This document shows, piece by piece, positions 1-60,638 of a stretch of 60,638 nucleotides of DNA; positions within the stretch are counted from its first letter, which is position 1; every line of letters starts with the position of its first letter. The stretch lies in NCBI GenBank assembly GCA_964389785.1, contig CAYMFW010000001.1:10806-71443 (forward strand), in the 5' to 3' direction. This DNA comes from an uncultured Planctomycetota bacterium (GTDB lineage Bacteria > Planctomycetota > CAYMFW01). Below the pieces are notes generated by a model. The model did not search any database. It was given only the letters and a program-made list of their open reading frames with translations, and was not told where the DNA came from. A program made the position numbers and the translations under genes.

Positions 1-213
1 GCCGGTCTCGGCGACCGGGTCGTGCTGGGTCTCGACTGCGCCTTCACGTCGGAAAGCGGTCCGTTTCAGCTTGCGATCATTCCGCCGCCGCCGTTCCTCT
101 ATATGTTCGTCGAGACCCTTCCCGCGTTCCGCGAGATGGGGCTGACGGAGGAGGAGGAAGAGCAGATGCTGGCGACGAACCCGCAGAGGATACTCCCCGT
201 GCGGAAGTCCTGA
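1..213 (+). CDS. Phosphotriesterase-related (amidohydrolase superfamily) protein, C-terminal part; 5' end lies outside the window
   Basis: Frame is open from base 1 (AGLGDRVVLGLDC...). The C-terminus LPAFREMGLTEEEEEQMLATNPQRIL matches the typical PTE-family ending. Confidence 0.7.
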   Translation, partial: AGLGDRVVLGLDCAFTSESGPFQLAIIPPPPFLYMFVETLPAFREMGLTEEEEEQMLATNPQRILPVRKS

Positions 214-235
214 CCCCGGTTTCTCATACAGCCCC

Positions 236-264
236 TTGACAGAACGCCGGAGAGAGGGGATTAT
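236..264 (+). promoter_or_regulatory. Sigma70-like promoter, probably giving a leaderless mRNA
   Basis: TTGACA (236-241), 17-bp spacer, GATTAT (259-264). ATG at 271 is only 6 nt downstream. Confidence 0.55.
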
Positions 265-270
265 AGGCCC

Positions 271-2220
271 ATGTTTTCCTTCATCCGCAAGTTCGGCAAG
301 GTGTTCCGCGGCGGCGTCCACCCTATGGAAGTCGGCATATCGGTCGCGCTGGGGGTGATGGCGGGAGTCGCGCTCGGCCAGAACGGCCTGGCGGTGATCC
401 TGCTGTTTCTCATCCTGGTGCTCAACACGAACAAGACCGCCATGGGACTCGCCGGGGTGCCGTTCGGCGCGCTGGGCATTACGCTCGCCAAACACAAGTT
501 CATGGTCGGCCGCTGGGCCCTGTCCCAGGAGCCGCTGGCGCGCTTCTTCGAGTTGCTCGCGAACGCGCCCGTAGGCGCTCTTCTGGGATTCAACCGCTAC
601 ACCGTGGTCGGAGGGTTCGTGGCGGGCATACCTCTGGCGCTCGTCAGCGGCTTCCTGGCTATGATGCTCACGAAGAAGTTCCGGACGGCGGCCCTCGCGC
701 TGGTCGGCGACAAGGAGGCCTTCAACGGCTGGATGAGCGGAAAGCTGGCGCGGACCGGGAAGTGGATACTGTTCGGCGTCGGAGAGGCCGACTACGAGGC
801 GTCCCTCACCAGGACCCCCCGGCCCATCCGATGGAGCGGGCTGATCCTTCTGGTCATCTTCTCCGGCCTGATCGTGCTCGCGAGCACGCTGGACTACGGC
901 GGGCTCGCCAGGACGCCTCTCGAGAAACAGCTGACCCGGGCGGCGGGGGCTCAGGTCGATATCGGAAGCTTCTCGCTGCGACCGCTCGCCGCGGCGGCCC
1001 GGGTGGGAGACCTGGCGGTGACCGACCGGGACGACCCGACGAAGAACTCGATCGCGGCGAGCGCGCTGTCGGCCGACCTGTCGATAACGGGTTTTCTCCA
1101 ACGGTCCCTGGTGACGGAGGAGATCACGGTAGCCCGCCTCGAGACGGGAACGAAACGGGCGACACCGGGGAAGGTGATCGCACCCGCGGAGGGTGAGGAG
1201 GAAACATCCGAGGCCGGCAAGGCGTCCGGGATCCCCAAGGGCCTCGAGGACATCTCCTCCTACCTGTCCCAGTGGAAGGAGTGGAAGGAGAAGCTGGCGA
1301 AGCTCCGGGAGATGATCGAGAAGATAGAGGACAGCAGGAACCGGTCGGCCAAGGAGGGGAGGGCCGCGCCGGGCGAAGATGACAGGGACTTCCGCGCGCT
1401 GGGAGAGAAGTATGGATACGAATCCATCACCGCGTCCGAGATCCGCCGCACCGTCCCCGATCTGGTGATTCAGCGGCTGTCCGCGGAGGATGTCCGTTCC
1501 GGACACGAGTACTTCGATCCGGTGGACATCGACATCGAGAACATGGTGTACCCGGTCCGGCTCTCGCCGGGACCCACCGTCTTCAGGGTCCGGGACAAGA
1601 AGGGGAAGGGCGAACTGAAGCTCTCCGTCGATTTCCGCGATCCGAAAAGCCCGTGTCAGTTCGACATGTCGCTGCCGGATATACCGGCAAAGGACCTGAA
1701 CGATCAGCTGACATCCAAGATTCCCGTCACGTTCGGGAAGGGGACCGTGGGAATCACGGGCACCGGGACGATTCAGAGCGGCCAGATGGACATGAAGCTG
1801 TTCGTCGACCTCACCAATGCCGAACTCGTGCCCAAGAAGAACATGAGCATCGCCGGCCTGAGGGGCGAGGACCTGGTGTGGGCGCTCGAGAACGCCAAGG
1901 ACAACAAGAAGATCTGGGTGGAGCTCAAGGGACACCCGGCGAACCCCGGGGTGCGCGTCGAGGTCGGCGGCCTGCTGGAGGCCATCAAGAAGACCTACAA
2001 GGACAAGGCGACGAAGCTGGTCAAGAAAGAGACCGAGAAGATGAAGAAGAAGGCCCTCGAGGAGATGGAGAAGCAGAAGAAGAAGGCCAAGATCGACGAG
2101 ATCCTCAAGAAAGAGCTCGAGGACAAGCCGAAAGCGGAGGGAAAGGACAAGAAGAAGGACTCCTCCGGGGACGAGCCAGCCAAGAAGGCCGAAGAAGCGC
2201 TGAAGAAGCTCTTTAAGTAG
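271..2220 (+). CDS. DUF2062/TIGR03546-like membrane domain fused to an AsmA-like (TIGR03545-like) periplasmic domain
   Basis: N-terminal hydrophobic helices with a GFNRYTVVG motif, a TM anchor, then AsmA-type LEKQLTRAAGAQVDIG beta-rich sequence and a Lys/Glu-rich tail. Confidence 0.65.
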   Translation: MFSFIRKFGKVFRGGVHPMEVGISVALGVMAGVALGQNGLAVILLFLILVLNTNKTAMGLAGVPFGALGITLAKHKFMVGRWALSQEPLARFFELLANAPVGALLGFNRYTVVGGFVAGIPLALVSGFLAMMLTKKFRTAALALVGDKEAFNGWMSGKLARTGKWILFGVGEADYEASLTRTPRPIRWSGLILLVIFSGLIVLASTLDYGGLARTPLEKQLTRAAGAQVDIGSFSLRPLAAAARVGDLAVTDRDDPTKNSIAASALSADLSITGFLQRSLVTEEITVARLETGTKRATPGKVIAPAEGEEETSEAGKASGIPKGLEDISSYLSQWKEWKEKLAKLREMIEKIEDSRNRSAKEGRAAPGEDDRDFRALGEKYGYESITASEIRRTVPDLVIQRLSAEDVRSGHEYFDPVDIDIENMVYPVRLSPGPTVFRVRDKKGKGELKLSVDFRDPKSPCQFDMSLPDIPAKDLNDQLTSKIPVTFGKGTVGITGTGTIQSGQMDMKLFVDLTNAELVPKKNMSIAGLRGEDLVWALENAKDNKKIWVELKGHPANPGVRVEVGGLLEAIKKTYKDKATKLVKKETEKMKKKALEEMEKQKKKAKIDEILKKELEDKPKAEGKDKKKDSSGDEPAKKAEEALKKLFK

Positions 2221-2236
2221 TCGCAGGGCATCCACG

Positions 2237-3040
2237 ATGCGAGCCATACCCGAAGCCCCGGACCTTACTTCCTTGAAGCCGTTCGACAGCTGCGTGACGC
2301 TCGGACGCGTCGTGCACTCCAAGTTCCCCGAGTACCTGACCGCCGAGAACGTGCTCGAGGTCATGGACCGGTATCACATCGAAGAAGCTCTCGTACACAG
2401 CCAGCACGCGCGCGCAATATATCCCCGCGAGAAAGGCAACCGGCAGCTTCTGGAGCGGATCCAGGGGATGCCCCGGCTGCATCCCCAGTGGGTTCTCGAG
2501 CCGGCGAGGAGAAAAGGAAAGGAAACGGCCCGGGCCGTCGTGGAGGAGATGCTCGAAGCGAGCGTCCGCTCGGCCAGGTTTCCCATGCGCATCGCCCCTC
2601 CGCTGCCCTGGCTGTGGGACGATCTGTGCGCGGCCCTGGAGGAACACCGGGTCCCGTGCTTTCTTGATTTCGGGGAGGCGCGCCCCCGGGGCGACCTGCA
2701 GGATTCCGACGTGAACGGAATCCGCGAGATCGCGCTGGCGCACCCGGAGCTGCCCGTGGTGCTCTCCTGCATAATGGGAGGGCTGGGCGTGCACTACGGC
2801 GTGCTCCCGCTCATCCGGCAGACGAAGAACGTCTACATCGATATCACCGGCATCCTGCGGTACTGGCGGGACGCCGCGCGGGACGTGGGGCCGGAGCGGG
2901 TCATCTTCGCAACGGGCGCCCCGTTCACCGGCCCGGGAATCCTCATCTCGAACGTGCAGTACGCGCTGGACCTGGACGAGAACGCTAAGAAGCTGATCTG
3001 CGGTGACAACCTGCGCCGGCTTCTGGGAGATGTTCGATGA
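2237..3040 (+). CDS. Amidohydrolase_2 family protein lacking canonical metal ligands
   Basis: TIM-barrel signatures (GPERVIFATGAP, KKLICGDNLRRLL). FDSCVTLG replaces the DxHxH motif. Confidence 0.75.
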   Translation: MRAIPEAPDLTSLKPFDSCVTLGRVVHSKFPEYLTAENVLEVMDRYHIEEALVHSQHARAIYPREKGNRQLLERIQGMPRLHPQWVLEPARRKGKETARAVVEEMLEASVRSARFPMRIAPPLPWLWDDLCAALEEHRVPCFLDFGEARPRGDLQDSDVNGIREIALAHPELPVVLSCIMGGLGVHYGVLPLIRQTKNVYIDITGILRYWRDAARDVGPERVIFATGAPFTGPGILISNVQYALDLDENAKKLICGDNLRRLLGDVR

Positions 3041-3858
3041 GCGAGATCCTCGAGAAATGGATTAACGGTGAGGGCGTGCCGGACGCGCTCGTCATCGACG
3101 GTCACATTCACGTGGGCGAATGGCCTCACTCCAGCACGTTCGGCAGCGTGGACGAGGCCGTGGAGAAATCAATCGCCCTCATGGACGCAAACGGAATCGA
3201 CGCCGTGGTGGCCGTGGGCGGCGGCTACATGTTTCCGGCAACCGACTACACCCTCGGAAACGACTTCCTGGTCGAGGTGAGCGGAAGACTGCCCGACCGG
3301 GTGATACCGTTCATGTCCGTCAATCCGAACGATACCATGGACAACATCATCGCCGAGCTCGACAGAACGTATGACGCCGGCATTCGCGGAATAAAGCTCA
3401 TCAATTCGTATCAGGAGAACTACCCCGGCGACGGCCCGAACCTGATGGCCCTCTACGAGTACGCCTCGAAGCACCACATGCTGGCGTTCAACCACCACTG
3501 GGAGGTGGACGTCATCATGAATATCTCCGCGCAGTTTCCCGACACCACCTTCATCTTCGGCCACTACAATCCGCCCTGCGCCGCCGTGATGGAGGCAAGA
3601 GAAAACGTATACGCTAATATCTGGTCGTATCCCGGCCTCGGATGGCTCGACCGAGCCGTGCGAAGGCTCGGCGCGGAGAGGTTCATGATGGGCTCCGACG
3701 GCTTCATGAATCCGATGTCGTGCGGGATCGGACCGGTGATGTTCTCCCCGATATCCGACGACGAGAAACGTCTGATACTGGGGACAAACCTCGCGAGGCA
3801 CCTGGACAACGTCGGCGCGCTTCCCGCCCCGCTGAAGGCCCGGCTGTCCGAAGCGTGA
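3037..3858 (+). CDS. Amidohydrolase_2 family metal-dependent hydrolase
   Basis: IDGHIH, GIKL, FGH, MGSDG and ILGTNL motifs. ATGA overlap with the upstream gene. Confidence 0.85.
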   Translation: MSEILEKWINGEGVPDALVIDGHIHVGEWPHSSTFGSVDEAVEKSIALMDANGIDAVVAVGGGYMFPATDYTLGNDFLVEVSGRLPDRVIPFMSVNPNDTMDNIIAELDRTYDAGIRGIKLINSYQENYPGDGPNLMALYEYASKHHMLAFNHHWEVDVIMNISAQFPDTTFIFGHYNPPCAAVMEARENVYANIWSYPGLGWLDRAVRRLGAERFMMGSDGFMNPMSCGIGPVMFSPISDDEKRLILGTNLARHLDNVGALPAPLKARLSEA

Positions 3859-5186
3859 CCGATTCCACCCCAGCCCAGCGCCGGGCCGCGTTCCGAGACC
3901 ACGTAAACCGCCACCACGAACATAACTTCCTGGTAAATCTGGTCGAGGGGAGCCTGTTCCGATTCGGTGTCGCCCTCCTCAACGCGGCGACCGTACTCTC
4001 CGCATTTCTTCTCAGCATGGGGGCGAGCAAGGTGGTCATCGGCCTGGTGCCGAGCCTCTTTACGTTCTTCTGGACGATGCCGCAGATCATAAGCGCGTAC
4101 CGGCTGGGGCATCTGCCGAAGAAAGGCCGGACTCTCATGGTGCGCAGGTTCCTCGCCGGACTGCCATGGTTCGTCCTTGCCGCGGTGCTCTTCTTCTATC
4201 AGGACACGGCCCTCTGGCAGAACATGTCCATCGTTGCCCTGATCGGAATTGTCATCGTGTTCTCTCTGTTGGGCGGCTACACCGTTCCGCTGTGGGTGGA
4301 TTTCATCGGCAAGATATTCCGGCCCGGTTCGAGGGGCAGCTTCTACGGATGGCGCGCGGTCCTGGGGGCGGCGCTCGGGGTGGCGGGATCATTTGTCCTC
4401 GCGTTTCTCCTCGACCCGGATAGGGTCACCTTCCCGTACGGCTACGCGTGGACCTTCGCCGCCGCGGGCGCGTGCTTCTCTATCGGCGCGCTCTTCCTGG
4501 GACGGAGCCGGGAGACGGCACCCCCCGAGCCGCTGCACGACTCCAGGAAGTTCGGGTTCGTCGAAGAGCTCACCGCGACGTGGCGGTCCAGCCGCGCCTA
4601 CCGCCTGTTCGTCATCGGGGTGGTGGTGGGCACGTTCGGGGGCGCGGGGATGGGCGGCACGATGGCATGGCCGTTCTACATGACGCGGGCCAAGGAAGCG
4701 CTGGGGGGCGGCGGGGCATACATCGGCTGGGCAACCGGCGTGCTCATTACAGGCGAGGTGCTGGCTGCTCTGGCGGGCGGCCGGATGGTGGACCGCGTCG
4801 GGGCGCGGACCGTCTTCGTCGTTTCGGCAATACTGTCCGGCATCACTCCGATAGCGGGACTCACCGTCGGTTCGCTGTGGCCGTACCTGGCCGTCTTTCT
4901 GCTGATGGGAGCGTCCAGGGGTCTCTGCGTCGTGTCGTATCACAACTGCGTGCTAGAGCTGATGCCGATGGATCTTCGCGCCAGGGGAATCGGGCTGGCC
5001 AACTTCATACGCTCGCCGGCGTGCCTGATCGCTTCACCGATAGGAGGGTTGATACTGGTATACTCCGGCTACACCGCGCTGTTCGTGACGGCGACGGCCG
5101 GGGCCGCCGCGAGCATCGCGCTGCTGCTGCTCGGGCTGAAAGGAGAAGGCTACCTCTCCCGCTCCACCACGCCCCAGTCGGGGTAG
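3855..5186 (+). CDS. MFS transporter
   Basis: About 12 hydrophobic segments, motif A-like GRMVDRVGAR and RARGIG. GTG start overlaps the upstream TGA (GTGA). Confidence 0.85.
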   Translation: MTDSTPAQRRAAFRDHVNRHHEHNFLVNLVEGSLFRFGVALLNAATVLSAFLLSMGASKVVIGLVPSLFTFFWTMPQIISAYRLGHLPKKGRTLMVRRFLAGLPWFVLAAVLFFYQDTALWQNMSIVALIGIVIVFSLLGGYTVPLWVDFIGKIFRPGSRGSFYGWRAVLGAALGVAGSFVLAFLLDPDRVTFPYGYAWTFAAAGACFSIGALFLGRSRETAPPEPLHDSRKFGFVEELTATWRSSRAYRLFVIGVVVGTFGGAGMGGTMAWPFYMTRAKEALGGGGAYIGWATGVLITGEVLAALAGGRMVDRVGARTVFVVSAILSGITPIAGLTVGSLWPYLAVFLLMGASRGLCVVSYHNCVLELMPMDLRARGIGLANFIRSPACLIASPIGGLILVYSGYTALFVTATAGAAASIALLLLGLKGEGYLSRSTTPQSG

Positions 5187-6430
5187 ATGTTCGAACCTTC
5201 CTTGGTGAGCTTCACCGGATCCTCGTCCTCGACGAGCGAGACCACGTAGATCTGCCACGGGCCGTTCGGTCCCGGGCCCTGGCAGTAGGCGATCTTCTTC
5301 TCGTCGGGCGCCCACGTGGCGTAGTGCTGGACGCCGCCGCCGAAGGTGGCCTGGAACTTGTCCGTGCCGTCAGGCTTTATCGTGTAGATGTTCGTCTCGG
5401 TCTGGTACGACAGCCTCGTTCCGGAAGGAGACCAGCGTGGATCGCATGTCCCCTGGCCTCCGACCAGGACCTTCGGCTCGCCGCCGGCCGCCGGCACGAT
5501 ATATATGTTGTAGCCGGCCAGAAGGCGGGACGCGAGCGCGACGGACTTTCCGTCCGAGGACGCGCTCGGGAACGAGCACTTGGACCACATCTTGGGAGAG
5601 AGCATCTTCTCCTCACCGCTCTCCAGGCTGCGGTGATAGATCTGGCCGCTGCGACGAAACACTATGCTCTTCCCGCCGTCCGCGAACGCGGCCTGGCTGC
5701 CCTCGCAGATGTCCTTTTCCTCGCGCGTCTTCCAGTCGAAGACCGCCGCCATATGCTTCCCGTCCGCCGAGGCCGTGGTAAAGACCGCCCGTGTCCCGTC
5801 CGGAGAGAACCGGGGCTGCATGTGGATACGGTCCGTCTTGGAGATCTTCTCCTGACCGGATCCGTCCGGGTTCATCATCCAGAGATGATACTTCCCGTCA
5901 CGGTCGCTGGCGAACACGATCTTCTCGACGCCCTTCTTCCTCGTGGTCTCGACCGGCTCCTTGGACGCGGAGCCGGCCTCGTTGTTCTTCGGATCCTCCT
6001 TCTCAGAAGCCGCGGCGCTCGCCGAATTCGCCGCCACCGGAGGGGCCGGATCGTCGTCGGGTACCGCGCCCAGCGCTCCGTACAGCACCACGTTCGCGCC
6101 GAGCCCGGCAACAAGGAAGATGCCCGCCAGCACCGCAACCACGACGCGGCGACGGGCCAGGCCCATGCCGAGCGCCGCGAGAGGGAGTATCACGGCGAGG
6201 CCCGGAAGCGCCAGTTGGGCCCCCAGGGTGACGAACCGACTGCTTTCCCTGAAGAGCCCGGGCAGAATGAACAGAAAGAGAAACTGCGGCGCGGAGCTCC
6301 TGGCGGTCGCGGCGTGGGCAGTCGCCGCGTCGTACGCCACGAGTCCGACTGCGAGGATCGAGAGAATGAGAAGCACCGGCCCCAGCGCGCCCTTCTTCTC
6401 TTCAGTCCCGTTGGCATTCACTTCGTCCAT
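5150..6430 (-). CDS. Membrane-anchored TolB-like beta-propeller (PD40 repeat) protein
   Basis: IVFASDRDG, PRFSPDG, PRWSPSG and WAPDEKKI repeats. N-terminal TM helices. RBS AAGGAGG upstream of ATG 6430. Confidence 0.8.
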   Translation of the reverse strand: MDEVNANGTEEKKGALGPVLLILSILAVGLVAYDAATAHAATARSSAPQFLFLFILPGLFRESSRFVTLGAQLALPGLAVILPLAALGMGLARRRVVVAVLAGIFLVAGLGANVVLYGALGAVPDDDPAPPVAANSASAAASEKEDPKNNEAGSASKEPVETTRKKGVEKIVFASDRDGKYHLWMMNPDGSGQEKISKTDRIHMQPRFSPDGTRAVFTTASADGKHMAAVFDWKTREEKDICEGSQAAFADGGKSIVFRRSGQIYHRSLESGEEKMLSPKMWSKCSFPSASSDGKSVALASRLLAGYNIYIVPAAGGEPKVLVGGQGTCDPRWSPSGTRLSYQTETNIYTIKPDGTDKFQATFGGGVQHYATWAPDEKKIAYCQGPGPNGPWQIYVVSLVEDEDPVKLTKEGSNIYPDWGVVERER

Positions 6431-6455
6431 GCGCCCCTCCTTGTACGTCGGGTTT

Positions 6456-8459
6456 TCAGCGTCCGAGTATCTCAAAGATTCTATCCGGCCGGGCTATCTG
6501 CGGCAACTCCTCTTCGCCGTCGAAGTGCATCGAGAGAAACCTCTTCATGGACCTGCCGCTTACCGTCGCCCGGAGGAGCCCGCGCGCCCGGCTCCTGAGC
6601 TCCCGAGCCCGTTTCTCCGTGGCGCGCCACCGCGCCGGAGAGACAGGTCTCCCCATGACCGCTCCCAGGAGAAGCTCCATCTGCGTGGCGCGGAGCATCG
6701 TGGTCCACGCCGCAAGCTCTATGTAGTCGAGACAGCGTTTGTGTCGCGCCGCGCGGCTTCCCGCCTTCGATGCCATCCCGCCGAGGGCCGCCATCCGTGC
6801 GTGGACCCGCCGTGACCGTTTGACCATCTCCGGAACGGAACCCGGGACAAGAAGCTCCTCCAGTTCCCCTCGCACGTCGCGTTTCCCCGCGGCCCCGTCG
6901 TACGGCCCGAACCGCTTGTAGGAGGAGAGCAGAGGCCTTTCCGCGGTTGCCTTCCGGATCGACTCCAGCACACGGGCGTCGGGAAGGCCCCAGAACATCC
7001 GGCAGAGGTCCTTCTCGAATGTCTGGACCGTGACCCCGGGATTCCACGCGTACGCCGCCCCCGCCGCGAAGCCGGGCCAGCACGGCTCCCAGTGGGGCAC
7101 GCATTCCGACCATCGCGTGACGAGAATACCCTCGCAGCCCTTGGCATGCGCGCTCCGCGCGTGGCATATCACGTTGTCGAGATTCCCGGCCGCGCCCGGC
7201 ATCCACAGACTGAACCCTGTGCTCACGGCCGGCGCGCCTACGACCCGGTACCCGCGGTCCTGCAGGTACCGGCTGGTGTAAAGCGGGTCCACCGGCCCGC
7301 CCGGTTTCGGAAAATGCTTCGCGAAGGCCCTGCGGTGACGGGTCTCGTCGTACCGCTCGTGGAACTCCTCAGGCGTCATCTCACGGTACTGCCGCCAGAA
7401 GTACGCAGCTCTTGCGTTCTCCGCTGCCCCGTAGTTCCAGTCCACGAGAGTGACCCTGCCCGCCAGCCGGCGGTTCTCCTCGTAGTAGCGCAGGAACGGA
7501 TCGGCCCAGAGCATCGGTTTGTAGCCGCGCGTGATCATGTGATCCGCCAGGGGCTCGACGAAGTCCATGTAGATCCGGGAGACGCTGTGACGCTTCGCTT
7601 TCCTCGCACACCTGGGACAGGCCCCCATCCTTACCTCGTCACCGCCCATGTGGAACCAGGGCACACCCGGATGAAGGTCCGCCATCTCGTCCAGAAGCCG
7701 CCGCATCAACCGCCCGGAGGCGGGAATGAGAGGGCAGGGCTGTCCGGCATGCACATGGTCTTCCCTAAGCCGCGCGTACCGGGGATGCTTCATGACGTAA
7801 TTGAGGTGGCCGAAACACTGCTGGAGCGGGACCGGCATGATGCCCCGGTCCAGAAGAAGCGAGACGATTCGGCGCACCTCGGTGCGGGTGTACGCGTCGT
7901 CCCCGGCAACGCCGAGTGTCTTCGAAAACGGGAACTTGTCCTCGTATTCGAGGACCACCGCGTTGATTTTCATGGCCGCGAGCCCGTCGAAGATCTCCTC
8001 CAGGTAGCTCACGCGGTGCCGGACGTCCTTCATGTCCAGGTGCACCGCCCTGAACGAAAGCGCGGGCTCGTCGTCTATATCCAGGCAGGGCAGAACGGGC
8101 GATTTCGCCTGCTCCACGATCTGGGCCAGCGTGCGAATCCCCATGCGCAGGCCCGTCACGGCGGGAGCGGATATACTGATGCCGGTCCTGCTGATTCGGA
8201 GCCTGTAGCGCTCCCGTGCGGCCTCACTCTCGAATCCGCATTCGAGCGTGAGAGCCGGTCTTCGCCGTCCGCTCCTCCCGCATCCCACCCCGGGACCGGA
8301 CCGGAGCGCTCTTTCCAGAAGCTGGAGGTCCCACACGAGAAACCTTGTTCTCCCTCGTGCCGCGGGCATTACGAACGGACTCGGCAGGCGGAACGTCCCG
8401 GAACGACGACGCATCTTCCTCGGACGGGGGACCAGACACGGCAGGGACGTGCCGGACAT
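6456..8459 (-). CDS. GH20 family beta-N-acetylhexosaminidase-like glycoside hydrolase
   Basis: GH20b-like N-domain (ERYRLRI...IDDEP), RAVHLD, NAVVLEYED and catalytic HMGGDEV motifs. Confidence 0.85.
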   Translation of the reverse strand: MSGTSLPCLVPRPRKMRRRSGTFRLPSPFVMPAARGRTRFLVWDLQLLERALRSGPGVGCGRSGRRRPALTLECGFESEAARERYRLRISRTGISISAPAVTGLRMGIRTLAQIVEQAKSPVLPCLDIDDEPALSFRAVHLDMKDVRHRVSYLEEIFDGLAAMKINAVVLEYEDKFPFSKTLGVAGDDAYTRTEVRRIVSLLLDRGIMPVPLQQCFGHLNYVMKHPRYARLREDHVHAGQPCPLIPASGRLMRRLLDEMADLHPGVPWFHMGGDEVRMGACPRCARKAKRHSVSRIYMDFVEPLADHMITRGYKPMLWADPFLRYYEENRRLAGRVTLVDWNYGAAENARAAYFWRQYREMTPEEFHERYDETRHRRAFAKHFPKPGGPVDPLYTSRYLQDRGYRVVGAPAVSTGFSLWMPGAAGNLDNVICHARSAHAKGCEGILVTRWSECVPHWEPCWPGFAAGAAYAWNPGVTVQTFEKDLCRMFWGLPDARVLESIRKATAERPLLSSYKRFGPYDGAAGKRDVRGELEELLVPGSVPEMVKRSRRVHARMAALGGMASKAGSRAARHKRCLDYIELAAWTTMLRATQMELLLGAVMGRPVSPARWRATEKRARELRSRARGLLRATVSGRSMKRFLSMHFDGEEELPQIARPDRIFEILGR

Positions 8460-8479
8460 GGCAGTTCTCCTTTGAGATT

Positions 8480-9463
8480 CTAGAGGGGTTCCCAGACGGA
8501 AGCGATCTTCTCGCCCTTTTCTACATAGGGATGGCGTCCGGGCAGGGCGACATCACAATCGGGACGCGCGACTCCATGCTGGCGCAGGTACCCGCCGCCG
8601 GGAGAGCACACTTCGCGGCACGAAAGATCCTTGTCCGAGAGGATATGCCCGAGAACAGCTCCTTTCTTGATACGCTGCCCCAGACGGAGATCGGCTTTCA
8701 CAAAGAGGCCGCCGCGGGGCACGTGCACGGGAAACGCCGTGTGCCTGTCGCTGAAGACCACCGGCACGTCCCCCTTCTCGAGCCGCCCTTTCATCAAGCC
8801 GATCACCTTCGCGTAGTTCGTCACCACGCGCAGGCCGTACCGCACCTGCTCCTCGTCGACTTCGTACTGCCTGCAGAATTCGTACGTGATGCCCGTCCGC
8901 CCGGTGGCGCAGAAGTGTCCGGACAGCGTACAGGTCTTCCCGAACGACGGATGCACGAACCGGCAGCCGAGCTTTGCGGCTATCTCCCGCAGCTCCGGAG
9001 TATCCGCGATGAGCACGCCGGGCGCGAAGCTCCCCTCCCAGGTGTGAAGATCCAGCGCGTGCGTCGCCTCCTCGCCGAACGCCCGGTAAATTGCGTATGA
9101 GACGCGCTCGGTGTCGTTACCGTTCTTTTTCCCCGGCCAGGTTCGGTTCATATTGTGGCCCCGGTCGTCGGCGTACATCTGCTCCGGACCGAGGCTGATG
9201 TGGGGCCTTCGGTGACGGATGGCGGGCAGGTTGCCGAAGGGAATTGCGATAATCCGTCCACAGAACCATTTTCTCCGGGCGAGCTCGACGAACCGCCGGA
9301 TCGTCTCGATCCCCTGCAGCTCGTTGCCGTGCTGGGCGGCCGTGGCGAGAAGGCACGGCCCCTTCCTCCCCGAGTCCGCGATCCAGGCGGGAATCGTCAC
9401 CGTCTTCCCACGACGCAGATGCGCCGTAGTCGTGCGCACCAGAAGGCTTTGTCTGCACTTCAT
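8480..9463 (-). CDS. Succinylglutamate desuccinylase/aspartoacylase (M14) family deacylase
   Basis: HGNE zinc motif, NMNRTWPG, DLH, catalytic Glu in ITYEF, and a C-terminal barrel-sandwich-like segment. Confidence 0.85.
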   Translation of the reverse strand: MKCRQSLLVRTTTAHLRRGKTVTIPAWIADSGRKGPCLLATAAQHGNELQGIETIRRFVELARRKWFCGRIIAIPFGNLPAIRHRRPHISLGPEQMYADDRGHNMNRTWPGKKNGNDTERVSYAIYRAFGEEATHALDLHTWEGSFAPGVLIADTPELREIAAKLGCRFVHPSFGKTCTLSGHFCATGRTGITYEFCRQYEVDEEQVRYGLRVVTNYAKVIGLMKGRLEKGDVPVVFSDRHTAFPVHVPRGGLFVKADLRLGQRIKKGAVLGHILSDKDLSCREVCSPGGGYLRQHGVARPDCDVALPGRHPYVEKGEKIASVWEPL

Positions 9464-11400
9464 AGTCCTTCCTTTGCATGCTTGTTACGGAGGATATTCC
9501 GGCACCGTGCCCGGACTTCGGTCGCGAACTCCCGGAGCGCCGGATCCCTGGTATCCGCCAGCGACGCTTCCTGTCTCAGCCCTTTCACGTACCGGCGCGC
9601 GCGCGCGACCATATGGTCCTGATGATTGCCCAGGCCGCGAATGCCCCCGACCGAGCCGACGTTCTTGTAGTTGTCCGCCTTCACCTCTTCTATGAGCGTC
9701 TTCACCTTCTCGTCCCACCAGCCCTCCGTGCCCTTCCCCTCGAACTCCATGTGTCCCACGTCGGTATTGAGCGATTGCAGATAGGGCACGAGGGCGTCGG
9801 CCAGGGATTTGAGCTTCTCGTCCCGCTTCGCGTCCGCCTCCACGAACGCCAGCGTCTCACCGCCCCACTTCTTGTACTCGCGGATCCGGTCGTGGACCGC
9901 GTGAACGAACAGGATGATGTCCTCGAGCGACTGGATGAGGTGCGTCTTCTTCTTCTCGTCGAGCACATCCCCCTCCTTGATCTTCCGGAGGTCCCTCGAC
10001 AGGATAGGGAATATGTGCTCCATCCATATCGCGCAGGTGGCGCCGCCGACCAGCTTGCGCGTGCCGCCGTCGGGCCGCGGCTTCACCCCTTCCAGATCCA
10101 GCACGTACTCGCACGGCCCCTGTCCAAGGGTGTCGCGCATGATGTCCACCGGGGTATACACGGCGACCGGCGTGGCCTCGACGCGGTCGATCGGATATAT
10201 CAGCACCCTTTCATATATGTTGGGCGGGAACTGGTGCTGCGAAACATATTCCTTGCCCTCCTTTTTCGCCTGCGCCGCCTTCTTGTCCTCCTGCCGGTTG
10301 TGGTTCTTCACCTTTCCCCGCTCCTTCCCGTCCGCATAGAGAGCGAGCCGGGTCTCGTCGCCCTTGAAGAAGCACGGGTAGAGTATGTGACTGAGCGCCT
10401 CCTGGTAGACCATCGGGGCGTTTTCGTCGCCCTTGCCCCACCACTTCCCTCCGTCCTTCCCGACCGGGCCCCGGAACGGAAACGACTGGCTCCTGGTGTG
10501 CCAGTCATCCGTCTTCTTCCCTTCGGCAACCACGAAGTCGCCGCGCCACTTGGCGTCGAAGGGCCGTTTCCATTCTATCGGGGTCGGCTCCCACGCCTTC
10601 CAGGAGGAGACGTCCACCTGGTGCCACATCTTCTCGTGTTCGAGGATGCCGACGTACACCGGCTTGCCGAGAAACTCTATCCTGCTCGCCGTGATCCTGC
10701 GGGCGTCACCCTCTCCCGAAAAGAGGATATCCACGCGCGGCTCCTTTTCTTCCCTGGCCGGCGCGGCGTCCTCTTCCTTCTTCGTGTCGGTCAGGGATCC
10801 CTGCCAGACGCACATCACGATGGCCCGCTCTCCCTCGACGAGCTGAAACAGGAAGTTCTCCGCCGGGACGCTGAGCGACTCTATCTCGAACCGCCGGGCG
10901 TCGTAGACGGTGTCGTCCGCGAAGAAGTCGGGGAGTATCGCGTAGCGCGCGTCCGCGCCGACATCCAGTCTTGCCGCCCCGTCGCTGGGCAGAACCCTCA
11001 CGAATGTCTTGCCCGCGCCCAGAACGAGATCCATCGCCGCGCCGGGTGCGGTGATGCCGAGCACCGCCTCGTTCCCGTCCAGCTTCTTTACGGTCACCTT
11101 CTCGATCTTCCCCGCGGCACCCCCCAGGGACACCAGGGCGAGCGACACCCGCATGGATGACCCCTCCACCTTGCTGAGTACCGTCGCTCCGGCTTGTCCC
11201 GGCCGGGCCGTGACGACGAGCTTTCTGTTCTCGATCGCCGCCCCGTTCCCGGGAGAGGCGCCCTCCGCGCACGCCTTCCAGGATTCCTTCCCGGAGAGAT
11301 CGGGATCTCCCCCCGGAAGCTCCCACGCGTTCACGCGCGCCGCGCCGAGGGCGGGCGCGCACCAGCTCAGCAGGACAAGAACAGCAATCGCTCTTTTCAT
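9460..11400 (-). CDS. Hypothetical exported protein (~646 aa)
   Basis: Signal peptide MKRAIAVLVLLSWCAPALGA, RBS GGGAG, typical codon bias, ATGA overlap with the downstream gene. No family recognised. Confidence 0.75.
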   Translation of the reverse strand: MKRAIAVLVLLSWCAPALGAARVNAWELPGGDPDLSGKESWKACAEGASPGNGAAIENRKLVVTARPGQAGATVLSKVEGSSMRVSLALVSLGGAAGKIEKVTVKKLDGNEAVLGITAPGAAMDLVLGAGKTFVRVLPSDGAARLDVGADARYAILPDFFADDTVYDARRFEIESLSVPAENFLFQLVEGERAIVMCVWQGSLTDTKKEEDAAPAREEKEPRVDILFSGEGDARRITASRIEFLGKPVYVGILEHEKMWHQVDVSSWKAWEPTPIEWKRPFDAKWRGDFVVAEGKKTDDWHTRSQSFPFRGPVGKDGGKWWGKGDENAPMVYQEALSHILYPCFFKGDETRLALYADGKERGKVKNHNRQEDKKAAQAKKEGKEYVSQHQFPPNIYERVLIYPIDRVEATPVAVYTPVDIMRDTLGQGPCEYVLDLEGVKPRPDGGTRKLVGGATCAIWMEHIFPILSRDLRKIKEGDVLDEKKKTHLIQSLEDIILFVHAVHDRIREYKKWGGETLAFVEADAKRDEKLKSLADALVPYLQSLNTDVGHMEFEGKGTEGWWDEKVKTLIEEVKADNYKNVGSVGGIRGLGNHQDHMVARARRYVKGLRQEASLADTRDPALREFATEVRARCRNILRNKHAKEGL

Positions 11401-11411
11401 CTGGTTCTCCC

Positions 11412-12761
11412 TCACCATTGGTACACCGCGGCGTCGCCGTGCTTCGGGTCCGTCTTCCATCCCCACTTGTCTATGTAGTACTGTCCCGGCTTGAATTCGT
11501 CATCTGCTTTGCCGAGAAGCCGCTGAAGAATCCCTTCCATCTCCGCCTGCAGGGGGGCGTGCTCCTCCCGGTCGCACAGGTTGTCCATCTGATAGGGGTC
11601 ATTCTCGTTGTCGTAGAGATGCCACGGACCGTCGAGATCTCTCGTGTAGGTGTAGCGCCTCGTCCGCACGCCCCGGTACTCCCTTCCCCCGATCCTGCGC
11701 GGCGCCTGTCCGAACGGCCACGGGCACATGATGAGCGCACCCTCTACGTCCGGCTCCGGACCTCCGCGCAGAAAGCCGGAGAAGTCCTCGCCTTCCACCG
11801 TGTCCGGTATCCCGAGACCGCAGAGCCCCATGAGCGTCGGCATGATGTCGGGCGTATTGAACGGCGTGTCGATCCCCCTCTTCTCCCGGCCGAACTCCTT
11901 CGGGTAACGCAGGAGGAAAGGGACCCGGATGGATTCGTCGTACGGCCACTGCTTCTTCTGGAGGCCCTGCGAGCCGAGCAGGTCGCCATGGTCCGAGGTG
12001 AGCACGAATATCGTATCGTCCTCCAGGCCGCGGTCGTCAAGCGTCTTCAAAAGGCGCCCCACCTCGTTGTCGAGCGCGGATACGTGCGCGTAGTAGCCGG
12101 CGAGGTCCTCCCGAGCCCTCGCCTCCGCTTCTTCCGGCACGTTGGGACGAAGTTCCAGGTCTTCCGGACGGTACATCTGCCGGAACCTCTCCGGTGCCGT
12201 GTCGTACGGAGCGTGCGGCGGTCCCCACGAGAGAAACATTATGAACGGCTTCTCACCGTCGCGGTCCCGGATGTAGTCGATTGCCGCGGTGGTCTGGGCT
12301 TCGGCGTCGTACCCCTCCCACTTGACCGGCTTTCCGTCCTCGGAGAAGTAGTAGCTGTCGTTGTACGTATGATTGCACTCGAATCCACGCCAGAACTCGA
12401 AGCCCCTGCGCCGATCCTTCGGGATGAAGATGCGCCGGTTGCCCCTCCCGTCCAGGTGCCACTTGCCGATGTACGCGGTGTCATAGCCGGCCTCTTTGTA
12501 GGCCTCGGCGATAAAGACCGCGTTCGAGGCCGGATAGACGTCGTTCACGACCACGCCGTGGGTGGTCGGATACTGACCGGTTATCATGCTCGCCCGGGCC
12601 GGCGAGCACACCGGGCATCCCATCACCGCGGTCGAAAAGTCTACGCTCTCTCCCGCAAGCCGGTCGATGTTCGGGGTCTTTACGTTCGGATCGCCGGTGA
12701 ATCCGGCCGCCTGGTAGCGCCACTGGTCAGCGAACACGAAAACGACGTTTGGTTTGGACAT
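11412..12761 (-). CDS. Formylglycine-dependent sulfatase (S1, Cys-type)
   Basis: KPNVVFVFADQWR, CSPARAS (CxPxR), GKWHL, PPHAPY and SDHGD motifs. RBS AAGGAG upstream of ATG 12761. Confidence 0.92.
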   Translation of the reverse strand: MSKPNVVFVFADQWRYQAAGFTGDPNVKTPNIDRLAGESVDFSTAVMGCPVCSPARASMITGQYPTTHGVVVNDVYPASNAVFIAEAYKEAGYDTAYIGKWHLDGRGNRRIFIPKDRRRGFEFWRGFECNHTYNDSYYFSEDGKPVKWEGYDAEAQTTAAIDYIRDRDGEKPFIMFLSWGPPHAPYDTAPERFRQMYRPEDLELRPNVPEEAEARAREDLAGYYAHVSALDNEVGRLLKTLDDRGLEDDTIFVLTSDHGDLLGSQGLQKKQWPYDESIRVPFLLRYPKEFGREKRGIDTPFNTPDIMPTLMGLCGLGIPDTVEGEDFSGFLRGGPEPDVEGALIMCPWPFGQAPRRIGGREYRGVRTRRYTYTRDLDGPWHLYDNENDPYQMDNLCDREEHAPLQAEMEGILQRLLGKADDEFKPGQYYIDKWGWKTDPKHGDAAVYQW

Positions 12762-12841
12762 CGCACACTCCTTCGAATGGGTACAGATGTATGAGACGAT
12801 GATACCACTTGTCTCAATCCTATGCCATGGCGGGCGTGCGC

Positions 12842-12869
12842 TTGACACGGGCGTCTGGAGTGATACACT
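12842..12869 (+). promoter_or_regulatory. Sigma70-like promoter for the 12918 gene
   Basis: TTGACA (12842-12847), 16-bp spacer, extended -10 TGnTACACT (hexamer 12864-12869). Confidence 0.55.
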
Positions 12870-12917
12870 CAGGAAGTTCAACCCGTACGAACATGCCATG
12901 CGGAAAGGAGAGGTGCC

Positions 12918-15900
12918 ATGAGGGAATCTTTCGCAACTGCTTTGCTGATTGTTGTTTGCGTTTCGGCGACAGCCCACGCGCTGGAGGTGCCGATCACCGT
13001 CCAGGAGCCGGTCGGCGCGGCGCGGAAGGCGGAGCCGGTCTGCGGCGGCGTGCCGCTGCCCGCGGGACAATACAAGCCGGATCAGACCTTCGCGCTCTTC
13101 GAGGGAGACAAGGAAATCCCGCTCCAGGCGCTGCCGCTCGTCGTGGACGAGAATGGTTTCCTCCGGTGGATACTGCTCGATTTCCAGACGGACCTGCGCG
13201 CAAACGAGAAGAAGGCCTTCACGCTGAAGGACGCGAAGCCTTCGGCGAAGCCGGCGAAGGCGCTCAGCGTCACCGACGCCGACGACACGGTGACGATAGA
13301 CACCGGCGTGGTGAAGTTCACCATCTCCAAGACGAAACCGTTCGCGCTGTTCGACTCGGTATCGGCGGGCGGCAAGGAGGTGGTGAAGGGCAAGGAGATA
13401 TCCTACACCGACGCGTTCGACGACAAGCGCTACACGGCGAATAGGCCGAAGAGCGTTGAAGTGGAATACCAGGGCCCGATGCGCGCGACCGTGTGTGTGA
13501 AGGGCGGGTTCGTCGAGGAGCCGCACAACGCCTTCCCCTGCATCGCCCGGATCACCGCGTGGGCCGGAAGCGGCCGGGTGTTCGTGAAGTATACCATCGC
13601 CAATTCGAACGAGAAGCACTACTCGTACCGCCAGCTCAAGGATTCCTCCATCACCCTGGCGCTGGCCGGGAAGGTGTCACAAACCACGCTGGGCGCGAAC
13701 AAGCCGGTGACGGTGGAGGGAGACAAGAACGCATGGATGCACCAGGGGCTGGTCGGCGCGATGATCGGCGCCGGAAAGGCCGGCTGCGGCGCGGAGGAAC
13801 TGTGGAGCTGCGCCGGCAAGGACGACCCCACCCGCGGCTGGATCGCGGTGAAGACGGACGCGGGCACGGTGTGGACGTGCGACAGCTACTTCCTGGAGGC
13901 GCCCGCCCGGCGGCTCGAGATGAAGGACGGAACGCTCACCCTCACCGGCATCGGCAAGCCCTACGAGGGGGTCGCCGACAACAAGGGCCGGAAGCGCGGC
14001 AAGCCGTACAGCGGCGCGTATCAGACGTTCTTCGACTGTATCCACATCAACTCGCACTACCTGTTCGACTTCGCGCCGGCAGACGGCATGGCGGACCAGT
14101 GGAAGAGCGCTCAGAACGAGCTTCACGCGTTTGCGGACCCGTCATGGTACTCGGAAACGGAGGGACTCGCATTCGGCAAGTTCGGCACGGCGGCCGACGA
14201 GCTGAAGTGCTACGACACGTGGAAGTGGAAATATGATAAAGGCAAGCAGCCCTCGCGCCCCGGCCGCGGAACCGGACGAAAGGTCGGCCATCAGGACGTC
14301 CACTTCGACTTCGAGGAGGACATCGTCGAGGCGCATATCCTCATGTATCTCCGAAGCGGCGTGCGCAGCTTCTACGACGCCACGAAGGCGTGGTCGAATT
14401 TCTGGATGGACACCTACGCCTGGCGGACCGACGGCTGGCGCTTCAAGGACGGCGGCGTCTGGTGGGTGAAGAACAAGCCCGGCCCGCTGGGCAACCGGCC
14501 GCAGAGACCGGCGGACCCGCTGACCAAGGTCGGCAACATGCTCCACACCCCCAAGGTGGGACCGGACGCCAAGCAGATGCGGTGGGAGATGACACCGATG
14601 GCGATGGACCGGTGCTGTTACTGCCATAACTGGGCGGCGGGACTGGCCGCATGGTTCTGCATCACCGGCGACCGGGACGCGTTCGAGGCGTGTATCGACC
14701 TGGCCGAACAACACATAGACACCCAGCGGCGGGCATTCCAGATGAAGCCGGGCGATGCCGGCAAGGGCTTCTCCCGCCAGTTCAACCGGGCAAGCTATCT
14801 GATGCACGCGGTGCGCCTGATCGCCCCCCAGGATGAATTCGTGCGGGAAGCGAGCGACTACCTGGCCGAGGTGTACCTAAAACGCCCGGTGCCCGAGCCG
14901 CGCGGACTTGTCAACTGTGCAGCAGGTCCTCGCCCGGAGAAGCAGTACAAGAAATGGCCCATCAATCTGGAGGCATGGGTAAAGAAGAACGCCGGGGAAC
15001 AGGGATGGAAGGCCCTCCAGGAATCGGGCGTTCAGGTGAATTCCGACACGATGATGTTCACCGACCCGAAGACGGGGGCGGTGTGGCGCCCGATCGAGGG
15101 ACCTACCACGTGGATGTACCCGCCGCTGAGCAAGGCGATGGATCTTTACGCCCGCATCACCGGGAACGAGGACACGATGGACTGGACGATCGCCTACGGC
15201 ATGGCTGTCGCGCACGTCCTCTACCAGCCAAAGCACTCTAATTTCCACTATCGGAATTTCCTGGTGGATTTTCCGAAGAAAGGTGTCGCGCAGGACGTGG
15301 CAAGCTGGCTCCTGCCGGAAGATTCCACAACCGGTGAGGGCGTCGCCCTCTCCGGATATCTTGCCAGGTTCCATCCGGACGTCTGCGCCCGGGCGTACTG
15401 GAACTGCGGCGATCCCTTCCTGAAGAAGCGGGCGTACGATCTGTGGTGGGGAGGAAGCCACCACGGATACTGGACCAAGACGATGCACCACCTCGGCGAG
15501 GTCGGTTCCTGGGTCAACTACTACGGCCCGCACTCCGAGTACGTGACGTTCACCCAGAAGACGTTCTATATCCATTCCCATCCGCGCACCGACGACAAGC
15601 CGCCCAGGACGGTGACGGACCTGAAGGTGACGGTGAGCGGCGACAAGGCGACCGTGACGTTCACCGCGCCGGAGGACGAGGGCGGCGGGAAGCTGGCGCG
15701 GTACCAGGTGAAGTGCGCCGAGGTGCCTCCCGTCCCCTACGAGAAGTTCCTGGAGCACTACGCGGCCAACACCGAGTCCACGGTAAAGAACTGGTGGATG
15801 GCGACGAACCTGGCCGGCGAGCCGGCGCCGAAGGCCCCGGGCGCGAAGGAGAGCTTCGAGGTGACGGGCGTTCCGGAGGGTGCGAAGCATTTCGCGGTGC

Positions 15901-15959
15901 GCGTGTTCGACGACTCGCGCAACCGGTCCGCGATATCGAATGTGGCCGCGGCTCAATAG
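12918..15959 (+). CDS. Secreted exo-rhamnogalacturonan lyase (PL26/YetA)-like protein with C-terminal fibronectin-III-like domain
   Basis: Signal peptide, EPVCGGVPLPAG/RWILLDF RIFT-barrel-type start, GPMRATV beta-sandwich, helical barrel, and FN3-like DKPPRTVTDL...FTAPEDEGG...FAVRVFD...NRSAISN. Confidence 0.6.
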   Translation: MRESFATALLIVVCVSATAHALEVPITVQEPVGAARKAEPVCGGVPLPAGQYKPDQTFALFEGDKEIPLQALPLVVDENGFLRWILLDFQTDLRANEKKAFTLKDAKPSAKPAKALSVTDADDTVTIDTGVVKFTISKTKPFALFDSVSAGGKEVVKGKEISYTDAFDDKRYTANRPKSVEVEYQGPMRATVCVKGGFVEEPHNAFPCIARITAWAGSGRVFVKYTIANSNEKHYSYRQLKDSSITLALAGKVSQTTLGANKPVTVEGDKNAWMHQGLVGAMIGAGKAGCGAEELWSCAGKDDPTRGWIAVKTDAGTVWTCDSYFLEAPARRLEMKDGTLTLTGIGKPYEGVADNKGRKRGKPYSGAYQTFFDCIHINSHYLFDFAPADGMADQWKSAQNELHAFADPSWYSETEGLAFGKFGTAADELKCYDTWKWKYDKGKQPSRPGRGTGRKVGHQDVHFDFEEDIVEAHILMYLRSGVRSFYDATKAWSNFWMDTYAWRTDGWRFKDGGVWWVKNKPGPLGNRPQRPADPLTKVGNMLHTPKVGPDAKQMRWEMTPMAMDRCCYCHNWAAGLAAWFCITGDRDAFEACIDLAEQHIDTQRRAFQMKPGDAGKGFSRQFNRASYLMHAVRLIAPQDEFVREASDYLAEVYLKRPVPEPRGLVNCAAGPRPEKQYKKWPINLEAWVKKNAGEQGWKALQESGVQVNSDTMMFTDPKTGAVWRPIEGPTTWMYPPLSKAMDLYARITGNEDTMDWTIAYGMAVAHVLYQPKHSNFHYRNFLVDFPKKGVAQDVASWLLPEDSTTGEGVALSGYLARFHPDVCARAYWNCGDPFLKKRAYDLWWGGSHHGYWTKTMHHLGEVGSWVNYYGPHSEYVTFTQKTFYIHSHPRTDDKPPRTVTDLKVTVSGDKATVTFTAPEDEGGGKLARYQVKCAEVPPVPYEKFLEHYAANTESTVKNWWMATNLAGEPAPKAPGAKESFEVTGVPEGAKHFAVRVFDDSRNRSAISNVAAAQ

Positions 15960-16989
15960 AGAGACGCTCCGCCGCTTCTTCCGGCCGACGCTCGACGAGC
16001 GGAAGCGGATCCTCCGCTGGGAGGCGTGGGGCTTCGTCATCGCGTGCTACGGTCTCTTTCTATTCGCGTTCCTCCTGCCGGGGAACTACCGCAGCACGTC
16101 CCGACTGTACCTTTTCGTTTCGTGGATGGCGTTTCTCACGAGGACGTTCCTCTTCCATGCCGGACTGGTGGTTATCGTCATCACGGCGGTGGCCGCAATA
16201 GTACGGCGCTGGCGCCTGCTCGCGGCCGCCGCGCCGCTTCTGGCGATAACGTTCGGCCCTTCGCTCTGGATGATGAGGTCGAAGAGCCCTCCCGCCGCGC
16301 AGGGGCGCGCCCTCACCGTCATGACCGCGAACCTGCTCGTGGTCAACCGGAATACCGGTCCGGTGATCGCGGAGATCCGGGAAGCGGCTCCCGACATCCT
16401 CTTCCTCCAGGAGTACGCCTCCCACTGGCACGACGCGCTCATGGATGAACTGGGCACGGACTATCCATACGTCTGCGGGATACAGCGCGAGGACTCGTTC
16501 GGCGCGGCCGTCTATTCGAAGATACCCTTCGTCGGAAAGCCGACGCGCTATCTCTCCATGGGGACGAGCGGCGTGCCGCAGATACGCGCCGTGGTCGACG
16601 TCGAGGAGACGCATGTCGCCGTGTATAATATACACCTTCTTCCTCCCCGACGGTTCGACTACGTGCAGGAACAGCGGCTGCAGTTCGCAGACCTTCTCGA
16701 CCACCTCCAGGCCGAGCAGCTTCCCTTGATCATGTGCGGGGATTTCAACTTTACGTTCATGAGCGGCTTCGCCGCATCGCTCCGGAAGCTCGGCCTGGCG
16801 GACGCGCACGCGGGCGCCGGCCACGGCCAGGGAAGAACGTGGCCGGGCACTCTTTTCCTGCGCTGGATGCCGGGTCTGCGCCTGGATCAGATATGGACCT
16901 CTTCGGACCTGACCTGCACCGAATGCAGAACCGGGGTCGGCACCGGCTCGGACCACCGACCGGTGGTCGCGCGAATCTCCACCCCTTGA
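15940..16989 (+). CDS. Membrane-anchored endonuclease/exonuclease/phosphatase (EEP, YafD-like) family protein
   Basis: VMTANL, DILFLQE, GDFN, RLDQI and GSDHRPV motifs after three N-terminal TM helices. Start position uncertain. Confidence 0.85.
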
Positions 16990-17013
16990 CGCATGGAGAA
17001 CAGGTCGTATACT
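16986..17013 (+). promoter_or_regulatory. Sigma70-like promoter for pilin-like gene 1
   Basis: TTGACG (16986-16991), 16-bp spacer, TATACT (17008-17013). GGAGG RBS precedes ATG 17046. Confidence 0.55.
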
Positions 17014-17045
17014 TCCTAAGACTCTGGGACTCATGGAGGCACTGG

Positions 17046-18113
17046 ATGGCGAAGACCTCTCGACGGTCCGGCTTCACCCTCGTCGAGCTTCTCGTGGTGA
17101 TATCCATCATCGCGCTCCTCGCCTCCCTTCTCCTTCCCGGCCTCACCCGCGCCAGGGAGTACGCCTACTTCACCCGCTGCAAGAGCAATCTCAGGCAGGT
17201 CGGCATCGGATTCCTGCTCTTCGCCGGTAACAGCAACGGGAGGATGCCGGAGGGAGAGAACCGCTGCGACGGGTCAAATCAGGGCATACGCCGGGCGGGC
17301 ACGCTGGGAGCGTACTGGATGGGAACGGAATCGGGATCGGGAATGGGAAAGAGTTTCGTGGACAAGATCTACGACGACTGGCGCTGGAACGGCAACTCTC
17401 AATATGCATTGGACTGGGAAGAGCAGAAGGCGTTCTCGTACGTCGGCCGCCCCAGGCAGCCCGGCAGGTATCTGAACATAGAGGTCATGTGGGATCCCAT
17501 CGCCAAGGTCAGGGATTGGGGAGGCTACGGATACAACGCCGAGCTGGGGAACGCCGGTACGGAGAAGCAGCGCGATAGACTGACCCGAAGGTATGGGAAC
17601 TTCAGCTATGAGTTCTTTATCTTCAGCACCGGCTGCTGGCAGTATCAGATGAACCCCGCCTCGAATGGTCACATCCTTCAGCAGGTCGAGGGATACACCG
17701 GCACGGGTGCTCCCCGCGACTGCGAGGCGCCCTTCAGACCGCTGACGAAGAGCCGGCTGATGACTACTTCGGCGAAGCCCTCCGTATGGATGGGTGCGTG
17801 CTGTCCGCCGACCACGTACTGGCTCAAGGACCGGGACTACCGATCGCACTTCGGCGTCCGAGGGACCCCCGGCAGCTTCAGGTTCAACGTTGTCCACCTG
17901 GACGGTCACGTCCACGACGACTCCTGGAAGGAGTACAAGGCGCCGAACGCTTGCACATGGCTCGTCTACAGGCCCGGCTGGGATCCCAACAGCGCGTACT
18001 CGGTTCCCTATCTGTGGGAATGGAAACAGACCCCGCCCTCGAGCGGGAGCCACCAGGGCATCCATCTGAATCCGGAATACGGCCAGCGCGGCGCCTTCGA
18101 CTGGAACAAGTAG
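17046..18113 (+). CDS. Prepilin-type N-terminal cleavage/methylation protein, DUF1559/H-X9-DG-like (paralogue 1)
   Basis: SG|[34 protein letters not shown], and C-terminal HFG...[10 protein letters not shown]. Confidence 0.88.
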
Positions 18114-18119
18114 CGGGCG

Positions 18120-18488
18120 CTAGAGGGATTTCCTCGGAAACTCTCCCAGGTTCAGGTCCGCGCTGCCGCAGAGCTCGTGGAGCCGCGTCATGCAGATGCA
18201 GTGCTCCTCGAAGCCGGCGTTCGTGGAGAGCGCGTGGTCGAACGCGGGAAAGTACCCGCGCGCGTCGAGCGCGGCAGGGACCTTGGGGGCCAGCTCCTTC
18301 TCTATGCCTCCGGCGAAGACGAAGTTCGGCAGTTTCCTGCGGTACTCGACGAGGTCGTCGCCGCACACCTGCTCAACCGGGAACAGCCCGCCCTTGTGCG
18401 GGTAGCCCATCGCGTGCCAGATCACGAGCGGCCAGTAGTCGGGTTGTGCGAAGTTGACGACCGCCTTGAATCGCTCGAGCTCCGTCAC
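18120..18488 (-). pseudogene. Internally deleted uroporphyrinogen decarboxylase/corrinoid methyltransferase family remnant (122 aa)
   Basis: N-terminus (M)TELERFKAVVNFAQPDYWP is joined almost directly to C-terminal motifs PVE..CGDD, GGIEK and GYFPAFDH. About one third of the usual family length. GTG start overlaps the HEAT gene stop. Confidence 0.6.
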
Positions 18489-19582
18489 TTCTTCTCCTTG
18501 CTGATCGCCTCGATGGCCTCGGCGGCGAGCTTGTTCATCTCGGCCACCTGCTCCGCCGTTGCCGGTCCCCCGTGCCTCTGGTGGTATCCCTTGGTCGTCT
18601 TGAACTTCTCCAGCGTCGGAATGTACTGCTTCGCGGTCGGGCCTATCGCCTTGAGCGTCTTTATGATCTGGATCGCGCCCTTCCCGTTCATCTTGCTCTC
18701 CCTGAGATACCGGTCGAGCAGCGACGCGGCGGGCGCCGCCTTCGGCCCGAACGACTCGAGCACCTCGTACGCCTCGATCTGGTACCACATGGCCGGGTCG
18801 GGAACCTCGAGCTTGTCCACGATGTTCGGCACCACGTTCTCGTGAACCGGGCCTATCGCGCCTATCGCCTTGACGAACAGCGGAGACTTCTGTCCCTCCT
18901 GGTGGAGCTTCACGATGAGAAGATCTATATGCTGCTTCGCGAGCGTGCCCATGCGCATGCAGGTGTATGCCGCCTGTTCGCGCACGAGCGTCGCGGCGTC
19001 CCTGTTCCAGTTGCCGCCGGTGAAGCCTTTGAGTTTCCCGTCGAGATGCGGGATACAGGACTTCGCCGCCGGGCCGATCATGCCGCAGGCCCTCACGGAC
19101 TCCCTCTGCACGTCGGGATACTGGTCGTTGAACTTCGCGACCAGCGCCTTGGTCACCTTTTCGATCTCTTCGGACGGCTCCGCGTCCTTCAGTATCTGCC
19201 CCAGCGCCTTGGCGGCGGCAGCCCGGTTCCGTTCGAACTGCGTCCCCTCCAGAAGCGGCAGAAGGTCCGGCACCGCGACCTTTGATTTGGCCCCGAAGTT
19301 TCCGAGGGCCAGCGCCACCCATGCATGCACGTTTTGCCGCTCCGCTTTGAGAAGCGGGATGAGCTTCGGGATGACCGCGTCGGCGCTTTCCGGCGGGGCT
19401 TCGCTCAGCTTCTTCGCCGCGCGCACCTGGATGCCGCGGTTCATGCTCTGGATGTCCTTCAGTATCTTCGACAGTTTCGCGCCGCCGATGACCGGATCCT
19501 GGTCCTCGCCCGCGAGGCCGATCCCCCCCATAACTGCGACGGCAATCGATACCAACACCATATCTCGCAGTTTCATCGGCAT
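18485..19582 (-). CDS. Secreted HEAT/PBS-lyase repeat protein (paralogue A)
   Basis: Signal peptide, repeated A..ALG..GPKAKxAVPxL helices, RBS AAGGAG. Confidence 0.85.
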   Translation of the reverse strand: MPMKLRDMVLVSIAVAVMGGIGLAGEDQDPVIGGAKLSKILKDIQSMNRGIQVRAAKKLSEAPPESADAVIPKLIPLLKAERQNVHAWVALALGNFGAKSKVAVPDLLPLLEGTQFERNRAAAAKALGQILKDAEPSEEIEKVTKALVAKFNDQYPDVQRESVRACGMIGPAAKSCIPHLDGKLKGFTGGNWNRDAATLVREQAAYTCMRMGTLAKQHIDLLIVKLHQEGQKSPLFVKAIGAIGPVHENVVPNIVDKLEVPDPAMWYQIEAYEVLESFGPKAAPAASLLDRYLRESKMNGKGAIQIIKTLKAIGPTAKQYIPTLEKFKTTKGYHQRHGGPATAEQVAEMNKLAAEAIEAISKEKK

Positions 19583-19600
19583 GTCTCCTTTGGCTTGAGG

Positions 19601-19635
19601 TTGCCTATTATAGACGCCCTCGGGTATTATCTCAA
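19601..19635. promoter_or_regulatory. Overlapping divergent sigma70 promoters
   Basis: Minus strand: TTGAGA (19635-19630), 17 bp, TATAAT (19612-19607). Plus strand: TTGCCT (19601-19606), 18 bp, TATTAT (19625-19630). Confidence 0.55.
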
Positions 19636-19679
19636 CGCTGGATCACTCGTTCCCGAGAATCACGGAATAAGGAGGGCTG

Positions 19680-20819
19680 ATGTCCAATAGACCCCATATC
19701 GCAGCGTACTATTTCCCCGAGTATCATCCCGACGCCCGCAACGACACGTGGCACGGCACCGGATGGACGGAGTGGGAACTGATGAAGCATGCCCAACCCA
19801 GGTTCGAGGGGCACCACCAGCCCAAGATCCCGGTATGGGGATACGAAGACGAGTCGGACCCGGCGGTGATGGAGAAGAAGATCGCCGCGGCCGCGGAGTA
19901 CGGCATCGACTCGTTCATATTCGACTGGTACTGGTACGAGGACGGGCCGTTCCTGGAGCGGTGCCTGGAGCAGGGCTTTCTGAAGGCGAAGAACAACGAC
20001 CGGCTGAAGTTCTCCATCATGTGGGCGAACCACACCTGGAGCAACAACCATCCCGGCCACCGCACCCGGCCGCTGCCCGTTCTCGCTCCCGGCGAGGTGT
20101 CGCGCAAAGCGCTCGATAAAGCGCTCGACCACGTTATCGAGCATTACTTTCCGCATCCGTCATACTGGAAGCTGGACGGCGCGCAGTATTTCTCCTTCTA
20201 CGGCATCCGCTGTCTGATCGACGGCCTGGGCGGTGTGGAGCAGACTAAAGACGCCATCGAGGACTTCCGGGCACGGACGGAGAAGGCCGGACGCGGGCCG
20301 CTTCACGTCAACGCGATACAGCAGAGCACCCCGATCGACACACGGGAGGACGTCTTCGAAAAGCATCACGCCGAGCTGATGACGATCGGCTTCGACAGCG
20401 TCGCCGCCTACATATGGCACTGGCGACGGCTGTTCGCCCACTTCCCCACCACCGAGTACGCCGAGGCACGCGAGGGCTCCATCGAGGACTGGGAGAACAA
20501 CGTGAAGGTGTACGGCATGCCCTACATCCCGAGCGTCACGATGGGATGGGACAACACGCCGCGGGTATGTCAGTCGGACATATGGGAAAAAGGGCCGTGG
20601 AATTACTCACCCGTGGTGATCAACAACACGCCGGAGGAGTTCGAGAAGTCGCTCGCCGCTGTCCGGGACTTCCTGGCGCGAACCGAGTGCCCGTTCCAAC
20701 AGCCGGTGTTCACCATCAACGCGTGGAACGAGTGGACCGAGGGCAATCACCTGGAGCCCGAGGAGCGGTACGGCTTCGGATATCTCGCGGCGGTCAGAAA
20801 CGTGTTCGGCACCGCCTGA
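19680..20819 (+). CDS. WbsX / GH99-like family glycoside hydrolase
   Basis: AYYFPEYH, GWTEW, YGIDSFIFDWYW, MWANH, GWDNTPR and INAWNEWTEGNHLEP motifs. Confidence 0.88.
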   Translation: MSNRPHIAAYYFPEYHPDARNDTWHGTGWTEWELMKHAQPRFEGHHQPKIPVWGYEDESDPAVMEKKIAAAAEYGIDSFIFDWYWYEDGPFLERCLEQGFLKAKNNDRLKFSIMWANHTWSNNHPGHRTRPLPVLAPGEVSRKALDKALDHVIEHYFPHPSYWKLDGAQYFSFYGIRCLIDGLGGVEQTKDAIEDFRARTEKAGRGPLHVNAIQQSTPIDTREDVFEKHHAELMTIGFDSVAAYIWHWRRLFAHFPTTEYAEAREGSIEDWENNVKVYGMPYIPSVTMGWDNTPRVCQSDIWEKGPWNYSPVVINNTPEEFEKSLAAVRDFLARTECPFQQPVFTINAWNEWTEGNHLEPEERYGFGYLAAVRNVFGTA

Positions 20820-20848
20820 TTCAACAAAATTCCATACTTCTGAACATT

Positions 20849-20884
20849 ATCACACGTTGCAGCGTGTGATTCACTCCGTATACT
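20849..20884 (+). promoter_or_regulatory. Palindromic operator enclosing the -35 of the HEAT-B/pilin operon promoter
   Basis: ATCACACG-TTGCAG-CGTGTGAT (20849-20870). TTGCAG is 16 bp upstream of TATACT (20879-20884). Confidence 0.5.
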
Positions 20885-20939
20885 TACACACAACGACACC
20901 CGGCGCACACGATCGCTGCTTCAGGAAGGAGATCAGCCG

Positions 20940-22073
20940 ATGAAAAGACCGATGACGTCCCCTGTTGCGGCGGCCCTGATCGCGACTGTCGCGCTGTGCT
21001 TCGCCGCGCGCGCGGACGACGAACTCAGGGTGAAGGGAAAGCCGCTTTCGACGTGGCTGAGTCAGCTCAGGGGCGGCAACCGGGGCCTGCAGGTGAGGGC
21101 GGCGCGGGCGCTCTGCGAGGCCCCGAAAGAGGCCCACCCGAAGATCATAGAGGCGGTGATTCCGGTTCTGAAGTCCGACCGGCAGAACGACAGGTTCGTC
21201 GCCGCCCAGGTGCTGACCGAGTGCGGCCCGGCGGCGCGGGCGGCGGTGCCGGGACTGCTTCTCATGCTCGAGGGAACGCAGTTCGAGCGCAACCGCGCCG
21301 CGGCGGCCAAGGCGCTGGGAGCCATCCTCGAGAATTCGAAGCCCTCCGAAGAGATCGAGAAGGTGACACAGAAGCTGCTCTCTGTGTTCAACGACCAGTA
21401 CCCGGACGTGCGGCGCGAGGCGGTGCGTGCCTGCGGCATGATCGGTCCGGCGGCGAAGGCATGTGTGGATCACCTTCCGACCCGATGCGACGATACGCAG
21501 CCGGGCGTCGGCGCCTGCTACGGGGTGAGGAGTGAGGCGGCATGGACCATGGGGAGGATGGGCGACCACTCGAAGAAACACATCGACAAGCTCATCAGCC
21601 TGATGCACAGGGACGGGATGAAGCTGCCCACGATTGTCGAGGCGATCGGAAAGATAGGCCCGGTCCACGAGAACGTGGTGTCGAACATTGTCGACGTGAT
21701 GGAGAAGGCCGCCAACAGCGGCTGGAGCAGCGGCTCTCCCATGACGCTCTGGCCCTTCGGAGAGGCGGCAATGAGAGCGCTTCAGCGTTTCGGCCCGAAG
21801 GCGGCAAAGGCGGTGCCGTTCCTGATGCGGCTGCTGCCGTCGAAGTCGGGCAGCTCGAGCGTGGACGTAAGAGCCAACCTGATTGTGATCGCGGAAGTCA
21901 CCCGCACACTGGGCGCGATGGGACCGGCGGCGAAGGAGGCCGGGCCAAGGCTGAAGGTTATGACGACATTCCGCAATCATCCGCACGGCGACAATACCCC
22001 GGAGAAACTGGAGGCGCTCCACAAGGCGGCAAAGGAAGCCGTTGCCGCGGTGGAAGGAGAAGCCGCCAAATGA
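20940..22073 (+). CDS. Secreted HEAT/PBS-lyase repeat protein (paralogue B)
   Basis: Signal peptide. Shares [38 protein letters not shown] and GPVHENVV with paralogue A. Confidence 0.85.
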
Positions 22074-23236
22074 GCACGCACGGCAGGAAAGGGTTTACCC
22101 TCGTCGAGCTGCTCGTCGTCGTGGCGATCGTCGCGCTTCTCGCGGCCCTCATCCTGCCCGGACTCTCCCGCGCGCGGGAGTACGCCTACTTCACCCGGTG
22201 CAAGAGCAACCTGCGGCAGATCGGCATCGGCATCCTCGTGTTCGGGACCGACCACAAGGGCAAGATGCAGCTCGTCTACAACGGCTGCGACCGGTGGGTC
22301 GGGGCGTCGTACAGCCCGAGCTACGGCGGCGGCCCCGGCGTGAAGTTCGGCCGTACCGACCGGAGCTGCTGGGGCGAGTGGCAGTCGGGCGACGGGGGAT
22401 TCGGAATGTATCTCGCCTGCAGCATCTACTGGGACCGGTACGAGTACCGGTGGCAGCCGGCGGCGGAGGAACGGGACTGGTTCAACAATCCGCGATACCA
22501 GGACAAGTGGTGGGTCGGGCTCCCCCGCCAGCCCGGCACGTACCTTCCCATCGAAGCGCTGTGGGACCCCATCGTCAAGGTAAGGGACTGGGGATACTGG
22601 GGCATCGACACCTGGCCTATCGGCACCAACTGGGGCTCCGGCAACGTGCGGGTCTACGCGGGTACGGAGAAGGAACGGGATTACCTCTCGAGACACTCCG
22701 GTATCTACGGCTACGAGTTCTTCACCAGCCAGGTGAACTGCGCGAAGTATCTCAAGAACCGGTCCTTCCGGGACCACCTGATCAACGGGCTCGCCGACCC
22801 GAGCGACGGCACCGGTACGTCCGGCGCCGAGGGGCCGAATCACCGGCCGGATACCAATTTCCGGCCGATAAGCATGTCGTCCACTCCTCCCGCCTGGGTT
22901 TCCGTCTGCCACACCCCCTCCCAATCGCAGGGCACGCGGAGCGGTGTCGTGTACAGGCGGAATATGATGACCCATTTCGGTCTGAAGACCGCCGTGCCCG
23001 GGGACTTTCGATTCAACGTGCTGCACCTGGACGGCCACGTCGACGACTCCTTATGGAAGGAGGCGAAGAGCTCCGAGATGTGGCAGATGCCGCACGACTA
23101 CCTGAAGCGGCCTTACGGGTGGGCGACTAAGAACGGGACATGGCCGGAGAAGCTCGGTCCCGAAGAGCTGCCCCTCTTCGAGGGCGCCTTCGACCAGAAC
23201 GCGGACGAATTCCGCAAAGTCGACCGGCTGCGCTGA
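22070..23236 (+). CDS. Prepilin-type N-terminal cleavage/methylation protein, DUF1559/H-X9-DG-like (paralogue 2)
   Basis: KG|[43 protein letters not shown] overlap with HEAT-B. Confidence 0.88.
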
Positions 23237-23275
23237 CCCCCCCCCCCTTGCGCAAACGCGTTTTTGAGGTATACT
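23237..23275 (+). promoter_or_regulatory. C11 homopolymer followed by a sigma70-like promoter (probably leaderless) for paralogue 3
   Basis: C x11 (23237-23247), TTGCGC (23248-23253), 16-bp spacer, TATACT (23270-23275). ATG at 23284 has no SD sequence. Confidence 0.55.
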
Positions 23276-23283
23276 TCTCTACC

Positions 23284-24450
23284 ATGAAGAAGCACGCTTT
23301 TACCCTCGTCGAGCTGCTGGTAGTGGTGGCGATTATGGCGATTATGGCGGCGATGACCCTTCCCGGGCTGACCCGGGCACGGGAATATGCCTACTTCACC
23401 CGGTGCAAGAGCAACCTTCGTCAGATCGGCATAGGCATCCTGGTGTTCGGCAGCGACCACCGGGGACAGCTTCAGCTCGTCTACAACGGCTGCGACCGCA
23501 AGACAGGAAGCTCGAGCGATATCTCGGGAGGCGGGCCCGGCGTGAAGTTCGGCCGCACCGACCGGAGCTGCTGGGGCGAGTGGCAGTCCGGCGACGGCGG
23601 GTGGGGAATGTACCTCGCCAGCAGCCTCTACTGGGACCGGTACGAGTACCGGTGGCAGCCGGCGGCGGATGAACGGGATTGGTTCAACAATCCGCTGTAC
23701 CAGGACAAGTGGTGGGTGGGACATCCCCGCCAGCCCGGCACGTACCTCCCCATCGAGGCCCTCTGGGACCCTATCGTCAAGATACGGGACTGGGGATACT
23801 GGGGCATCGACACCTGGCCGGTCGGCACCGACTGGCCGGACGACGGCTCCACCGGCCACGTTCGGATTCATGCGGGTACGGAGAAGGAACGGGATTACCT
23901 CTCGCGGCATTCCGGCATCTACGGCTACGAGTTCTTCATGAGCCAGGTGAACTGCGCGAAGTATCTGGCAGATCCATCATACAAGGACCATCTGATCGAC
24001 GGGCTCGCCGACCCGAGCGACGGCACGGGTACGTCCGGCGCCGAGGGACCCAACCACCGGCCGGACACGAAATTCCGGCCCATGACGACATTCTCGAATC
24101 CGACCGCGTGGGTCTCCGTCTGTCATACCCCTTCCCAGGCCCAAGGCACCCGCAGCGGCGTCGTCTATAAACGGGATATGATGACTCACTTCGGCCTGAA
24201 GACAAGCATGCCCGGCGAGTTCAGGTTCAACGTGCTGCACCTGGGCGGGCATCTCCACGACGCCGTGTGGAAGGAGGTGAACACCTCCGAGATGTGGCAG
24301 ATGCCGCAGGACTACCTGAAGCGACCGTACGGGTGGGCGACGAAGAGCGGCACCTGGCCCGACAAGATGGGCCCCCAGGAAACGCCGCTCTTCGAAGGGG
24401 CGTTCGACCAGAACGCCAACGAATACCGCAAGGTCGACCGGCTGTATTGA
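23284..24450 (+). CDS. Prepilin-type N-terminal cleavage/methylation protein, DUF1559-like (paralogue 3, tandem duplicate of paralogue 2)
   Basis: HA|[10 protein letters not shown]. Same length as paralogue 2 (1167 bp) with long identical stretches. HLGGH in place of HLDGH. Confidence 0.88.
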   Translation: MKKHAFTLVELLVVVAIMAIMAAMTLPGLTRAREYAYFTRCKSNLRQIGIGILVFGSDHRGQLQLVYNGCDRKTGSSSDISGGGPGVKFGRTDRSCWGEWQSGDGGWGMYLASSLYWDRYEYRWQPAADERDWFNNPLYQDKWWVGHPRQPGTYLPIEALWDPIVKIRDWGYWGIDTWPVGTDWPDDGSTGHVRIHAGTEKERDYLSRHSGIYGYEFFMSQVNCAKYLADPSYKDHLIDGLADPSDGTGTSGAEGPNHRPDTKFRPMTTFSNPTAWVSVCHTPSQAQGTRSGVVYKRDMMTHFGLKTSMPGEFRFNVLHLGGHLHDAVWKEVNTSEMWQMPQDYLKRPYGWATKSGTWPDKMGPQETPLFEGAFDQNANEYRKVDRLY

Positions 24451-25698
24451 TTACACGAAGCAGTCGAGCCACTCCCTCTGGGCCGGTTTTCCGGCGAAGT
24501 CTATCTTTATGAGCGAAACTCCCGCGATACGGTCCGGGTTCTTCTTCGGCAGTCCGCGGAGCGTCAGCCGGCGCGGCTCCTGCGTGAAGCGCACCCTCCT
24601 TCCCGTCGGCACCAGGCTCACCCTCCTGACCTTGCTGCGAAGCCCGCCTATCGCAAGCTCGCTCCCCGGCCACCGGCTGCACCAGAAATAGCCGGTGTTG
24701 CCCCTGCGGCTCCACCACCCCGTCGGCATGCCGCGGAGGCCGTCGAGACGGTCGACGCGGCCGTAGACCGCCTCTCCGTTCCGGGCAAGCCACCTCCCCA
24801 CGGGAAGCAGCCGCTTCGTCGCCTCGGGCGGCACGGAGCCGTCCGGCTTCGGTCCTATGTTGAGAAGAAGGTTCCCCGCGCCGCTCGTCACCTGGTTGAG
24901 CATCTTTATCACCTGACGCGTCGAGTGCCAGTCCTCGGGGGGCGCGTACGGCATCCAGCCCCACGAGCCGTTGAACGTCATGCACGCCTCCCATGCCCGT
25001 CCCGGCTCCGCGGCCTGTATCCGCTCCTCCGGCGTGCCGAAGTCCTCCGGAAGCTGGGAGCGGTTGTTCATGATGATGTGCGGCTGAAGCCCGCGCACCA
25101 TCCGGTTCATCTTCCGGCTCTCCCACTTCTCGGGTGACGAAAGCGGCTGGGACACGTCGTACCAGAGGACGTCGATCCTGCCGTAATTGGTCATCAGTTC
25201 ACGCACGCAGCCGTGCGTGAAATCCACGAACCGGCGCCGGGCCGCCTCGTTCACCGCGCAGCGCTTCCCGTCCGGGTGGTGCCAGTCCATGAGCGAGTAG
25301 TAGAACCCGACCCGCAGGCCGAACTCCCGGCACGCCTCGACGTACTCCCGCACCAGGTCCCGGCCCGGTGTGTGGTTCACCGCGTTGTAGTCCGTCATCT
25401 CGGTGTCCCACAGGCAGTAGCCCTCGTGATGCTTGGTGGTCATCACCATGTACTTTATTCCCGCCTTCTTCGCGAGGCGCGCCCACTCCCGCGCCGGACG
25501 CTTCTTCACCTTCCACGTCTTCGCGAGCCGTTCGTACTCCTTCTTCGGAATGCACTCCCGGTTCATCACCCATTCGTGCCGCCCCAGCTGGGAATACAGC
25601 CCCCAGTGAACGAACATCCCGAAGCGGGCCTCGTGCCACCACTTCATCCGGCGGGCCCGGTCTTTGTCTGCCTGTGATACCCGTTTCTTCCTCGCCAT
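24451..25698 (-). CDS. Alpha-L-fucosidase (GH29)
   Basis: WWHEARFGMFVHWGLYS, TTKHHEG, YYSLMDW, VLWYD, NNR and GNLLLNIGP motifs. RBS AAGGAGG upstream of ATG 25698. Confidence 0.93.
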   Translation of the reverse strand: MARKKRVSQADKDRARRMKWWHEARFGMFVHWGLYSQLGRHEWVMNRECIPKKEYERLAKTWKVKKRPAREWARLAKKAGIKYMVMTTKHHEGYCLWDTEMTDYNAVNHTPGRDLVREYVEACREFGLRVGFYYSLMDWHHPDGKRCAVNEAARRRFVDFTHGCVRELMTNYGRIDVLWYDVSQPLSSPEKWESRKMNRMVRGLQPHIIMNNRSQLPEDFGTPEERIQAAEPGRAWEACMTFNGSWGWMPYAPPEDWHSTRQVIKMLNQVTSGAGNLLLNIGPKPDGSVPPEATKRLLPVGRWLARNGEAVYGRVDRLDGLRGMPTGWWSRRGNTGYFWCSRWPGSELAIGGLRSKVRRVSLVPTGRRVRFTQEPRRLTLRGLPKKNPDRIAGVSLIKIDFAGKPAQREWLDCFV

Positions 25699-25835
25699 AA
25701 CGACACCTCCTTGTATAGGGATTACGGCCTCATAATCCCACTGTCGACGGAATACGGGAATGGACGATCTTGGGAACTTCATGTATATTTGTGTTATGAC
25801 TGCTAGAAGCCGTTTCATGAGTCTTTTCGTCACGA

Positions 25836-25954
25836 GGCCGAGCGAAGAAATCGCTGGCAAGGACGCAGGTGCGAAAAGCCCGGAGGCGACCCCAAAGCGG
25901 GTCGTCGAGGACTTTTCGTACCGAGGACGGCGCCAGCGAGTTCTGCAGCCGGCC
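25836..25954. repeat. Long imperfect inverted repeat (rod-like hairpin; REP/MITE-like element or structured RNA)
   Basis: Nested stems GGCCG/CGGCC, TCGCTGGC/GCCAGCGA, GGTGCGAAAAG/CTTTTCGTACC and GGCGACCC/GGGTCGTC. Confidence 0.6.
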
Positions 25955-25976
25955 GCAGTAGATAGAGACTCGTGGA

Positions 25977-26792
25977 ATGGCTTCTAACGACCCGGTACTG
26001 TCGTCTCTCGCCGTCCAGGTGACCATGACGAAACGGTCCGTTCTGGACACCGGGTGGAACGTGTGCGACTACAGCGACAACAACTCGCGGCTGTACTACA
26101 TCGAGGCCGGGGAAGGGTACGTCCGGCACCACGGCAGGGATTATCATCTGCGTCCCGGGTATCTGTTCGTCATTCCCGCGCACACGATCCTGTCCTACTG
26201 GTGCCCTGAAGCATGCGTTCAGCTCTGGGCCCATTTCAACGCGACGCTCTTCGGCGGGCTGCCTCTGCTCGACTACCTGCAGTGTGAATTCGAGGTGCCG
26301 GTCGAGAAGCCCCGGCACGTCGTCTCCCTCTTCAAGCGGATGCGCAAGGCCTTCGGAAGCGGCTCACCTGAAGAGGCGCTCGAGACGCGCGGGATTCTGC
26401 TCCAGATTCTCGCGCCGTTCGCCCGCACGGCGGACCCCGTCCGGCACGAGAAGAGACGACAGGGGATTCTCCGTTTCCGCAGCGTGCTGGAGTACATAGA
26501 CAGGCATCTCGGCGAGCCGATAATCGTGGACGACCTGGCCGCGCTAGCCCACCTGGAACGGACGTACTTCACCCGGCTTTTCGCATCACACTTCGGCGCG
26601 CCGCCGGCGAAGTTCGTGCTTCAAAGGAGGGTGGAACGGGCTAAGCGGCTTCTGTGGGAGACCGGCGACACGCTCGAATCCATCGCCGCCGCGCTCGGGT
26701 TCGCCGACGGATTTCATCTCTCCAAGGCGTTCAAGCGGGTCACCGGCATCTCCCCCAGCGGATTCAGGAAGCAGCCGCGCGGGATGCCGTAG
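25977..26792 (+). CDS. AraC family transcriptional regulator
   Basis: N-terminal cupin (RLYYIEAGEG) and C-terminal double HTH (DDLAALAHL...YFTRLF...IAAALGFAD..HLSKAFKRVTGISP). Divergent from the fucosidase gene. Confidence 0.93.
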   Translation: MASNDPVLSSLAVQVTMTKRSVLDTGWNVCDYSDNNSRLYYIEAGEGYVRHHGRDYHLRPGYLFVIPAHTILSYWCPEACVQLWAHFNATLFGGLPLLDYLQCEFEVPVEKPRHVVSLFKRMRKAFGSGSPEEALETRGILLQILAPFARTADPVRHEKRRQGILRFRSVLEYIDRHLGEPIIVDDLAALAHLERTYFTRLFASHFGAPPAKFVLQRRVERAKRLLWETGDTLESIAAALGFADGFHLSKAFKRVTGISPSGFRKQPRGMP

Positions 26793-26796
26793 CCCC

Positions 26797-27669
26797 CTAC
26801 TTCTTCGCGCTCTCGGTCTTCAGGAACCGTATCCCGCAGCCGTTGTAGTTCTGTATCCAGGGAGAATAAACGCGGGGTATCATCCCGAACATCCGGCCGA
26901 TCTCACGCTCCGTGCTTCGCGTCGCGTAGAACTCGTTCGAGACAAGCAGCAGCAGCGCCTCGGGGGAGGCCGAGAGGTCCTCTCCCTTCACCCGCAGGAG
27001 GGTCACCGTGTTGCCCTCGAACGGGAACCCGCCCACCATGCCCCGCTCCTCGAACTCCTCGACCGGGGCGACGAGCGTGATGGACAGGCTGAAATCCTCG
27101 AGCATGTCCTGGAACACCTGGACCACGCGCTTGTATTCCTGCCGCTTCGCGGGGGTCATCGGCTCGGGGCCGACCAGGTCACGGAGGCGCGGCACCGGCT
27201 TTATGTACATTTCCTCCCGGTAGACCCGGCCCCAGCTCTCCCGCGGCTCCGTCCGGTACTTGAAGGTCATCCTGCCGTCTATCTTTCTCTGCTCGAACCC
27301 CTTGAAGGCCGCCATGGTCGGCAGCATCCACAGCATCACCTTGTTGATGTCCTTGAACGCGTACTCCGCCTTCAGCACCTTCCGGCCGTCCTTTGTCGTC
27401 TCGGTCTCCCGGCTCTTCAGCTCCACCTCCCCCATCGTCTTGAGCCGCTCCTGGAACAGCGCGTCGGAGAGCACGATCGGGTCGAGGTTCGCGACGCCCT
27501 TCTTCTTTCCGAACCCTTCCATCATCCGCTTTCCCCGCGGGGTAAGCTGTATGCGCTCGACGATCTTCCCGGAGCCGTCGTGATTCACGTGAATCTCCTG
27601 GCGCATGTCCACGCACCCGCAGAGGAGAACGAGGACCGGCACACCGAAGAAAAGCAGGTTTCGGTTCAT
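26797..27669 (-). CDS. Putative lipoprotein (LppM-like start), hypothetical
   Basis: MNRNLLFFGVPVLVLLCGC lipobox followed by EIHVNHDGSG. RBS GGAGG. Confidence 0.7.
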   Translation of the reverse strand: MNRNLLFFGVPVLVLLCGCVDMRQEIHVNHDGSGKIVERIQLTPRGKRMMEGFGKKKGVANLDPIVLSDALFQERLKTMGEVELKSRETETTKDGRKVLKAEYAFKDINKVMLWMLPTMAAFKGFEQRKIDGRMTFKYRTEPRESWGRVYREEMYIKPVPRLRDLVGPEPMTPAKRQEYKRVVQVFQDMLEDFSLSITLVAPVEEFEERGMVGGFPFEGNTVTLLRVKGEDLSASPEALLLLVSNEFYATRSTEREIGRMFGMIPRVYSPWIQNYNGCGIRFLKTESAKK

Positions 27670-27707
27670 GGTATCCTCCCTGGAAAAATAGATCTGTCCC
27701 CTTTTCT

Positions 27708-30700
27708 TCATCTGGTGAATTTGCGGTTCTCGAACGTCCACAGGGCCAGATGCGGGCCCTGCCAGGCCATGGACGCGTCCCCGTATTCGCCCAGCCTCCC
27801 GTAGCCTTCCGCCGCGAGCTTCTGCACGATCTTCTTCTCCTTCACGTCCACCTGCCACACCTCGAACTTGTTCCCGTCCTGGACCCTTACGACCACACAG
27901 TCCTTACTCCAGCTGGACTCCACGTAGGCCTCCGGCTCGCCGTATCCCCCGGCCTTGACCTCCATGACCTCCTTGCCCGTCACGGGGTCCATCCCCACGA
28001 GCGAGATCGTCGTGGCCCCCATCTGATACTTGACCCCGTAGACGATGCCGTCGATGAAGACCATCGAGCTCAGTATCAGGCCCGTCGCGGCCTTGCCGCC
28101 CTCTTCGTCCTGGCCGGCGTACTGCCTGAGCTTCTGGTCCATCTTCTTCCCGCCTTCTCTTCGCCGCCACAGCATCTCTCCGGAAGCCACGTCGAACACC
28201 GCGTTTTCGAGCACCGCGTAGTAGGGCTTGAGCACGAAGAGCTTCCCTCCGTCTATCCACATCCGGTAGGCCGGGTCCGTCGAGGTATCGAGCTTGGTGG
28301 CGCTCTTCGACCACTCGATGCGTCTTTTGCCAACGTTCACCGCGTGATACGTCATGCCGTCCGTCACCGTCAGGTACCCTTCGCCGAAGGCCACGGGAAC
28401 CTCTTCCGCCGCCTCCGCGGCGGCCGGGCTCTGTTCCGCCCCCTCCAGGGCGTACATCGGATGCTTGCGGTTCTTCGTGAGTCCGGGAAGGCTCAGCCTG
28501 CACAGCAGCCGTCCGGAGCCGACCTTTCTGAAGGAGACCTCGGCGGGGCTCTTCCGCACCGTCAGCATCACGTTCTCGTGAAAGAACGGACCGGCGTAGA
28601 ACTCGCCCATCTCCGAGGAATCCCAGACGATCTCTCCGGTCTTCGGGCTTATCGCCACCGTGCTCCCTCTTCCGCACAGGGTCAGCACGTCGCCGAACAG
28701 GTCCGCCGTCTGGATCTCGAACCCGAGCGGCACCCTGAAATGCCACTTCTTCTCCTTCTTGCCCTTCTGGTCGAGCTCGCGGCCGGCGCGCCAGTCGAGG
28801 GCGACGACGTCGTACTGACCGTGCACGATCGCCAGGCCCTCGTGGATGAATACCTCCTCGAACCCGACCTCGAAACCCTCCCCTCCCACTACCTTCCCGT
28901 GGAGGAGTATCTCCCTCGATTCCCATTCCTTCCTGTTCTCCTTCATGTTCCAGCACAGAATGGTGAACCGGTTGCCGTAGGCGCGCTTTTTTTGTTTGTT
29001 GATGAAGAGGAGATGAGCCGTATCCTCCACGTTCCCCTTCTGGGGAAGCGTGAGCCGGACCATGTCCGGGTCCTCGTTCTTGCCGCCGGCCTCGCTCATT
29101 CCGGCCCCCGAGGCCATCGAGCGGGGCGGCGGGGCCGGGACGAGCCCCGTCTTTCCCCCTTGGATCAGCTTCTCGCCGAGACCACAGGTCCCGGCGAGGT
29201 CGGTGAACCGCCATACCTGCGCCTGCCGCTCGATCGGCTTGAGCGAGGCGGTCTCCCGGACGAGCTCCTTGATCCTCTGCTTCGCGGCCTCGCTCTCCGG
29301 CCAGCACCACAGCAGCCTCTCGCCCACCTCCACGTCGTCGTAGCGCTTCAGCTCTTCCGCCGCGAGCTTCTCGTATTCCCCGCGGAACTCCCGCGGGGCG
29401 CGGGAGAGAAGCTCCCGCAGGCGCCTGGCCATCACACTCCTCGTTTCGACCACGTATTCCGTCCCGACGTCCGCCACGGCGAGGAAGTAGTCGTCGAGCG
29501 CCGCGCGCTCCCACTCCGCGAACTGCTCCACCACCTTCGCGTACAGGGGCGGCACCTGCTTCACCAGGTGTCCTATCCCCTCCCCGGTCCGCTCCACCAG
29601 CTTCTTCCTGTCGCCCAGCTCCAGCCCGGACACGGCGAGCGGCTCCCTCCAGTAGTGACGCGAGGCGTTCTGCAGCACCCGCGCCGCCTTCACCCAGTCG
29701 CCCCTTTTCTCGTGGAGCTCGGCGTAGGCCATGAGCGCCTTGATCTCCTGGGTGGGGTTCGAGGCGGTGGCGCCCATCTTCCTGCACGCGCCCTCGAGAA
29801 GGTCGAGGTCGGCGGACTGGTGTCCCCACCGGGCGAGCTCGGCGTACAGCGGGTACAAGCGAAGGTTGATGTTCCTCCGGCGGTCCTCTTCCTCGGAGGG
29901 CAGGAGAGGCTTGGATTCCTCGTACATATTGATGGCGCCCTGAACGTCCCCTCTCTTCCGCGCCTCTTCCGCCTTGGCGAACAGGGAATCGAGGTCCTTG
30001 CGTTCACCCAGCACCCTGTTGAGCTTCTCGCGATCGTACCGGACGATCATGCGGTTGAACGCGACGTTGATCTCGAACGGTATCCCCCAACGCGTCACGG
30101 TCATCCGCGCGGCGGAGTAGAACATCTCCGGCTCCTCGTTGACGACCCTCTTGTTGATCGAAGGCACGAATTGGGAGTTCTGTATCCACACCCCGGGATC
30201 GTACCAGCGCCTCTGCGAGACGATCTCCCGGCTCTTCAGGTCGAGACGATACTCCGAGTTGAACGGCCCGGACCGCGGCGGAGGAAACACCCCGCGCCAG
30301 TGCTGCATGGTGAAATTGATCTGGTTGTCCTTCGTCAGGATGGGGTGGGTGTGCACGTGACCGAGCGGCCACCAGAAGTCGTCTCCGTCACCGTTGATGC
30401 CCGAAGTGAGTCCCTTCGGGACCCGCTTCGGGTCCGCGCGGAAATTGTCGGTCCTTCCCCCGCCGCCTATGTACCCCTGCAGGCCCGCCGCCCAGACCTT
30501 CCGTCCCGTGCCGGGATCGAGAAGGGTGACGTCGTTTCCGGCCAGGCAGAGGAGCCCCTCCGCGGTGAACCCCACCATGCGCCACGCATGATGGAAGCCC
30601 CCGTCCCTGCCCGGCCACCGGGAATCCTGTCCCTGCGTCGCGACCCACACGATCCGCCCGGTTTCCTTGTCGATGCAGAGCAGATGCCCGCAGTCCACCG

Positions 30701-32909
30701 GCGTGACGTACAGCTTGTCTCCCCGGATGACGGGCGGCTGATTGCGCCATACGTGGCCGGTGGAGCTGAAGTTGTCGAGCACCGTCTTGTTCTGAGGATA
30801 CCGGGTGAGCCAGCGTATGGTGCCGGTGAGGGCGTCCACCGCGGCCACGATGCCGGCGTTCGTGCTGTGGTAGACCACCCCCTCGTGGACGAGAGGCATC
30901 GAGGAAAGGATACGGATCTTCCTCGGGTAGCGGCTCTGGGTGATCTTCAGCGGCGAGATCCGCGAGAGCCGGGTCCGCCACATCAGCTTGCCGGTCCGGG
31001 TCTCGAACGCGGCGAGCTCCGCGCCGGACGATATGTGCGACCGCCCGCGGATGTCGTCGTAGACCACCGGCGCGATCACCGAGCCGCGACCCGGGGCCGG
31101 AGACGCCTGGTACCGGTCGAGCCATTCCTCCTCGGTCAGCGCCGCCATCGGCCCCTTGGCCCACAGGAGTCGACCGGTGTACTGGTCGACCGCGACGAGC
31201 GACGGCCCGTACACGAACATGTGGGCGAAGACGACCCCGTCGTGGATCAGGATCGACTGTTCCGGGTAGTAGTCCGTCACCCCGCCGCGGCCGCCGTAGA
31301 AGTCCCAGTCGGCGCTCGCGCCGCCGGGCCCGAACACCCAGTTGAGCTCGCCCGTGAGAAGCGAGCGGCTGTAGAGGACGTTCATGTCTTTGTAGATGAT
31401 GTCCGTCTCCGTCACCCAGGGCAGGGGCTCCGGCTCCCGCCACCCGTCCCTGCCGGTGAGGTCGGCGTGCCACTCGCCGCGAACCGTCGAGAACTCGTAC
31501 GGCAGGGGGTCCGACAGCTTCTTGTCGTCGAGCGCGTCGTACCGGGCGCTGCGGCGGTTCTCCCGCTGCCTGACCCAGAACTCGTCGAACTTGAATTCGT
31601 CGAGCTGCTTCAGCAGCTCGGCGACGGTCTTCTCCCCCCTGTTCCTGATCTTCCCGACGGCCGCCCGGTAGTCGCCGTCCCGGCCCAGATGGCGGTAGCA
31701 TATGGCGAGCCTCACCCATACCTGGTCGCGGTCCAGCGCGATGTCGTCGCGGTCCTCGTCCGCGGCCCCGTGATACGTCACGATGCGCTCGTAGCAGCGC
31801 CTCGCCTCGTCGTAGCGTCCCTTGTCGACCGCGTCGTTTCCGAGCGCGAACAGGGCGTCGTCCCCGTACGAAGTGGCTAGGTGGAACCTCACCAGGTCCT
31901 TGTAGTCGAATATGGAGTAGCGCTTGACGGCGCGCTGGAAGATTTCCTTCGCGGCCGGATCGTAGAGGATCCGGTAGTAGGCCAGTTCCTTCCTGGGATA
32001 CCGAAGGATCTTTCTCTGCACATAGAGCGACGCGGGCACGAAAACGCCCTCTCCGGCGATGCAGACCAGATCGTCCTGGTAATCCTTGAGGACACGGCGG
32101 TACAGCTCCGTGGCCTGCCGGTGCTCGTTCTTCGCCTCGACGGTCTGGTTCGCCTTCGTAATGATGGGCCACACCTGAGCGTCGATCCGGACGTCGCCGA
32201 TGTTCATGAAGTTGTCCTGTCGCGAGAACGGAACCTTCTTCCGGCCGGACCTCTGGAGGCTTGCCCGGGTGTGGCTGCTGAAGACCGGATCGTAGCCGGC
32301 GTACAGCTCTTCGAGTGTCGGCCGCTTGTCCCACGCGTAGTCTCCGGCGACCTTGCCGGCTCCGGCCTTGCCTGCGGCGACGCCGGAGGCGCCGGCGAGA
32401 CGGAAGCTCGCACCCCATCCCCCTCCCCCCTGCGTGATCTTGAGGAGAATGATGTTGTCGCCCTTCTTCAGGGTGACGCTCACCTTGTCTTCACCCGGCG
32501 TGACGCCGCGCAGTGTATTGTTGGAATGGACCAGCTTCCCGTTCAGCCACACCTTGACGCCGTCGTCACTCCCGATCTCGAGCGTCGCCTTCTGCTGCGT
32601 CGCGGATTTCAGGCCGGTGCGGAGATACGCAACCCGGTTTTCCCCGCCGACCGCCTGGGTGAGATCGATCTGCCAGACCTGTGAGGGATCGGAGCTTCCC
32701 GCGTCTTTCCATTGCCCCTTGCCGTCCTCAGGGGGAAACTTGATGTCGAAGAGCTCCTGCGGTCCCTTGCCGTCCTGCGTGTACGGACCGGAAACCGACC
32801 AGCGGACCGCGTCCGCGGCCCGGACCGGAAGCGCCGGCAGAAGGACCGCTGCGGCGCACAGGCAGAAATACGTGATCGTTCTCGACGACGACGATACCAT
32901 ACGGTTCAT
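27708..32909 (-). CDS. Large secreted PQQ-like beta-propeller repeat / TPR protein with N-terminal PA14/galactose-binding-like domain
   Basis: Signal peptide, GSDDGVKVWLNGK domain, TPR-like helices, and many DxxTGxxxW propeller blades. RBS GAAAGGAG upstream of ATG 32909. Confidence 0.8.
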   Translation of the reverse strand: MNRMVSSSSRTITYFCLCAAAVLLPALPVRAADAVRWSVSGPYTQDGKGPQELFDIKFPPEDGKGQWKDAGSSDPSQVWQIDLTQAVGGENRVAYLRTGLKSATQQKATLEIGSDDGVKVWLNGKLVHSNNTLRGVTPGEDKVSVTLKKGDNIILLKITQGGGGWGASFRLAGASGVAAGKAGAGKVAGDYAWDKRPTLEELYAGYDPVFSSHTRASLQRSGRKKVPFSRQDNFMNIGDVRIDAQVWPIITKANQTVEAKNEHRQATELYRRVLKDYQDDLVCIAGEGVFVPASLYVQRKILRYPRKELAYYRILYDPAAKEIFQRAVKRYSIFDYKDLVRFHLATSYGDDALFALGNDAVDKGRYDEARRCYERIVTYHGAADEDRDDIALDRDQVWVRLAICYRHLGRDGDYRAAVGKIRNRGEKTVAELLKQLDEFKFDEFWVRQRENRRSARYDALDDKKLSDPLPYEFSTVRGEWHADLTGRDGWREPEPLPWVTETDIIYKDMNVLYSRSLLTGELNWVFGPGGASADWDFYGGRGGVTDYYPEQSILIHDGVVFAHMFVYGPSLVAVDQYTGRLLWAKGPMAALTEEEWLDRYQASPAPGRGSVIAPVVYDDIRGRSHISSGAELAAFETRTGKLMWRTRLSRISPLKITQSRYPRKIRILSSMPLVHEGVVYHSTNAGIVAAVDALTGTIRWLTRYPQNKTVLDNFSSTGHVWRNQPPVIRGDKLYVTPVDCGHLLCIDKETGRIVWVATQGQDSRWPGRDGGFHHAWRMVGFTAEGLLCLAGNDVTLLDPGTGRKVWAAGLQGYIGGGGRTDNFRADPKRVPKGLTSGINGDGDDFWWPLGHVHTHPILTKDNQINFTMQHWRGVFPPPRSGPFNSEYRLDLKSREIVSQRRWYDPGVWIQNSQFVPSINKRVVNEEPEMFYSAARMTVTRWGIPFEINVAFNRMIVRYDREKLNRVLGERKDLDSLFAKAEEARKRGDVQGAINMYEESKPLLPSEEEDRRRNINLRLYPLYAELARWGHQSADLDLLEGACRKMGATASNPTQEIKALMAYAELHEKRGDWVKAARVLQNASRHYWREPLAVSGLELGDRKKLVERTGEGIGHLVKQVPPLYAKVVEQFAEWERAALDDYFLAVADVGTEYVVETRSVMARRLRELLSRAPREFRGEYEKLAAEELKRYDDVEVGERLLWCWPESEAAKQRIKELVRETASLKPIERQAQVWRFTDLAGTCGLGEKLIQGGKTGLVPAPPPRSMASGAGMSEAGGKNEDPDMVRLTLPQKGNVEDTAHLLFINKQKKRAYGNRFTILCWNMKENRKEWESREILLHGKVVGGEGFEVGFEEVFIHEGLAIVHGQYDVVALDWRAGRELDQKGKKEKKWHFRVPLGFEIQTADLFGDVLTLCGRGSTVAISPKTGEIVWDSSEMGEFYAGPFFHENVMLTVRKSPAEVSFRKVGSGRLLCRLSLPGLTKNRKHPMYALEGAEQSPAAAEAAEEVPVAFGEGYLTVTDGMTYHAVNVGKRRIEWSKSATKLDTSTDPAYRMWIDGGKLFVLKPYYAVLENAVFDVASGEMLWRRREGGKKMDQKLRQYAGQDEEGGKAATGLILSSMVFIDGIVYGVKYQMGATTISLVGMDPVTGKEVMEVKAGGYGEPEAYVESSWSKDCVVVRVQDGNKFEVWQVDVKEKKIVQKLAAEGYGRLGEYGDASMAWQGPHLALWTFENRKFTR

Positions 32910-33015
32910 TGGCAGGCTCCTTTCCCGAAATGCGCAGCTCTCTCGTTCATCGCGGGCTCTCAACGGAACTCGTGCGAGTGAAATCCTGCGTGATGTTCTG
33001 TGTGTGAACGGACGG

Positions 33016-33045
33016 ATTATACCGGCTTTCGCGGGGCGGAATCAA
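33016..33045 (-). promoter_or_regulatory. Sigma70-like promoter for the PQQ/TPR-lipoprotein operon
   Basis: TTGATT (33045-33040), 18-bp spacer, TATAAT (33021-33016). Confidence 0.45.
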
Positions 33046-33058
33046 GAGATAATAGTGG

Positions 33059-34672
33059 TCAGCCGCCCAACAGTCCCGCCCCGGTCAGCGCAATGACCAC
33101 CAGCGCCACCAAAATGGAATAGATGAGACAGGGGACTATGTTCCTCCGAATGATCGCCCCCGTCCTTCCCTCCAGCCCCACGGTCGCGGACACCGCGACG
33201 ATGTTGTTGACGCAGACCATGTTGCCGATCGCCCCGCCCACCACCTGCAACACCACCAGCGCGAGCGGAACGATCCCAATCGCCAGCGCGGTGCGGTACT
33301 GAAACGAGGCGAAGAGTATGTTGGATACGGTATTCGAGCCGGTCATGAACGCCCCGAGCACCCCCACCAGCGGCGAGATCACGATGAACGCGCGGCCCGT
33401 GAGGTGCGCGGCCGCCTCCGCGATCGCCGTCATCATCCCGCTCATTCCCGGCGGGTTCTGCTCGGATTTCAGCATCAGCTGCACCATCGCCACGCCGGCG
33501 ACAAGAGCGATGGCGGCACCGGAAACCTGTGCGAACGTGACCCTCCATACTCCGGAGACGCGGCCGCGATCCATGCGGGACGCGAGCTGGACGAGCAGTG
33601 CCACCAGCGCGAACGGTATGATTCCCGGGATGAAGGCCCAACGCAGCTCGTACGTGAGCCCGTTGATGCCCAGGATGTCCGGCACCGTGATCTTCAGGGA
33701 CTTCAGCACATCCTGGAGGCCGAGCTGAGGCAGGCGCGTGACGACGAGTATCGCGGCGATGAGACCGTACGGAAGCCACGCCTTCCAGAGCGGCATCGTC
33801 GCGCGCTCTGTGTCACGTTCCCGGGACGAGATCTCCTCGGGGAACGTCCAGGCATCCTTCGGCACCAGGAAGCCCTTCCGCGCCGCGGCGATGATAATCG
33901 GCAGGCCGACCAGCCCTCCAATGAGTGAAGGCAGCTCCGGCCCCAGCAGGAACGCGGTGACGAGAAAGGGAACGAGGAATACGACACCGGCGAATACCGC
34001 GAACGGCGCGGCGGCCAGCCCTTCCTTGAATGCCCTGTTCCTCCCGAAGAATCGGGTGAGCATGCAGACCGCAAGGGTGGGAATCACAAGCGCCCCGACG
34101 ATATGGGTCACCGCCACCCACCTGCACAGCTGTGCCGCGAATACGTCCGCCTCTCCTCCCTTCAGCGGGAGCACGCTCATCGCGCCGAAGATGGGCGCCC
34201 CCACCGCTCCGAACGAGACCGGGGTGGAGTTGAACACGAGCGCCACGATCGCGGCCGCGAGCGGCGGAAACCCCAGCGCCACGAGGAGCGGCGCGCACAA
34301 AGCGGCCGGCGTGCCGAAGCCGGAGGCCCCCTCCAGGAACGCGCCGAACATCCAGCCGATGATGATCGCCTGAATACGCCGGTCCGGCGTGATCCCGGAG
34401 AACCCCCGGCTTATCGCCGTGAGCGATCCGCTCTCCCTAAGCGTGTTCAGCAGGAAGATGGCGCCTATGATAATAAGCAGCACATCCAGGGATTTGAGCG
34501 CTCCGAAGAGCGAAAATCCGAGCACCTCCCGCAGTCCCAGCTTCCAGAAGACCGCCGCGAGAATCGCCGCGAGAACCCACGCGACGGGAAGCGTTCTCTT
34601 CGCCGGCCAGTTCAGGCCGACCATCAGGACGATCGTCAGGAGTATGGGCAGGAGCGCTATCAGCGCGTGCAT
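33059..34672 (-). CDS. lctP: L-lactate permease
   Basis: [46 protein letters not shown] and GGAIGNM motifs. Confidence 0.9.
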
Positions 34673-34675
34673 GGA

Positions 34676-35464
34676 TTACCTCCGACGCCTCAGCGAGCCG
34701 GGAGTCACCCCCACCATCTTCCGGAACAGCTTGGAGAACGCGTACTCGTTTCCCAGACCCACGATCGGCGCGATCGCCTTCAGCGGGAGATCGGTGGTAA
34801 GTATCAGGCGGCGGGCGTATTCGACCCGTATGCGCCGCACATCCTCCATCGGGGTCCGGCCGGTCAGCCGCTTGTAGCGGCGCAGGAAGTAGTACTTGCT
34901 GAGATTCACGGCTCGGGCAAGATCGTCGAGAGAGAACGCTTCATCCATATGAGCGCCGATGTACCGGCGCACCTCGCTCACCAGACGATCCTCCCCGGAA
35001 CGGCACGCCTCCAGAAACACGGCCAGCACCGAACGGAAGAATGAACTGCTCAACGTCGTCTCTTCGGGCGACGGCGCGCTTCGTTCCGCCAGAAGCCATT
35101 CCAGAAGAAGGCGCGCCCGGCCGGCGGCGTCGGACACCACGAGAGGGAGACCCGGCGGCATCGCATCCCACGCAAACCCCAGGAAGAACATCTCCACGCC
35201 TGCTGCATCGTCCGCGAATTCCTCGTGCACGAGCCCCGCGCGGTAGAAGAGCATGTCCCCCGTTCCGGCCCTCACCGTTTCCTCGCTCGCCCTGACGAGA
35301 AGGGACCCGAACGTAACGACCACCAGCTCATGAAACGCGTGGGTCTTGACCGGCCTGTGCCACCCCGCGTTCTCGCGCACCCGCCCGGAGTGAAGCAGCA
35401 TCGGCTCCTCTCCGGATGATAGGGCAATTTGCGACAAGCTTTCGGCAATTACTGACATTGGCAT
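34676..35464 (-). CDS. AraC family transcriptional regulator (start may instead be 35458 or 35401)
   Basis: Cupin HAFHELVVV..G and HTH SLDDLARAVNLSKYYFLRRYK...FSKLFRKMVGVTP. Separated from lctP by 3 bp. Confidence 0.9.
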   Translation of the reverse strand: MPMSVIAESLSQIALSSGEEPMLLHSGRVRENAGWHRPVKTHAFHELVVVTFGSLLVRASEETVRAGTGDMLFYRAGLVHEEFADDAAGVEMFFLGFAWDAMPPGLPLVVSDAAGRARLLLEWLLAERSAPSPEETTLSSSFFRSVLAVFLEACRSGEDRLVSEVRRYIGAHMDEAFSLDDLARAVNLSKYYFLRRYKRLTGRTPMEDVRRIRVEYARRLILTTDLPLKAIAPIVGLGNEYAFSKLFRKMVGVTPGSLRRRR

Positions 35465-35549
35465 AATAGCACCCCAGAAGTATCATACCGTGGATATTAT
35501 CTGCCCGCAATCCTGAGGCATCAAAGAAAAAGAGCAATCAAGAGGGGGT
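35402..35549. promoter_or_regulatory. Bidirectional promoter/operator cassette, copy 1
   Basis: Plus: TTGGCA (35458-63)-17-TATCAT (35481-86). Minus: TTGCGG-17-TATGAT. GGCAATT direct repeats 21 bp apart (35423, 35444). Homologous in inverted orientation to 41983-42130. Confidence 0.65.
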
Positions 35550-36623
35550 TTGGAAATGAAGGAAGTCCCGACGCCGGATTATCCGAAGAGCAAGCTGATC
35601 AAGAGCGTCGAGCTGGACCGGAACCGCTACCACAAGGGCGACGGCGACATGTGGCCGCTGACGTGGGCGGACGACGACAACCTGTACGGCGGCGCCGGGG
35701 ACAACCTGGGAAGCCCGATGAATTTCTGGCGGATCGAACGGGACAGGTCCCCCCTTCATCTGTTCCTGGTGGACAACCTGCCGGTGGACCCGGCGGTGTA
35801 CTGCGCGGTGCCCGAGGCCTGCCCCAAAGGCAACGGCATCAAGCCGGCGGGGCTTCTCTTCATGGACGGAACCATGTACTTCGCCGTGGAGTGCATGAAC
35901 TACGGCGACAACCCGGAGTTCAACCGGCAGCACAACCTGTACGGCTGGATCATAACGACCACGGACTACGGAAAGACGTGGAACCGAGAGGCGACGCCGA
36001 CCGATTTCTTCACCGGAAGACTGTGCTCCTGTCACTTCCTGCAGTACGGCAAGGCCAACGTGGACGCGCTGGATGAGTACGTGTACGCGTACTTCCCGGG
36101 CGTCGGCGACGACGGCAACAGCTACTGGGAAAACGGCGACTATATCCTGCTTGGACGGGTGCCGAGGGAAAGGCTGCTCGATCGGAGCGCGTGGGAGTTC
36201 TGCACGAACGTCGATGCCGACAACAATCCGTCATGGTCGTCCGACGACGCCGAGGCGACGGCGATATTCCGCTACCCGCTCATGACCGGAGAGGACCACG
36301 TGAGCTACAACCCCGGGATCGAGCGCTACATCCTCGGCAACTACGGCTTCTACGACGACACAACCGGAAAGCCCCGTCCGTATCACCACGGCCCCCTCCC
36401 GGATTCGGTCGAACCAAGCCAGCTCACCCTCTTCGAGGCGCCGGAGCCCTGGGGACCGTGGTCGCTCTTTTACCGGGACGACCGCTGGGGAACCTACGGC
36501 GATTACCAGCCCAACTTCCCCGACAAGTACATGCGCGAGGACGGCCTGGAGATGTGCATGGTCTCGGCGGGCACCTTCGACGACTACAACTTCACCGTGC
36601 AGAAGATGCGGCTGGAGATCTGA
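35550..36623 (+). CDS. DUF4185 family protein (putative glycoside hydrolase); start may be ATG 35556
   Basis: GDMWPLTWADDDNLY, YILLGRV and APEPWGPW motifs. Confidence 0.7.
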   Translation: MEMKEVPTPDYPKSKLIKSVELDRNRYHKGDGDMWPLTWADDDNLYGGAGDNLGSPMNFWRIERDRSPLHLFLVDNLPVDPAVYCAVPEACPKGNGIKPAGLLFMDGTMYFAVECMNYGDNPEFNRQHNLYGWIITTTDYGKTWNREATPTDFFTGRLCSCHFLQYGKANVDALDEYVYAYFPGVGDDGNSYWENGDYILLGRVPRERLLDRSAWEFCTNVDADNNPSWSSDDAEATAIFRYPLMTGEDHVSYNPGIERYILGNYGFYDDTTGKPRPYHHGPLPDSVEPSQLTLFEAPEPWGPWSLFYRDDRWGTYGDYQPNFPDKYMREDGLEMCMVSAGTFDDYNFTVQKMRLEI

Positions 36624-36635
36624 TTTCAGCGCGTT

Positions 36636-39071
36636 CTATCTCTCGGTGAAATCGACTTCCCGTATCCGGCTTCTTCCGCGCTTCGGCACGAGGAACGTCT
36701 TGACCTCTCCGCCGTGAAACGACGCCTTCCAGGTCCGCTTCAGTGGCGGCAGGGATATGCGGACGTCCGTGGCGACGCCGGCCGCTTCGAACGCCCTGAC
36801 GATCAGGCCGCCGCCGGTCTCGGCGGGCTTCAGGGCCGTCACCATGACATTATCCGCCGACACGGCAATGATCTTCCTCGACGCCTTCGGAAGAGAACCG
36901 TCATGCGTTCCTTCCCACGAGAGAATGAGCGGTCCGTTCAGGAGCTCGGCGCGCCTCGCGGTTTCCGCCCTCCAGTTTCTCCCGTGCGGCAGAAGCTCGA
37001 ATGAAAACTCGTGAATCCCCTGGTCCTGGAACCGCACGTTCCCCGTCGCCTCGATTGGATCGTGGTGAGCGAATACCGGGCTCCTGACGGCCGTTATCCT
37101 GAGCGAGCGCTCTCTGCCGTCGACGCTGTACGACCCGGTATTGAGGATCGAAATGCCCCTGCAACCGGCGCTCAGATCGCACCACTTCTGCATCGGGTAC
37201 TCGTCACCGTCGAGCGGCCGCGTCACGGTTCCGTACGGGATCTCCGACGTCCATACCGGATCGGTCAGATTCACGGGGAACACGAACTTGAGCATCCTGT
37301 GCGTCTCCTGCCAGTCCAGAACGCAGTCGCATCGGACCGATCTGCTTTCCCGCTCGAGAATGAAATCCATCCGGAGCGACGACTTCGAGAGGACATACTC
37401 GAGTCTGAGCCGCGCGCGAAGCGGCCCGTTCTCCACCCGCTCCCTCGAGACCGGTTTGAACGCGCCGGCTTCGCGGTCGAAACGGTGCGTCCCGTGGGAC
37501 CAGGTATCGGTCCGATCGTTCAGGACCAGGGGAATGAACCCCTCCCCCCTGAATACGTTCCAGTTCCTCTTCCTGTCCCGGAGCCGGATGAAGCCCGTTT
37601 TCCCGACCGACAGGGCGATATGCTCGTTGAAAAGCGTCGAGGAGGTCGCCTTCAGGGTCCCCCGGCACTTCCCCCCGTACGCCGGCACGTCCTGGTGCCA
37701 CTCGAACGGACTGTCCGGACCCTTTTCCCGGATGTCGAGCCGGAAGAGCTTCCACCCAAGCGGCGGCAGCGCCGCCGGGAACGCGAGACGGATGGACGTT
37801 GTCCGCGTCGACGGCGGAACGGCCTGATGGGGAACGACCGCGCCGCCCGGATCGGTGATCTTCATCGTCCTCAGCTCGTGAAACGCGGGATGGATGAAGA
37901 TGTCGTCCGTTTCGATCACGCCGCCGAAGGGAAACGCGTGCGGATTGCATACCAGAACCGCGCGGCCCGGGCCCTTCGTATTGACGGCGGCGCCGATCCG
38001 CTGCGCGGCCTCGTGCATGATCTCCTGCGCCGTGAACCGGGCACGCCCGAGCTGACGGATGGTGTCGTCACACGCGGTTCGCTCGCAGGTGCCCCCCATG
38101 ATGTCGTGGAAATCGGAGAACAGGATATCGTGCCAGGCCGATTCGATGCGCGGGTCCTTCTTCCGTCGCGTGCGGGCGAGCGAGGAGACCGCCGCGAGCC
38201 GCTCGGCGGCCAGCACGGAGTGCACCGCCCGCCGGTAGGCGCGCTTTATCCCGCCGTGGGCCTGATAGCACCCGACCGCGTGGTGCTGCATCTCGCCCTC
38301 CCAGACGGGCAGCCGGTCTCCGTATCGCGTCAGCTCCCTGAAGAAGCGGTCGGGGTCGGAGTACCGGATGTCGGCGTGCTTCTTTCTGAGCTTCTCGATG
38401 CCCCGGAGAAGCGCCCTGGTCGGTCCGCCGCCGTGGTCTCCCACGCCGTAGAATATCATGCCGATCGGCAGCTCGGAGCTCCGTATGGTTTCGGCCAGGG
38501 AAGCGACATGGGCGGGCTGACAGGCGTTATATCCTCCGAGGAGCCGGTAGCACAGCACGCGGGTGCCGTCCGTTCCCTCCCATATGAAGGGACCGCGGGG
38601 GATGTCGGGATTTTCATTATGACCGGGACGCATGAACACGAACGCGCCCATCCCGCCCCGTTTCAGGAGCTGCGGAAGGGAGCCGGCGTGGCCGAAGGTG
38701 TCGACCGTGTACCCGACTCCGGAGACCGCGCCGAAGACCCGCCTGAGATAGTTCCGGCTGTACAGCGCGTTGCGCGCGAACGACTCCCCGGAAGGAATGT
38801 TGTTGTCCGACTGGGTGTGCCAGCCCCCGGGAATGCTCCACCTCTTCGCCTTCACCTGTTTCCGGATCCGGCCGAGGAGCGCGGGGTCGGTCTTTTCGAC
38901 CCACCGGTACAGCGCCGCCGCGCTCGCGGTGAAGACGAATTCCGGGAACTCGTCGATCCGCTCCAGCGCGCTCGCGAACGTGGCGCGGGCCTCGGACATG
39001 CCCTCGTACCACGGCCACAGCCAGGCCGGGTCGAGGTGCGCGTTGCCTATGAGGTGGATCGAGCTCTTCAT
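36636..39071 (-). CDS. Alpha-mannosidase (GH38)
   Basis: HLIGNAHLDPAWLW, DTFGH, YGVGDHGGGPT, FHDIMGG and EIPYG motifs. Confidence 0.92.
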   Translation of the reverse strand: MKSSIHLIGNAHLDPAWLWPWYEGMSEARATFASALERIDEFPEFVFTASAAALYRWVEKTDPALLGRIRKQVKAKRWSIPGGWHTQSDNNIPSGESFARNALYSRNYLRRVFGAVSGVGYTVDTFGHAGSLPQLLKRGGMGAFVFMRPGHNENPDIPRGPFIWEGTDGTRVLCYRLLGGYNACQPAHVASLAETIRSSELPIGMIFYGVGDHGGGPTRALLRGIEKLRKKHADIRYSDPDRFFRELTRYGDRLPVWEGEMQHHAVGCYQAHGGIKRAYRRAVHSVLAAERLAAVSSLARTRRKKDPRIESAWHDILFSDFHDIMGGTCERTACDDTIRQLGRARFTAQEIMHEAAQRIGAAVNTKGPGRAVLVCNPHAFPFGGVIETDDIFIHPAFHELRTMKITDPGGAVVPHQAVPPSTRTTSIRLAFPAALPPLGWKLFRLDIREKGPDSPFEWHQDVPAYGGKCRGTLKATSSTLFNEHIALSVGKTGFIRLRDRKRNWNVFRGEGFIPLVLNDRTDTWSHGTHRFDREAGAFKPVSRERVENGPLRARLRLEYVLSKSSLRMDFILERESRSVRCDCVLDWQETHRMLKFVFPVNLTDPVWTSEIPYGTVTRPLDGDEYPMQKWCDLSAGCRGISILNTGSYSVDGRERSLRITAVRSPVFAHHDPIEATGNVRFQDQGIHEFSFELLPHGRNWRAETARRAELLNGPLILSWEGTHDGSLPKASRKIIAVSADNVMVTALKPAETGGGLIVRAFEAAGVATDVRISLPPLKRTWKASFHGGEVKTFLVPKRGRSRIREVDFTER

Positions 39072-39112
39072 CGGTCCCTGGTAAAACGCCGGGTTTCTTC
39101 CCGAATGCCGCT

Positions 39113-39141
39113 ATCGTACCCTTCGCGACACGGAAAGACAA
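39113..39141 (-). promoter_or_regulatory. Sigma70-like promoter upstream of GH38
   Basis: TTGTCT (39141-39136), 17-bp spacer, TACGAT (39118-39113). Confidence 0.45.
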
Positions 39142-39151
39142 CCGGGTGGCT

Positions 39152-41875
39152 TCATCGCGTTCCCTTCCCTCCGAGCGCGCGGGCCACCTCGGCCGCCGCG
39201 GCATAGAGCTTCCCGTTCCGTTCCGCCCAGCCTGACCCCGCGTGCCAGTACTCTCCGAAGGGCGGGATGTCGCCGCGCCCCGGCATCGTGCCGGCCCACC
39301 GTACCAGACGAATGCGCTCGTCGAGGATCCCCTGCGCCCTCTTCGCGAGCTCCTCTCCCAACACGTCGCGCCGGTCCAGGACGGCGTCCTGAATAAAGAT
39401 CCGCGCTTCGCCCCACTGCGTTCCCTCCCGCAGCGACTCGATGGCGATGGTTGCCGCGGGACCCTCCGGAGCCGCCGCCAGCCAGGTCTGCCCCCAATTC
39501 ATAGTGCCCCAGTGGGTCGCCTGGTAGCGGCCGAGCAGACGGCTGGAATGTTTCGCCTTCTCGTGCGTCTTGACCGGAAAGAAGTCGGCGAATATCCGTC
39601 CCAGTCCGTCCTGTCCGCAGGACAGGTTGAACTCGTACATGTTCGCGAAGTAGCCGGACGGATACCTGTCGACCGGGATCCGGTACGGCGCGAGCTTGGT
39701 CCTGTCGTCCCGCCAGGAGGTAACGCGCCTGACGCTCGGATCGGCCAGGCTGTAGTTCCCGTCCCACCGCCACGCGGTGGCGAAGACGACCGGCGAGCCG
39801 TGCAGCTCCTTCCGCCATACGTGCCCCGAGCTCACCCAGGGGGCTTCCGGCATCATCTCGCGCCAGAAGCTCATCACGTCCGGAAGCGGCTGGAAATCGC
39901 CGAAGAGTCCGAGCGCGGCGGCCTTGTTGAGCCCGCGTTTCTTCAGCCGTTCGCGGACACCCTCCACGAACGGCTTCCAGAACGCTTTCGCCTGCGCGTC
40001 CCCGTAGGAGGGGCCCTGACCCTCCGTCATTTTGCCGGTCGCCGGATCGAGAAAGGTCACCGTAACCGGCTTGTGTTCGTTCGGAGGCACCCACTCCTTG
40101 CCGCCCGCCCCGGCGTAGCCGCTGCCGGGGAACCCCGCGTCGACGAACCCGCCGGGGGTCGCGGGACGGATGCTGCCGCCCATGTCGCAGTCCCACACCA
40201 GAAAGATCACGTGCCGCGGCGCCCCCATTCGCTCCAGGTCAAGATCGAGATATCTCTCGAAAACCCTGAAATCGCAGGTGTACGCACTGTCGGACTGCCT
40301 GATCCACCGGATCATTCCCTCTTCGTTTCCGAAGTTGGTTCTCGTGCGCACGGGAACGTAGAGCGTCTTGTTGCCCAGGCCGCGGAGCACGTCGAAGGTC
40401 TTCCCCATCATCTCGAAATGCGCGTTCGACCAGGGCTCGAGACCGTAGGCGTACCGGACGGAGTCCGGCGACGTGATGCAGTCGCAGAAGGACCGGTAAT
40501 CACACGGATCGGGGATGACCCAATCGCTCACCGTCATCTCCACCGGCACGTCGAAACTTCCTCCCTCGGCGAAGACGGCCAGCGTGCCTTCGTAGACGCC
40601 GGCGGCGGCGTCCCGGGGCACCGGGACGGTCACCCAGACGGGCAGCACCGCGCCGAACACCCGATGGCAGCCCGTATCGAGCTTGTTCAGAGACGCGACC
40701 TCGACTTCCGCCGGGGATGTGCGGCACAGCATCCACGGGACTCTCGGCGCCCTTCCCCGGTAGGTGTTCCAGCCGTTGTTGCCCCAGCCGCCGTAGAAGG
40801 GACAGGGAACGCGGGTGTTGGGCACCAGGCCGCCTCCCCAGGCGTATCGCACCTGGGCGCCGGAGCCCTTGATGGTTGTTCCGGTCTTGCCGTTCTTCAG
40901 ATCGCCCATCCGCGCCTGCGGACCCTTGATCGGCGCGTCCGAGCTCAGGACCACCACGCCGGAGAACGAGCCGTTGCGCGCCGCCGCAATCCGGACGGGC
41001 ATCAGCTTCTCGGCCGGGGTGCCGTAATCCACGTCGAGAACCACCTCCGTCGGCACCGCGTTCCACACCTGCAATCCCGCGGGACGGCTGACGGCGGGCA
41101 CCAGACCGTCGCCGGACGGCGCCTTCAGACACAGGTCTATCAAACCGGCCGTGTTCCACAGCTTGGGGCTCCCGTACCCGCCGAAATCAGAGGGACGCAG
41201 CGCCGCGCGGTGGATTTCCAGAGCCAGGACGTTGAGTCCTCTGCGGAGGTCCGCGGACTCGATCTTCACGTTCTCGATTCGCCTCGTACGGCGTTCCGTC
41301 GCCTGCTCCCTCGGGGTGCGGTGAAAATGATGAGGGTCGAACCCGTGCGCCGTTTCGGGGTAATCCTCTGCCGGAGTGAGCGGTTCCAATGTGCCCCCGG
41401 GGAGGTGGCGCCTGGCGATCTCCTTTCCGTTGAGATACACCGCCGCGCCGCCGCGGAACCTCACCGACAGCGTGAGCTCTTTGACCCTGGACGGATCGGT
41501 GACCTCGAACTTGCCGCGCATGCAGAGCAGCGCCAGGTTCGAGCCCTGTCCCAGACCTGCCCCGTCGAACACAGGGGCGGGATCCCGCCACCAGGACCTG
41601 TCGTCGAAATCCGGCCGGGTCCAGTCGGACGGCGGCGGGGGAGTGTCCGGCTGAGTGTTCTCCGGCGGCAGCTTGATACTCTTGCCGGTGCCGTTGACCA
41701 GCGTCGGGCGAAGCGTCAGGTGTATCCTCCAGTAGCAGCGGGCGTCGAGGACGACCGTACCTGCCGGGGCCGCCGGTGTCCCCGCGGACTTCGGTTCCTC
41801 GGCGGCACGTGCCGTAAACGGTCCCGCCAGTGCCGTCATGCATAGCGCCGCAGCGCATACCCTCAGTACCCTCAT
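39152..41875 (-). CDS. Secreted glycoside-hydrolase-like protein (GH123/DUF4091/DUF6067-like) with N-terminal beta-sandwich
   Basis: Signal peptide, PDFDDRSW...AVYLNGKEI...GLNVLALEIH jelly-roll, AARNGSFS, PVWVTVPVPRDAAAGVYEGTL and ESLREG motifs. Confidence 0.6.
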   Translation of the reverse strand: MRVLRVCAAALCMTALAGPFTARAAEEPKSAGTPAAPAGTVVLDARCYWRIHLTLRPTLVNGTGKSIKLPPENTQPDTPPPPSDWTRPDFDDRSWWRDPAPVFDGAGLGQGSNLALLCMRGKFEVTDPSRVKELTLSVRFRGGAAVYLNGKEIARRHLPGGTLEPLTPAEDYPETAHGFDPHHFHRTPREQATERRTRRIENVKIESADLRRGLNVLALEIHRAALRPSDFGGYGSPKLWNTAGLIDLCLKAPSGDGLVPAVSRPAGLQVWNAVPTEVVLDVDYGTPAEKLMPVRIAAARNGSFSGVVVLSSDAPIKGPQARMGDLKNGKTGTTIKGSGAQVRYAWGGGLVPNTRVPCPFYGGWGNNGWNTYRGRAPRVPWMLCRTSPAEVEVASLNKLDTGCHRVFGAVLPVWVTVPVPRDAAAGVYEGTLAVFAEGGSFDVPVEMTVSDWVIPDPCDYRSFCDCITSPDSVRYAYGLEPWSNAHFEMMGKTFDVLRGLGNKTLYVPVRTRTNFGNEEGMIRWIRQSDSAYTCDFRVFERYLDLDLERMGAPRHVIFLVWDCDMGGSIRPATPGGFVDAGFPGSGYAGAGGKEWVPPNEHKPVTVTFLDPATGKMTEGQGPSYGDAQAKAFWKPFVEGVRERLKKRGLNKAAALGLFGDFQPLPDVMSFWREMMPEAPWVSSGHVWRKELHGSPVVFATAWRWDGNYSLADPSVRRVTSWRDDRTKLAPYRIPVDRYPSGYFANMYEFNLSCGQDGLGRIFADFFPVKTHEKAKHSSRLLGRYQATHWGTMNWGQTWLAAAPEGPAATIAIESLREGTQWGEARIFIQDAVLDRRDVLGEELAKRAQGILDERIRLVRWAGTMPGRGDIPPFGEYWHAGSGWAERNGKLYAAAAEVARALGGKGTR

Positions 41876-41982
41876 CGCATCCTCCTCTCGATCTTCACCG
41901 TATCCTGATACGAAACTTGCCCGGGAGCGATGCCGCCGCGTTGCTCAGGGTGAGCCGAACAACGGGTCCGTTGGTGCGCGAC

Positions 41983-42130
41983 ACCCCCTCGTGATTGCCC
42001 TTTTCTGTCGGCGTGTCGGGGTTGCGGGAAAATGATATTCAATCTATGATACTGTTTGGGTGCTATTACGACAATGTCAGTGATTGCCGAAGACTTATCA
42101 ATACTTGCCCTATTGTCTGGAAAGAAACCG
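41983..42130. repeat. Diverged inverted copy 2 of the 35402-35549 promoter/operator cassette
   Basis: Ungapped alignment, about 73% identical by my hand count over 140 nt. Both -35/-10 pairs, the TTGCC repeats and the GAGGGGGT RBS-like motif are retained. Confidence 0.8.
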
Positions 42131-42168
42131 GGGCTGGGCAGTCGGGCCGTGGTTTTTCTTCGACCGCC

Positions 42169-45100
42169 TCACCGTGCAGAGGCTGCGCCAGAAACCGGCA
42201 GAGATGCCGTTTTGACGAAGCATCCGCCGCCGCCGCCGCTTCCGCCGCCGGCCGGAGACGAGCCGAGGACGGTGAAGCTCCAGGAGACAGATGTTGAGAA
42301 GACATTTCTGGCCTGGTCTATGACGGTCATGTCGAAGGAGCAGGTAACATCCTCGCCCGCGGAGAAGTCGGTTTCCCTGTGCAGTACGATCTCTGACGTT
42401 TCGGAATCGTATTCCACGGTGATGATGTGCCTGCCCGACGAGCTTCCCGTAACTCTCACCGAGCCGGCCAGCAGCGGCGACATCGGCTCGCTCATGACAA
42501 TCTTGATGACCGCGTCGGGCATTATGCCCGTCATTCCGTCCGGCGGCACCACGGAGCTGACTGAGGGGGCCGTGGTGTCCAGCACAATCGTCCCGGACAG
42601 GGGCTCGCCTTCACCGATGACGTTTCTCGCCTGGACCCAGACGGTCTTCTCGCCGTCCGCCGTGTCCAGCGTGTGAGAGAAGCTCGAGGCGAAGGATTGC
42701 CATGCCGCAAGCTCCAGGTCGGCCTCGCTCCCCGCTACGCGGATCTCCCATGGACTTCCGGAAACGAGCACGTTCACTATCACGTCCACCTCATTGGTGT
42801 AATCGACGGACCCCGACGTCCTGTCCATGACGGTCACGGACGCGACCACGGGCGGGGTGTCCTCCGTTGAGATCGGGAAATTCCACGTGTAGTCGGAGCC
42901 GAGCGCGTTCTCGGCCTTGTCGCGAACGGACGACTCCACGGTGCACTGGACGGTCTCTCCATACGCAAAGCTCCCGGCCTGGTTGAAGACAAGCATCCCG
43001 TCCTGATACGTGGGATACGTCACATGCGAGCCGCTCACCAATCCCTCAACGAGCACCGTTGCATTGGTGAAATCCGATTCCAGCATATCGTCGTCGAATT
43101 CGACGACGATCACCGCGTCGACGCTCTGAGCGAAAGCTCCGTCCGACGGGATAACGCTGACCACCACGGGAGCTATGCTGTCGATGATTATCGTGTCGGT
43201 CGCGGAGCTGCCGGTTCCGTAATCGTTCTTGAGCTCACACCACAGGCGCTGCTCACCCTCATCCATGCCCAACATCTGTTCCGACGTCTGAGCATAGTCC
43301 CGCCAGGGAGCGGACAACAGCATGGCTTCGGTCCGCGCGAATCTCATATGGGTCGGGCCGCCCGCGGCGACGAGAGCCGCGACAACCGTGCGCTCGTTGC
43401 TGTAGGCGGTATCCCCGGAGCTCCTGTCTCTCAGGGTCATGCTCTGAATGACCGGGGGGCCGGGCTCGGAAGTTATCGAAAACTGCCAGGAGTATGCCGT
43501 CCCGAGCGTGTTGCCGGCCAGGTCACCCACCGCAGCCGCCGCGGTTGCGGTTACGGTTTCACCATACGAGAACTGGGCCGTTGCGCCGAACGCCACGGTT
43601 CTGGTCCCGGCATCGTACGAAGGATTTGTCGCGATGGCGCCGCTGATGCTGCCCGTTATGGTGCACGTGGCGGCGGTGAAATCGGCAGCCGCCATGTCCT
43701 CGATGAATTCGACACATACTCCCGCGTCGATCGGCTGGTCCGTGGCATTATTCGCGGGCAGGACGCTCAGCACGACCGGCGCGACCGTGTCCACTTCGAT
43801 GTCGTCGCTGAGCGAGGCGCTCTCCCCGCGCCCGTTTCCGAGCTGGCAGTAGAGCGTTCGTATCCCGTCGCCGGCCGACAGCGTCTGCTCGGACGTCTGG
43901 GCGTACGTCTGCCAGGGCGCGACGGCGAGGGCGGCGTCCGTCTCGGCGAATCGCATCTCCCTGGGGTCGTTTGCCGCGGTGAGCTCGACCTTTACCGCGA
44001 GCTCGTTGGAGTATTCGACGCTGTCGCTGTCCCTGTCCCTGAGAACGATCGCCTGCAGCGTCGGCGGGTTGGGCGGCGCGGTGGTGTCGAACGACCACGA
44101 GTAATCGGCGCCCATCGGGTTCCCCGCCTTGTCGCACACCGTACCGCCTATCGTTACCGTAACGGTTTCCTCTTCGACAAGAACGCTTCCGAGGGAAAGC
44201 GTCACTGTCTTCGTCCCCGCATCGTAGGAGGGCGTGCATGTGTATGCCCCGCCCAGCGTGCCGCTGACGGTGCACGTCGCCGCATCGAAGTCCGCGGATA
44301 TCATGTCGTCGTTGAAGGTCGCCGTTATCGTCACGTCGACCGCCTGGTCAACGGCCGCGTTCTGAGGAGCGGTGATCGTAACCGAGGGCGCCGTCATGTC
44401 GCACACGATCGTGTCGCTGGCCGTGTTGCTCGAGCCGGCGGCGTTCTTCAACTCGCACCAGAGCGTCTTCATGCCTTCTCCCGCGGAGAGAGCCTGCTCG
44501 CTGCTCGCCTGGTACGCCTGCCATGCCGCCGCAGCCAGACCCCCTTCCGTATCCGCGAAGCGCATCTCCGTGGCCGCCGGGCCGGAGGCGGAGATCTCGA
44601 TCGTGACGGTCAGCTCGTTGGTGTAGTCCTCCGAGCCGCTCGTGCGGTCCTTAAGGAGTATCGAGTCGAGAACCGGAGCAAGGCTCGGCTCCGTCACGGT
44701 TATCTGGACGGTATCGGTATCGGTCAGCGTGCCGTCGGACACGGTGAGCGTGGCCGTGTAGATGCCAGCAACCGTGTATTCGTGCGACGGGTTCTGTTCG
44801 TCCAGCGAATTGCCGTCGCCGAAATCCCACGAATAGGAGAGGTCATCGAGGTCGACATCGGTACCCGTTCCGGTAAATTGTACCGTCAGCGGCGCGTCAC
44901 CGCTGAGAGGGTTGGCGGCGGCGGTGGCCACCGGTGCGTCGTTCACGGGGTTCACGGTGATCGTGACCGTCGCCAGATTGGACGGCGTCTTGCTGTCGGT
45001 TGCCCTGTACGTGAACGTATCCTCACCGTGGTAGTTGAGCGTCGGGGTGTACGTAAAGGACCCGTCGTCCGCCAGATCGACGGTGCCGTGCTGCGGATCG

Positions 45101-48100
45101 TCCACCTTCACCGCTTTCAGCGTGTCGCCGGGGTCCGCGTCGCTGTCGTTCGAGAGGACGCCGGGCGCGGCGACGTTGAGGGCGTTATCCTCGTCCACCT
45201 CGTACGAGTCGTTCTGCGCCACGGGGGCGACGTTCGATATCTCGTGGGTGACGGCGATTGTACCGCCGGAGAGCGCCGCGAAGCCGGACGCGTTGGCCGT
45301 CGATACGGCCGTCGACAGCACGATGCCGGTCGCGTCGACCGTGGCGTCCGTTCCGTTCAACGTGACCGTCACGGCGTCGGCACCCGCCACCGCCGCCACG
45401 TCCGCCTCCAGCATGAAGTTAACGCCGTCGGCGCCGTTGTTCACCAGGAACGAGAACCCGGCGAAATCCACCGTGATGGTCCCCGTGCCGCCGGAGAGGT
45501 CCGATATCGTAACGTTGCTCGAGACCACCTCGACGTCGCCCCCATCCACGGCGCCGTCGTTGTTCACGTCCCTGAACACCTGCACGTTCGTGATCTCGGT
45601 ATTCGCGATGCCGTTCACGCCGCTCAGCTCGAACTCGAGTCTGGTCACGGTCACGATCTCGAAGGCCGGAGAGTCGGTGTTCCCCGACGTGGTCAGCCTG
45701 AATCGGTACAGGCCGGCATCCGTGTAGTCGCCGGCCGCGGTGAAAGCGTTCGTCACCTGGTTCAGCGTGTGGTCGGCCACGGCGAGGTTTCCGGGGGTGA
45801 CGGACCCGGCCTCGCCGCTGTTCGAGGAGCCCGTTCCTCCCGCCGCGCTCGTGGTGCCTCCGAACGAAGACGAGGCGTACTTGACGAGGATCCTGCCGCC
45901 CGCTCCTCCGTTCGTGCCGGCGCCGCCTTCGGCCTTCAGGTCACCGGCTCCGGCGAAGGTGTCGCAGTCTATGTAGATGCTTCCACCGGCACCGCCATCT
46001 ATCTCCGCCTCTCCGCTCGCGCTTACCATACCGTCGACCGTGATGGTGCCGGTGGAGGCGATGAGCCGCATCGCCCCTCCGCCGGCGCCCGTGCCGCCGC
46101 CGCTGCCGCACGTGCCGGGCGCGGTCGGCACGCCGTAGGCCGCGTCCGGGTTGTTTCCGCCCCGTCCGCCGTGCGTTCCGCCTTCGCCGACCTCGCCCGC
46201 TCCGGGGCCCGATCCGGCCGGGAAGCCGCGCCCGTCGGCGCTCAGCACCGCGTCCTGACCCACGGTGATATTCTCTGCGATCAGCGTCGCGCCGACGGCG
46301 CTGTCCGCATCAACGATCTCGCTCGTGAGGACCATCGTCCCGTTCCCCAGCACCACGTCTCCCGCCACGGTAAGCTCCTGGGAGTTGTCCTCCGTGAAAT
46401 TCGCGTCGAAGGTGATCGTGGACGTGTACGCCGCCTCCACCGTGATCGAATGCAGATCCTGCGGGACCTCCCCGACGGAAGCGTTACAGTCGTAGTCGTA
46501 CAGCGCGCTGAACGTGATCGCGTCACCCGCGACAGGTACGCGGAGGAGGCTCCAGTTGGCCGCGGTGGACCAGCTGTTGTCGCCGTCACCGTCATCGTTC
46601 GTCCAGATATTCTGAACGATCCGGTGCGTCGCGGTGACGCTCGTTCCCCTCAGCTCCGCGAAACCCACGGCGTTCGCGGCGTTCGCGGCATTAACCGGTA
46701 TCGCAAGCGACGTGCCCGCCGCGGTTACGGACGAGTCGGCCGCGTCCAGTGTGACGGTCAGGCCGTCGCCGTGCGCCACTCCGATCACGTCGGCCTGCAG
46801 GATGATGTCGGGGTACTTGCCGCCCGCGTTCTTCATGCGGTCGTCGTCCAGAACGAAGGCGCCCGGCGCGAAATCCACAGTGAGGGTTCCGGAGCCCCCC
46901 GACAGGTCGGACACGACCCAACCGCTGCTGGCGATCTCTCCGTCGGAGACGCCGTCACCGTCGTCCTGGAGGATGCGCACGTCGGAGATGTCCAGATTCG
47001 ACAGCCCGGACACCCCGGTGAGGTCGAACACGAGCCGGGTGATCTGGACGTCCTCGAACGCCCTGTCGTCCGTGTTGCCGTCCGTCTGGAGCCTGAACCT
47101 GAGAAGCGCGGTGTCGCCGTAGTCGGCCGGAACGGTGAACGCGTCGCCCACCTGCCCTGCGGTGTGGGCGGCAAGCTCCAGGCTGCCGGGCGCCACCGAG
47201 CCCTCCTCGCCGTCCGCCGCGCCTCCCGCGCCGCCGGACGCATCCGCGGAACCGGTGAACGTCGAGGTCCCGTACGACATGCATATCCGACCGCCGCCTC
47301 CCCCGTTGGCCGCGGCGCCGGCCCCGCCACCCCTGGCCTGCATGCTGCCGCTTCCCGCCAGCGTCGCGCAGGTGATGTACACGCTGCCGCCGGAGCCGGT
47401 GTCGTTGGCCGAGCTCGGGTCCGTCTCCTCGGCGTTCCAGGCGCCGTGCCCCGGCTCCGGCGACACGAACTTCCGCACTCGAACATCGTCCGCCCCGCCC
47501 GTACCCGAGTTGTGGTGATTCAGAGCCAGATACCCGCTCGTGTACGTGCTGTCGGCGAGACGGGTATCTCCCAAAGCGCCACCCGCGTACCATTTGTGGT
47601 CGGCGTTCTGGTCCCTCGTTATCAGGCAGGAGATCCAGGTGTTCGTGGAGCCGAACACGTCGGTCTGGGAGCCGGTGAACGCACCATCGCGGAGAATCCC
47701 CTCCTTTTCCCCTCCCCGCACGTCGAGGCGGGCGTGGTACCGTTCATTCGTCGCAGGCGTGGAGTCCTGGTAGTACTGGATCGCGGTGATGAGGGCCGTC
47801 GCGTAGAGGTCCGCTTCGATGGCCATCGGTCCGTCGTACTGGAACGTCGCCGTGCGGATGTTGGTCGTGGAGGAACTCAGATAGATGGCCTGCCTTCCCC
47901 CGACGGTCCCGTAGCTCGCTCCTCCCTGAACGGTGGTCCAGTTGTCGGCGTACGTGCCGGAGGCGTCGTCGAAGAAGAGGAACGTGTTCTCACCGCTGCT
48001 CGTCGTGGAAGCATCGGCCTTGCCGTAGTAGACGTGGATGTCCTGATCGGAACCCAGGTCCGCCGACACCTCGACCCAGAACACGGCGTGGTCGCTGTCC

Positions 48101-51100
48101 ACCATCTCCGCCATCCAGTAGTCAAGCTCCGCCGCTCCCCCGGCGTCCGTGAAGCGGATGTCCTCGAAGTCCGTTCGGCACTTGTCGTCGAGATACACGT
48201 CGCCGCCGGCGTCCGCGGCGGTTCCGTAGTGCACGGTGAGCGTCACCTGGTAGTTCGTTCCCGCTTCCGCCGCGCCGGTAACGGTGTGTCCCTTCCGGAA
48301 GCCGAAACCGGAAAGCCACGTCAGGCTCGACGGCGCCCCGTCGGCCCGGATCGTTCCGTCCACGGTGAGCGTGTCGGACGCGTTGAGCTTTACCGCGCCG
48401 CCGCCCGCGGAATCGTCCCCGCCGCTTCCGAGCGTCACCGGCGCGACCACCGCACCGTAGAGCATGGTGTTCCCGCCTCCGCCCCTTCCTCCGTGCGCTC
48501 CGCCCTGGCCCGTTCCTCCCGCGCCCGGTCCCTGGCCCGCGGCGAAGCCGGTGCCGTCGCAGTGGACGACCGCCGCGGCGCCCACCGTGATGTCCTCCGC
48601 GTTTATCGTCACGCCCTCCTGCCCCGCCGTGTCGCCCGTGAGCACCAGCGTCCCGCCGTTCAGGGTAACGTCGCGCTTCACCGTGAGGGTCTGCGACGGG
48701 CCCGCCGCGAAGTTCGCCTGGAACGTGATGGTGCCGGTGTAGTCCGAAGTGACCGTGAGGGAGGTCAGGTCCTGCGCCACGGTGCCCGCGGCGGCCGTGC
48801 AGTCCACCGACGACGTGACGTCGAACACCACCTCCTCACCGGCAACCGGCGCGTGGCCCGCGCTCCAGTTGCCGTCGACGCTCCAGTTGGTGTCTCCGAC
48901 GCTCTGCCATGTGTTCGTCACGGAGGCCATCTGGTGGGTCACTCCGGTGGTGGAGCCCGCGAGCTCGGCGAATCCGATTCCGGCCGCCGCGTTGGCGGTG
49001 GTCGCCGTCGTGCCGATCACCGCCCCGGCAGTTATCACCTTCGTATCCGTCGCCGCCAGATCGATCGTGAGCTCGTCACCCGCTTCGACGGAGGCGACGT
49101 CCGCCCGGAGTATGAAGTCCTGCCTCTGAGCGGTGCCGTCCACTACGAAGTCACCGGCCGCGAAATCGATTGTGACGGCGCCGGTATCTCCGGCGATGGA
49201 TACGTCCACCGCGCTCGAGACCATCTCCACGTCGCCCCCGTCCACGCTGCCGTCGAAGTTCGCATCGGCGTACACCTTGACGTTGGTGATGTCGACCGCG
49301 TCAACGTAATAGACGTCCGAGAGATCGAATATCAGCCGCGTGACCTCCATGCTCTCGAACGCCCCGCCGGAGTTCGTGTCGGTCTGCAGGCGGAACCGGT
49401 ACAGCATAAGCGGGTTGGCGCCGCCGAACGCGTTGGGGGCCTGGGTCTGCACGTGGTCGGCAAGGTCAAGGCTCCCCGGCGCGACGGAGCCCGCCTCACC
49501 GTTTCCGAGCCCCCCGGTGCCGCCCGTGGCGTCGGTTGTGCCAGTGAAGGTCGATGTGGTGCAGTCGATCGCGATGCGCCCGCCGCCGCCCGCGTTGCCG
49601 TTTGCCGCGGTGGTCCCTCCCTGAGACTCGATCCTGCCGCTGCCCGCCAGGGAGCTGCATACGAGAAGAAGGCTTCCGCCGGCGCCCGTGTCGAGATCGT
49701 CACCGGTCCCGGACCCGGAGGAGAACGTCTCCTCCGGTCCCGTCGAGACAAAGGTAAGGGGCGAGCTCTGGTTGCTGTACTCGGTCTTTACCCAGCCGGC
49801 GCTTCGGCCCGCGGACGCGACCCGGAGCTCGTCCAGCTGCCCGTCGAACCAGCTATAGAAGCTTCCTCCGCTGGTAGCCAGCTTGTGAGCGAACCGCAGA
49901 GAATCGCCGTTATTGTATATGGTGCCCGATACCGCCTGCGTTCCGGTGTCTATCAACTCTCCGTCTATGTAGAACTTGACGTACTGGCCGTCGTAGACGC
50001 CCGCGAGATGGTACCACGTGCCGGCCGATATGCTGCCCGCGTCGGCGTTCGCCCTGGTGCCGGCCGTGTACCAGCCATTGTTGGAGGTCCGGACGACGAA
50101 ATGCGCCGCGCCGTCCGGGCTGATGTTGAGGCGGTACGCGCCCTCCTTGATCATCGGGAAGCACAGATACTGCAGGAGCACATCCGGCCTTACCCAGGCC
50201 GAAACCGTCAGCTGCGCCATGCTCTCCAGCGTACCGCTGTCCGGAACGTCGGCGTAATCGTCCGCTCCGTCGAAGTCCCACGCCCAGCCGACCTTGCCGG
50301 CCACCCGGTCGTCGGAGCTCATGTCGCCGGAGACGGCGCCATTGTTATTGTTGGCGGTGGTGTCGCCGGCCGTGGGCGGAGGCGATTCCTCGAAATGCCA
50401 TACCCCGCCGAAATCGACCGCCCACACGCCGGCGGCGTCCCGCTGGTCCGACGAGCCGGCGTTCCCGTAATACATGTAGATCTCGGTGTCGGCCGACGCG
50501 GACAGGCCGGGAACCAGGACCCACGCCGCAAGCTCCCCCGTGCCGCTCACGTATTCCCGGATCTCGTGGCTCAGCTTCGTGGTGCCGTCCGAGCTCGTGA
50601 AGAGAATATCGTCGCCGTCCGCCTGGGCGTCGGCGGCCAGGCCCGCGTCGGAAGCCAGGTGTACCAGAGCCGGGAAGTTGGTGAGATCGTCGTCCACCTT
50701 CGCGCTGTCGATGACTATCTTCTTTCGACAGGTCCAGTCCGAATCGTACCACCAGTCGACCCCGCTGCCGCCGTTCGATCGCACCATTCCGTCCACCGTT
50801 ATCGCCCCCGTCGCGTTGAGCTTGATCGCGCCGCCGCCCGCGGTGTCCGCGCCTCCGCTGCCCAGGGTGACCGGAACGGTTCCGCTCCCGTAGGTCGCGT
50901 CGGCGTTGTTGGCGCCCTCGCCTCCGTGCGCGCCGCCTTCACCGACCGCGCCCGCGCCGGGTCCCTTCGTCGCGGAGAAGCCCCTGCCGTCGGCGTGGAG
51001 TATCGCATTCGATCCGACGACAAAGTTCGCGGCGTTGATCGTCGCGCCTTCTCCCGTGGTATCGTCTATCTCGCGGCTGCTCAGTATCAGCGTCCCGTCG

Positions 51101-54100
51101 TTCAGCGTGACGCCGCCGGTTACCGCCAGGGTCTGGGAGGGACCCTCCGCGAAGTTGGAGCCGAACGTGATCGTCCCGCCGTAGCCGGAGGCTATCGTGA
51201 GGGACGCCAAGTTCTGCGGAACGGCCCCGGCCCCCGCCGTGCAGTTCCCCGTGGAGGTCGAATCGAAGGTCACGTCGTCGCCCGCCTGCGGCACCCGCCC
51301 GATGTTCCAGTTGCCCGGGTCGCTCCAGTCCCCGTTGCCCGAGCCGTTCGTCCAGACGAGCGGTCCTCCGGTCTCCACCACGTGAGTGACGCCCTCGACC
51401 GTACCGCTGAGCTCCGCGAAGCCGGAGGAGTTGGACGCGCTCGCGATCTTGCCGAGCGAGCCGCCCGTTCCGGTGATCCTGGAGTCCAGCGAGTTCAGGC
51501 CGATTGCCAGCCGGTCGCCCGTCGCCACGGAAGCGACGTCGGCCATCAGGAAGAAGTCGTCCGAGCCGGCCGTGTCGTCCAGGAGCAGATCGCCGGGATC
51601 GAATTCGTAGGTTATGTTTCCCGTGTCGCCGTCGATCGAGACGGTGGGGAAGCCGCCCTTGGGGATCACCAGCAGGTCGCCGCCGGTGACCGTCCCGCTC
51701 CCGTCCTTGTCCCGGTACAGCTTCAGGTCCGTTATCTCGCCCGCCGCGACCCCTGACACCGCGCCCAGGTCGAACACCAGCTTCGTGACGTCCATGCTTT
51801 CGAACGCCTCGTCGTCCGTGCTGCCGTCGGTCCGCAGTTTGAACAGATACAGTATCGTGTCGTTGTAGCCGCCCTCCGCAGCGAACGCGTCCGAGAGCTG
51901 TGTGAGCGTGTGCTCTGCGATGCGGAGGCTCCCCGGCACGACCGAGCCGGCTTCCCCGTCGCTTCCCGTGCCCGCTCCGCCGGATATGTCGGTGGAGCCG
52001 GTGAAGGAACAGGAGCTGTACGACAGCGCGATCCGGCCGCCCGCACCGCCGGACGCTCCGCCGCCGCCACCGCCGCCCTTTGCCTCCAGCAGTCCGTCCC
52101 CGGCCAGCGTGTCGCATTCGATGTAGATGCTTCCGCCGGCGCCGGAGTTGCCGTTTGTTTCGCCGTTGACGGACAGCGTGCCGCTTACCGTTACCGTTCC
52201 TGTCGGGACGGAGATGCGGACCGCTCCGCCTCCCGCCCCCTGCTGGCCGCCGCTTCCCAGCGTGACCGGCGCGGTGGCGCTTCCGTACGTCTTATCGGCG
52301 ACCACGCCGCCGCCGCGGCCGGCGTGTGATCCGCCTTCGCCCGCGGCGCCGCCGCCTGTGCCGACTCCGGCGCCGTAACCGAGCGCGTTCGAATGGAGGA
52401 TCCCTCCCGAGCCCACGGTAAAAAACGGCGTGCTGCCCGTGCCCGCGCAGGTGAACGTGACGCCTGTATCGGCGCCGGCGTCGCCGGTTACCACGAGCGT
52501 TCCTCCGTTTATCGTAACGCTTCTCTTGACGGCGAGTGCCTGGGTGCCGCCCGCGCCGTTGTAGCCGAAGTTGGCGTCGAATGTGATCGTGCCGCCGTAG
52601 GTCGACGCCACGGTTATCGAAGCCAGGTTCTGCGCCACCGTGTCGGCCGCCGCGTTACAGGCGACGGACGACGTGGCGTCGAAGACCACCGCCTCGCCCG
52701 TCTTGGGGGCCCAGCCCAGGCTCCAGTTGCCGTCCACGTTCCAGTTGGTGTCCCCGGCGCTCGACCAGACGTTCGTCCCGGCGTCCGAGTCGTGGGTGAC
52801 GGCCGTCACGGTGCCCGTCAGCGCGGCGAAACCGATGCCGTCGTTGGCGGTGGTGACCGCCTCTCCGAGCGTGGTGCCCGTCGCCGTCACCCTGGAGTCC
52901 ACCGCGTTGAGCCGTACCTTCATGCGGTCGCCCAGCACCACGCCGGTGACGTCGGTTTGCAGGATGAAGTCGGGATACGTGGTGTTCTGGGAGGTCATAC
53001 GATCGTCGTCGAGAACCAGGACGCCCGCCCCGAAATCCATCGTGAGGGTCCCCGTGCCTCCCGAGAGGTCCGATACCGTCCAGCCGATGTTGGCGATCTC
53101 CGCGTCGACGACGCCGTCGCCGTCGTCCTGATAGAGATGAACGTCCGCGAACTGGGTGTCGATGATACCGTCCACCTCGGTCAGGTCGAATACGAGCTGA
53201 GAGATCTCGATCTCCTCGAAGGCGCCGTCGTCCGTGTTGGTGCCGGACTGCAGCTTGAACCGGTATACCTGGATGTCATCGTGGTCGCCGGCTCCCGCGA
53301 ATGCGTTGCCGGCCTGCGCGGCGGTGTGCTCGTCCAGCGACAGGCTGCCCGGCAGTACGGAGCCGACCTCGTTGCCCGCCGCGCCGGTCGTACCGGTGAA
53401 CGTGCAGGTGATGTAATCCAGAGCTATGCGCCCGCCGCCGCCGGCCGTTCCTCCGTTGGCCTCTATCGTTCCGGAGCCGGAGAGGGCGCCGCAGACGACG
53501 TAGACGCTGCCGCCCGCGCCGCCGGCGGCGGTGCCGTAGCCGTTTGCGCTCACGGTCCCGTCGATCGTGACCGCGCCGCCCGGGACGTTTATCCGGATCG
53601 CCCCGCCGCCGTAATAGCTGCCGTTCGATCCGGCCTTGCCGCCGCTTCCCAGCGTCACCGGAGCGGTCACGTCGCCGTAGGCCGCCACGGCACCCGCGCC
53701 CCGCCCGCCATGGGAGGCGCCCGAGGTGCTGGCTCCATCCCCCGCGCCGGTCGCGTATCCGGAGGCATACGCCGATATCTCGCCGTCCGATTCCACGGTC
53801 ACGCTTGTCGCCGTGAGCTCGCACCCGGTGCCGCTCGCGGACTCGCCGTGGAAGAAAAGCACTCCCTCCGACTGCACGGTGACGTCACCGAGTGTGTGGC
53901 TGCCGGGCGCCAGCCCCACCTTGCGGTCCGCCCGAACCGTGAGATCCGCTCCGTCGGGCAGACTCAGCGTTCCGGGCTGCCCCTCCCAGACGTCGCCGTA
54001 CCTGCCTCCGCGCACGTCGAAGTCGCCGGTGTACGTCGTACCGACGCTCCACGCTACCGCGACGCGTCCGCCCGAAGGCTGGCCGTAGCCGGGTCCGTCC

Positions 54101-57100
54101 GTGTCGCCGCCGTTGGCCTGCACCAGGCCGGCGCCCGCGAAGTTCCCGCAGGTTATCCATACGCTGCCGCCGGTTCCTCCTATATAATAGTAATGGTGAT
54201 CGCCGTTGGATCGGACGATCCCGTCCACCGTCACCGTTCCGGCGCCGACGTCGATCTTGACGGCGCCCCCGCCCCACTGGTATCCGCCCTCGGTGTTGTA
54301 GCTGCCGGCGCGTCCGCCGCTTCCCAGCGTGACGGGCGCATCCGGGTCGCCGTAGGGCACCATGCTCACGTAGTTATGCGTGCCGCCGTTTCCGTACATC
54401 CCGTACCCGCCGTGGGACGGCCCGGTGCTGTTGTCGGTATGCGAGCCCGGGCCGCTTTCCGCCATGAAGCCGTCGCTGTCGGCGTAGAGCAGGCCTCCCG
54501 ACTCGACCATGAGATTCGACGCGGTGATACGACATCCCACGATCACACGGCGCGTTCCGGAACCGACGTCCGCGAGATCAACCGGATTGGCGCCCGTCGA
54601 TGCGTCCGTCGCGTTGGTGTGTATGGTGTAGACGTTGTCAGAAAGCTTGTAGACGTAGTAGTCCGTGTCGGCAACGAGAGGATCGGGCAGGTCGGTACCG
54701 GTGAAGTAGACCGGGTCCCCGGTTTCCAGGATGCCGCAGACTGAAAGTGCTATCGATTCCGTGTCCGTATCGACATCGGTATCTCCGAACCCGTCGTAGC
54801 CGCTGTGGCAGAAGAGCGTTCCGCCGGACTGCACCGTCACGTCTCCGAACGTGTATCCGCCGGCCGCGAGGCTCACCACGTCGCCGTTCTTCACGATGAG
54901 GTCTATATCGGACGGCAGGTACACGCTTCCCGGCCGGCCGTCGTAGGAGTCGCAGTTGATGGAGTCTCCGCCCGCCACGCTGCACTTTCCGGCGAAGGTG
55001 AACGTGGTGCATTCCGCGGCGATTCGCCCGCCGCCTCCGGCACCGCACGTGCCGTCTCCGCCGTTCGCCTGCAGCGTTCCGGTGCCGGTGACCGTATCGG
55101 CTATGAGATATATGCTTCCGCCGGACGTGCCGGCGTCGCTCGACCAGGACCCGATATCGGACAACCCGTCGGAGATGATGGTGCCGTCCACCGTTATCGT
55201 TCCCGCCCCAACGTTGATCTTTACGGTACCGCCGCCTCCGTAGGCCGGGTTGTCGCCTCCGCTTCCGGGCGTCTCGGGCGACTTCTTGCTGCCGTAGCCG
55301 ACCTTGTTGTTCGCACCGCCGCGGCCGCCGTGCGCGCCGCCTCCGTAGTACGTTCCCCTGGCGCCCGGGCCCGAGTGGTACGGATAGCCACGGTAGCGCG
55401 CGTCCACCATGGCGCCCGCATCCACCGTGAAGCTCGCGGCGTTTATCGTGATGGGGTCGGCGGGCACCGGCTTGCCCGCGTAGGAGATGGTGCCGAGAGC
55501 CAGCGTGCCGCCCTGTATCGCGACGGTACCTGTAACCGTGAGCTCCTGCAGGGAGCCCTCCGCGAAGTAGTCCGCGAACGCCACCGTGCTCGTGTAGCCG
55601 GCCTGCATCGTAAGCGAAGCCAAGTTCTGGGCGACCGATCCTGCGGGGGCGTTACAATCATAGTCGTACGCCGCGCTGAAGACCACCGCGTCGCCCGCGA
55701 TGGGCACGGCGTCCAGGTCCCAGTTGGAGGGCGTCGACCAGTTCCCATCCCCGGCGCTGTCGTTGTTCGTCCAGATGAAGGTTCCCGGCACGGAGTGCTG
55801 CACGCCGGTGGTGGCCCCCGAAAGCTCCGCGAAACCGACGGCGCCCACCGCGTTGGCGGTATTGACGGTCTCGGCCAGCGACTTCCCGGCCGCTACGATC
55901 TTCGCGTCGGCCGCGTTCAAGTCGAGCGTCAACCGGTCGCCCGCCGCGATGGAGCTCACGTCCATCACGAGAAGGAAGTCGTCCTGCGCGGCGGTGTCGT
56001 CGAGCAGGAGCGCGTCCGGGTCGAACTCGAACGTTATCGTGCCGTCCGTCGCGGTGATATCGACTACGGGACTTCCGCTGACCGCCACCAGCACGTCACC
56101 CCCGTTCACGGTGCCGCTTCCGTCCTTGTCTCTGTACAGCTTGATGTCCGTTATCTCGCCAGCGGATATTCCGGTAACGGAGGAGAGGTCGAACTCCAGC
56201 CCGGTGATCTCCATGTTCTCGAAGGCCTTGTCGTCCGTGTTGCCGTCGGTGCCCAGATTGAATCGGAAGAGAACGGCGTCGTCGTAGTCGCCGGCGCCCG
56301 CGAACGCGTCCGTGACCTGCGCAGCCGTGTGGTCGGTCACTCTCAGATTGCAGGGTGCCACCGAGCCGGCCTCGCCGCCGGCCGCGCCTCCCGCGCCGCC
56401 GGGGGCCGACGCGGTGCCGGTGAACGTCGAGGTTCCATAGGACATGCACACCCGCCCGCCGCCGCCACCGTTGGCCGCCGAGGCCCCGCTGCCGCCCGCG
56501 GCACGCACCGTCCCGCTGCCCGCGAGAGCGTCACAGGTCAGATAGATGCTTCCTCCGGCGCCGGAATCGTTATCGGCCGCCGGCTCCGTCTCCTCTGCCA
56601 CCCACGCTCCGTGGGCCGGCTCGGCCGCCACGTACTTGCGGATGTATATCAGCTCCCAGTCGAAATCCAACTGGAAGGTGTCGAATTCGAAGGATGCCGG
56701 GACCAGCGCGGTGGTATCGACCGTGGCGATGTCCTTTCTCGTCGACCCATCGATATCGAGCTTCAGATTGTCCGGGGTCCAATAAGTGACTATGGTGTAC
56801 TGCTGTCCGTCCGTGTTCACCGTGCCGGCTTCGGTCGACGAGTCGGTCGTCGCGGCCGCCACCACCTTGTACACCCCCTGGGCGGAGTAACCCGAGCCTT
56901 GAAAGCAGAACCTGTAGTAGTTGTCGGCGTCCTGTCTCAGATACAGGTCTTGCTGGTTATCGCTGGGGTAGTCCTTCATCTTGGTCATGACGATCGTGGC
57001 CGAGCCCGAAGACGGAAGAGCGACGCTTCTGTAAGCGGATTCCCTGTCGTTGTCGCCCGAGATGACCTCCAGCAGTTCCTCGCTCTCGTTCCAGTAGTGG

Positions 57101-60100
57101 GAATTGGCGGGTGACTTGGTATCCACCGTGGTCCAGGTATAGTCCCCGGACGTATCCGTTTCGAAATCGTCGAAGAACGAGAATGTGGCTGACCCGTCAC
57201 TCGTCGTCGCGGCGTCGCCCTTGCCGTAGCAAACGTGGATGTCCCGGTCTGACCCCAGGTCGGCCGTCACCTCTATCCAGAAGACGGCATAGTCGCTGTC
57301 TACCATCTCCTCCATCCAGTAGTCCAGCTCCGCTACTCCCCCGGCGTCCGCGAAACGGACGTCCCCGAAATCCGTCCGGCACTTCCCGTTCAGGTATACG
57401 TCCTCCCCCGCGTCCGCTCCGGCCCCGCGGTGCACGATGAGCTTCACCTGGTAGCCCGTTCCGGCCCCGTCCGCTCCCGTTACCGTGTGTCTCTTCCGAT
57501 ACAGCCAGCCAGAAAACCACCCCGGGCTCGCGGGCGCCCCGTCCGCGCGGATCGTTCCGTCCACGGTAAGCGTCCCGGATGCGTTGAGCTTTATCGCTCC
57601 GCCCCCCGCGGAGTCCTCCCCGCCGCTTCCCAGCGTTACCGGGGCCGTCGCGGCGCCGTAGAGCGCGGTGTTGGGACCTCCGCCCCGTCCGCCGTGCGCT
57701 CCGCCCTTGTCGGTCCCTCCCGCGCCCGGTCCCTGGCCCGCGGCGAACCCGGTGCCGTCGCAGTGAACGACGGCCGCCGCGCCCACCGTGATGTCTCCGG
57801 CGTTAATCGTCACGCCTTCCCCGGTCACCGCGTCTATCGCGCGGCCGGTAAGTATCAGCGTTCCTCCGTTCAGGATCACGTCGCGCTTCACCGCAAGGGT
57901 CTGCGAGGGGCCCTCCGCGAAGTTCATCTCGAACGTGATGGTGCCGGTGTAGTCGGAGGTGACCGTGAGGGAGGCCATCTCCTGCGCAACGGCGCCCGCG
58001 GCCGCGGTGCAGTCCTCCGTCGAGGTGTCGTCGAACACGACCGCCTCTCCGAGAAGCGGCGCGTGGCCCAGGCTCCAGTTGTCGGCGTTGCTCCAGTCGC
58101 CGTCGCAGGGAAAAATACCGGTGCTCAGCCAGGCGTTCGTCACGGGCGCGATCTCGTGAGTAACACCTGTCGATGAACCGGCAAGCTCGGCGAATCCGAC
58201 CGCGTTGGCTGCGTTGTCGGTGACGGCCGTCGTGCCTGTGATCTCCCCCGCGGCTATGATGTTCGTGTCTGCCGCTGCCAGATCGATCGCCAGCTTGTCG
58301 CCCGCTTCCACGGAGGCGACATCCGCCTGAAGCATGAAGTCCCGTCTCTGCACGGTGCCGTCCACCACAAAGGCGCCGCCCGCGAAATCCATTGTGATCG
58401 TGCCGGCCGCTCCCGCAATGACTACGTCCACCGTACTCGCCGTCATCTCCACATCGCCCCCGTCGACGCTGCCGTCGAAGTTCGCGTCGGCGTATACCTT
58501 GACGCTGGTGATGTCACCCGCATCCACGTAGCAGATGTCCGACAGATCGAATATCAGTCGCGTCACCTCAATGCTCTCGAACGCCCCGCCGGAGTTGGTG
58601 TCGGTTTGCAGGCGGAATCGGTACAGCATGAGCGGGTCGGCGCCTCCGAACGCATTCGGGGCCTGCGTCTGCGCATGGTCGGCCAGATCCAGATTGCCCG
58701 GCGTAACCGAACCGGCTTCGCCGGTGCCCAGACCCCCGGGGCCGCCGGAGACGTCTGTGATGCCGACAAAGGTACAGGTGGCATAGCTGGCGGCGATCCT
58801 TCCTCCCGCACCGCCCTGGCCGTTCGACATCGCCGTGCCGCCCACCGCTTCGATCAACCCGCCGCCGGCAAGCGTTCCGCAGATAAAGTAGATGCTGCCG
58901 CCGGCGCCGGTATCGTAGTCCGTGCCGCCGAATTCCGCTTCCTCGGCAGACCATCTGTCGGGGCTTGGTTCGGCCGCCAGGCATTTACGAAACGCAATCC
59001 AGTCGTACATGCAGACCGCGGGCTTATACAGACCGGCCCGCCAGGTCCAACTTCGGCCGGCAAATCCGGGCTGGGTCAATTGCTGGGAGCCAAGGAGACT
59101 GCCGGCGTCCGACCAGAATACGGCCTCGAACGTGGTCGTAGCGGTCTTTCGATTCTCGTTGATGTACCAGATGTTGCTGTCTTCGAGGACGATGGTGTCC
59201 AGGTCCTTATCCCCGCTATCCCCGCCGGGGGTGCCGTCGTTATATTGGATATGGAAACCATGGGGGTCCTTGTTATCATCGCAAATTCGGAAACATTGTT
59301 CCCCCGAGCTTGTATCATCAAGACAATTCTGAAACCACCAATTGATGCCGGTGGTTTTGTAGCGCGTGCGCGCGGCGAATTTTTCGCCGTCGGCGAAAGT
59401 CTGGATGGAGTACATCGAAGCCCACGAGCCGTCACTCCAGATGCTCAACGTGCCCCCGGAGACTGAAAAATCCATGGAGGTGCTGGCGTAAGTGAATTTG
59501 TCGTTGTTTTGAGCGGAGAAATCGTCGAAAAGGATGAACGTGTCGTCACCGTTGCTGGTCGTCGCTGCGCCGGCCTTGCCGTAATAGATGTATATGGCCT
59601 GATCGCTTCCCAGATCGTCGGCCACTTCCACCCAGAAGACGGCATCGTTGCCCTTTACGGACTCGAGCCAGTAGTCCAGCAGTGTCACCCCGTCCGCGGC
59701 GGTAAAACGGACATCGCCGAAATCCGCGAGGCATTTCGCGCGAAGATAGACGCCTTCACCGCTGTCGACGCCCGAGGAACGGTGCACGTCGAGCTTCACC
59801 TGGTAGTTCGCGCCGGCACCCGCCGATCCGGCAATGACATGCCTCTTGCGCCACGACCAGCCCGACATCCAGTTCCCCATCTGTCCGTTGCAGCTCACGG
59901 CGCCGTCGATCGTAATAGTGCCGACCGCGACGTTGATCTTCAGTGCGCCGCCGCCGGCGGTGTCAGCGCCGCCGCTTCCAAGGGTCACCGGAACCGTGGC
60001 GCTTCCATAGAGCGGGTCCGCGTTACCCCCGCCCTGGCCGCCGTGCGCCCCTGCCTCACCGGCACCTCCTCCGCCGGGCCCCCTGGTCGCCGAGAACCCC

Positions 60101-60573
60101 CTGCCGTTCGAATGGACCTTCGCGTTTTCTCCCAGGGTGAAGTGCGCGGCGTTGATCGTCACCCCTTCACCGGTCGTGTCGCCCGTCTCGAGGCCGCTCA
60201 GAACGAGCGTTCCTCCGTTCAGCGTAACGCTGCCGGAGACCGTCAGCGTCTGTGCCGGGCCTTCCGCGAAGTTCGCGGCGAACGTGATGGTTCCGGAGTA
60301 GCCCGGCTGCGCTGTTACGGATGCGAGGTTCTGCGGCACGTCACCGGCCGCAGCGTTGCAGTCGTAGCTGTAGTCGGGCTTGAATACGACCGCGTCGCCC
60401 GCCTCGGGCAGCCGTCCCAGGTGCCAGTTCGTCGTGGTCGACCAGCTGCCGTCACCGTTCCCGCTGTTGTTGGTCCAGACGATCTCGGCCCCGTAACACT
60501 GGCAGACCACCCCCCAGAACACCGCCGCGACGGCTATAACGAGCAGCCGGCGATTGCTGTTCTCCATACTCAT
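42169..60573 (-). CDS. Giant (6134 aa) secreted repeat surface protein/adhesin: seven Gly-rich modules, four DUF2341-type inserts (one with LamG), Big_9/cadherin-like, PKD, four Ig/Big_5 pairs, C-terminal GGGGGCF motif
   Basis: Single uninterrupted ORF with a signal peptide. Repeated WxxxxNW and GGAHGG..YG..PVTLGSGG..GGGAI units, DVRFT..LDYW..FWVEV..YYGK (DUF2341), WYHLAGVYDG..FDGQLDELR (LamG), YSWDFGDG (PKD) and DYSWSF (Big_5). Confidence 0.9.
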   Translation of the reverse strand: MSMENSNRRLLVIAVAAVFWGVVCQCYGAEIVWTNNSGNGDGSWSTTTNWHLGRLPEAGDAVVFKPDYSYDCNAAAGDVPQNLASVTAQPGYSGTITFAANFAEGPAQTLTVSGSVTLNGGTLVLSGLETGDTTGEGVTINAAHFTLGENAKVHSNGRGFSATRGPGGGGAGEAGAHGGQGGGNADPLYGSATVPVTLGSGGADTAGGGALKINVAVGTITIDGAVSCNGQMGNWMSGWSWRKRHVIAGSAGAGANYQVKLDVHRSSGVDSGEGVYLRAKCLADFGDVRFTAADGVTLLDYWLESVKGNDAVFWVEVADDLGSDQAIYIYYGKAGAATTSNGDDTFILFDDFSAQNNDKFTYASTSMDFSVSGGTLSIWSDGSWASMYSIQTFADGEKFAARTRYKTTGINWWFQNCLDDTSSGEQCFRICDDNKDPHGFHIQYNDGTPGGDSGDKDLDTIVLEDSNIWYINENRKTATTTFEAVFWSDAGSLLGSQQLTQPGFAGRSWTWRAGLYKPAVCMYDWIAFRKCLAAEPSPDRWSAEEAEFGGTDYDTGAGGSIYFICGTLAGGGLIEAVGGTAMSNGQGGAGGRIAASYATCTFVGITDVSGGPGGLGTGEAGSVTPGNLDLADHAQTQAPNAFGGADPLMLYRFRLQTDTNSGGAFESIEVTRLIFDLSDICYVDAGDITSVKVYADANFDGSVDGGDVEMTASTVDVVIAGAAGTITMDFAGGAFVVDGTVQRRDFMLQADVASVEAGDKLAIDLAAADTNIIAAGEITGTTAVTDNAANAVGFAELAGSSTGVTHEIAPVTNAWLSTGIFPCDGDWSNADNWSLGHAPLLGEAVVFDDTSTEDCTAAAGAVAQEMASLTVTSDYTGTITFEMNFAEGPSQTLAVKRDVILNGGTLILTGRAIDAVTGEGVTINAGDITVGAAAVVHCDGTGFAAGQGPGAGGTDKGGAHGGRGGGPNTALYGAATAPVTLGSGGEDSAGGGAIKLNASGTLTVDGTIRADGAPASPGWFSGWLYRKRHTVTGADGAGTGYQVKLIVHRGAGADAGEDVYLNGKCRTDFGDVRFADAGGVAELDYWMEEMVDSDYAVFWIEVTADLGSDRDIHVCYGKGDAATTSDGSATFSFFDDFETDTSGDYTWTTVDTKSPANSHYWNESEELLEVISGDNDRESAYRSVALPSSGSATIVMTKMKDYPSDNQQDLYLRQDADNYYRFCFQGSGYSAQGVYKVVAAATTDSSTEAGTVNTDGQQYTIVTYWTPDNLKLDIDGSTRKDIATVDTTALVPASFEFDTFQLDFDWELIYIRKYVAAEPAHGAWVAEETEPAADNDSGAGGSIYLTCDALAGSGTVRAAGGSGASAANGGGGGRVCMSYGTSTFTGTASAPGGAGGAAGGEAGSVAPCNLRVTDHTAAQVTDAFAGAGDYDDAVLFRFNLGTDGNTDDKAFENMEITGLEFDLSSVTGISAGEITDIKLYRDKDGSGTVNGGDVLVAVSGSPVVDITATDGTITFEFDPDALLLDDTAAQDDFLLVMDVSSIAAGDRLTLDLNAADAKIVAAGKSLAETVNTANAVGAVGFAELSGATTGVQHSVPGTFIWTNNDSAGDGNWSTPSNWDLDAVPIAGDAVVFSAAYDYDCNAPAGSVAQNLASLTMQAGYTSTVAFADYFAEGSLQELTVTGTVAIQGGTLALGTISYAGKPVPADPITINAASFTVDAGAMVDARYRGYPYHSGPGARGTYYGGGAHGGRGGANNKVGYGSKKSPETPGSGGDNPAYGGGGTVKINVGAGTITVDGTIISDGLSDIGSWSSDAGTSGGSIYLIADTVTGTGTLQANGGDGTCGAGGGGRIAAECTTFTFAGKCSVAGGDSINCDSYDGRPGSVYLPSDIDLIVKNGDVVSLAAGGYTFGDVTVQSGGTLFCHSGYDGFGDTDVDTDTESIALSVCGILETGDPVYFTGTDLPDPLVADTDYYVYKLSDNVYTIHTNATDASTGANPVDLADVGSGTRRVIVGCRITASNLMVESGGLLYADSDGFMAESGPGSHTDNSTGPSHGGYGMYGNGGTHNYVSMVPYGDPDAPVTLGSGGRAGSYNTEGGYQWGGGAVKIDVGAGTVTVDGIVRSNGDHHYYYIGGTGGSVWITCGNFAGAGLVQANGGDTDGPGYGQPSGGRVAVAWSVGTTYTGDFDVRGGRYGDVWEGQPGTLSLPDGADLTVRADRKVGLAPGSHTLGDVTVQSEGVLFFHGESASGTGCELTATSVTVESDGEISAYASGYATGAGDGASTSGASHGGRGAGAVAAYGDVTAPVTLGSGGKAGSNGSYYGGGAIRINVPGGAVTIDGTVSANGYGTAAGGAGGSVYVVCGALSGSGTIEANGGTAGGGGRIALDYITCTFTGTTGAAGNEVGSVLPGSLSLDEHTAAQAGNAFAGAGDHDDIQVYRFKLQSGTNTDDGAFEEIEISQLVFDLTEVDGIIDTQFADVHLYQDDGDGVVDAEIANIGWTVSDLSGGTGTLTMDFGAGVLVLDDDRMTSQNTTYPDFILQTDVTGVVLGDRMKVRLNAVDSRVTATGTTLGEAVTTANDGIGFAALTGTVTAVTHDSDAGTNVWSSAGDTNWNVDGNWSLGWAPKTGEAVVFDATSSVACNAAADTVAQNLASITVASTYGGTITFDANFGYNGAGGTQALAVKRSVTINGGTLVVTGDAGADTGVTFTCAGTGSTPFFTVGSGGILHSNALGYGAGVGTGGGAAGEGGSHAGRGGGVVADKTYGSATAPVTLGSGGQQGAGGGAVRISVPTGTVTVSGTLSVNGETNGNSGAGGSIYIECDTLAGDGLLEAKGGGGGGGASGGAGGRIALSYSSCSFTGSTDISGGAGTGSDGEAGSVVPGSLRIAEHTLTQLSDAFAAEGGYNDTILYLFKLRTDGSTDDEAFESMDVTKLVFDLGAVSGVAAGEITDLKLYRDKDGSGTVTGGDLLVIPKGGFPTVSIDGDTGNITYEFDPGDLLLDDTAGSDDFFLMADVASVATGDRLAIGLNSLDSRITGTGGSLGKIASASNSSGFAELSGTVEGVTHVVETGGPLVWTNGSGNGDWSDPGNWNIGRVPQAGDDVTFDSTSTGNCTAGAGAVPQNLASLTIASGYGGTITFGSNFAEGPSQTLAVTGGVTLNDGTLILSSREIDDTTGEGATINAANFVVGSNAILHADGRGFSATKGPGAGAVGEGGAHGGEGANNADATYGSGTVPVTLGSGGADTAGGGAIKLNATGAITVDGMVRSNGGSGVDWWYDSDWTCRKKIVIDSAKVDDDLTNFPALVHLASDAGLAADAQADGDDILFTSSDGTTKLSHEIREYVSGTGELAAWVLVPGLSASADTEIYMYYGNAGSSDQRDAAGVWAVDFGGVWHFEESPPPTAGDTTANNNNGAVSGDMSSDDRVAGKVGWAWDFDGADDYADVPDSGTLESMAQLTVSAWVRPDVLLQYLCFPMIKEGAYRLNISPDGAAHFVVRTSNNGWYTAGTRANADAGSISAGTWYHLAGVYDGQYVKFYIDGELIDTGTQAVSGTIYNNGDSLRFAHKLATSGGSFYSWFDGQLDELRVASAGRSAGWVKTEYSNQSSPLTFVSTGPEETFSSGSGTGDDLDTGAGGSLLLVCSSLAGSGRIESQGGTTAANGNAGGGGRIAIDCTTSTFTGTTDATGGTGGLGNGEAGSVAPGSLDLADHVQTQAPNAFGGANPLMLYRFRLQTDTNSGGAFESMEVTRLIFDLSDVYYVDAVDITNVKVYADANFDGSVDGGDVEMVSSAVDVSIAGDTGAVTIDFAAGDFVVDGTAQRQDFILRADVASVEAGDELTIDLAATDTKVITAGAVIGTTATTANAAAGIGFAELAGSTTGVTHQMASVTNTWQSVGDTNWSVDGNWSAGHAPVAGEEVVFDVTSSVDCTAAAGTVAQDLTSLTVTSDYTGTITFQANFAAGPSQTLTVKRDVTLNGGTLVLTGDTAGQEGVTINAEDITVGAAAVVHCDGTGFAAGQGPGAGGTGQGGAHGGRGGGGNTMLYGAVVAPVTLGSGGDDSAGGGAVKLNASDTLTVDGTIRADGAPSSLTWLSGFGFRKGHTVTGAAEAGTNYQVTLTVHYGTAADAGGDVYLDDKCRTDFEDIRFTDAGGAAELDYWMAEMVDSDHAVFWVEVSADLGSDQDIHVYYGKADASTTSSGENTFLFFDDASGTYADNWTTVQGGASYGTVGGRQAIYLSSSTTNIRTATFQYDGPMAIEADLYATALITAIQYYQDSTPATNERYHARLDVRGGEKEGILRDGAFTGSQTDVFGSTNTWISCLITRDQNADHKWYAGGALGDTRLADSTYTSGYLALNHHNSGTGGADDVRVRKFVSPEPGHGAWNAEETDPSSANDTGSGGSVYITCATLAGSGSMQARGGGAGAAANGGGGGRICMSYGTSTFTGSADASGGAGGAADGEEGSVAPGSLELAAHTAGQVGDAFTVPADYGDTALLRFRLQTDGNTDDRAFEDVQITRLVFDLTGVSGLSNLDISDVRILQDDGDGVSDGEIASSGWVVSDLSGGSGTLTVDFAPGAFVLDDDRMKNAGGKYPDIILQADVIGVAHGDGLTVTLDAADSSVTAAGTSLAIPVNAANAANAVGFAELRGTSVTATHRIVQNIWTNDDGDGDNSWSTAANWSLLRVPVAGDAITFSALYDYDCNASVGEVPQDLHSITVEAAYTSTITFDANFTEDNSQELTVAGDVVLGNGTMVLTSEIVDADSAVGATLIAENITVGQDAVLSADGRGFPAGSGPGAGEVGEGGTHGGRGGNNPDAAYGVPTAPGTCGSGGGTGAGGGAMRLIASTGTITVDGMVSASGEAEIDGGAGGSIYIDCDTFAGAGDLKAEGGAGTNGGAGGRILVKYASSSFGGTTSAAGGTGSSNSGEAGSVTPGNLAVADHTLNQVTNAFTAAGDYTDAGLYRFRLTTSGNTDSPAFEIVTVTRLEFELSGVNGIANTEITNVQVFRDVNNDGAVDGGDVEVVSSNVTISDLSGGTGTITVDFAGFSFLVNNGADGVNFMLEADVAAVAGADAVTVTLNGTDATVDATGIVLSTAVSTANASGFAALSGGTIAVTHEISNVAPVAQNDSYEVDEDNALNVAAPGVLSNDSDADPGDTLKAVKVDDPQHGTVDLADDGSFTYTPTLNYHGEDTFTYRATDSKTPSNLATVTITVNPVNDAPVATAAANPLSGDAPLTVQFTGTGTDVDLDDLSYSWDFGDGNSLDEQNPSHEYTVAGIYTATLTVSDGTLTDTDTVQITVTEPSLAPVLDSILLKDRTSGSEDYTNELTVTIEISASGPAATEMRFADTEGGLAAAAWQAYQASSEQALSAGEGMKTLWCELKNAAGSSNTASDTIVCDMTAPSVTITAPQNAAVDQAVDVTITATFNDDMISADFDAATCTVSGTLGGAYTCTPSYDAGTKTVTLSLGSVLVEEETVTVTIGGTVCDKAGNPMGADYSWSFDTTAPPNPPTLQAIVLRDRDSDSVEYSNELAVKVELTAANDPREMRFAETDAALAVAPWQTYAQTSEQTLSAGDGIRTLYCQLGNGRGESASLSDDIEVDTVAPVVLSVLPANNATDQPIDAGVCVEFIEDMAAADFTAATCTITGSISGAIATNPSYDAGTRTVAFGATAQFSYGETVTATAAAAVGDLAGNTLGTAYSWQFSITSEPGPPVIQSMTLRDRSSGDTAYSNERTVVAALVAAGGPTHMRFARTEAMLLSAPWRDYAQTSEQMLGMDEGEQRLWCELKNDYGTGSSATDTIIIDSIAPVVVSVIPSDGAFAQSVDAVIVVEFDDDMLESDFTNATVLVEGLVSGSHVTYPTYQDGMLVFNQAGSFAYGETVQCTVESSVRDKAENALGSDYTWNFPISTEDTPPVVASVTVMDRTSGSVDYTNEVDVIVNVLVSGSPWEIRVAGSEADLELAAWQSFASSFSHTLDTADGEKTVWVQARNVIGEGEPLSGTIVLDTTAPSVSSVVPPDGMTGIMPDAVIKIVMSEPMSPLLAGSVRVTGSSSGRHIITVEYDSETSEIVLHRETDFSAGEDVTCSFDMTVIDQARNVFSTSVSWSFTVLGSSPAGGGSGGGGGCFVKTASLPVSGAASAR

Positions 60574-60638
60574 AACCCAATCAAGTCCTTTCCGAATAAC
60601 ATTTTAGGGCTGATTCCTCTCGGGTAGGCATATCCTCA

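Follow-up and report, generated by a model that had tools for sequence, protein, structure and literature searches.

In this study, we describe a gene at positions 42169..60573 of the minus strand of a 60,638-nt stretch of DNA (hereafter the window, meaning this whole stretch), whose product is probably a tethered, multivalent fibre binding glycans or glycan-coated particles. The 18.4-kb gene reported in the initial annotation proved to be real: it is a single open reading frame of 6134 codons plus a stop, identical in the contigs of sequencing run X1, and it encodes a 622 kDa protein whose strong acidity, already noted at that stage, is borne out by its composition (759 Asp and Glu for 261 Lys and Arg; pI 4.06). 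The coding strand is the right one, since GC3 reaches a gene-like 0.838 in this frame (0.846 in the neighbouring GH38 gene) versus 0.614 in a 2910-aa antisense open reading frame, which was dismissed as a shadow. The protein begins with a Sec-type signal peptide, assigned by eye (aa 1-28, 60490..60573; minus strand, as are all features below), with a basic n-region, a hydrophobic core and the ending ...CYG/AE, and a promoter matching the sigma-70 consensus at 12 of 12 positions lies ~90 nt upstream of the ATG. Giant surface proteins serve the particle attachment of many uncultured glycan-degrading bacteria, and most of their sequence is unannotated. Here, ~60% of the 6134 aa fall outside Pfam, and this part can now be divided into two families definable by profiles, a ~185-aa domain that we call D3 and a beta-helix with a Gly/His loop.

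The genome, from an uncultured salt-marsh bacterium, is a metagenome bin of 570 contigs (contamination 5.96%), and in public data the protein is also called as a 3948-aa version on a 38-kb contig (100% identity over the queried aa 2596-3068). The aconitase encoded on the contig was uninformative as a taxonomic marker, its nearest matches lying at 89%, 71% and 70% and the named ones, at about 58-62%, comprising both archaea and bacteria. The fragmented bin and the shorter gene call would suit an assembly artefact or a decaying gene, i.e., a module order produced by chimerism between shorter paralogues, or a gene that is unexpressed. However, the frame runs for 18.4 kb without a stop and with gene-like GC3, and self-comparison of the DNA gave 24 self-matches, the best with 79.6% identity over 1601 nt, while the longest exact repeat is 32 nt in two copies. 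In run X1, which is the probable source, four long Logan contigs cover 41900-60638 without any difference, the only breaks being at this 32-nt repeat; since the repeat has just two copies and the middle segment has a depth of ~9 against 8-10, a single linear order is obtained. In run X2, one 397-nt contig (depth 2.9) links 48514 to 57716 and omits 9201 nt in frame, but interior pieces of the omitted part are also present in this run. Runs X3 and X4 hold small shares of the stretch (0.17 and 0.16) in short contigs and are uninformative on module order, and no RNA run containing the stretch was found among the sequencing runs searched. No sign of the collapsed repeat envisaged earlier as a possible source of error was seen, and we regard an artefact or a decaying gene as very improbable.

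The N-terminal part of the protein is built of seven modules following one general plan, a glycine-rich right-handed beta-helix and then D3. The initial annotation had placed these modules correctly, our borders differing from its spans by ~50 nt at most, and the three sequence hallmarks that it had ascribed to them were recovered: the WxxxxNW motif, present seven times (aa 44, 827, 1612, 2611, 3083, 3897 and 4668), the Gly-rich units, of which there are nine ([AST]H[GA]G ... P-x-T-x-GSGG), and the LxxHxxxQxxxAF domain, i.e., D3, in seven copies of ~185 aa each. Module 4 (aa 2597-3067, 51373..52785) and module 7 (aa 4652-5110, 45244..46620), the latter being the one used for folding, have an unbroken helix, with D3 at 51376-51936 and 45262-45795, respectively. 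Module 3 (aa 1595-2596, 52786..55791) contains three tandem helix units (53350-55788) ahead of its D3 (52789-53352) and lacks DUF2341. In the four other modules, the helix carries an insert made of DUF2341 and a second domain. Module 1 (aa 29-808, 58150..60489) consists of a split helix (N part, insert, C part) and D3 at 58156-58701, the insert comprising DUF2341 (59497-59724) and a variable domain (58930-59496). Module 2 (aa 809-1594, 55792..58149) combines DUF2341 (57127-57372) and a variable domain (56584-57126) with D3 at 55804-56355, while module 6 (aa 3883-4651, 46621..48927) does so with DUF2341 at 47932-48171, a variable domain at 47419-47931 and D3 at 46621-47190. In module 5 (aa 3068-3882, 48928..51372), which has its D3 at 48934-49479, DUF2341 (50401-50619) is accompanied by a Laminin_G_3 domain (49792-50271). 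The DUF2341/lectin-like inserts, the three-unit helix of module 3 and the C-terminal tail described below were absent from the initial annotation.

Structure prediction, proposed earlier for every module, covers module 7 and D3, for which it returned a right-handed beta-helix and a beta-sandwich. In the AlphaFold model of module 7, the right-handed parallel beta-helix has a pLDDT of ~90 in its N part, and 51 chains match the model at Z of at least 8; beta-helix adhesins, lyases and tailspikes rank highest, with Awp3b (Z 13.1), HMW1 (12.7), EtpA (12.5), HxuA (11.6) and FHA (10.6) as the best adhesin matches. A Foldseek search of the PDB with the whole module gave nothing at E<=0.001 and a PDB sequence search with the helix unit gave 0 matches at E<=10. 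Profile searches retrieved 198 shorter relatives of the helix unit at E<=1e-10, and within the genome both this unit and D3 are confined to this one gene. The Gly/His signature [AST]HGGxGG...YG...P..LGSGG is kept in 9/9 units and in 86 of the 120 relatives listed, compared to 0/120 aconitase controls, a conservation that suggests a functional site; in the module 7 model, this loop has a pLDDT of 30-46. The Gly/His-loop helix is an uncatalogued family, and its loop could form a new metal- or ligand-binding site.

The same loop invites an alternative reading as a multi-catalytic polysaccharide enzyme, surface-bound or secreted, in which the helix units would be lyases or hydrolases with the Gly/His loop as active or metal site, and the lectin-like inserts and D3 would be CBMs that supply them. 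Enzyme helices are indeed among the fold matches at Z 8-10 (pectate lyases at 10.1 and 8.2, a PL6 alginate lyase at 9.1, dextranases at 8.4, a fucoidan lyase at 8.3, as well as phage depolymerases), GH123 and GH38 genes lie directly downstream, with no terminator-like site found between, and precomputed annotation places a G8 domain (PF10162) on 7 of the 120 helix relatives listed. In some eukaryotic hyaluronidases, a G8 domain stands ahead of the catalytic helix. However, the best fold matches are adhesins and not enzymes, a single chain with seven to nine near-identical catalytic units would be out of the ordinary, and no GH, lyase or Beta_helix family was matched, either at E<=0.01 by the whole protein (Pfam, NCBIfam) or at E<=1 by the N parts of three helices and the central stretch of module 3. 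We therefore hold an enzyme to be quite unlikely and retain the glycan-binding fibre as the preferred reading.

Regarding the inserts, DUF2341 and the variable, putatively lectin-like domain interrupt the helix of modules 1, 2, 5 and 6 at one and the same alignment position. DUF2341 (PF10102; cut-off 23.4 bits) scores 128 and 103 bits for the two protein halves, with two stretches in each, and 72.8, 67.8, 42.8 and 70.0 bits for the single inserts. The DUF2341 parts of modules 1, 2 and 6 are 55-69% identical to one another, whereas the domains behind them have only their last ~25 residues in common. These variable domains, of ~170-230 aa, differ in each of the four modules: in module 5 only, the domain is a concanavalin A-like Laminin_G_3 (PF13385; 73.9-79.5 bits, cut-off 27.6), while those of modules 1, 2 and 6 matched no family at E<=1. 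The design is unusual in that one loop of a rigid helix presents swapped, putatively lectin-type heads.

D3 is, by its sequence, a family of its own. Copies 2-7 share 42-48% identity with copy 1, save copy 5 (79%), and yet the seven copies matched nothing in Pfam at E<=10 beyond sub-threshold noise, no NCBIfam model matched, and profile searches of PDB sequences returned noise and scFv linkers only. A profile search among 1.84 billion proteins found 459 representatives, in agreement with the earlier suggestion that this third domain is an unnamed family. Its model is a beta-sandwich (pLDDT 83.8, pTM 0.81), the nearest solved folds being the N-terminal domains of two Bacteroidota sialidases at Z 9.0 (132 residues, 3.0 A) and 8.2, scores that barely exceed the Z 7-8 typical of unmatched models; CBM3 modules, cohesins, pilins and domains of the biofilm proteins Bap/Esp follow at Z 6-7. 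Of the 30 Atlas clusters nearest to D3, eight come from a set in which 13% of the members of the listed cluster carry BNR_assoc_N. BNR_assoc_N (PF14873) is however unmatched by 7/7 D3 copies at E<=10, and hhalign of the D3 alignment against one BNR_assoc_N example gave a probability of 0.24%. The sialidase domain and D3 are hence alike in fold, both being beta-sandwiches of similar size, with no sequence relation detected, and D3 differs by its conserved H...Q ... D ... G ... TH pattern and by a dockerin-like loop. We describe D3 as an uncatalogued beta-sandwich domain, rare and portable, in which a His/Gln/Asp/His pattern is conserved.

This loop bears on the claim that the protein is a Ca-stiffened adhesin or filament with many DxDxDG-like loops, of which the second half did not hold: the strict DxDxDG motif occurs 0 times, and Dx[DN]x[DN]G three times against a shuffle mean of 1.4. 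The dockerin-like form Dx[DN]x[DNS]Gx[IVL] occurs five times, 5/5 inside D3, with one loop each in 5/7 copies. Dockerin_1 (PF00404) matches 3/7 D3 copies, with a best E of 0.0041 and 14.2 bits for copy 1 against a cut-off of 22.9, and where shown the match is a single short stretch, whereas the family is characterized by paired Ca-binding loop-helix repeats. Stiffening by Ca has weak support, which comes from these loops and one cadherin-like domain.

The C-terminal region forms a putative stalk of ten Ig-like domains, in which Pfam and motif scans confirmed the Big_9, PKD and four DRxS..Y(T/S)NE plus Big_5 pairs announced previously. It starts with a domain matched by Cadherin_4, Big_9 and Cadherin_5 (44950..45261; E 1e-20 to 5e-17, Cadherin_4 74.2 and Big_9 71.5 bits), where the tandem-95 repeat of NCBIfam is below cut-off, and continues with a PKD domain (44695..44943; PKD_4, E 1.6e-18, 66.9 bits). 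Four repeats of ~203 aa, each a DRxS unit followed by Big_5 and 34-47% identical to each other, occupy 42262..44688, the first pair lying at 44401-44688 and 44083-44400. Big_5 is found in four stretches with 173.6 bits, above the Pfam cut-off, as are the scores for PKD_4, Cadherin_4 and Big_9, and the DRxS unit has no Pfam match at E<=1. Language-model features place this unit nearest to the Big_13, Big_7 and Big_3_2 clusters, a lead from that method according to which the DRxS units look like divergent, Big_13-like Ig domains. Contact-dependent toxin delivery was also considered and rejected, since the C-terminus is devoid of any toxin or other enzymatic domain.

The stalk is followed by a Gly-run linker and a tail resembling the CFI-box (42172..42261; core GGCFVKTA, 42205-42228), in which the Cys, residue 17 counted back from the C-terminus, is followed by 16 mostly polar residues with no transmembrane helix. 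The tail is like the CFI-box model NF041763 in its Gly run, its Cys-Phe-(Ile/Val/Leu)-x-(Thr/Ser)-Ala order and its position at the extreme C-terminus, although with 13.5-14.4 bits it stays below the cut-off of 15.9; it does not match NF041770 (CFI_box_CTERM) at E<=1. Among the 25,116 frames of the genome that reach 100 aa, GGCF[ILVM] was counted 33 times, 28 of them with the Cys 6-36 residues before the stop. The same tail closes 25 frames that reach 300 aa (455-7979 aa), all of them acidic and the giant included. Three tail-bearing proteins of the genome pass the NF041763 cut-off, and in the phylum at least five matches were found in 6 of 201 genomes. NF041763 is a short model, and at E<=1 to 10 it picks up 10-11 of the 14 control genomes as well. 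An above-cut-off match to it from a different family within the phylum ends in ...SGCFISALR-stop. The tail may be read as a bacterial CaaX-type box that marks ~25 acidic giants in the sole genome known so far for a class-level lineage. D3 and the Cys tail travel separately, as judged from sequence: among the D3 proteins listed, a CFI-like tail is present in 1/150 (P0085), and D3 stands directly behind this helix type in 2/150.

In the literature collection searched, no paper contains 'CFI-box' or 'CFIATAA'. Among the closest described systems is the MYXO-CTERM type, whose Cys signals have been reported to be processed by CPBP/Rce1-type myxosortases and to be tripartite, with a motif, a transmembrane helix and an Arg cluster (10.1101/2023.06.07.544157; PMC11980579). 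This type shares with the giant's tail an invariant Cys in a short C-terminal motif, dozens of surface proteins per genome and a bacterium with two membranes, but it differs from the tails found here, which have 6-30 mostly polar residues after the Cys and no helix. The genome contains three Rce1-like genes, and no sorting enzyme for the tail was identified. On contig C61, NF041770 gives 31.2 bits with a stretch that lies 1.5 kb upstream of a gene for an Rce1-like protease; this candidate tagged substrate was dropped, since the stretch is a membrane segment from the interior of a multi-pass protein without the Cys-Phe motif; no NF041770 match above cut-off exists in the genome.

Membership in this set of 25 large acidic tailed proteins, which might jointly form a coat, also suggests a structural role in the matrix or envelope, namely a biofilm, sheath or S-layer-like scaffold devoid of specific ligand recognition. 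The extreme acidity and size of the protein, the D3 fold matches to cohesins, pilins and Bap/Esp domains and the perfect consensus promoter, from whose sequence high expression may be expected, are in line with such a role. Against it, the diversified lectin-type heads of four modules argue for ligand recognition, the whole protein contains no SLH or S-layer family of Pfam or NCBIfam, and the helix unit and D3 are restricted to a single gene of the genome. We consider a purely structural scaffold unlikely and the glycan-binding fibre remains the reading that we favour. The adhesin-like helix, the lectin-type inserts, the Ig stalk and the GH neighbours indeed fit the extended adhesin or filament for attachment put forward in the initial annotation, without proving it.

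The presence of 8 secretin and 2 Omp85 matches in a profile search of the genome indicates that the cell has two membranes, and the nearby genes encode, besides GH123 and GH38, a GH29, AraC regulators and prepilin-type proteins. The open reading frame, its modular anatomy, the folds, the rarity of D3 and the bias in the position of the tail are demonstrated here, whereas we infer that the protein is located at the surface, is anchored through its tail, binds glycans and crosses the outer membrane. In the mechanism that we propose, the protein would be exported by Sec and then cross the outer membrane, probably by one of the type II-like systems. The Gly run and Cys-Phe-Val tail at the end of the stalk would act as a sorting or anchoring tag, common to about two dozen other acidic proteins, while the ten C-terminal Ig-like domains (cadherin-like, PKD and four pairs of Big_13-like and Big_5) would form the stalk. 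The N-terminal 5100 residues would project seven modules outward, each a rigid helix and then D3, with one Ca-loop-like motif, four helices presenting DUF2341 and a variable head from the same loop position. Ligands would be bound by the variable heads and perhaps by D3 as well, allowing multivalent and multispecific attachment beside secreted glycosidases. A bolder joint reading sees D3, the Gly/His-loop helix and the Cys tail as an uncatalogued trio, with processing of the tail at its Cys and hand-over to a secretin as a new sorting route; we put it forward tentatively and with considerable doubt. Should lipidation or cleavage take place at the Cys of the tail and the protein then pass to one of the eight secretin systems, this would represent a new route of surface sorting in two-membrane bacteria, the giant being among its largest cargoes, and the link to a genome-wide set of 25 Cys-tailed proteins makes this sorting question testable.

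The domains do not all fit a described adhesin architecture, a possibility left open by the initial annotation, and the protein combines traits of several known systems. LapA, SiiE and the Marinomonas ice-binding adhesin are acidic proteins of >5000 residues with an Ig-like stalk, ligand-binding modules and Ca-binding elements; type I-secreted RTX adhesins have no N-terminal signal peptide and are marked by RTX nonapeptide repeats together with a T1SS signal at the C-terminus. The giant resembles them in size, acidity, Ig-like stalk with putative ligand-binding modules and Ca elements, but it differs by its N-terminal signal peptide (by eye), by the absence of any RTX/HemolysinCabind match at E<=0.01 and by its C-terminal tag. 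Giants of Patescibacteria (>4000 aa) with FhaB-like and DUF2341 domains have been proposed to function in adhesion or host interaction (PMC11809585), and like the present protein they combine helix-type exoprotein regions with DUF2341; they belong to another phylum and have another helix family, and the passages of this source that were compared mention neither D3, the Ig stalk nor the CFI-like tail. Two-partner secretion (TPS) exoproteins are recognized by a TPS domain at the N-terminus and by the gene of their cognate transporter, TpsB (ShlB/FhaC). Neither was found for the giant: TPS-domain and autotransporter-barrel families are unmatched by the whole protein at E<=0.01 (Pfam, NCBIfam), no TpsB gene is near, and the sole ShlB-type match of the genome (24.9 bits) is on contig C37. 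The resemblance of the module 7 model to the TPS region of HMW1 (Z 12.7) is confined to the level of the helix. With HMW1, EtpA, FHA/FhaB, HxuA, Hbp, IcsA and Ag43, it shares a right-handed beta-helix passenger (Z 10-12.7), a very large size, Sec dependence and a presumed role in adhesion, whereas, unlike in these TPS and autotransporter adhesins, its helix is split into nine units interspersed with other domains, and it bears lectin-type inserts.

The giant protein is encoded by a single open reading frame of 6134 codons (42169-60573, minus strand), with a computed mass of 622 kDa and pI of 4.06. Glycine, alanine and threonine make up 37% of its residues and, in line with the strong acidity proposed in the initial annotation, aspartate and glutamate (759 residues) exceed lysine and arginine (261). 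The GC3 of this frame is 0.838, against 0.846 in the neighboring GH38 gene. An antisense open frame of 2910 aa (43024-51756, plus strand) was rejected as a gene since its GC1 of 0.856 and GC3 of 0.614 identify it as a shadow of the GC-rich giant gene. The motif classes reported earlier were all recovered, i.e., WxxxxNW (seven times, once per module), the Gly-rich [AST]H[GA]G...GSGG (nine times) and DRxS..Y(T/S)NE (four times), together with GE(A/E)GSVxP (seven times), and module borders drawn from motifs agree to about 50 nt with the seven spans first proposed.

A misassembled repeat had been raised as a possible objection to this gene. Self-comparison yields 24 repeat pairs, the best one being 79.6% identical across 1601 nt; exact repeats reach 32 nt at most. 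In the Logan contigs of X1, a salt-marsh metagenome run which is probably the source of the assembly, four long pieces span 41900-60638 with zero differences and terminate only at both copies of the 32-nt repeat (48514 and 57716); since the repeat has two copies and depth does not differ among the three segments, the modules can be joined in one linear order only. In X2, a second salt-marsh sample, a 397-nt contig of depth 2.9 fuses 48514 to 57716, omitting 9201 nt in frame, and the same run contains pieces from within these 9201 nt; it stems from either a shorter, five-module allele or a k-mer artefact. With such divergent repeats and X1 contigs identical to the assembly, it is very improbable that the giant gene is an assembly artefact. 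The genome itself is a 5.8-Mb bin of 570 contigs (90% complete, 6% contamination) and the sole member of its class among 199,900 species-representative genomes.

Alignment of all seven modules combined with profile mapping indicates that, behind a putative signal peptide assigned by eye (aa 1-28), each module comprises the N part and the C part of a beta-helix followed by D3, the beta-sandwich domain closing the module. In modules 1, 2, 5 and 6, the helix is broken at an identical alignment position by about 320-355 residues, while module 3 carries three tandem helix units in place of the insert, which brings the protein to nine helix units for seven D3 copies. Each insert starts with DUF2341 (72.8, 67.8, 42.8 and 70.0 bits, respectively); between modules 1, 2 and 6, the DUF2341 copies share 55-69% identity. 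The domains following them in these three modules have common sequence limited to the final ~25 residues and matched no family at E<=1, and the second insert domain of module 5 is a Laminin_G_3 (79.5 bits). C-terminal of module 7, Pfam places Cadherin_4/Big_9 and then PKD, after which come four ~203-aa repeats, 34-47% identical, each made of a DRxS unit and a Big_5 domain. The DRxS unit had no match in Pfam and NCBIfam at E<=1; clusters with Big_13, Big_7 and Big_3_2 are its nearest neighbors in language-model features, which is a lead only. Regarding calcium, the many binding loops announced in the initial annotation are reduced to a single dockerin-like loop per D3 copy, in five of the seven, plus one cadherin-like domain.

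The model of module 7, predicted from the alignment of all modules, is a right-handed beta-helix with a mean pLDDT of 68 (~90 in the helix N part, 30-46 in the Gly/His loop). Its top structural matches are Candida Awp3b (Z 13.1), HMW1 (12.7), EtpA (12.5), HxuA (11.6) and FHA (10.6), followed by autotransporter passengers (Z ~10) and pectate lyase (Z 10.1), values at which repeat folds, here in a predicted model, show an architecture in common and do not imply kinship. A Foldseek search of the PDB with the whole module gave no match at E<=0.001. Despite the pectate lyase match, we regard catalytic helix units as improbable. The helix unit has 198 relatives among shorter proteins at E<=1e-10 (best identity 42%); those with a name are annotated as "beta strand repeat-containing protein", "LamG domain-containing protein" or hypothetical. 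Of the 120 relatives listed, 86 carry the Gly/His loop signature, [AST]HGGxGG...YG...P..LGSGG, versus none of 120 aconitase controls and two of 150 D3 matches. Among proteins of 3373-10735 aa, just five match the module, including a 3948-aa version of the giant itself (100% identity over the queried region). The helix unit is also matched, at 38% identity, by a protein of 4975 aa recorded as "hypothetical protein" of the clam Mactra antiquata (45.8-Mb record), which could be bacterial sequence within the clam assembly or a gene acquired by transfer.

Within its own genome, D3 is confined, like the helix unit, to the giant gene. Predicted from 28 sequences, it forms a beta-sandwich (pLDDT 83.8, pTM 0.81). 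In fold, D3 comes closest to the N-terminal domain of two Bacteroidota sialidases (Z 9.0, 132 residues, 3.0 A, for one and Z 8.2 for the other). Matches at Z 6-7.4 come next, to diphtheria-toxin-type receptor domains, TTHA1873, CBM3 modules, cohesins and Gram-positive adhesin/pilin domains. As Z 7-8 is typical of models without a true match according to the comparison tool, the two sialidase matches alone stand slightly above background. An Atlas feature search drew eight of the 30 nearest clusters from a set in whose listed cluster 13% of the members carry BNR_assoc_N; D3 had no Pfam match at E<=10, and hhalign against one BNR_assoc_N example found no sequence relation (probability 0.24%). 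Searched against 1.84 billion proteins, the D3 profile retrieved 459 representatives at E<=0.001, 179 at 1e-10 and 23 at 1e-30, the best 150 containing 216 domain matches in 128 proteins, each covering 140 or more of the 187 profile positions. In other giants, D3 occurs in tandem arrays or evenly spaced, as in a 7926-aa protein with 11 copies. When 25 of the best 150 were scanned, 16 had no Pfam family at E<=1e-5 and the other nine carried Laminin_G_3, DUF2341, Peptidase_C25, WD40, FG-GAP, Beta_helix and others. D3 stands behind the giant's type of helix in two of these 150 proteins only. Of 400 further genomes from the phylum, D3 matches at E<=1e-5 were obtained in 13, with a strong full-length one in G113 only.

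The giant ends in ...GGGSGGGGG-CFVKTA-SLPVSGAASAR, for which the sole NCBIfam match is NF041763, "CFI-box putative sorting motif" (13.5-14.4 bits, cut-off 15.9). As this short model is noisy (at E<=1 to 10, it has matches in 10-11 of the 14 control genomes), the argument for a tail rests on position bias and not on score. GGCF[ILVM] occurs 33 times in the genome's 25,116 frames of 100 aa or more, with the Cys 6-36 residues before the stop in 28 instances. Twenty-five frames of 300 aa or longer (455-7979 aa; 11 clipped at contig ends) have this ending; all are acidic (D+E 11.5-26.9%, K+R 1.6-6.2%), three exceed the NF041763 cut-off, and no hydrophobic helix was seen after the motif. The 7979-aa frame, on contig C51, belongs to this set; the genome's longest frame (10,614 aa, contig C35) lies outside it. 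NF041770 (CFI_box_CTERM) had no match above cut-off in the genome. Across 201 sampled genomes of the phylum, NF041763 exceeds its cut-off in 12 and six genomes have at least five matches, and a protein from one other genome (G007) ends in ...SGCFISALR-stop. The term "CFI-box" was not found in the literature searched. The genome encodes three Rce1-like genes, eight secretin matches and two Omp85 matches, none linked to the giant gene. An apparent pairing of tag and protease on contig C61 was discarded, the tag match being an internal membrane segment without Cys-Phe motif.

Directly downstream of the giant gene are a GH123-like gene (39152-41875, minus strand) and a GH38 gene (36636-39071, minus strand), which may be co-transcribed with it; no terminator-like site was seen in the 290-nt gap. 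GH38 is followed by genes for an AraC regulator, for a lactate permease and for a protein of 1751 aa with a PQQ/BamB-like propeller and TPR repeats (27708-32963, minus strand), and farther downstream by those for GH29, prepilin-type N-methyl proteins and HEAT-repeat proteins. The upstream genes, which are divergent, encode a HEAT-repeat protein, a GGDEF response regulator and two histidine kinases with GAF. A sigma-70 consensus, TTGACA-16-TATAAT (12/12), points at the giant gene ~90 nt 5' of its ATG (60573), just outside the window end (472-499, minus strand, of L033, a locus reaching past this end).

With its helix fold, lectin-type heads varying between modules and glycosidase neighbors, the giant is probably a tethered, multivalent glycan-binding fibre, and we infer glycan binding, surface location and processing of the tag. 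A purely structural matrix protein is an unlikely alternative. The extended adhesin or filament for attachment first proposed fits these observations and is partly supported, with its calcium stiffening scaled down.

Finally, the layout of this putative fibre resembles the one of classic wall-anchored adhesins, with their distal ligand-binding region, Ig-like stalk and C-terminal sorting tag: the modules would be the ligand-binding region held far from the cell, the Ig-like domains would form the stalk and the tail would act as sorting tag. The best-studied parallel to the tail is MYXO-CTERM, for which the available portions of the sources describe a required invariant Cys, cleavage by a CPBP/Rce1-type myxosortase, predicted lipidation and surface delivery via type II secretion (bioRxiv 10.1101/2023.06.07.544157; PMC11980579); the tags described there include a transmembrane helix as well as an Arg cluster, neither of which is present in the giant's tail. 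Giant beta-helix/Ig adhesins are an established kind of protein, and giant FhaB-like/DUF2341 proteins have already been noted in Patescibacteria, in the portion available of that source (PMC11809585). What is new here is the unnamed D3 family, an uncatalogued helix family with a conserved Gly/His loop (low-confidence in the model), and swapped lectin-type heads shown from one helix loop in a member of a 25-protein set with a short Cys tail.

Follow-up and report, generated by a model that had tools for sequence, protein, structure and literature searches.

The window analysed here is a stretch of 60,638 nucleotides of DNA from an uncultured Planctomycetota bacterium that lives in salt marsh. 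On its minus strand lies a single open reading frame, P0001 (positions 42169 to 60573), that encodes a giant fibre protein of 6,134 amino acids. Its first 28 residues (60490 to 60573), read from the translation, comprise a basic n-region, a hydrophobic core and the sequence CYG/AE, resembling a signal peptide. Pfam searches showed that the C-terminal stalk (42241 to 45231) consists of cadherin-like, PKD and four Big_5 domains. The stalk is followed by a Gly-rich tail containing GGGCFVKTA (42172 to 42240), which looks like the CFI-box putative sorting motif, with a match to NCBIfam NF041763 (13.4 bits, E 0.045) that lies under the 15.9-bit cut-off for membership of this family. The motif GGCF[ILV] falls within the final 30 residues in 23 of the 30 open reading frames of this genome that contain it. 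The protein is probably secreted and located at the cell surface.

No autotransporter family or C-terminal beta-barrel translocator was detected in the whole protein by Pfam at E ≤ 0.01, and the GGA[ILV] and FxxN motifs are presumably look-alikes of the autotransporter or chlamydial Pmp-like passenger motifs. The 18 kb upstream of the gene revealed no candidate for a secretion partner. The neighbouring genes include GH123-like, GH38 and GH29 genes, and no phage genes lie near the fibre gene.

Four two-domain inserts at one position of a repeated scaffold

The open reading frame contains seven tandem modules, each composed of a Gly-rich unit of coils of about 24 residues and then an Ig-like domain. 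Module 3 has three scaffold sub-units, giving nine copies of the Gly-rich unit in all. The modules, all on the minus strand, are module 1 (aa 29–810, 58144 to 60489), module 2 (aa 811–1597, 55783 to 58143), module 3 (aa 1598–2598, 52780 to 55782), module 4 (aa 2599–3068, 51370 to 52779), module 5 (aa 3069–3884, 48922 to 51369), module 6 (aa 3885–4650, 46624 to 48921) and module 7 (aa 4651–5114, 45232 to 46623). The Gly-rich coil unit, covered by neither Pfam nor PDB, belongs to a family with 10,370 cluster representatives, and its fold is predicted to be a solenoid.

The junctions were set by MAFFT alignment of the seven modules together with motif positions. The result showed that four of the nine scaffold units carry an insert of 312–360 residues at an identical junction and that the other five have 5–11 residues there, which bears out the original prediction that the inserts share one scaffold loop and places them within about 10 nt of the coordinates it gave. 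All four inserts are flanked by (I/V)DGx(I/V)xxxG and (T/S)G(A/S)GGS. Three successive 24-residue segments around the slot follow the common pattern G.GG.I.I...G.....GG, and the slot separates the first from the second. Modules 4 and 7, predicted to have a nearly empty slot, have 5 residues there (module 4, aa 2805–2809, 52147 to 52161; module 7, aa 4855–4860 by motif positions, 45994 to 46011, with the 5 residues counted between HMM flanks), and module 3, whose sub-units the prediction had not covered, has 5–11 in each of its three slots.

Every insert consists of a DUF2341 domain and then a head of about 180 residues, so that the domain order appears to be serial. I1, inserted in the Gly-rich unit of module 1 (aa 231–554, 58912 to 59883, minus strand), comprises DUF2341 (aa 231–345; Pfam E 3e-20), head type 1 (aa 346 to about 530) and a C-terminal linker. 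On the same strand, I2 (aa 1013–1336, 56566 to 57537; DUF2341 E 1.1e-18) carries head type 2, I6 (aa 4080–4391, 47401 to 48336; DUF2341 E 2.2e-19) carries head type 6, and I5 (aa 3269–3628, 49690 to 50769) combines a divergent DUF2341 (E 6.9e-11) with Laminin_G_3 (E 3.2e-22). The DUF2341 (PF10102) scores of I1, I2, I5 and I6 were 72.9, 67.9, 42.9 and 70.1 bits against a gathering score of 23.4. Laminin_G_3 (PF13385) was found in I5 only, at 79.7 bits against 27.6; both families being above cut-off, the DUF2341 and LamG composition foreseen for this insert was confirmed. The cores of I1, I2 and I6 gave no Pfam match even at E ≤ 10. A DUF2341 frame had been proposed around these three cores; DUF2341 is indeed present in all three inserts, but RK....EP....W.AEE, which is conserved throughout the family and whose R, K, E and P hardly vary across 30 units, ends the head, with the linker after it, and does not belong to a DUF2341 wrapped around the core.

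Comparison of modules 2 and 6 showed amino acid identities of 80% in the N-terminal scaffold, 71% in DUF2341, 9% in the core, 55% in the C-terminal frame and 70% in the scaffold after the slot, that is, chance-level identity in the heads against 55–80% in the flanks. The nucleotide sequences are 77–91% identical in the flanks, 31–50% in the core (about aa 1140–1305) and 66–83% afterwards. The DUF2341 of I5 is only 23–32% identical to those of the other three inserts, and its cassette sits in flanks that are 66–78% identical. Modules 2 and 6 therefore differ in the head only and modules 1 and 5 in the entire DUF2341 and head cassette, in agreement with the two-level modularity that had been anticipated.

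DUF2341 units elsewhere and the nature of the heads

The slot had been put forward as an undescribed system. However, cassettes that pair DUF2341 with a variable head and share these junction motifs turned out to be widespread in Archaea, Bacteria and viral contigs. The DUF2341 domains of I1, I2 and I6 are 40–65% identical to archaeal and candidate-phyla copies, and DUF2341 units occur in 55 viral contigs; in 4 of the 12 viral loci examined, the DUF2341 gene adjoins head or tail-fibre-like genes. In the available text of previous reports, DUF2341 proteins are proposed to be adhesins in archaeal pilus loci and giant Patescibacteria proteins (PMC4858521, PMC11809585), and the domain pair of DUF2341 with LamG/ConA-like domains found in the window is the same as that described there for archaeal pilus-like loci, giant Patescibacteria proteins and MotA/TolQ-like proteins (PMC4858521, PMC11809585, PMC12505986). 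The junction motifs SNG.TF.FFDDF and RKY..PEP are common to the known proteins and the window units. The known units are terminal in their proteins or follow one another in a tandem row (proteins P0245 and those of genome G050), whereas those of the window lie inside a scaffold turn. In other DUF2341 proteins (L062, L069 and L075), GH43/GH130/GH32-like propellers occupy the position after DUF2341.

A broader reading, which we regard as tentative, is that DUF2341 is a universal 'socket', a receptor-binding cassette spread across domains by viruses, in which ConA-like and other heads would be swapped at F.FFDDF and RK....EP. The socket would have been kept at 40–65% identity across Archaea, candidate-phyla bacteria, the phylum of the window and tailed viruses, and the window protein would be the first seen with four sockets in solenoid turns.

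Heads of types 1, 2 and 6 turned up only in a small number of genomes from the window's phylum, apart from some additional type-6 relatives. Head type 1 is 36–38% identical to heads of contigs C79 of genome G354 and C43 of genome G007; head type 2 is 54–56% identical to a head of G007 contig C61 and 39% to one of G007 contig C8; and the relatives of head type 6 lie in G354 contig C101 (30–34%) and in L080 (43% over 115 residues). One G354 C79 head matches both cores 1 and 2 (E 5e-35 and 3e-4, respectively), and BLAST single linkage united 37 of 46 heads. Among 31 isolated heads, six matched 3keto-disac_hyd (E ≤ 0.05, best 1e-6), three Laminin_G_3 and one CBM_4_9. Related heads in two full-length open reading frames scored 23.0–23.8 bits against 3keto-disac_hyd/DUF1080 (PF06439), below its gathering score of 26.8, and the window's own heads were unmatched; because these matches are subthreshold, heads 1, 2 and 6 are called ConA-like by distant homology and not members of PF06439. 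The type-6 head profile, searched against PDB, matched 4jqt_A (E 0.0058), then a GH16 beta-glucanase (E 0.29) and neurexin LNS domains (E about 3). The head profile matched the LamG profile weakly (probability 23%, E 9e-4), and the whole-unit profile matched nothing in PDB at E ≤ 1. The Pfam and PDB matches, weak but consistent, suggest that the heads are ConA-like, in line with the jelly-roll-like fold expected of them. Heads 1, 2 and 6 are distant relatives of each other and of DUF1080-like domains. Thus, the cores described as dissimilar are far more diverged than their flanks, but are distant homologues and not unrelated.

As the family of the nearest heads carries a hydrolase name, the heads may be enzymes. 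In that case they would be catalytic ConA-like domains (DUF1080/3-keto-disaccharide-hydrolase-like or GH16-like) and the fibre would be a multi-enzyme scaffold instead of a carrier of lectins. The 3keto-disac_hyd matches of related heads, the GH16 match of the type-6 profile, the propellers after DUF2341 and the glycoside hydrolase genes adjoining the fibre gene would agree with this. However, all matches to the hydrolase-named family are subthreshold (23–24 against 26.8 bits), the window's own heads gave no such match, and one head is a LamG domain, a family known mainly for binding, making a catalytic fibre rather unlikely.

Origin of the filled slots and exchange of heads

Comparison of homologues showed no domain-sized insert in 671 slots of 149 homologues, which does not fit the expectation of a recurrently used slot. 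A clade of the four insert-bearing modules was not rejected (p-AU 0.27), and the scaffold tree favours neither a single nor several origins; most simply, one ancestral insertion would have been followed by module duplication.

The DUF2341 and head trees have incongruent histories. The DUF2341 tree groups I2 with I6 (99/98) and the G007 units of C43 and C61 with each other (100/98); the head tree groups I2 with G007 C61 (100/99) and I1 with G007 C43 and G354 C79 (100/99). DUF2341 thus clusters by genome and the heads by type across genomes. AU tests on the head data rejected the I2 and I6 grouping at p 0.009 and the pairing of the two G007 units at p 6e-91. In the second genome, G354, paralogues are 68–80% identical, then 10–30% across the head and then 62–85%. 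The incongruence and the AU rejections support an exchange of heads by recombination at the conserved DUF2341/head junction, with G354 as an independent case.

A history without exchange, in which module duplication multiplied a single insertion and the heads then merely diverged at a much higher rate than DUF2341 and the scaffold, appears improbable. It is compatible with the p-AU of the four-module clade and with the far greater divergence of heads than of DUF2341 across the family: among the 786 pairs of units whose DUF2341 domains reach 70% identity or more, the heads were BLAST-alignable in only 155, at a median identity of 28%. However, head 2 is 54–56% identical to the head of a G007 unit whose DUF2341 is only 29% identical to that of I6, and is at chance level to the head of I6 itself, whose DUF2341 is the closest relative of that of I2 (71%), which goes beyond rate differences alone. 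The rejection of the DUF2341 groupings on head data, the occurrence of the type-2 head of G007 C8 without DUF2341, and the divergent I5 cassette within its conserved flanks also argue against it, and for the heads this history is already largely refuted.

The exchange is old, because the flanks hold many synonymous differences; no long identical tracts were found between module flanks. The original prediction that heads are swapped by recombination in conserved flanks is therefore upheld by the trees, the AU tests and G354 as far as past exchange is concerned, but not for active swapping, given the age of the exchange, the lack of donors and the lack of variants in four metagenome runs. Programmed variation, with silent donor cassettes supplying new heads to the expressed gene as in pilE/pilS or vlsE, is very improbable. 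Conserved flanks around variable cores would permit it in principle, and one low-depth contig of run X2 joins paralogous places of modules 6 and 2 (48514 to 57716, 32 shared letters). However, this single joint fits an assembly-graph ambiguity at k=31; DUF2341 (four matches), the scaffold flanks and heads 1, 2 and 6 are confined to this gene within the 90%-complete genome; the flanks differ as described above; and the four runs showed no alternative cargo, indels or supported joints. Least probable of all is a chimeric or misordered gene produced by the repeats: the DNA comes from a metagenome-assembled genome in 570 contigs, the modules are repetitive, and Logan contigs break at paralogous places (48517–48544 and 57718–57745), but each insert with both junctions lies within a single Logan contig, the Logan contigs of run X1 tile the open reading frame and short contigs of the other samples X2 and X4 bridge three junctions, all with 0 differences, the sequence recurs unchanged on a second public contig (called there as two pieces of 2,174 and 3,948 aa), and module copies are at most 91% identical in 90-nt nucleotide windows.

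Model of the fibre and comparison with known systems

The reading that we favour, with a probability of about 0.6 for the whole, is that of a secreted fibre from which units of DUF2341 and a ConA-like head project sideways and bind several glycans or surfaces, the cassette having been inserted and its heads then exchanged. A self-contained two-domain unit would interrupt the turn between successive coils in four modules, and each unit would bud sideways from the fibre, by analogy with the ligand-binding domains of the 'split domains' of RTX adhesins. Three subtypes of DUF1080-like head and a LamG head would thus be displayed together, and with these four different heads the fibre might bind several glycans or surfaces at once, in an organism in which the genes next to that of the fibre degrade glycans. 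The cassette would be old and horizontally spread; it would have entered the scaffold turn once and been copied by module duplication, and later recombination at the scaffold/unit junction or the DUF2341/head junction (F.FFDDF ... RK....EP) would have replaced the cassette or the head.

RTX adhesins with ligand-binding domains emerging from split domains were reportedly described by Graham et al. in 2024 (Proteins 92:933). In the available text of a published study, ligand-binding domains project from split scaffold domains of giant adhesins, and by analogy this is the closest known design to that of the window protein (PMC12077191). RTX adhesins such as AhLap of Aeromonas hydrophila are giant fibrillar surface proteins, as the window protein would be, in which a binding domain leaves and re-enters a scaffold domain, the host domain in one case of AhLap being a beta-roll solenoid; they carry several different binding domains per fibre, as the window protein probably does (PMC12077191). 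At the sequence level, the window protein has the split-domain order of scaffold unit, insert and remainder of the unit. Unlike RTX adhesins, it is without RTX nonapeptide repeats or a type I secretion signal: no RTX or HemolysinCabind family was found by Pfam at E ≤ 0.01, which places it outside the RTX adhesins, and it ends in a CFI-box-like tag instead. Its host domain is a Gly-rich unit of coils of about 24 residues, four paralogous modules carry their insert at the same turn, and its cargo is a two-domain unit of DUF2341 and a ConA-like head.

Four different, probably sugar-binding units at one scaffold turn are thus, on sequence grounds, a new variation on a known giant-adhesin design. 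If the favoured reading is true, the split-domain design, with its projecting binding domain, extends beyond RTX adhesins to a new host, a very large and unannotated Gly-rich scaffold family, and DUF2341, a domain of unknown function, gains a concrete role: it would be the constant part on which exchangeable ConA-like heads are borne in archaeal, bacterial and viral surface proteins. Four small, separable domains are thereby named as candidates for ligand binding.

Phage tail fibres are known for the modular exchange of their receptor-binding heads. Although the window unit lies in a cellular giant protein and its exchange is read from trees and not observed, the two systems resemble each other in having a conserved proximal part, exchangeable distal binding domains and recombination, here putative, at conserved junctions.

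The insertion turn of the giant protein

The giant gene is a single ORF (window 42169-60573, - strand) of 6,134 aa. It comprises an N-terminus on the - strand that appears signal-peptide-like from a reading of the translation, seven paralogous modules (M1 to M7, aa 29-5114), a stalk in which Pfam recognizes cadherin-like, PKD and four Big_5 domains, and a Gly-rich tail (...GGGCFVKTA..., window 42172-42240, - strand). The module alignment showed that each module consists of a Gly-rich scaffold unit and then an Ig-like domain; because module 3 alone has three scaffold sub-units, the protein contains nine equivalent scaffold units. One pattern is common to three successive 24-residue segments flanking the slot (module 4 copies: GGGAVRISVPTGTVTVSGTLSVNG, GAGGSIYIECDTLAGDGLLEAKGG and GAGGRIALSYSSCSFTGSTDISGG), which probably resemble beta-solenoid coils. 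The slot is the link joining the first segment to the second. This link is 324, 324, 360 and 312 residues long in modules 1, 2, 5 and 6, respectively, compared to 5-11 residues in the remaining five scaffold units.

The original prediction, in which different DUF2341-based domains occupy the same loop of a repeat scaffold, was therefore borne out at the level of the junction. Alignment of the modules, the check it had proposed for defining the junctions, placed all inserts in the same link, and its insert coordinates match ours to about 10 nt. DUF2341 opens all four inserts (I1, I2, I5 and I6, named by module) with scores above the Pfam cut-off, and in insert 5 Pfam finds Laminin_G_3 after it, in agreement with the predicted DUF2341 plus LamG. 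Pfam gave no family match at E ≤ 10 for the core of insert 1, 2 or 6. The giant protein is a genuine and unusually neat example, in which four units of DUF2341 plus a putatively ConA-like head all occupy one equivalent turn of its paralogous coils.

Comparison of the modules revealed two kinds of boundary, one between scaffold and unit and one between DUF2341 and head, because M1 and M5 differ in the entire cassette whereas M2 and M6 differ in the head. Identity between M2 and M6 is 80% in the N-scaffold, 71% in DUF2341, 9% in the core, 55% in the C-frame and 70% after the slot; between M1 and M5 it is 66% in the N-scaffold, 32% in DUF2341, 13% in the core, 59% after the slot and 78% in the Ig-like domain. 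At the DNA level, M2 and M6 are 77-91% identical, then 31-50% over about aa 1140-1305 and then 66-83%, and synonymous differences occur in between roughly a quarter and a third of their identical codons.

Two further features of the modules were observed. A stretch of about 75 residues in module 3 (aa ~1938-2014, window ~54532-54762, - strand; …GILETGDPVYFTG…YYVYKLSDNVYTIHTN…), between sub-units one and two of its scaffold, does not resemble the remainder of the protein and may be a further small inserted domain. The Ig-like domain of every module has D.N.DG.VDGGD loops (e.g., aa 5002-5026, window ~45496-45570) that resemble calcium-binding dockerin or EF-hand loops, the Pfam Dockerin_1 match (E 0.0016) being under the cut-off.

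The heads and their exchange between DUF2341 backgrounds

Heads 1, 2 and 6 are independent domains of about 180 aa that start with F.FFDDF and end with ..D[WD].{1,2}VRK....EP. Relatives were sought in 401 genomes of the phylum that include the window's own genome (G000), the others being no closer to it than the phylum. Head 1 has relatives at 36-38% identity on contigs of two such genomes (G354:C79 and G007:C43) and matches in 6 of 401 phylum genomes including G000; head 2 has relatives at 54-56% in G007:C61 and 39% in G007:C8 (matches in 5/401), and head 6 at 30-34% in G354:C101 (4/401). The G007:C8 protein (L032, 566 aa) has no DUF2341 and carries the type-2 head C-terminally, behind a helical, Lys/Glu-rich N-terminal part, showing that the head is an autonomous domain.

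The cores of inserts 1, 2 and 6 had been described as dissimilar, and the M2 and M6 cores are 9% identical, but heads 1, 2 and 6 are distant homologues of one another. A single head, that of G354:C79, matches both core 1 (E 5e-35) and core 2 (E 3e-4); BLAST single linkage (≥100 aa, E<1e-5) joined 37 of 46 heads, and a 30-row alignment showed anchor positions common to the heads. Several indirect comparisons point one way, to a ConA-like fold as the probable one. The G354:C101 head matches 3keto-disac_hyd (DUF1080) at E 5e-5 to 9e-5, under the gathering score, and among 31 heads tested, six match 3keto-disac_hyd (best 1e-6), three Laminin_G_3 and one CBM_4_9. The best PDB match of a six-sequence type-6 head profile was 4jqt_A ('putative glycosyl hydrolase'; E 0.0058 over 150 residues), followed by a GH16 beta-glucanase (0.29) and neurexin LNS domains (~3). 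Alignment of the heads with LamG by hhalign was weak (probability 23%), the profile of the whole DUF2341 plus head unit gave 0 PDB matches at E ≤ 1, and a stored homologue (P0154) provided weak structural leads only.

The trees of DUF2341 and of the heads were built from 30 units, namely three from the window, two each from G354 and G007, and 23 of 40 loci on genome contigs; the other 17 loci were two duplicates and fifteen set aside for truncation, an unclear junction or a head that fell outside the main BLAST group. The results showed that the two trees are incongruent. In the DUF2341 tree, I2 is sister to I6 (99/98) and G007C43 to G007C61 (100/98), whereas the head tree places I2 with G007C61 (100/99) and I1 with G007C43 and G354C79 (100/99), I6 forming a long, unresolved branch. 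AU tests on the head data, fixed in the script ahead of the head tree, rejected both I2+I6 (p 0.009) and G007C43+G007C61 (p 6e-91). Head 2 is 54-56% identical to the G007:C61 head, while the DUF2341 of the latter shares just 29% identity with that of the window (I6 copy), a contrast for which rate differences alone are insufficient. In an independent case, identity between G354:C79 and G354:C101 is 68-80% as far as the end of DUF2341, scaffold included, drops to 10-30% across the heads, which are of type 1 and type 6, and is 62-85% beyond them. The predicted exchange of heads by recombination thus agrees with the incongruent trees, the AU rejections and the G354 case, which show that the heads of the giant protein have been exchanged over evolutionary time. 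Movement of heads and homogenization of flanks would alike be recombination with breakpoints at domain junctions.

Distribution of the cassette and of the scaffold

In an alignment scan, 40 genome contigs carried members of the DUF2341 subfamily (39-61% identity), their hosts including Bathyarchaeia, Asgard archaea, Brockarchaeota, Thermoplasmatales, Patescibacteria/Saccharibacteria, Omnitrophota, Cloacimonas, Chitinophagaceae and others. Two overlapping searches of a large protein collection gave at least 89 and at least 77 proteins, and the subfamily was also found in 328 metagenome stretches and 55 viral contigs. On metagenome contigs, a single-protein scan gave nothing and the alignment scan gave DUF2341 relatives only. 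By a strict pattern, the F.FFDD junction is present in 24 of the 40 loci and is followed about 170-190 residues on by RK..EP in 15 of these 24; a regular expression found RK..EP after the junction in 84 of 102 metagenome and viral units, a count given no weight as it lacks a chance control.

The domains after DUF2341 vary (unannotated heads, DUF1080-like, LamG, and GH43/130/32-like propellers). Among 131 units, 786 pairs have DUF2341 at least 70% identical, and the heads are BLAST-alignable in 155 of them (20%) with a median identity of 28%. That DUF2341 and its heads are uncoupled throughout the family, in Archaea, Bacteria and viruses alike, is one of two more interesting by-products of the analysis. 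Of the 12 viral loci examined, four (L168, L173, L177 and L178) have DUF2341 ORFs of 600-1,300 aa that adjoin major-head or tail-fibre-like genes, which hints at a binding function in the virion and at a path for horizontal spread; DUF2341 protein clusters in the Atlas are 74-78% viral, taken as a lead only. The literature search found mentions of DUF2341 but no characterization of it; in passages of three papers it is put forward as an adhesin or named among unknown appendages (PMC4858521, PMC11809585, PMC12505986). With the subfamily widespread in Archaea, Bacteria and viral contigs, this is not a private system, and the earlier candidate for an undescribed system is not supported.

The other by-product is a large unannotated scaffold family. 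The scaffold profile (example: module 4, window 51949-52779) matched 10,370 cluster representatives at E ≤ 1e-3 and 3,144 at E ≤ 1e-30; Pfam gave no cover of the scaffold in the eight top homologues, and matches to PDB were at chance level only. A further genome (G019) has scaffold-built ORFs of 11,954 and 12,929 aa, with the slot empty at the one place checked (L005). A comparison of orthologues for different cargo in the same slot had been proposed, and a census covered the best 150 of the 10,370 representatives, 149 besides the giant protein. No domain-sized insert was found in their 671 paired slots: 662 are ≤15 residues and seven 16-40 residues, and the two seemingly large ones came from mis-paired flanks. 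DUF2341 occurs outside the slot in 5 of the 149 homologues and inside it in none.

Word-index searches with a junction query (aa 4000-4204; length ranges 30-3372, 360-2000 and 3373-10735 aa) showed that, among the matches listed, only the giant gene covers both sides. Five candidates for spanning the junction (P0167, P0245, P0233, L139 and L145) were spurious extensions. Flank motifs were absent from the best 80 metagenome loci, and a flank HMM scan gave no match among the proteins of G007, G354 and G050, whose scaffolds are of a different, non-Gly-rich type. In G007 and G354, the DUF2341 plus head units lie within beta-helix-like proteins, at another position. The filled slot is an unusual feature. 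A single insertion followed by module duplication is its simplest history; the scaffold tree lacks resolution, giving no support to a grouping of the four filled modules and not rejecting one either (p-AU 0.27).

Among designs already described, RTX adhesins come closest: their ligand-binding domains 'bud' from a split domain of Ig-like or beta-roll type and face outwards from the fibre (PMC12077191). By sequence logic, the giant protein would follow this budding design. It is not an RTX adhesin, because RTX repeats and a type I secretion signal are absent (Pfam). We rate it as a variation on the known budding-domain design, the DUF2341 plus head cassette itself being already widespread.

Integrity and surroundings of the giant gene

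An identical sequence is present on a second public contig, where the gene is called as 2,174 + 3,948 aa with 12 residues omitted near aa 2174/2187 (window ~54013-54051); the window and a Logan contig of X1, one of four metagenome runs (X1-X4), read through this place with zero differences. Logan contigs of X1, probably the source sample and hence not independent, tile the giant gene with 0 differences, and every insert plus both its junctions lies inside one contig. Three junctions are also spanned by short contigs from X2 and X4, again with 0 differences, and the gene is partly without cover in X2-X4. Eight of nine listed joints were given no weight because their sides are under 30 letters. 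The sole long-sided joint (X2, 48514 to 57716) connects, at depth 2.9, paralogous places that have 32 letters in common, as would be expected of an ambiguity in the assembly graph.

The Logan contigs of the four runs contained no alternative cargo, which does not show its absence because contigs drop rare variants. No copy of the scaffold, of DUF2341 or of any of the three heads was found outside the giant gene in G000, a genome that is 90% complete. The giant protein does not amount to an active or self-contained plug-in system.

Downstream of the giant gene are GH123-like, GH38, DUF4185 and GH29 genes, AraC regulators and prepilin-type N_methyl proteins. Upstream, beyond the window, the genes encode a HEAT protein, a GGDEF-containing response regulator and a pair of GAF histidine kinases; the regulator and kinases lie directly upstream (G000:C1 72743-77189, L161) and may link c-di-GMP to control of the adhesin. 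Other large adhesins are known to be controlled in this way. The neighbouring genes included no dedicated secretion partner. A second large ORF of the window (27708-32963, - strand; 1,751 aa) has matches to PQQ/BamB-like propellers and to TPR, and the window further contains numerous glycoside hydrolase genes as well as two prepilin-type N_methyl proteins (21542-24450).

The tail of the giant protein resembles the NCBIfam CFI-box putative sorting motif NF041763 (13.4 bits versus a cut-off of 15.9); no literature was found for 'CFI-box'. In G000, 23 of the 30 ORFs with GGCF[ILV], mostly very long ones, have the motif in their last 30 residues. The C-terminal tag, a Gly run, GGCF[ILV]x[TS]A and 10-20 residues more, is found in at least 23 G000 ORFs, mostly of 600-6,100 aa.
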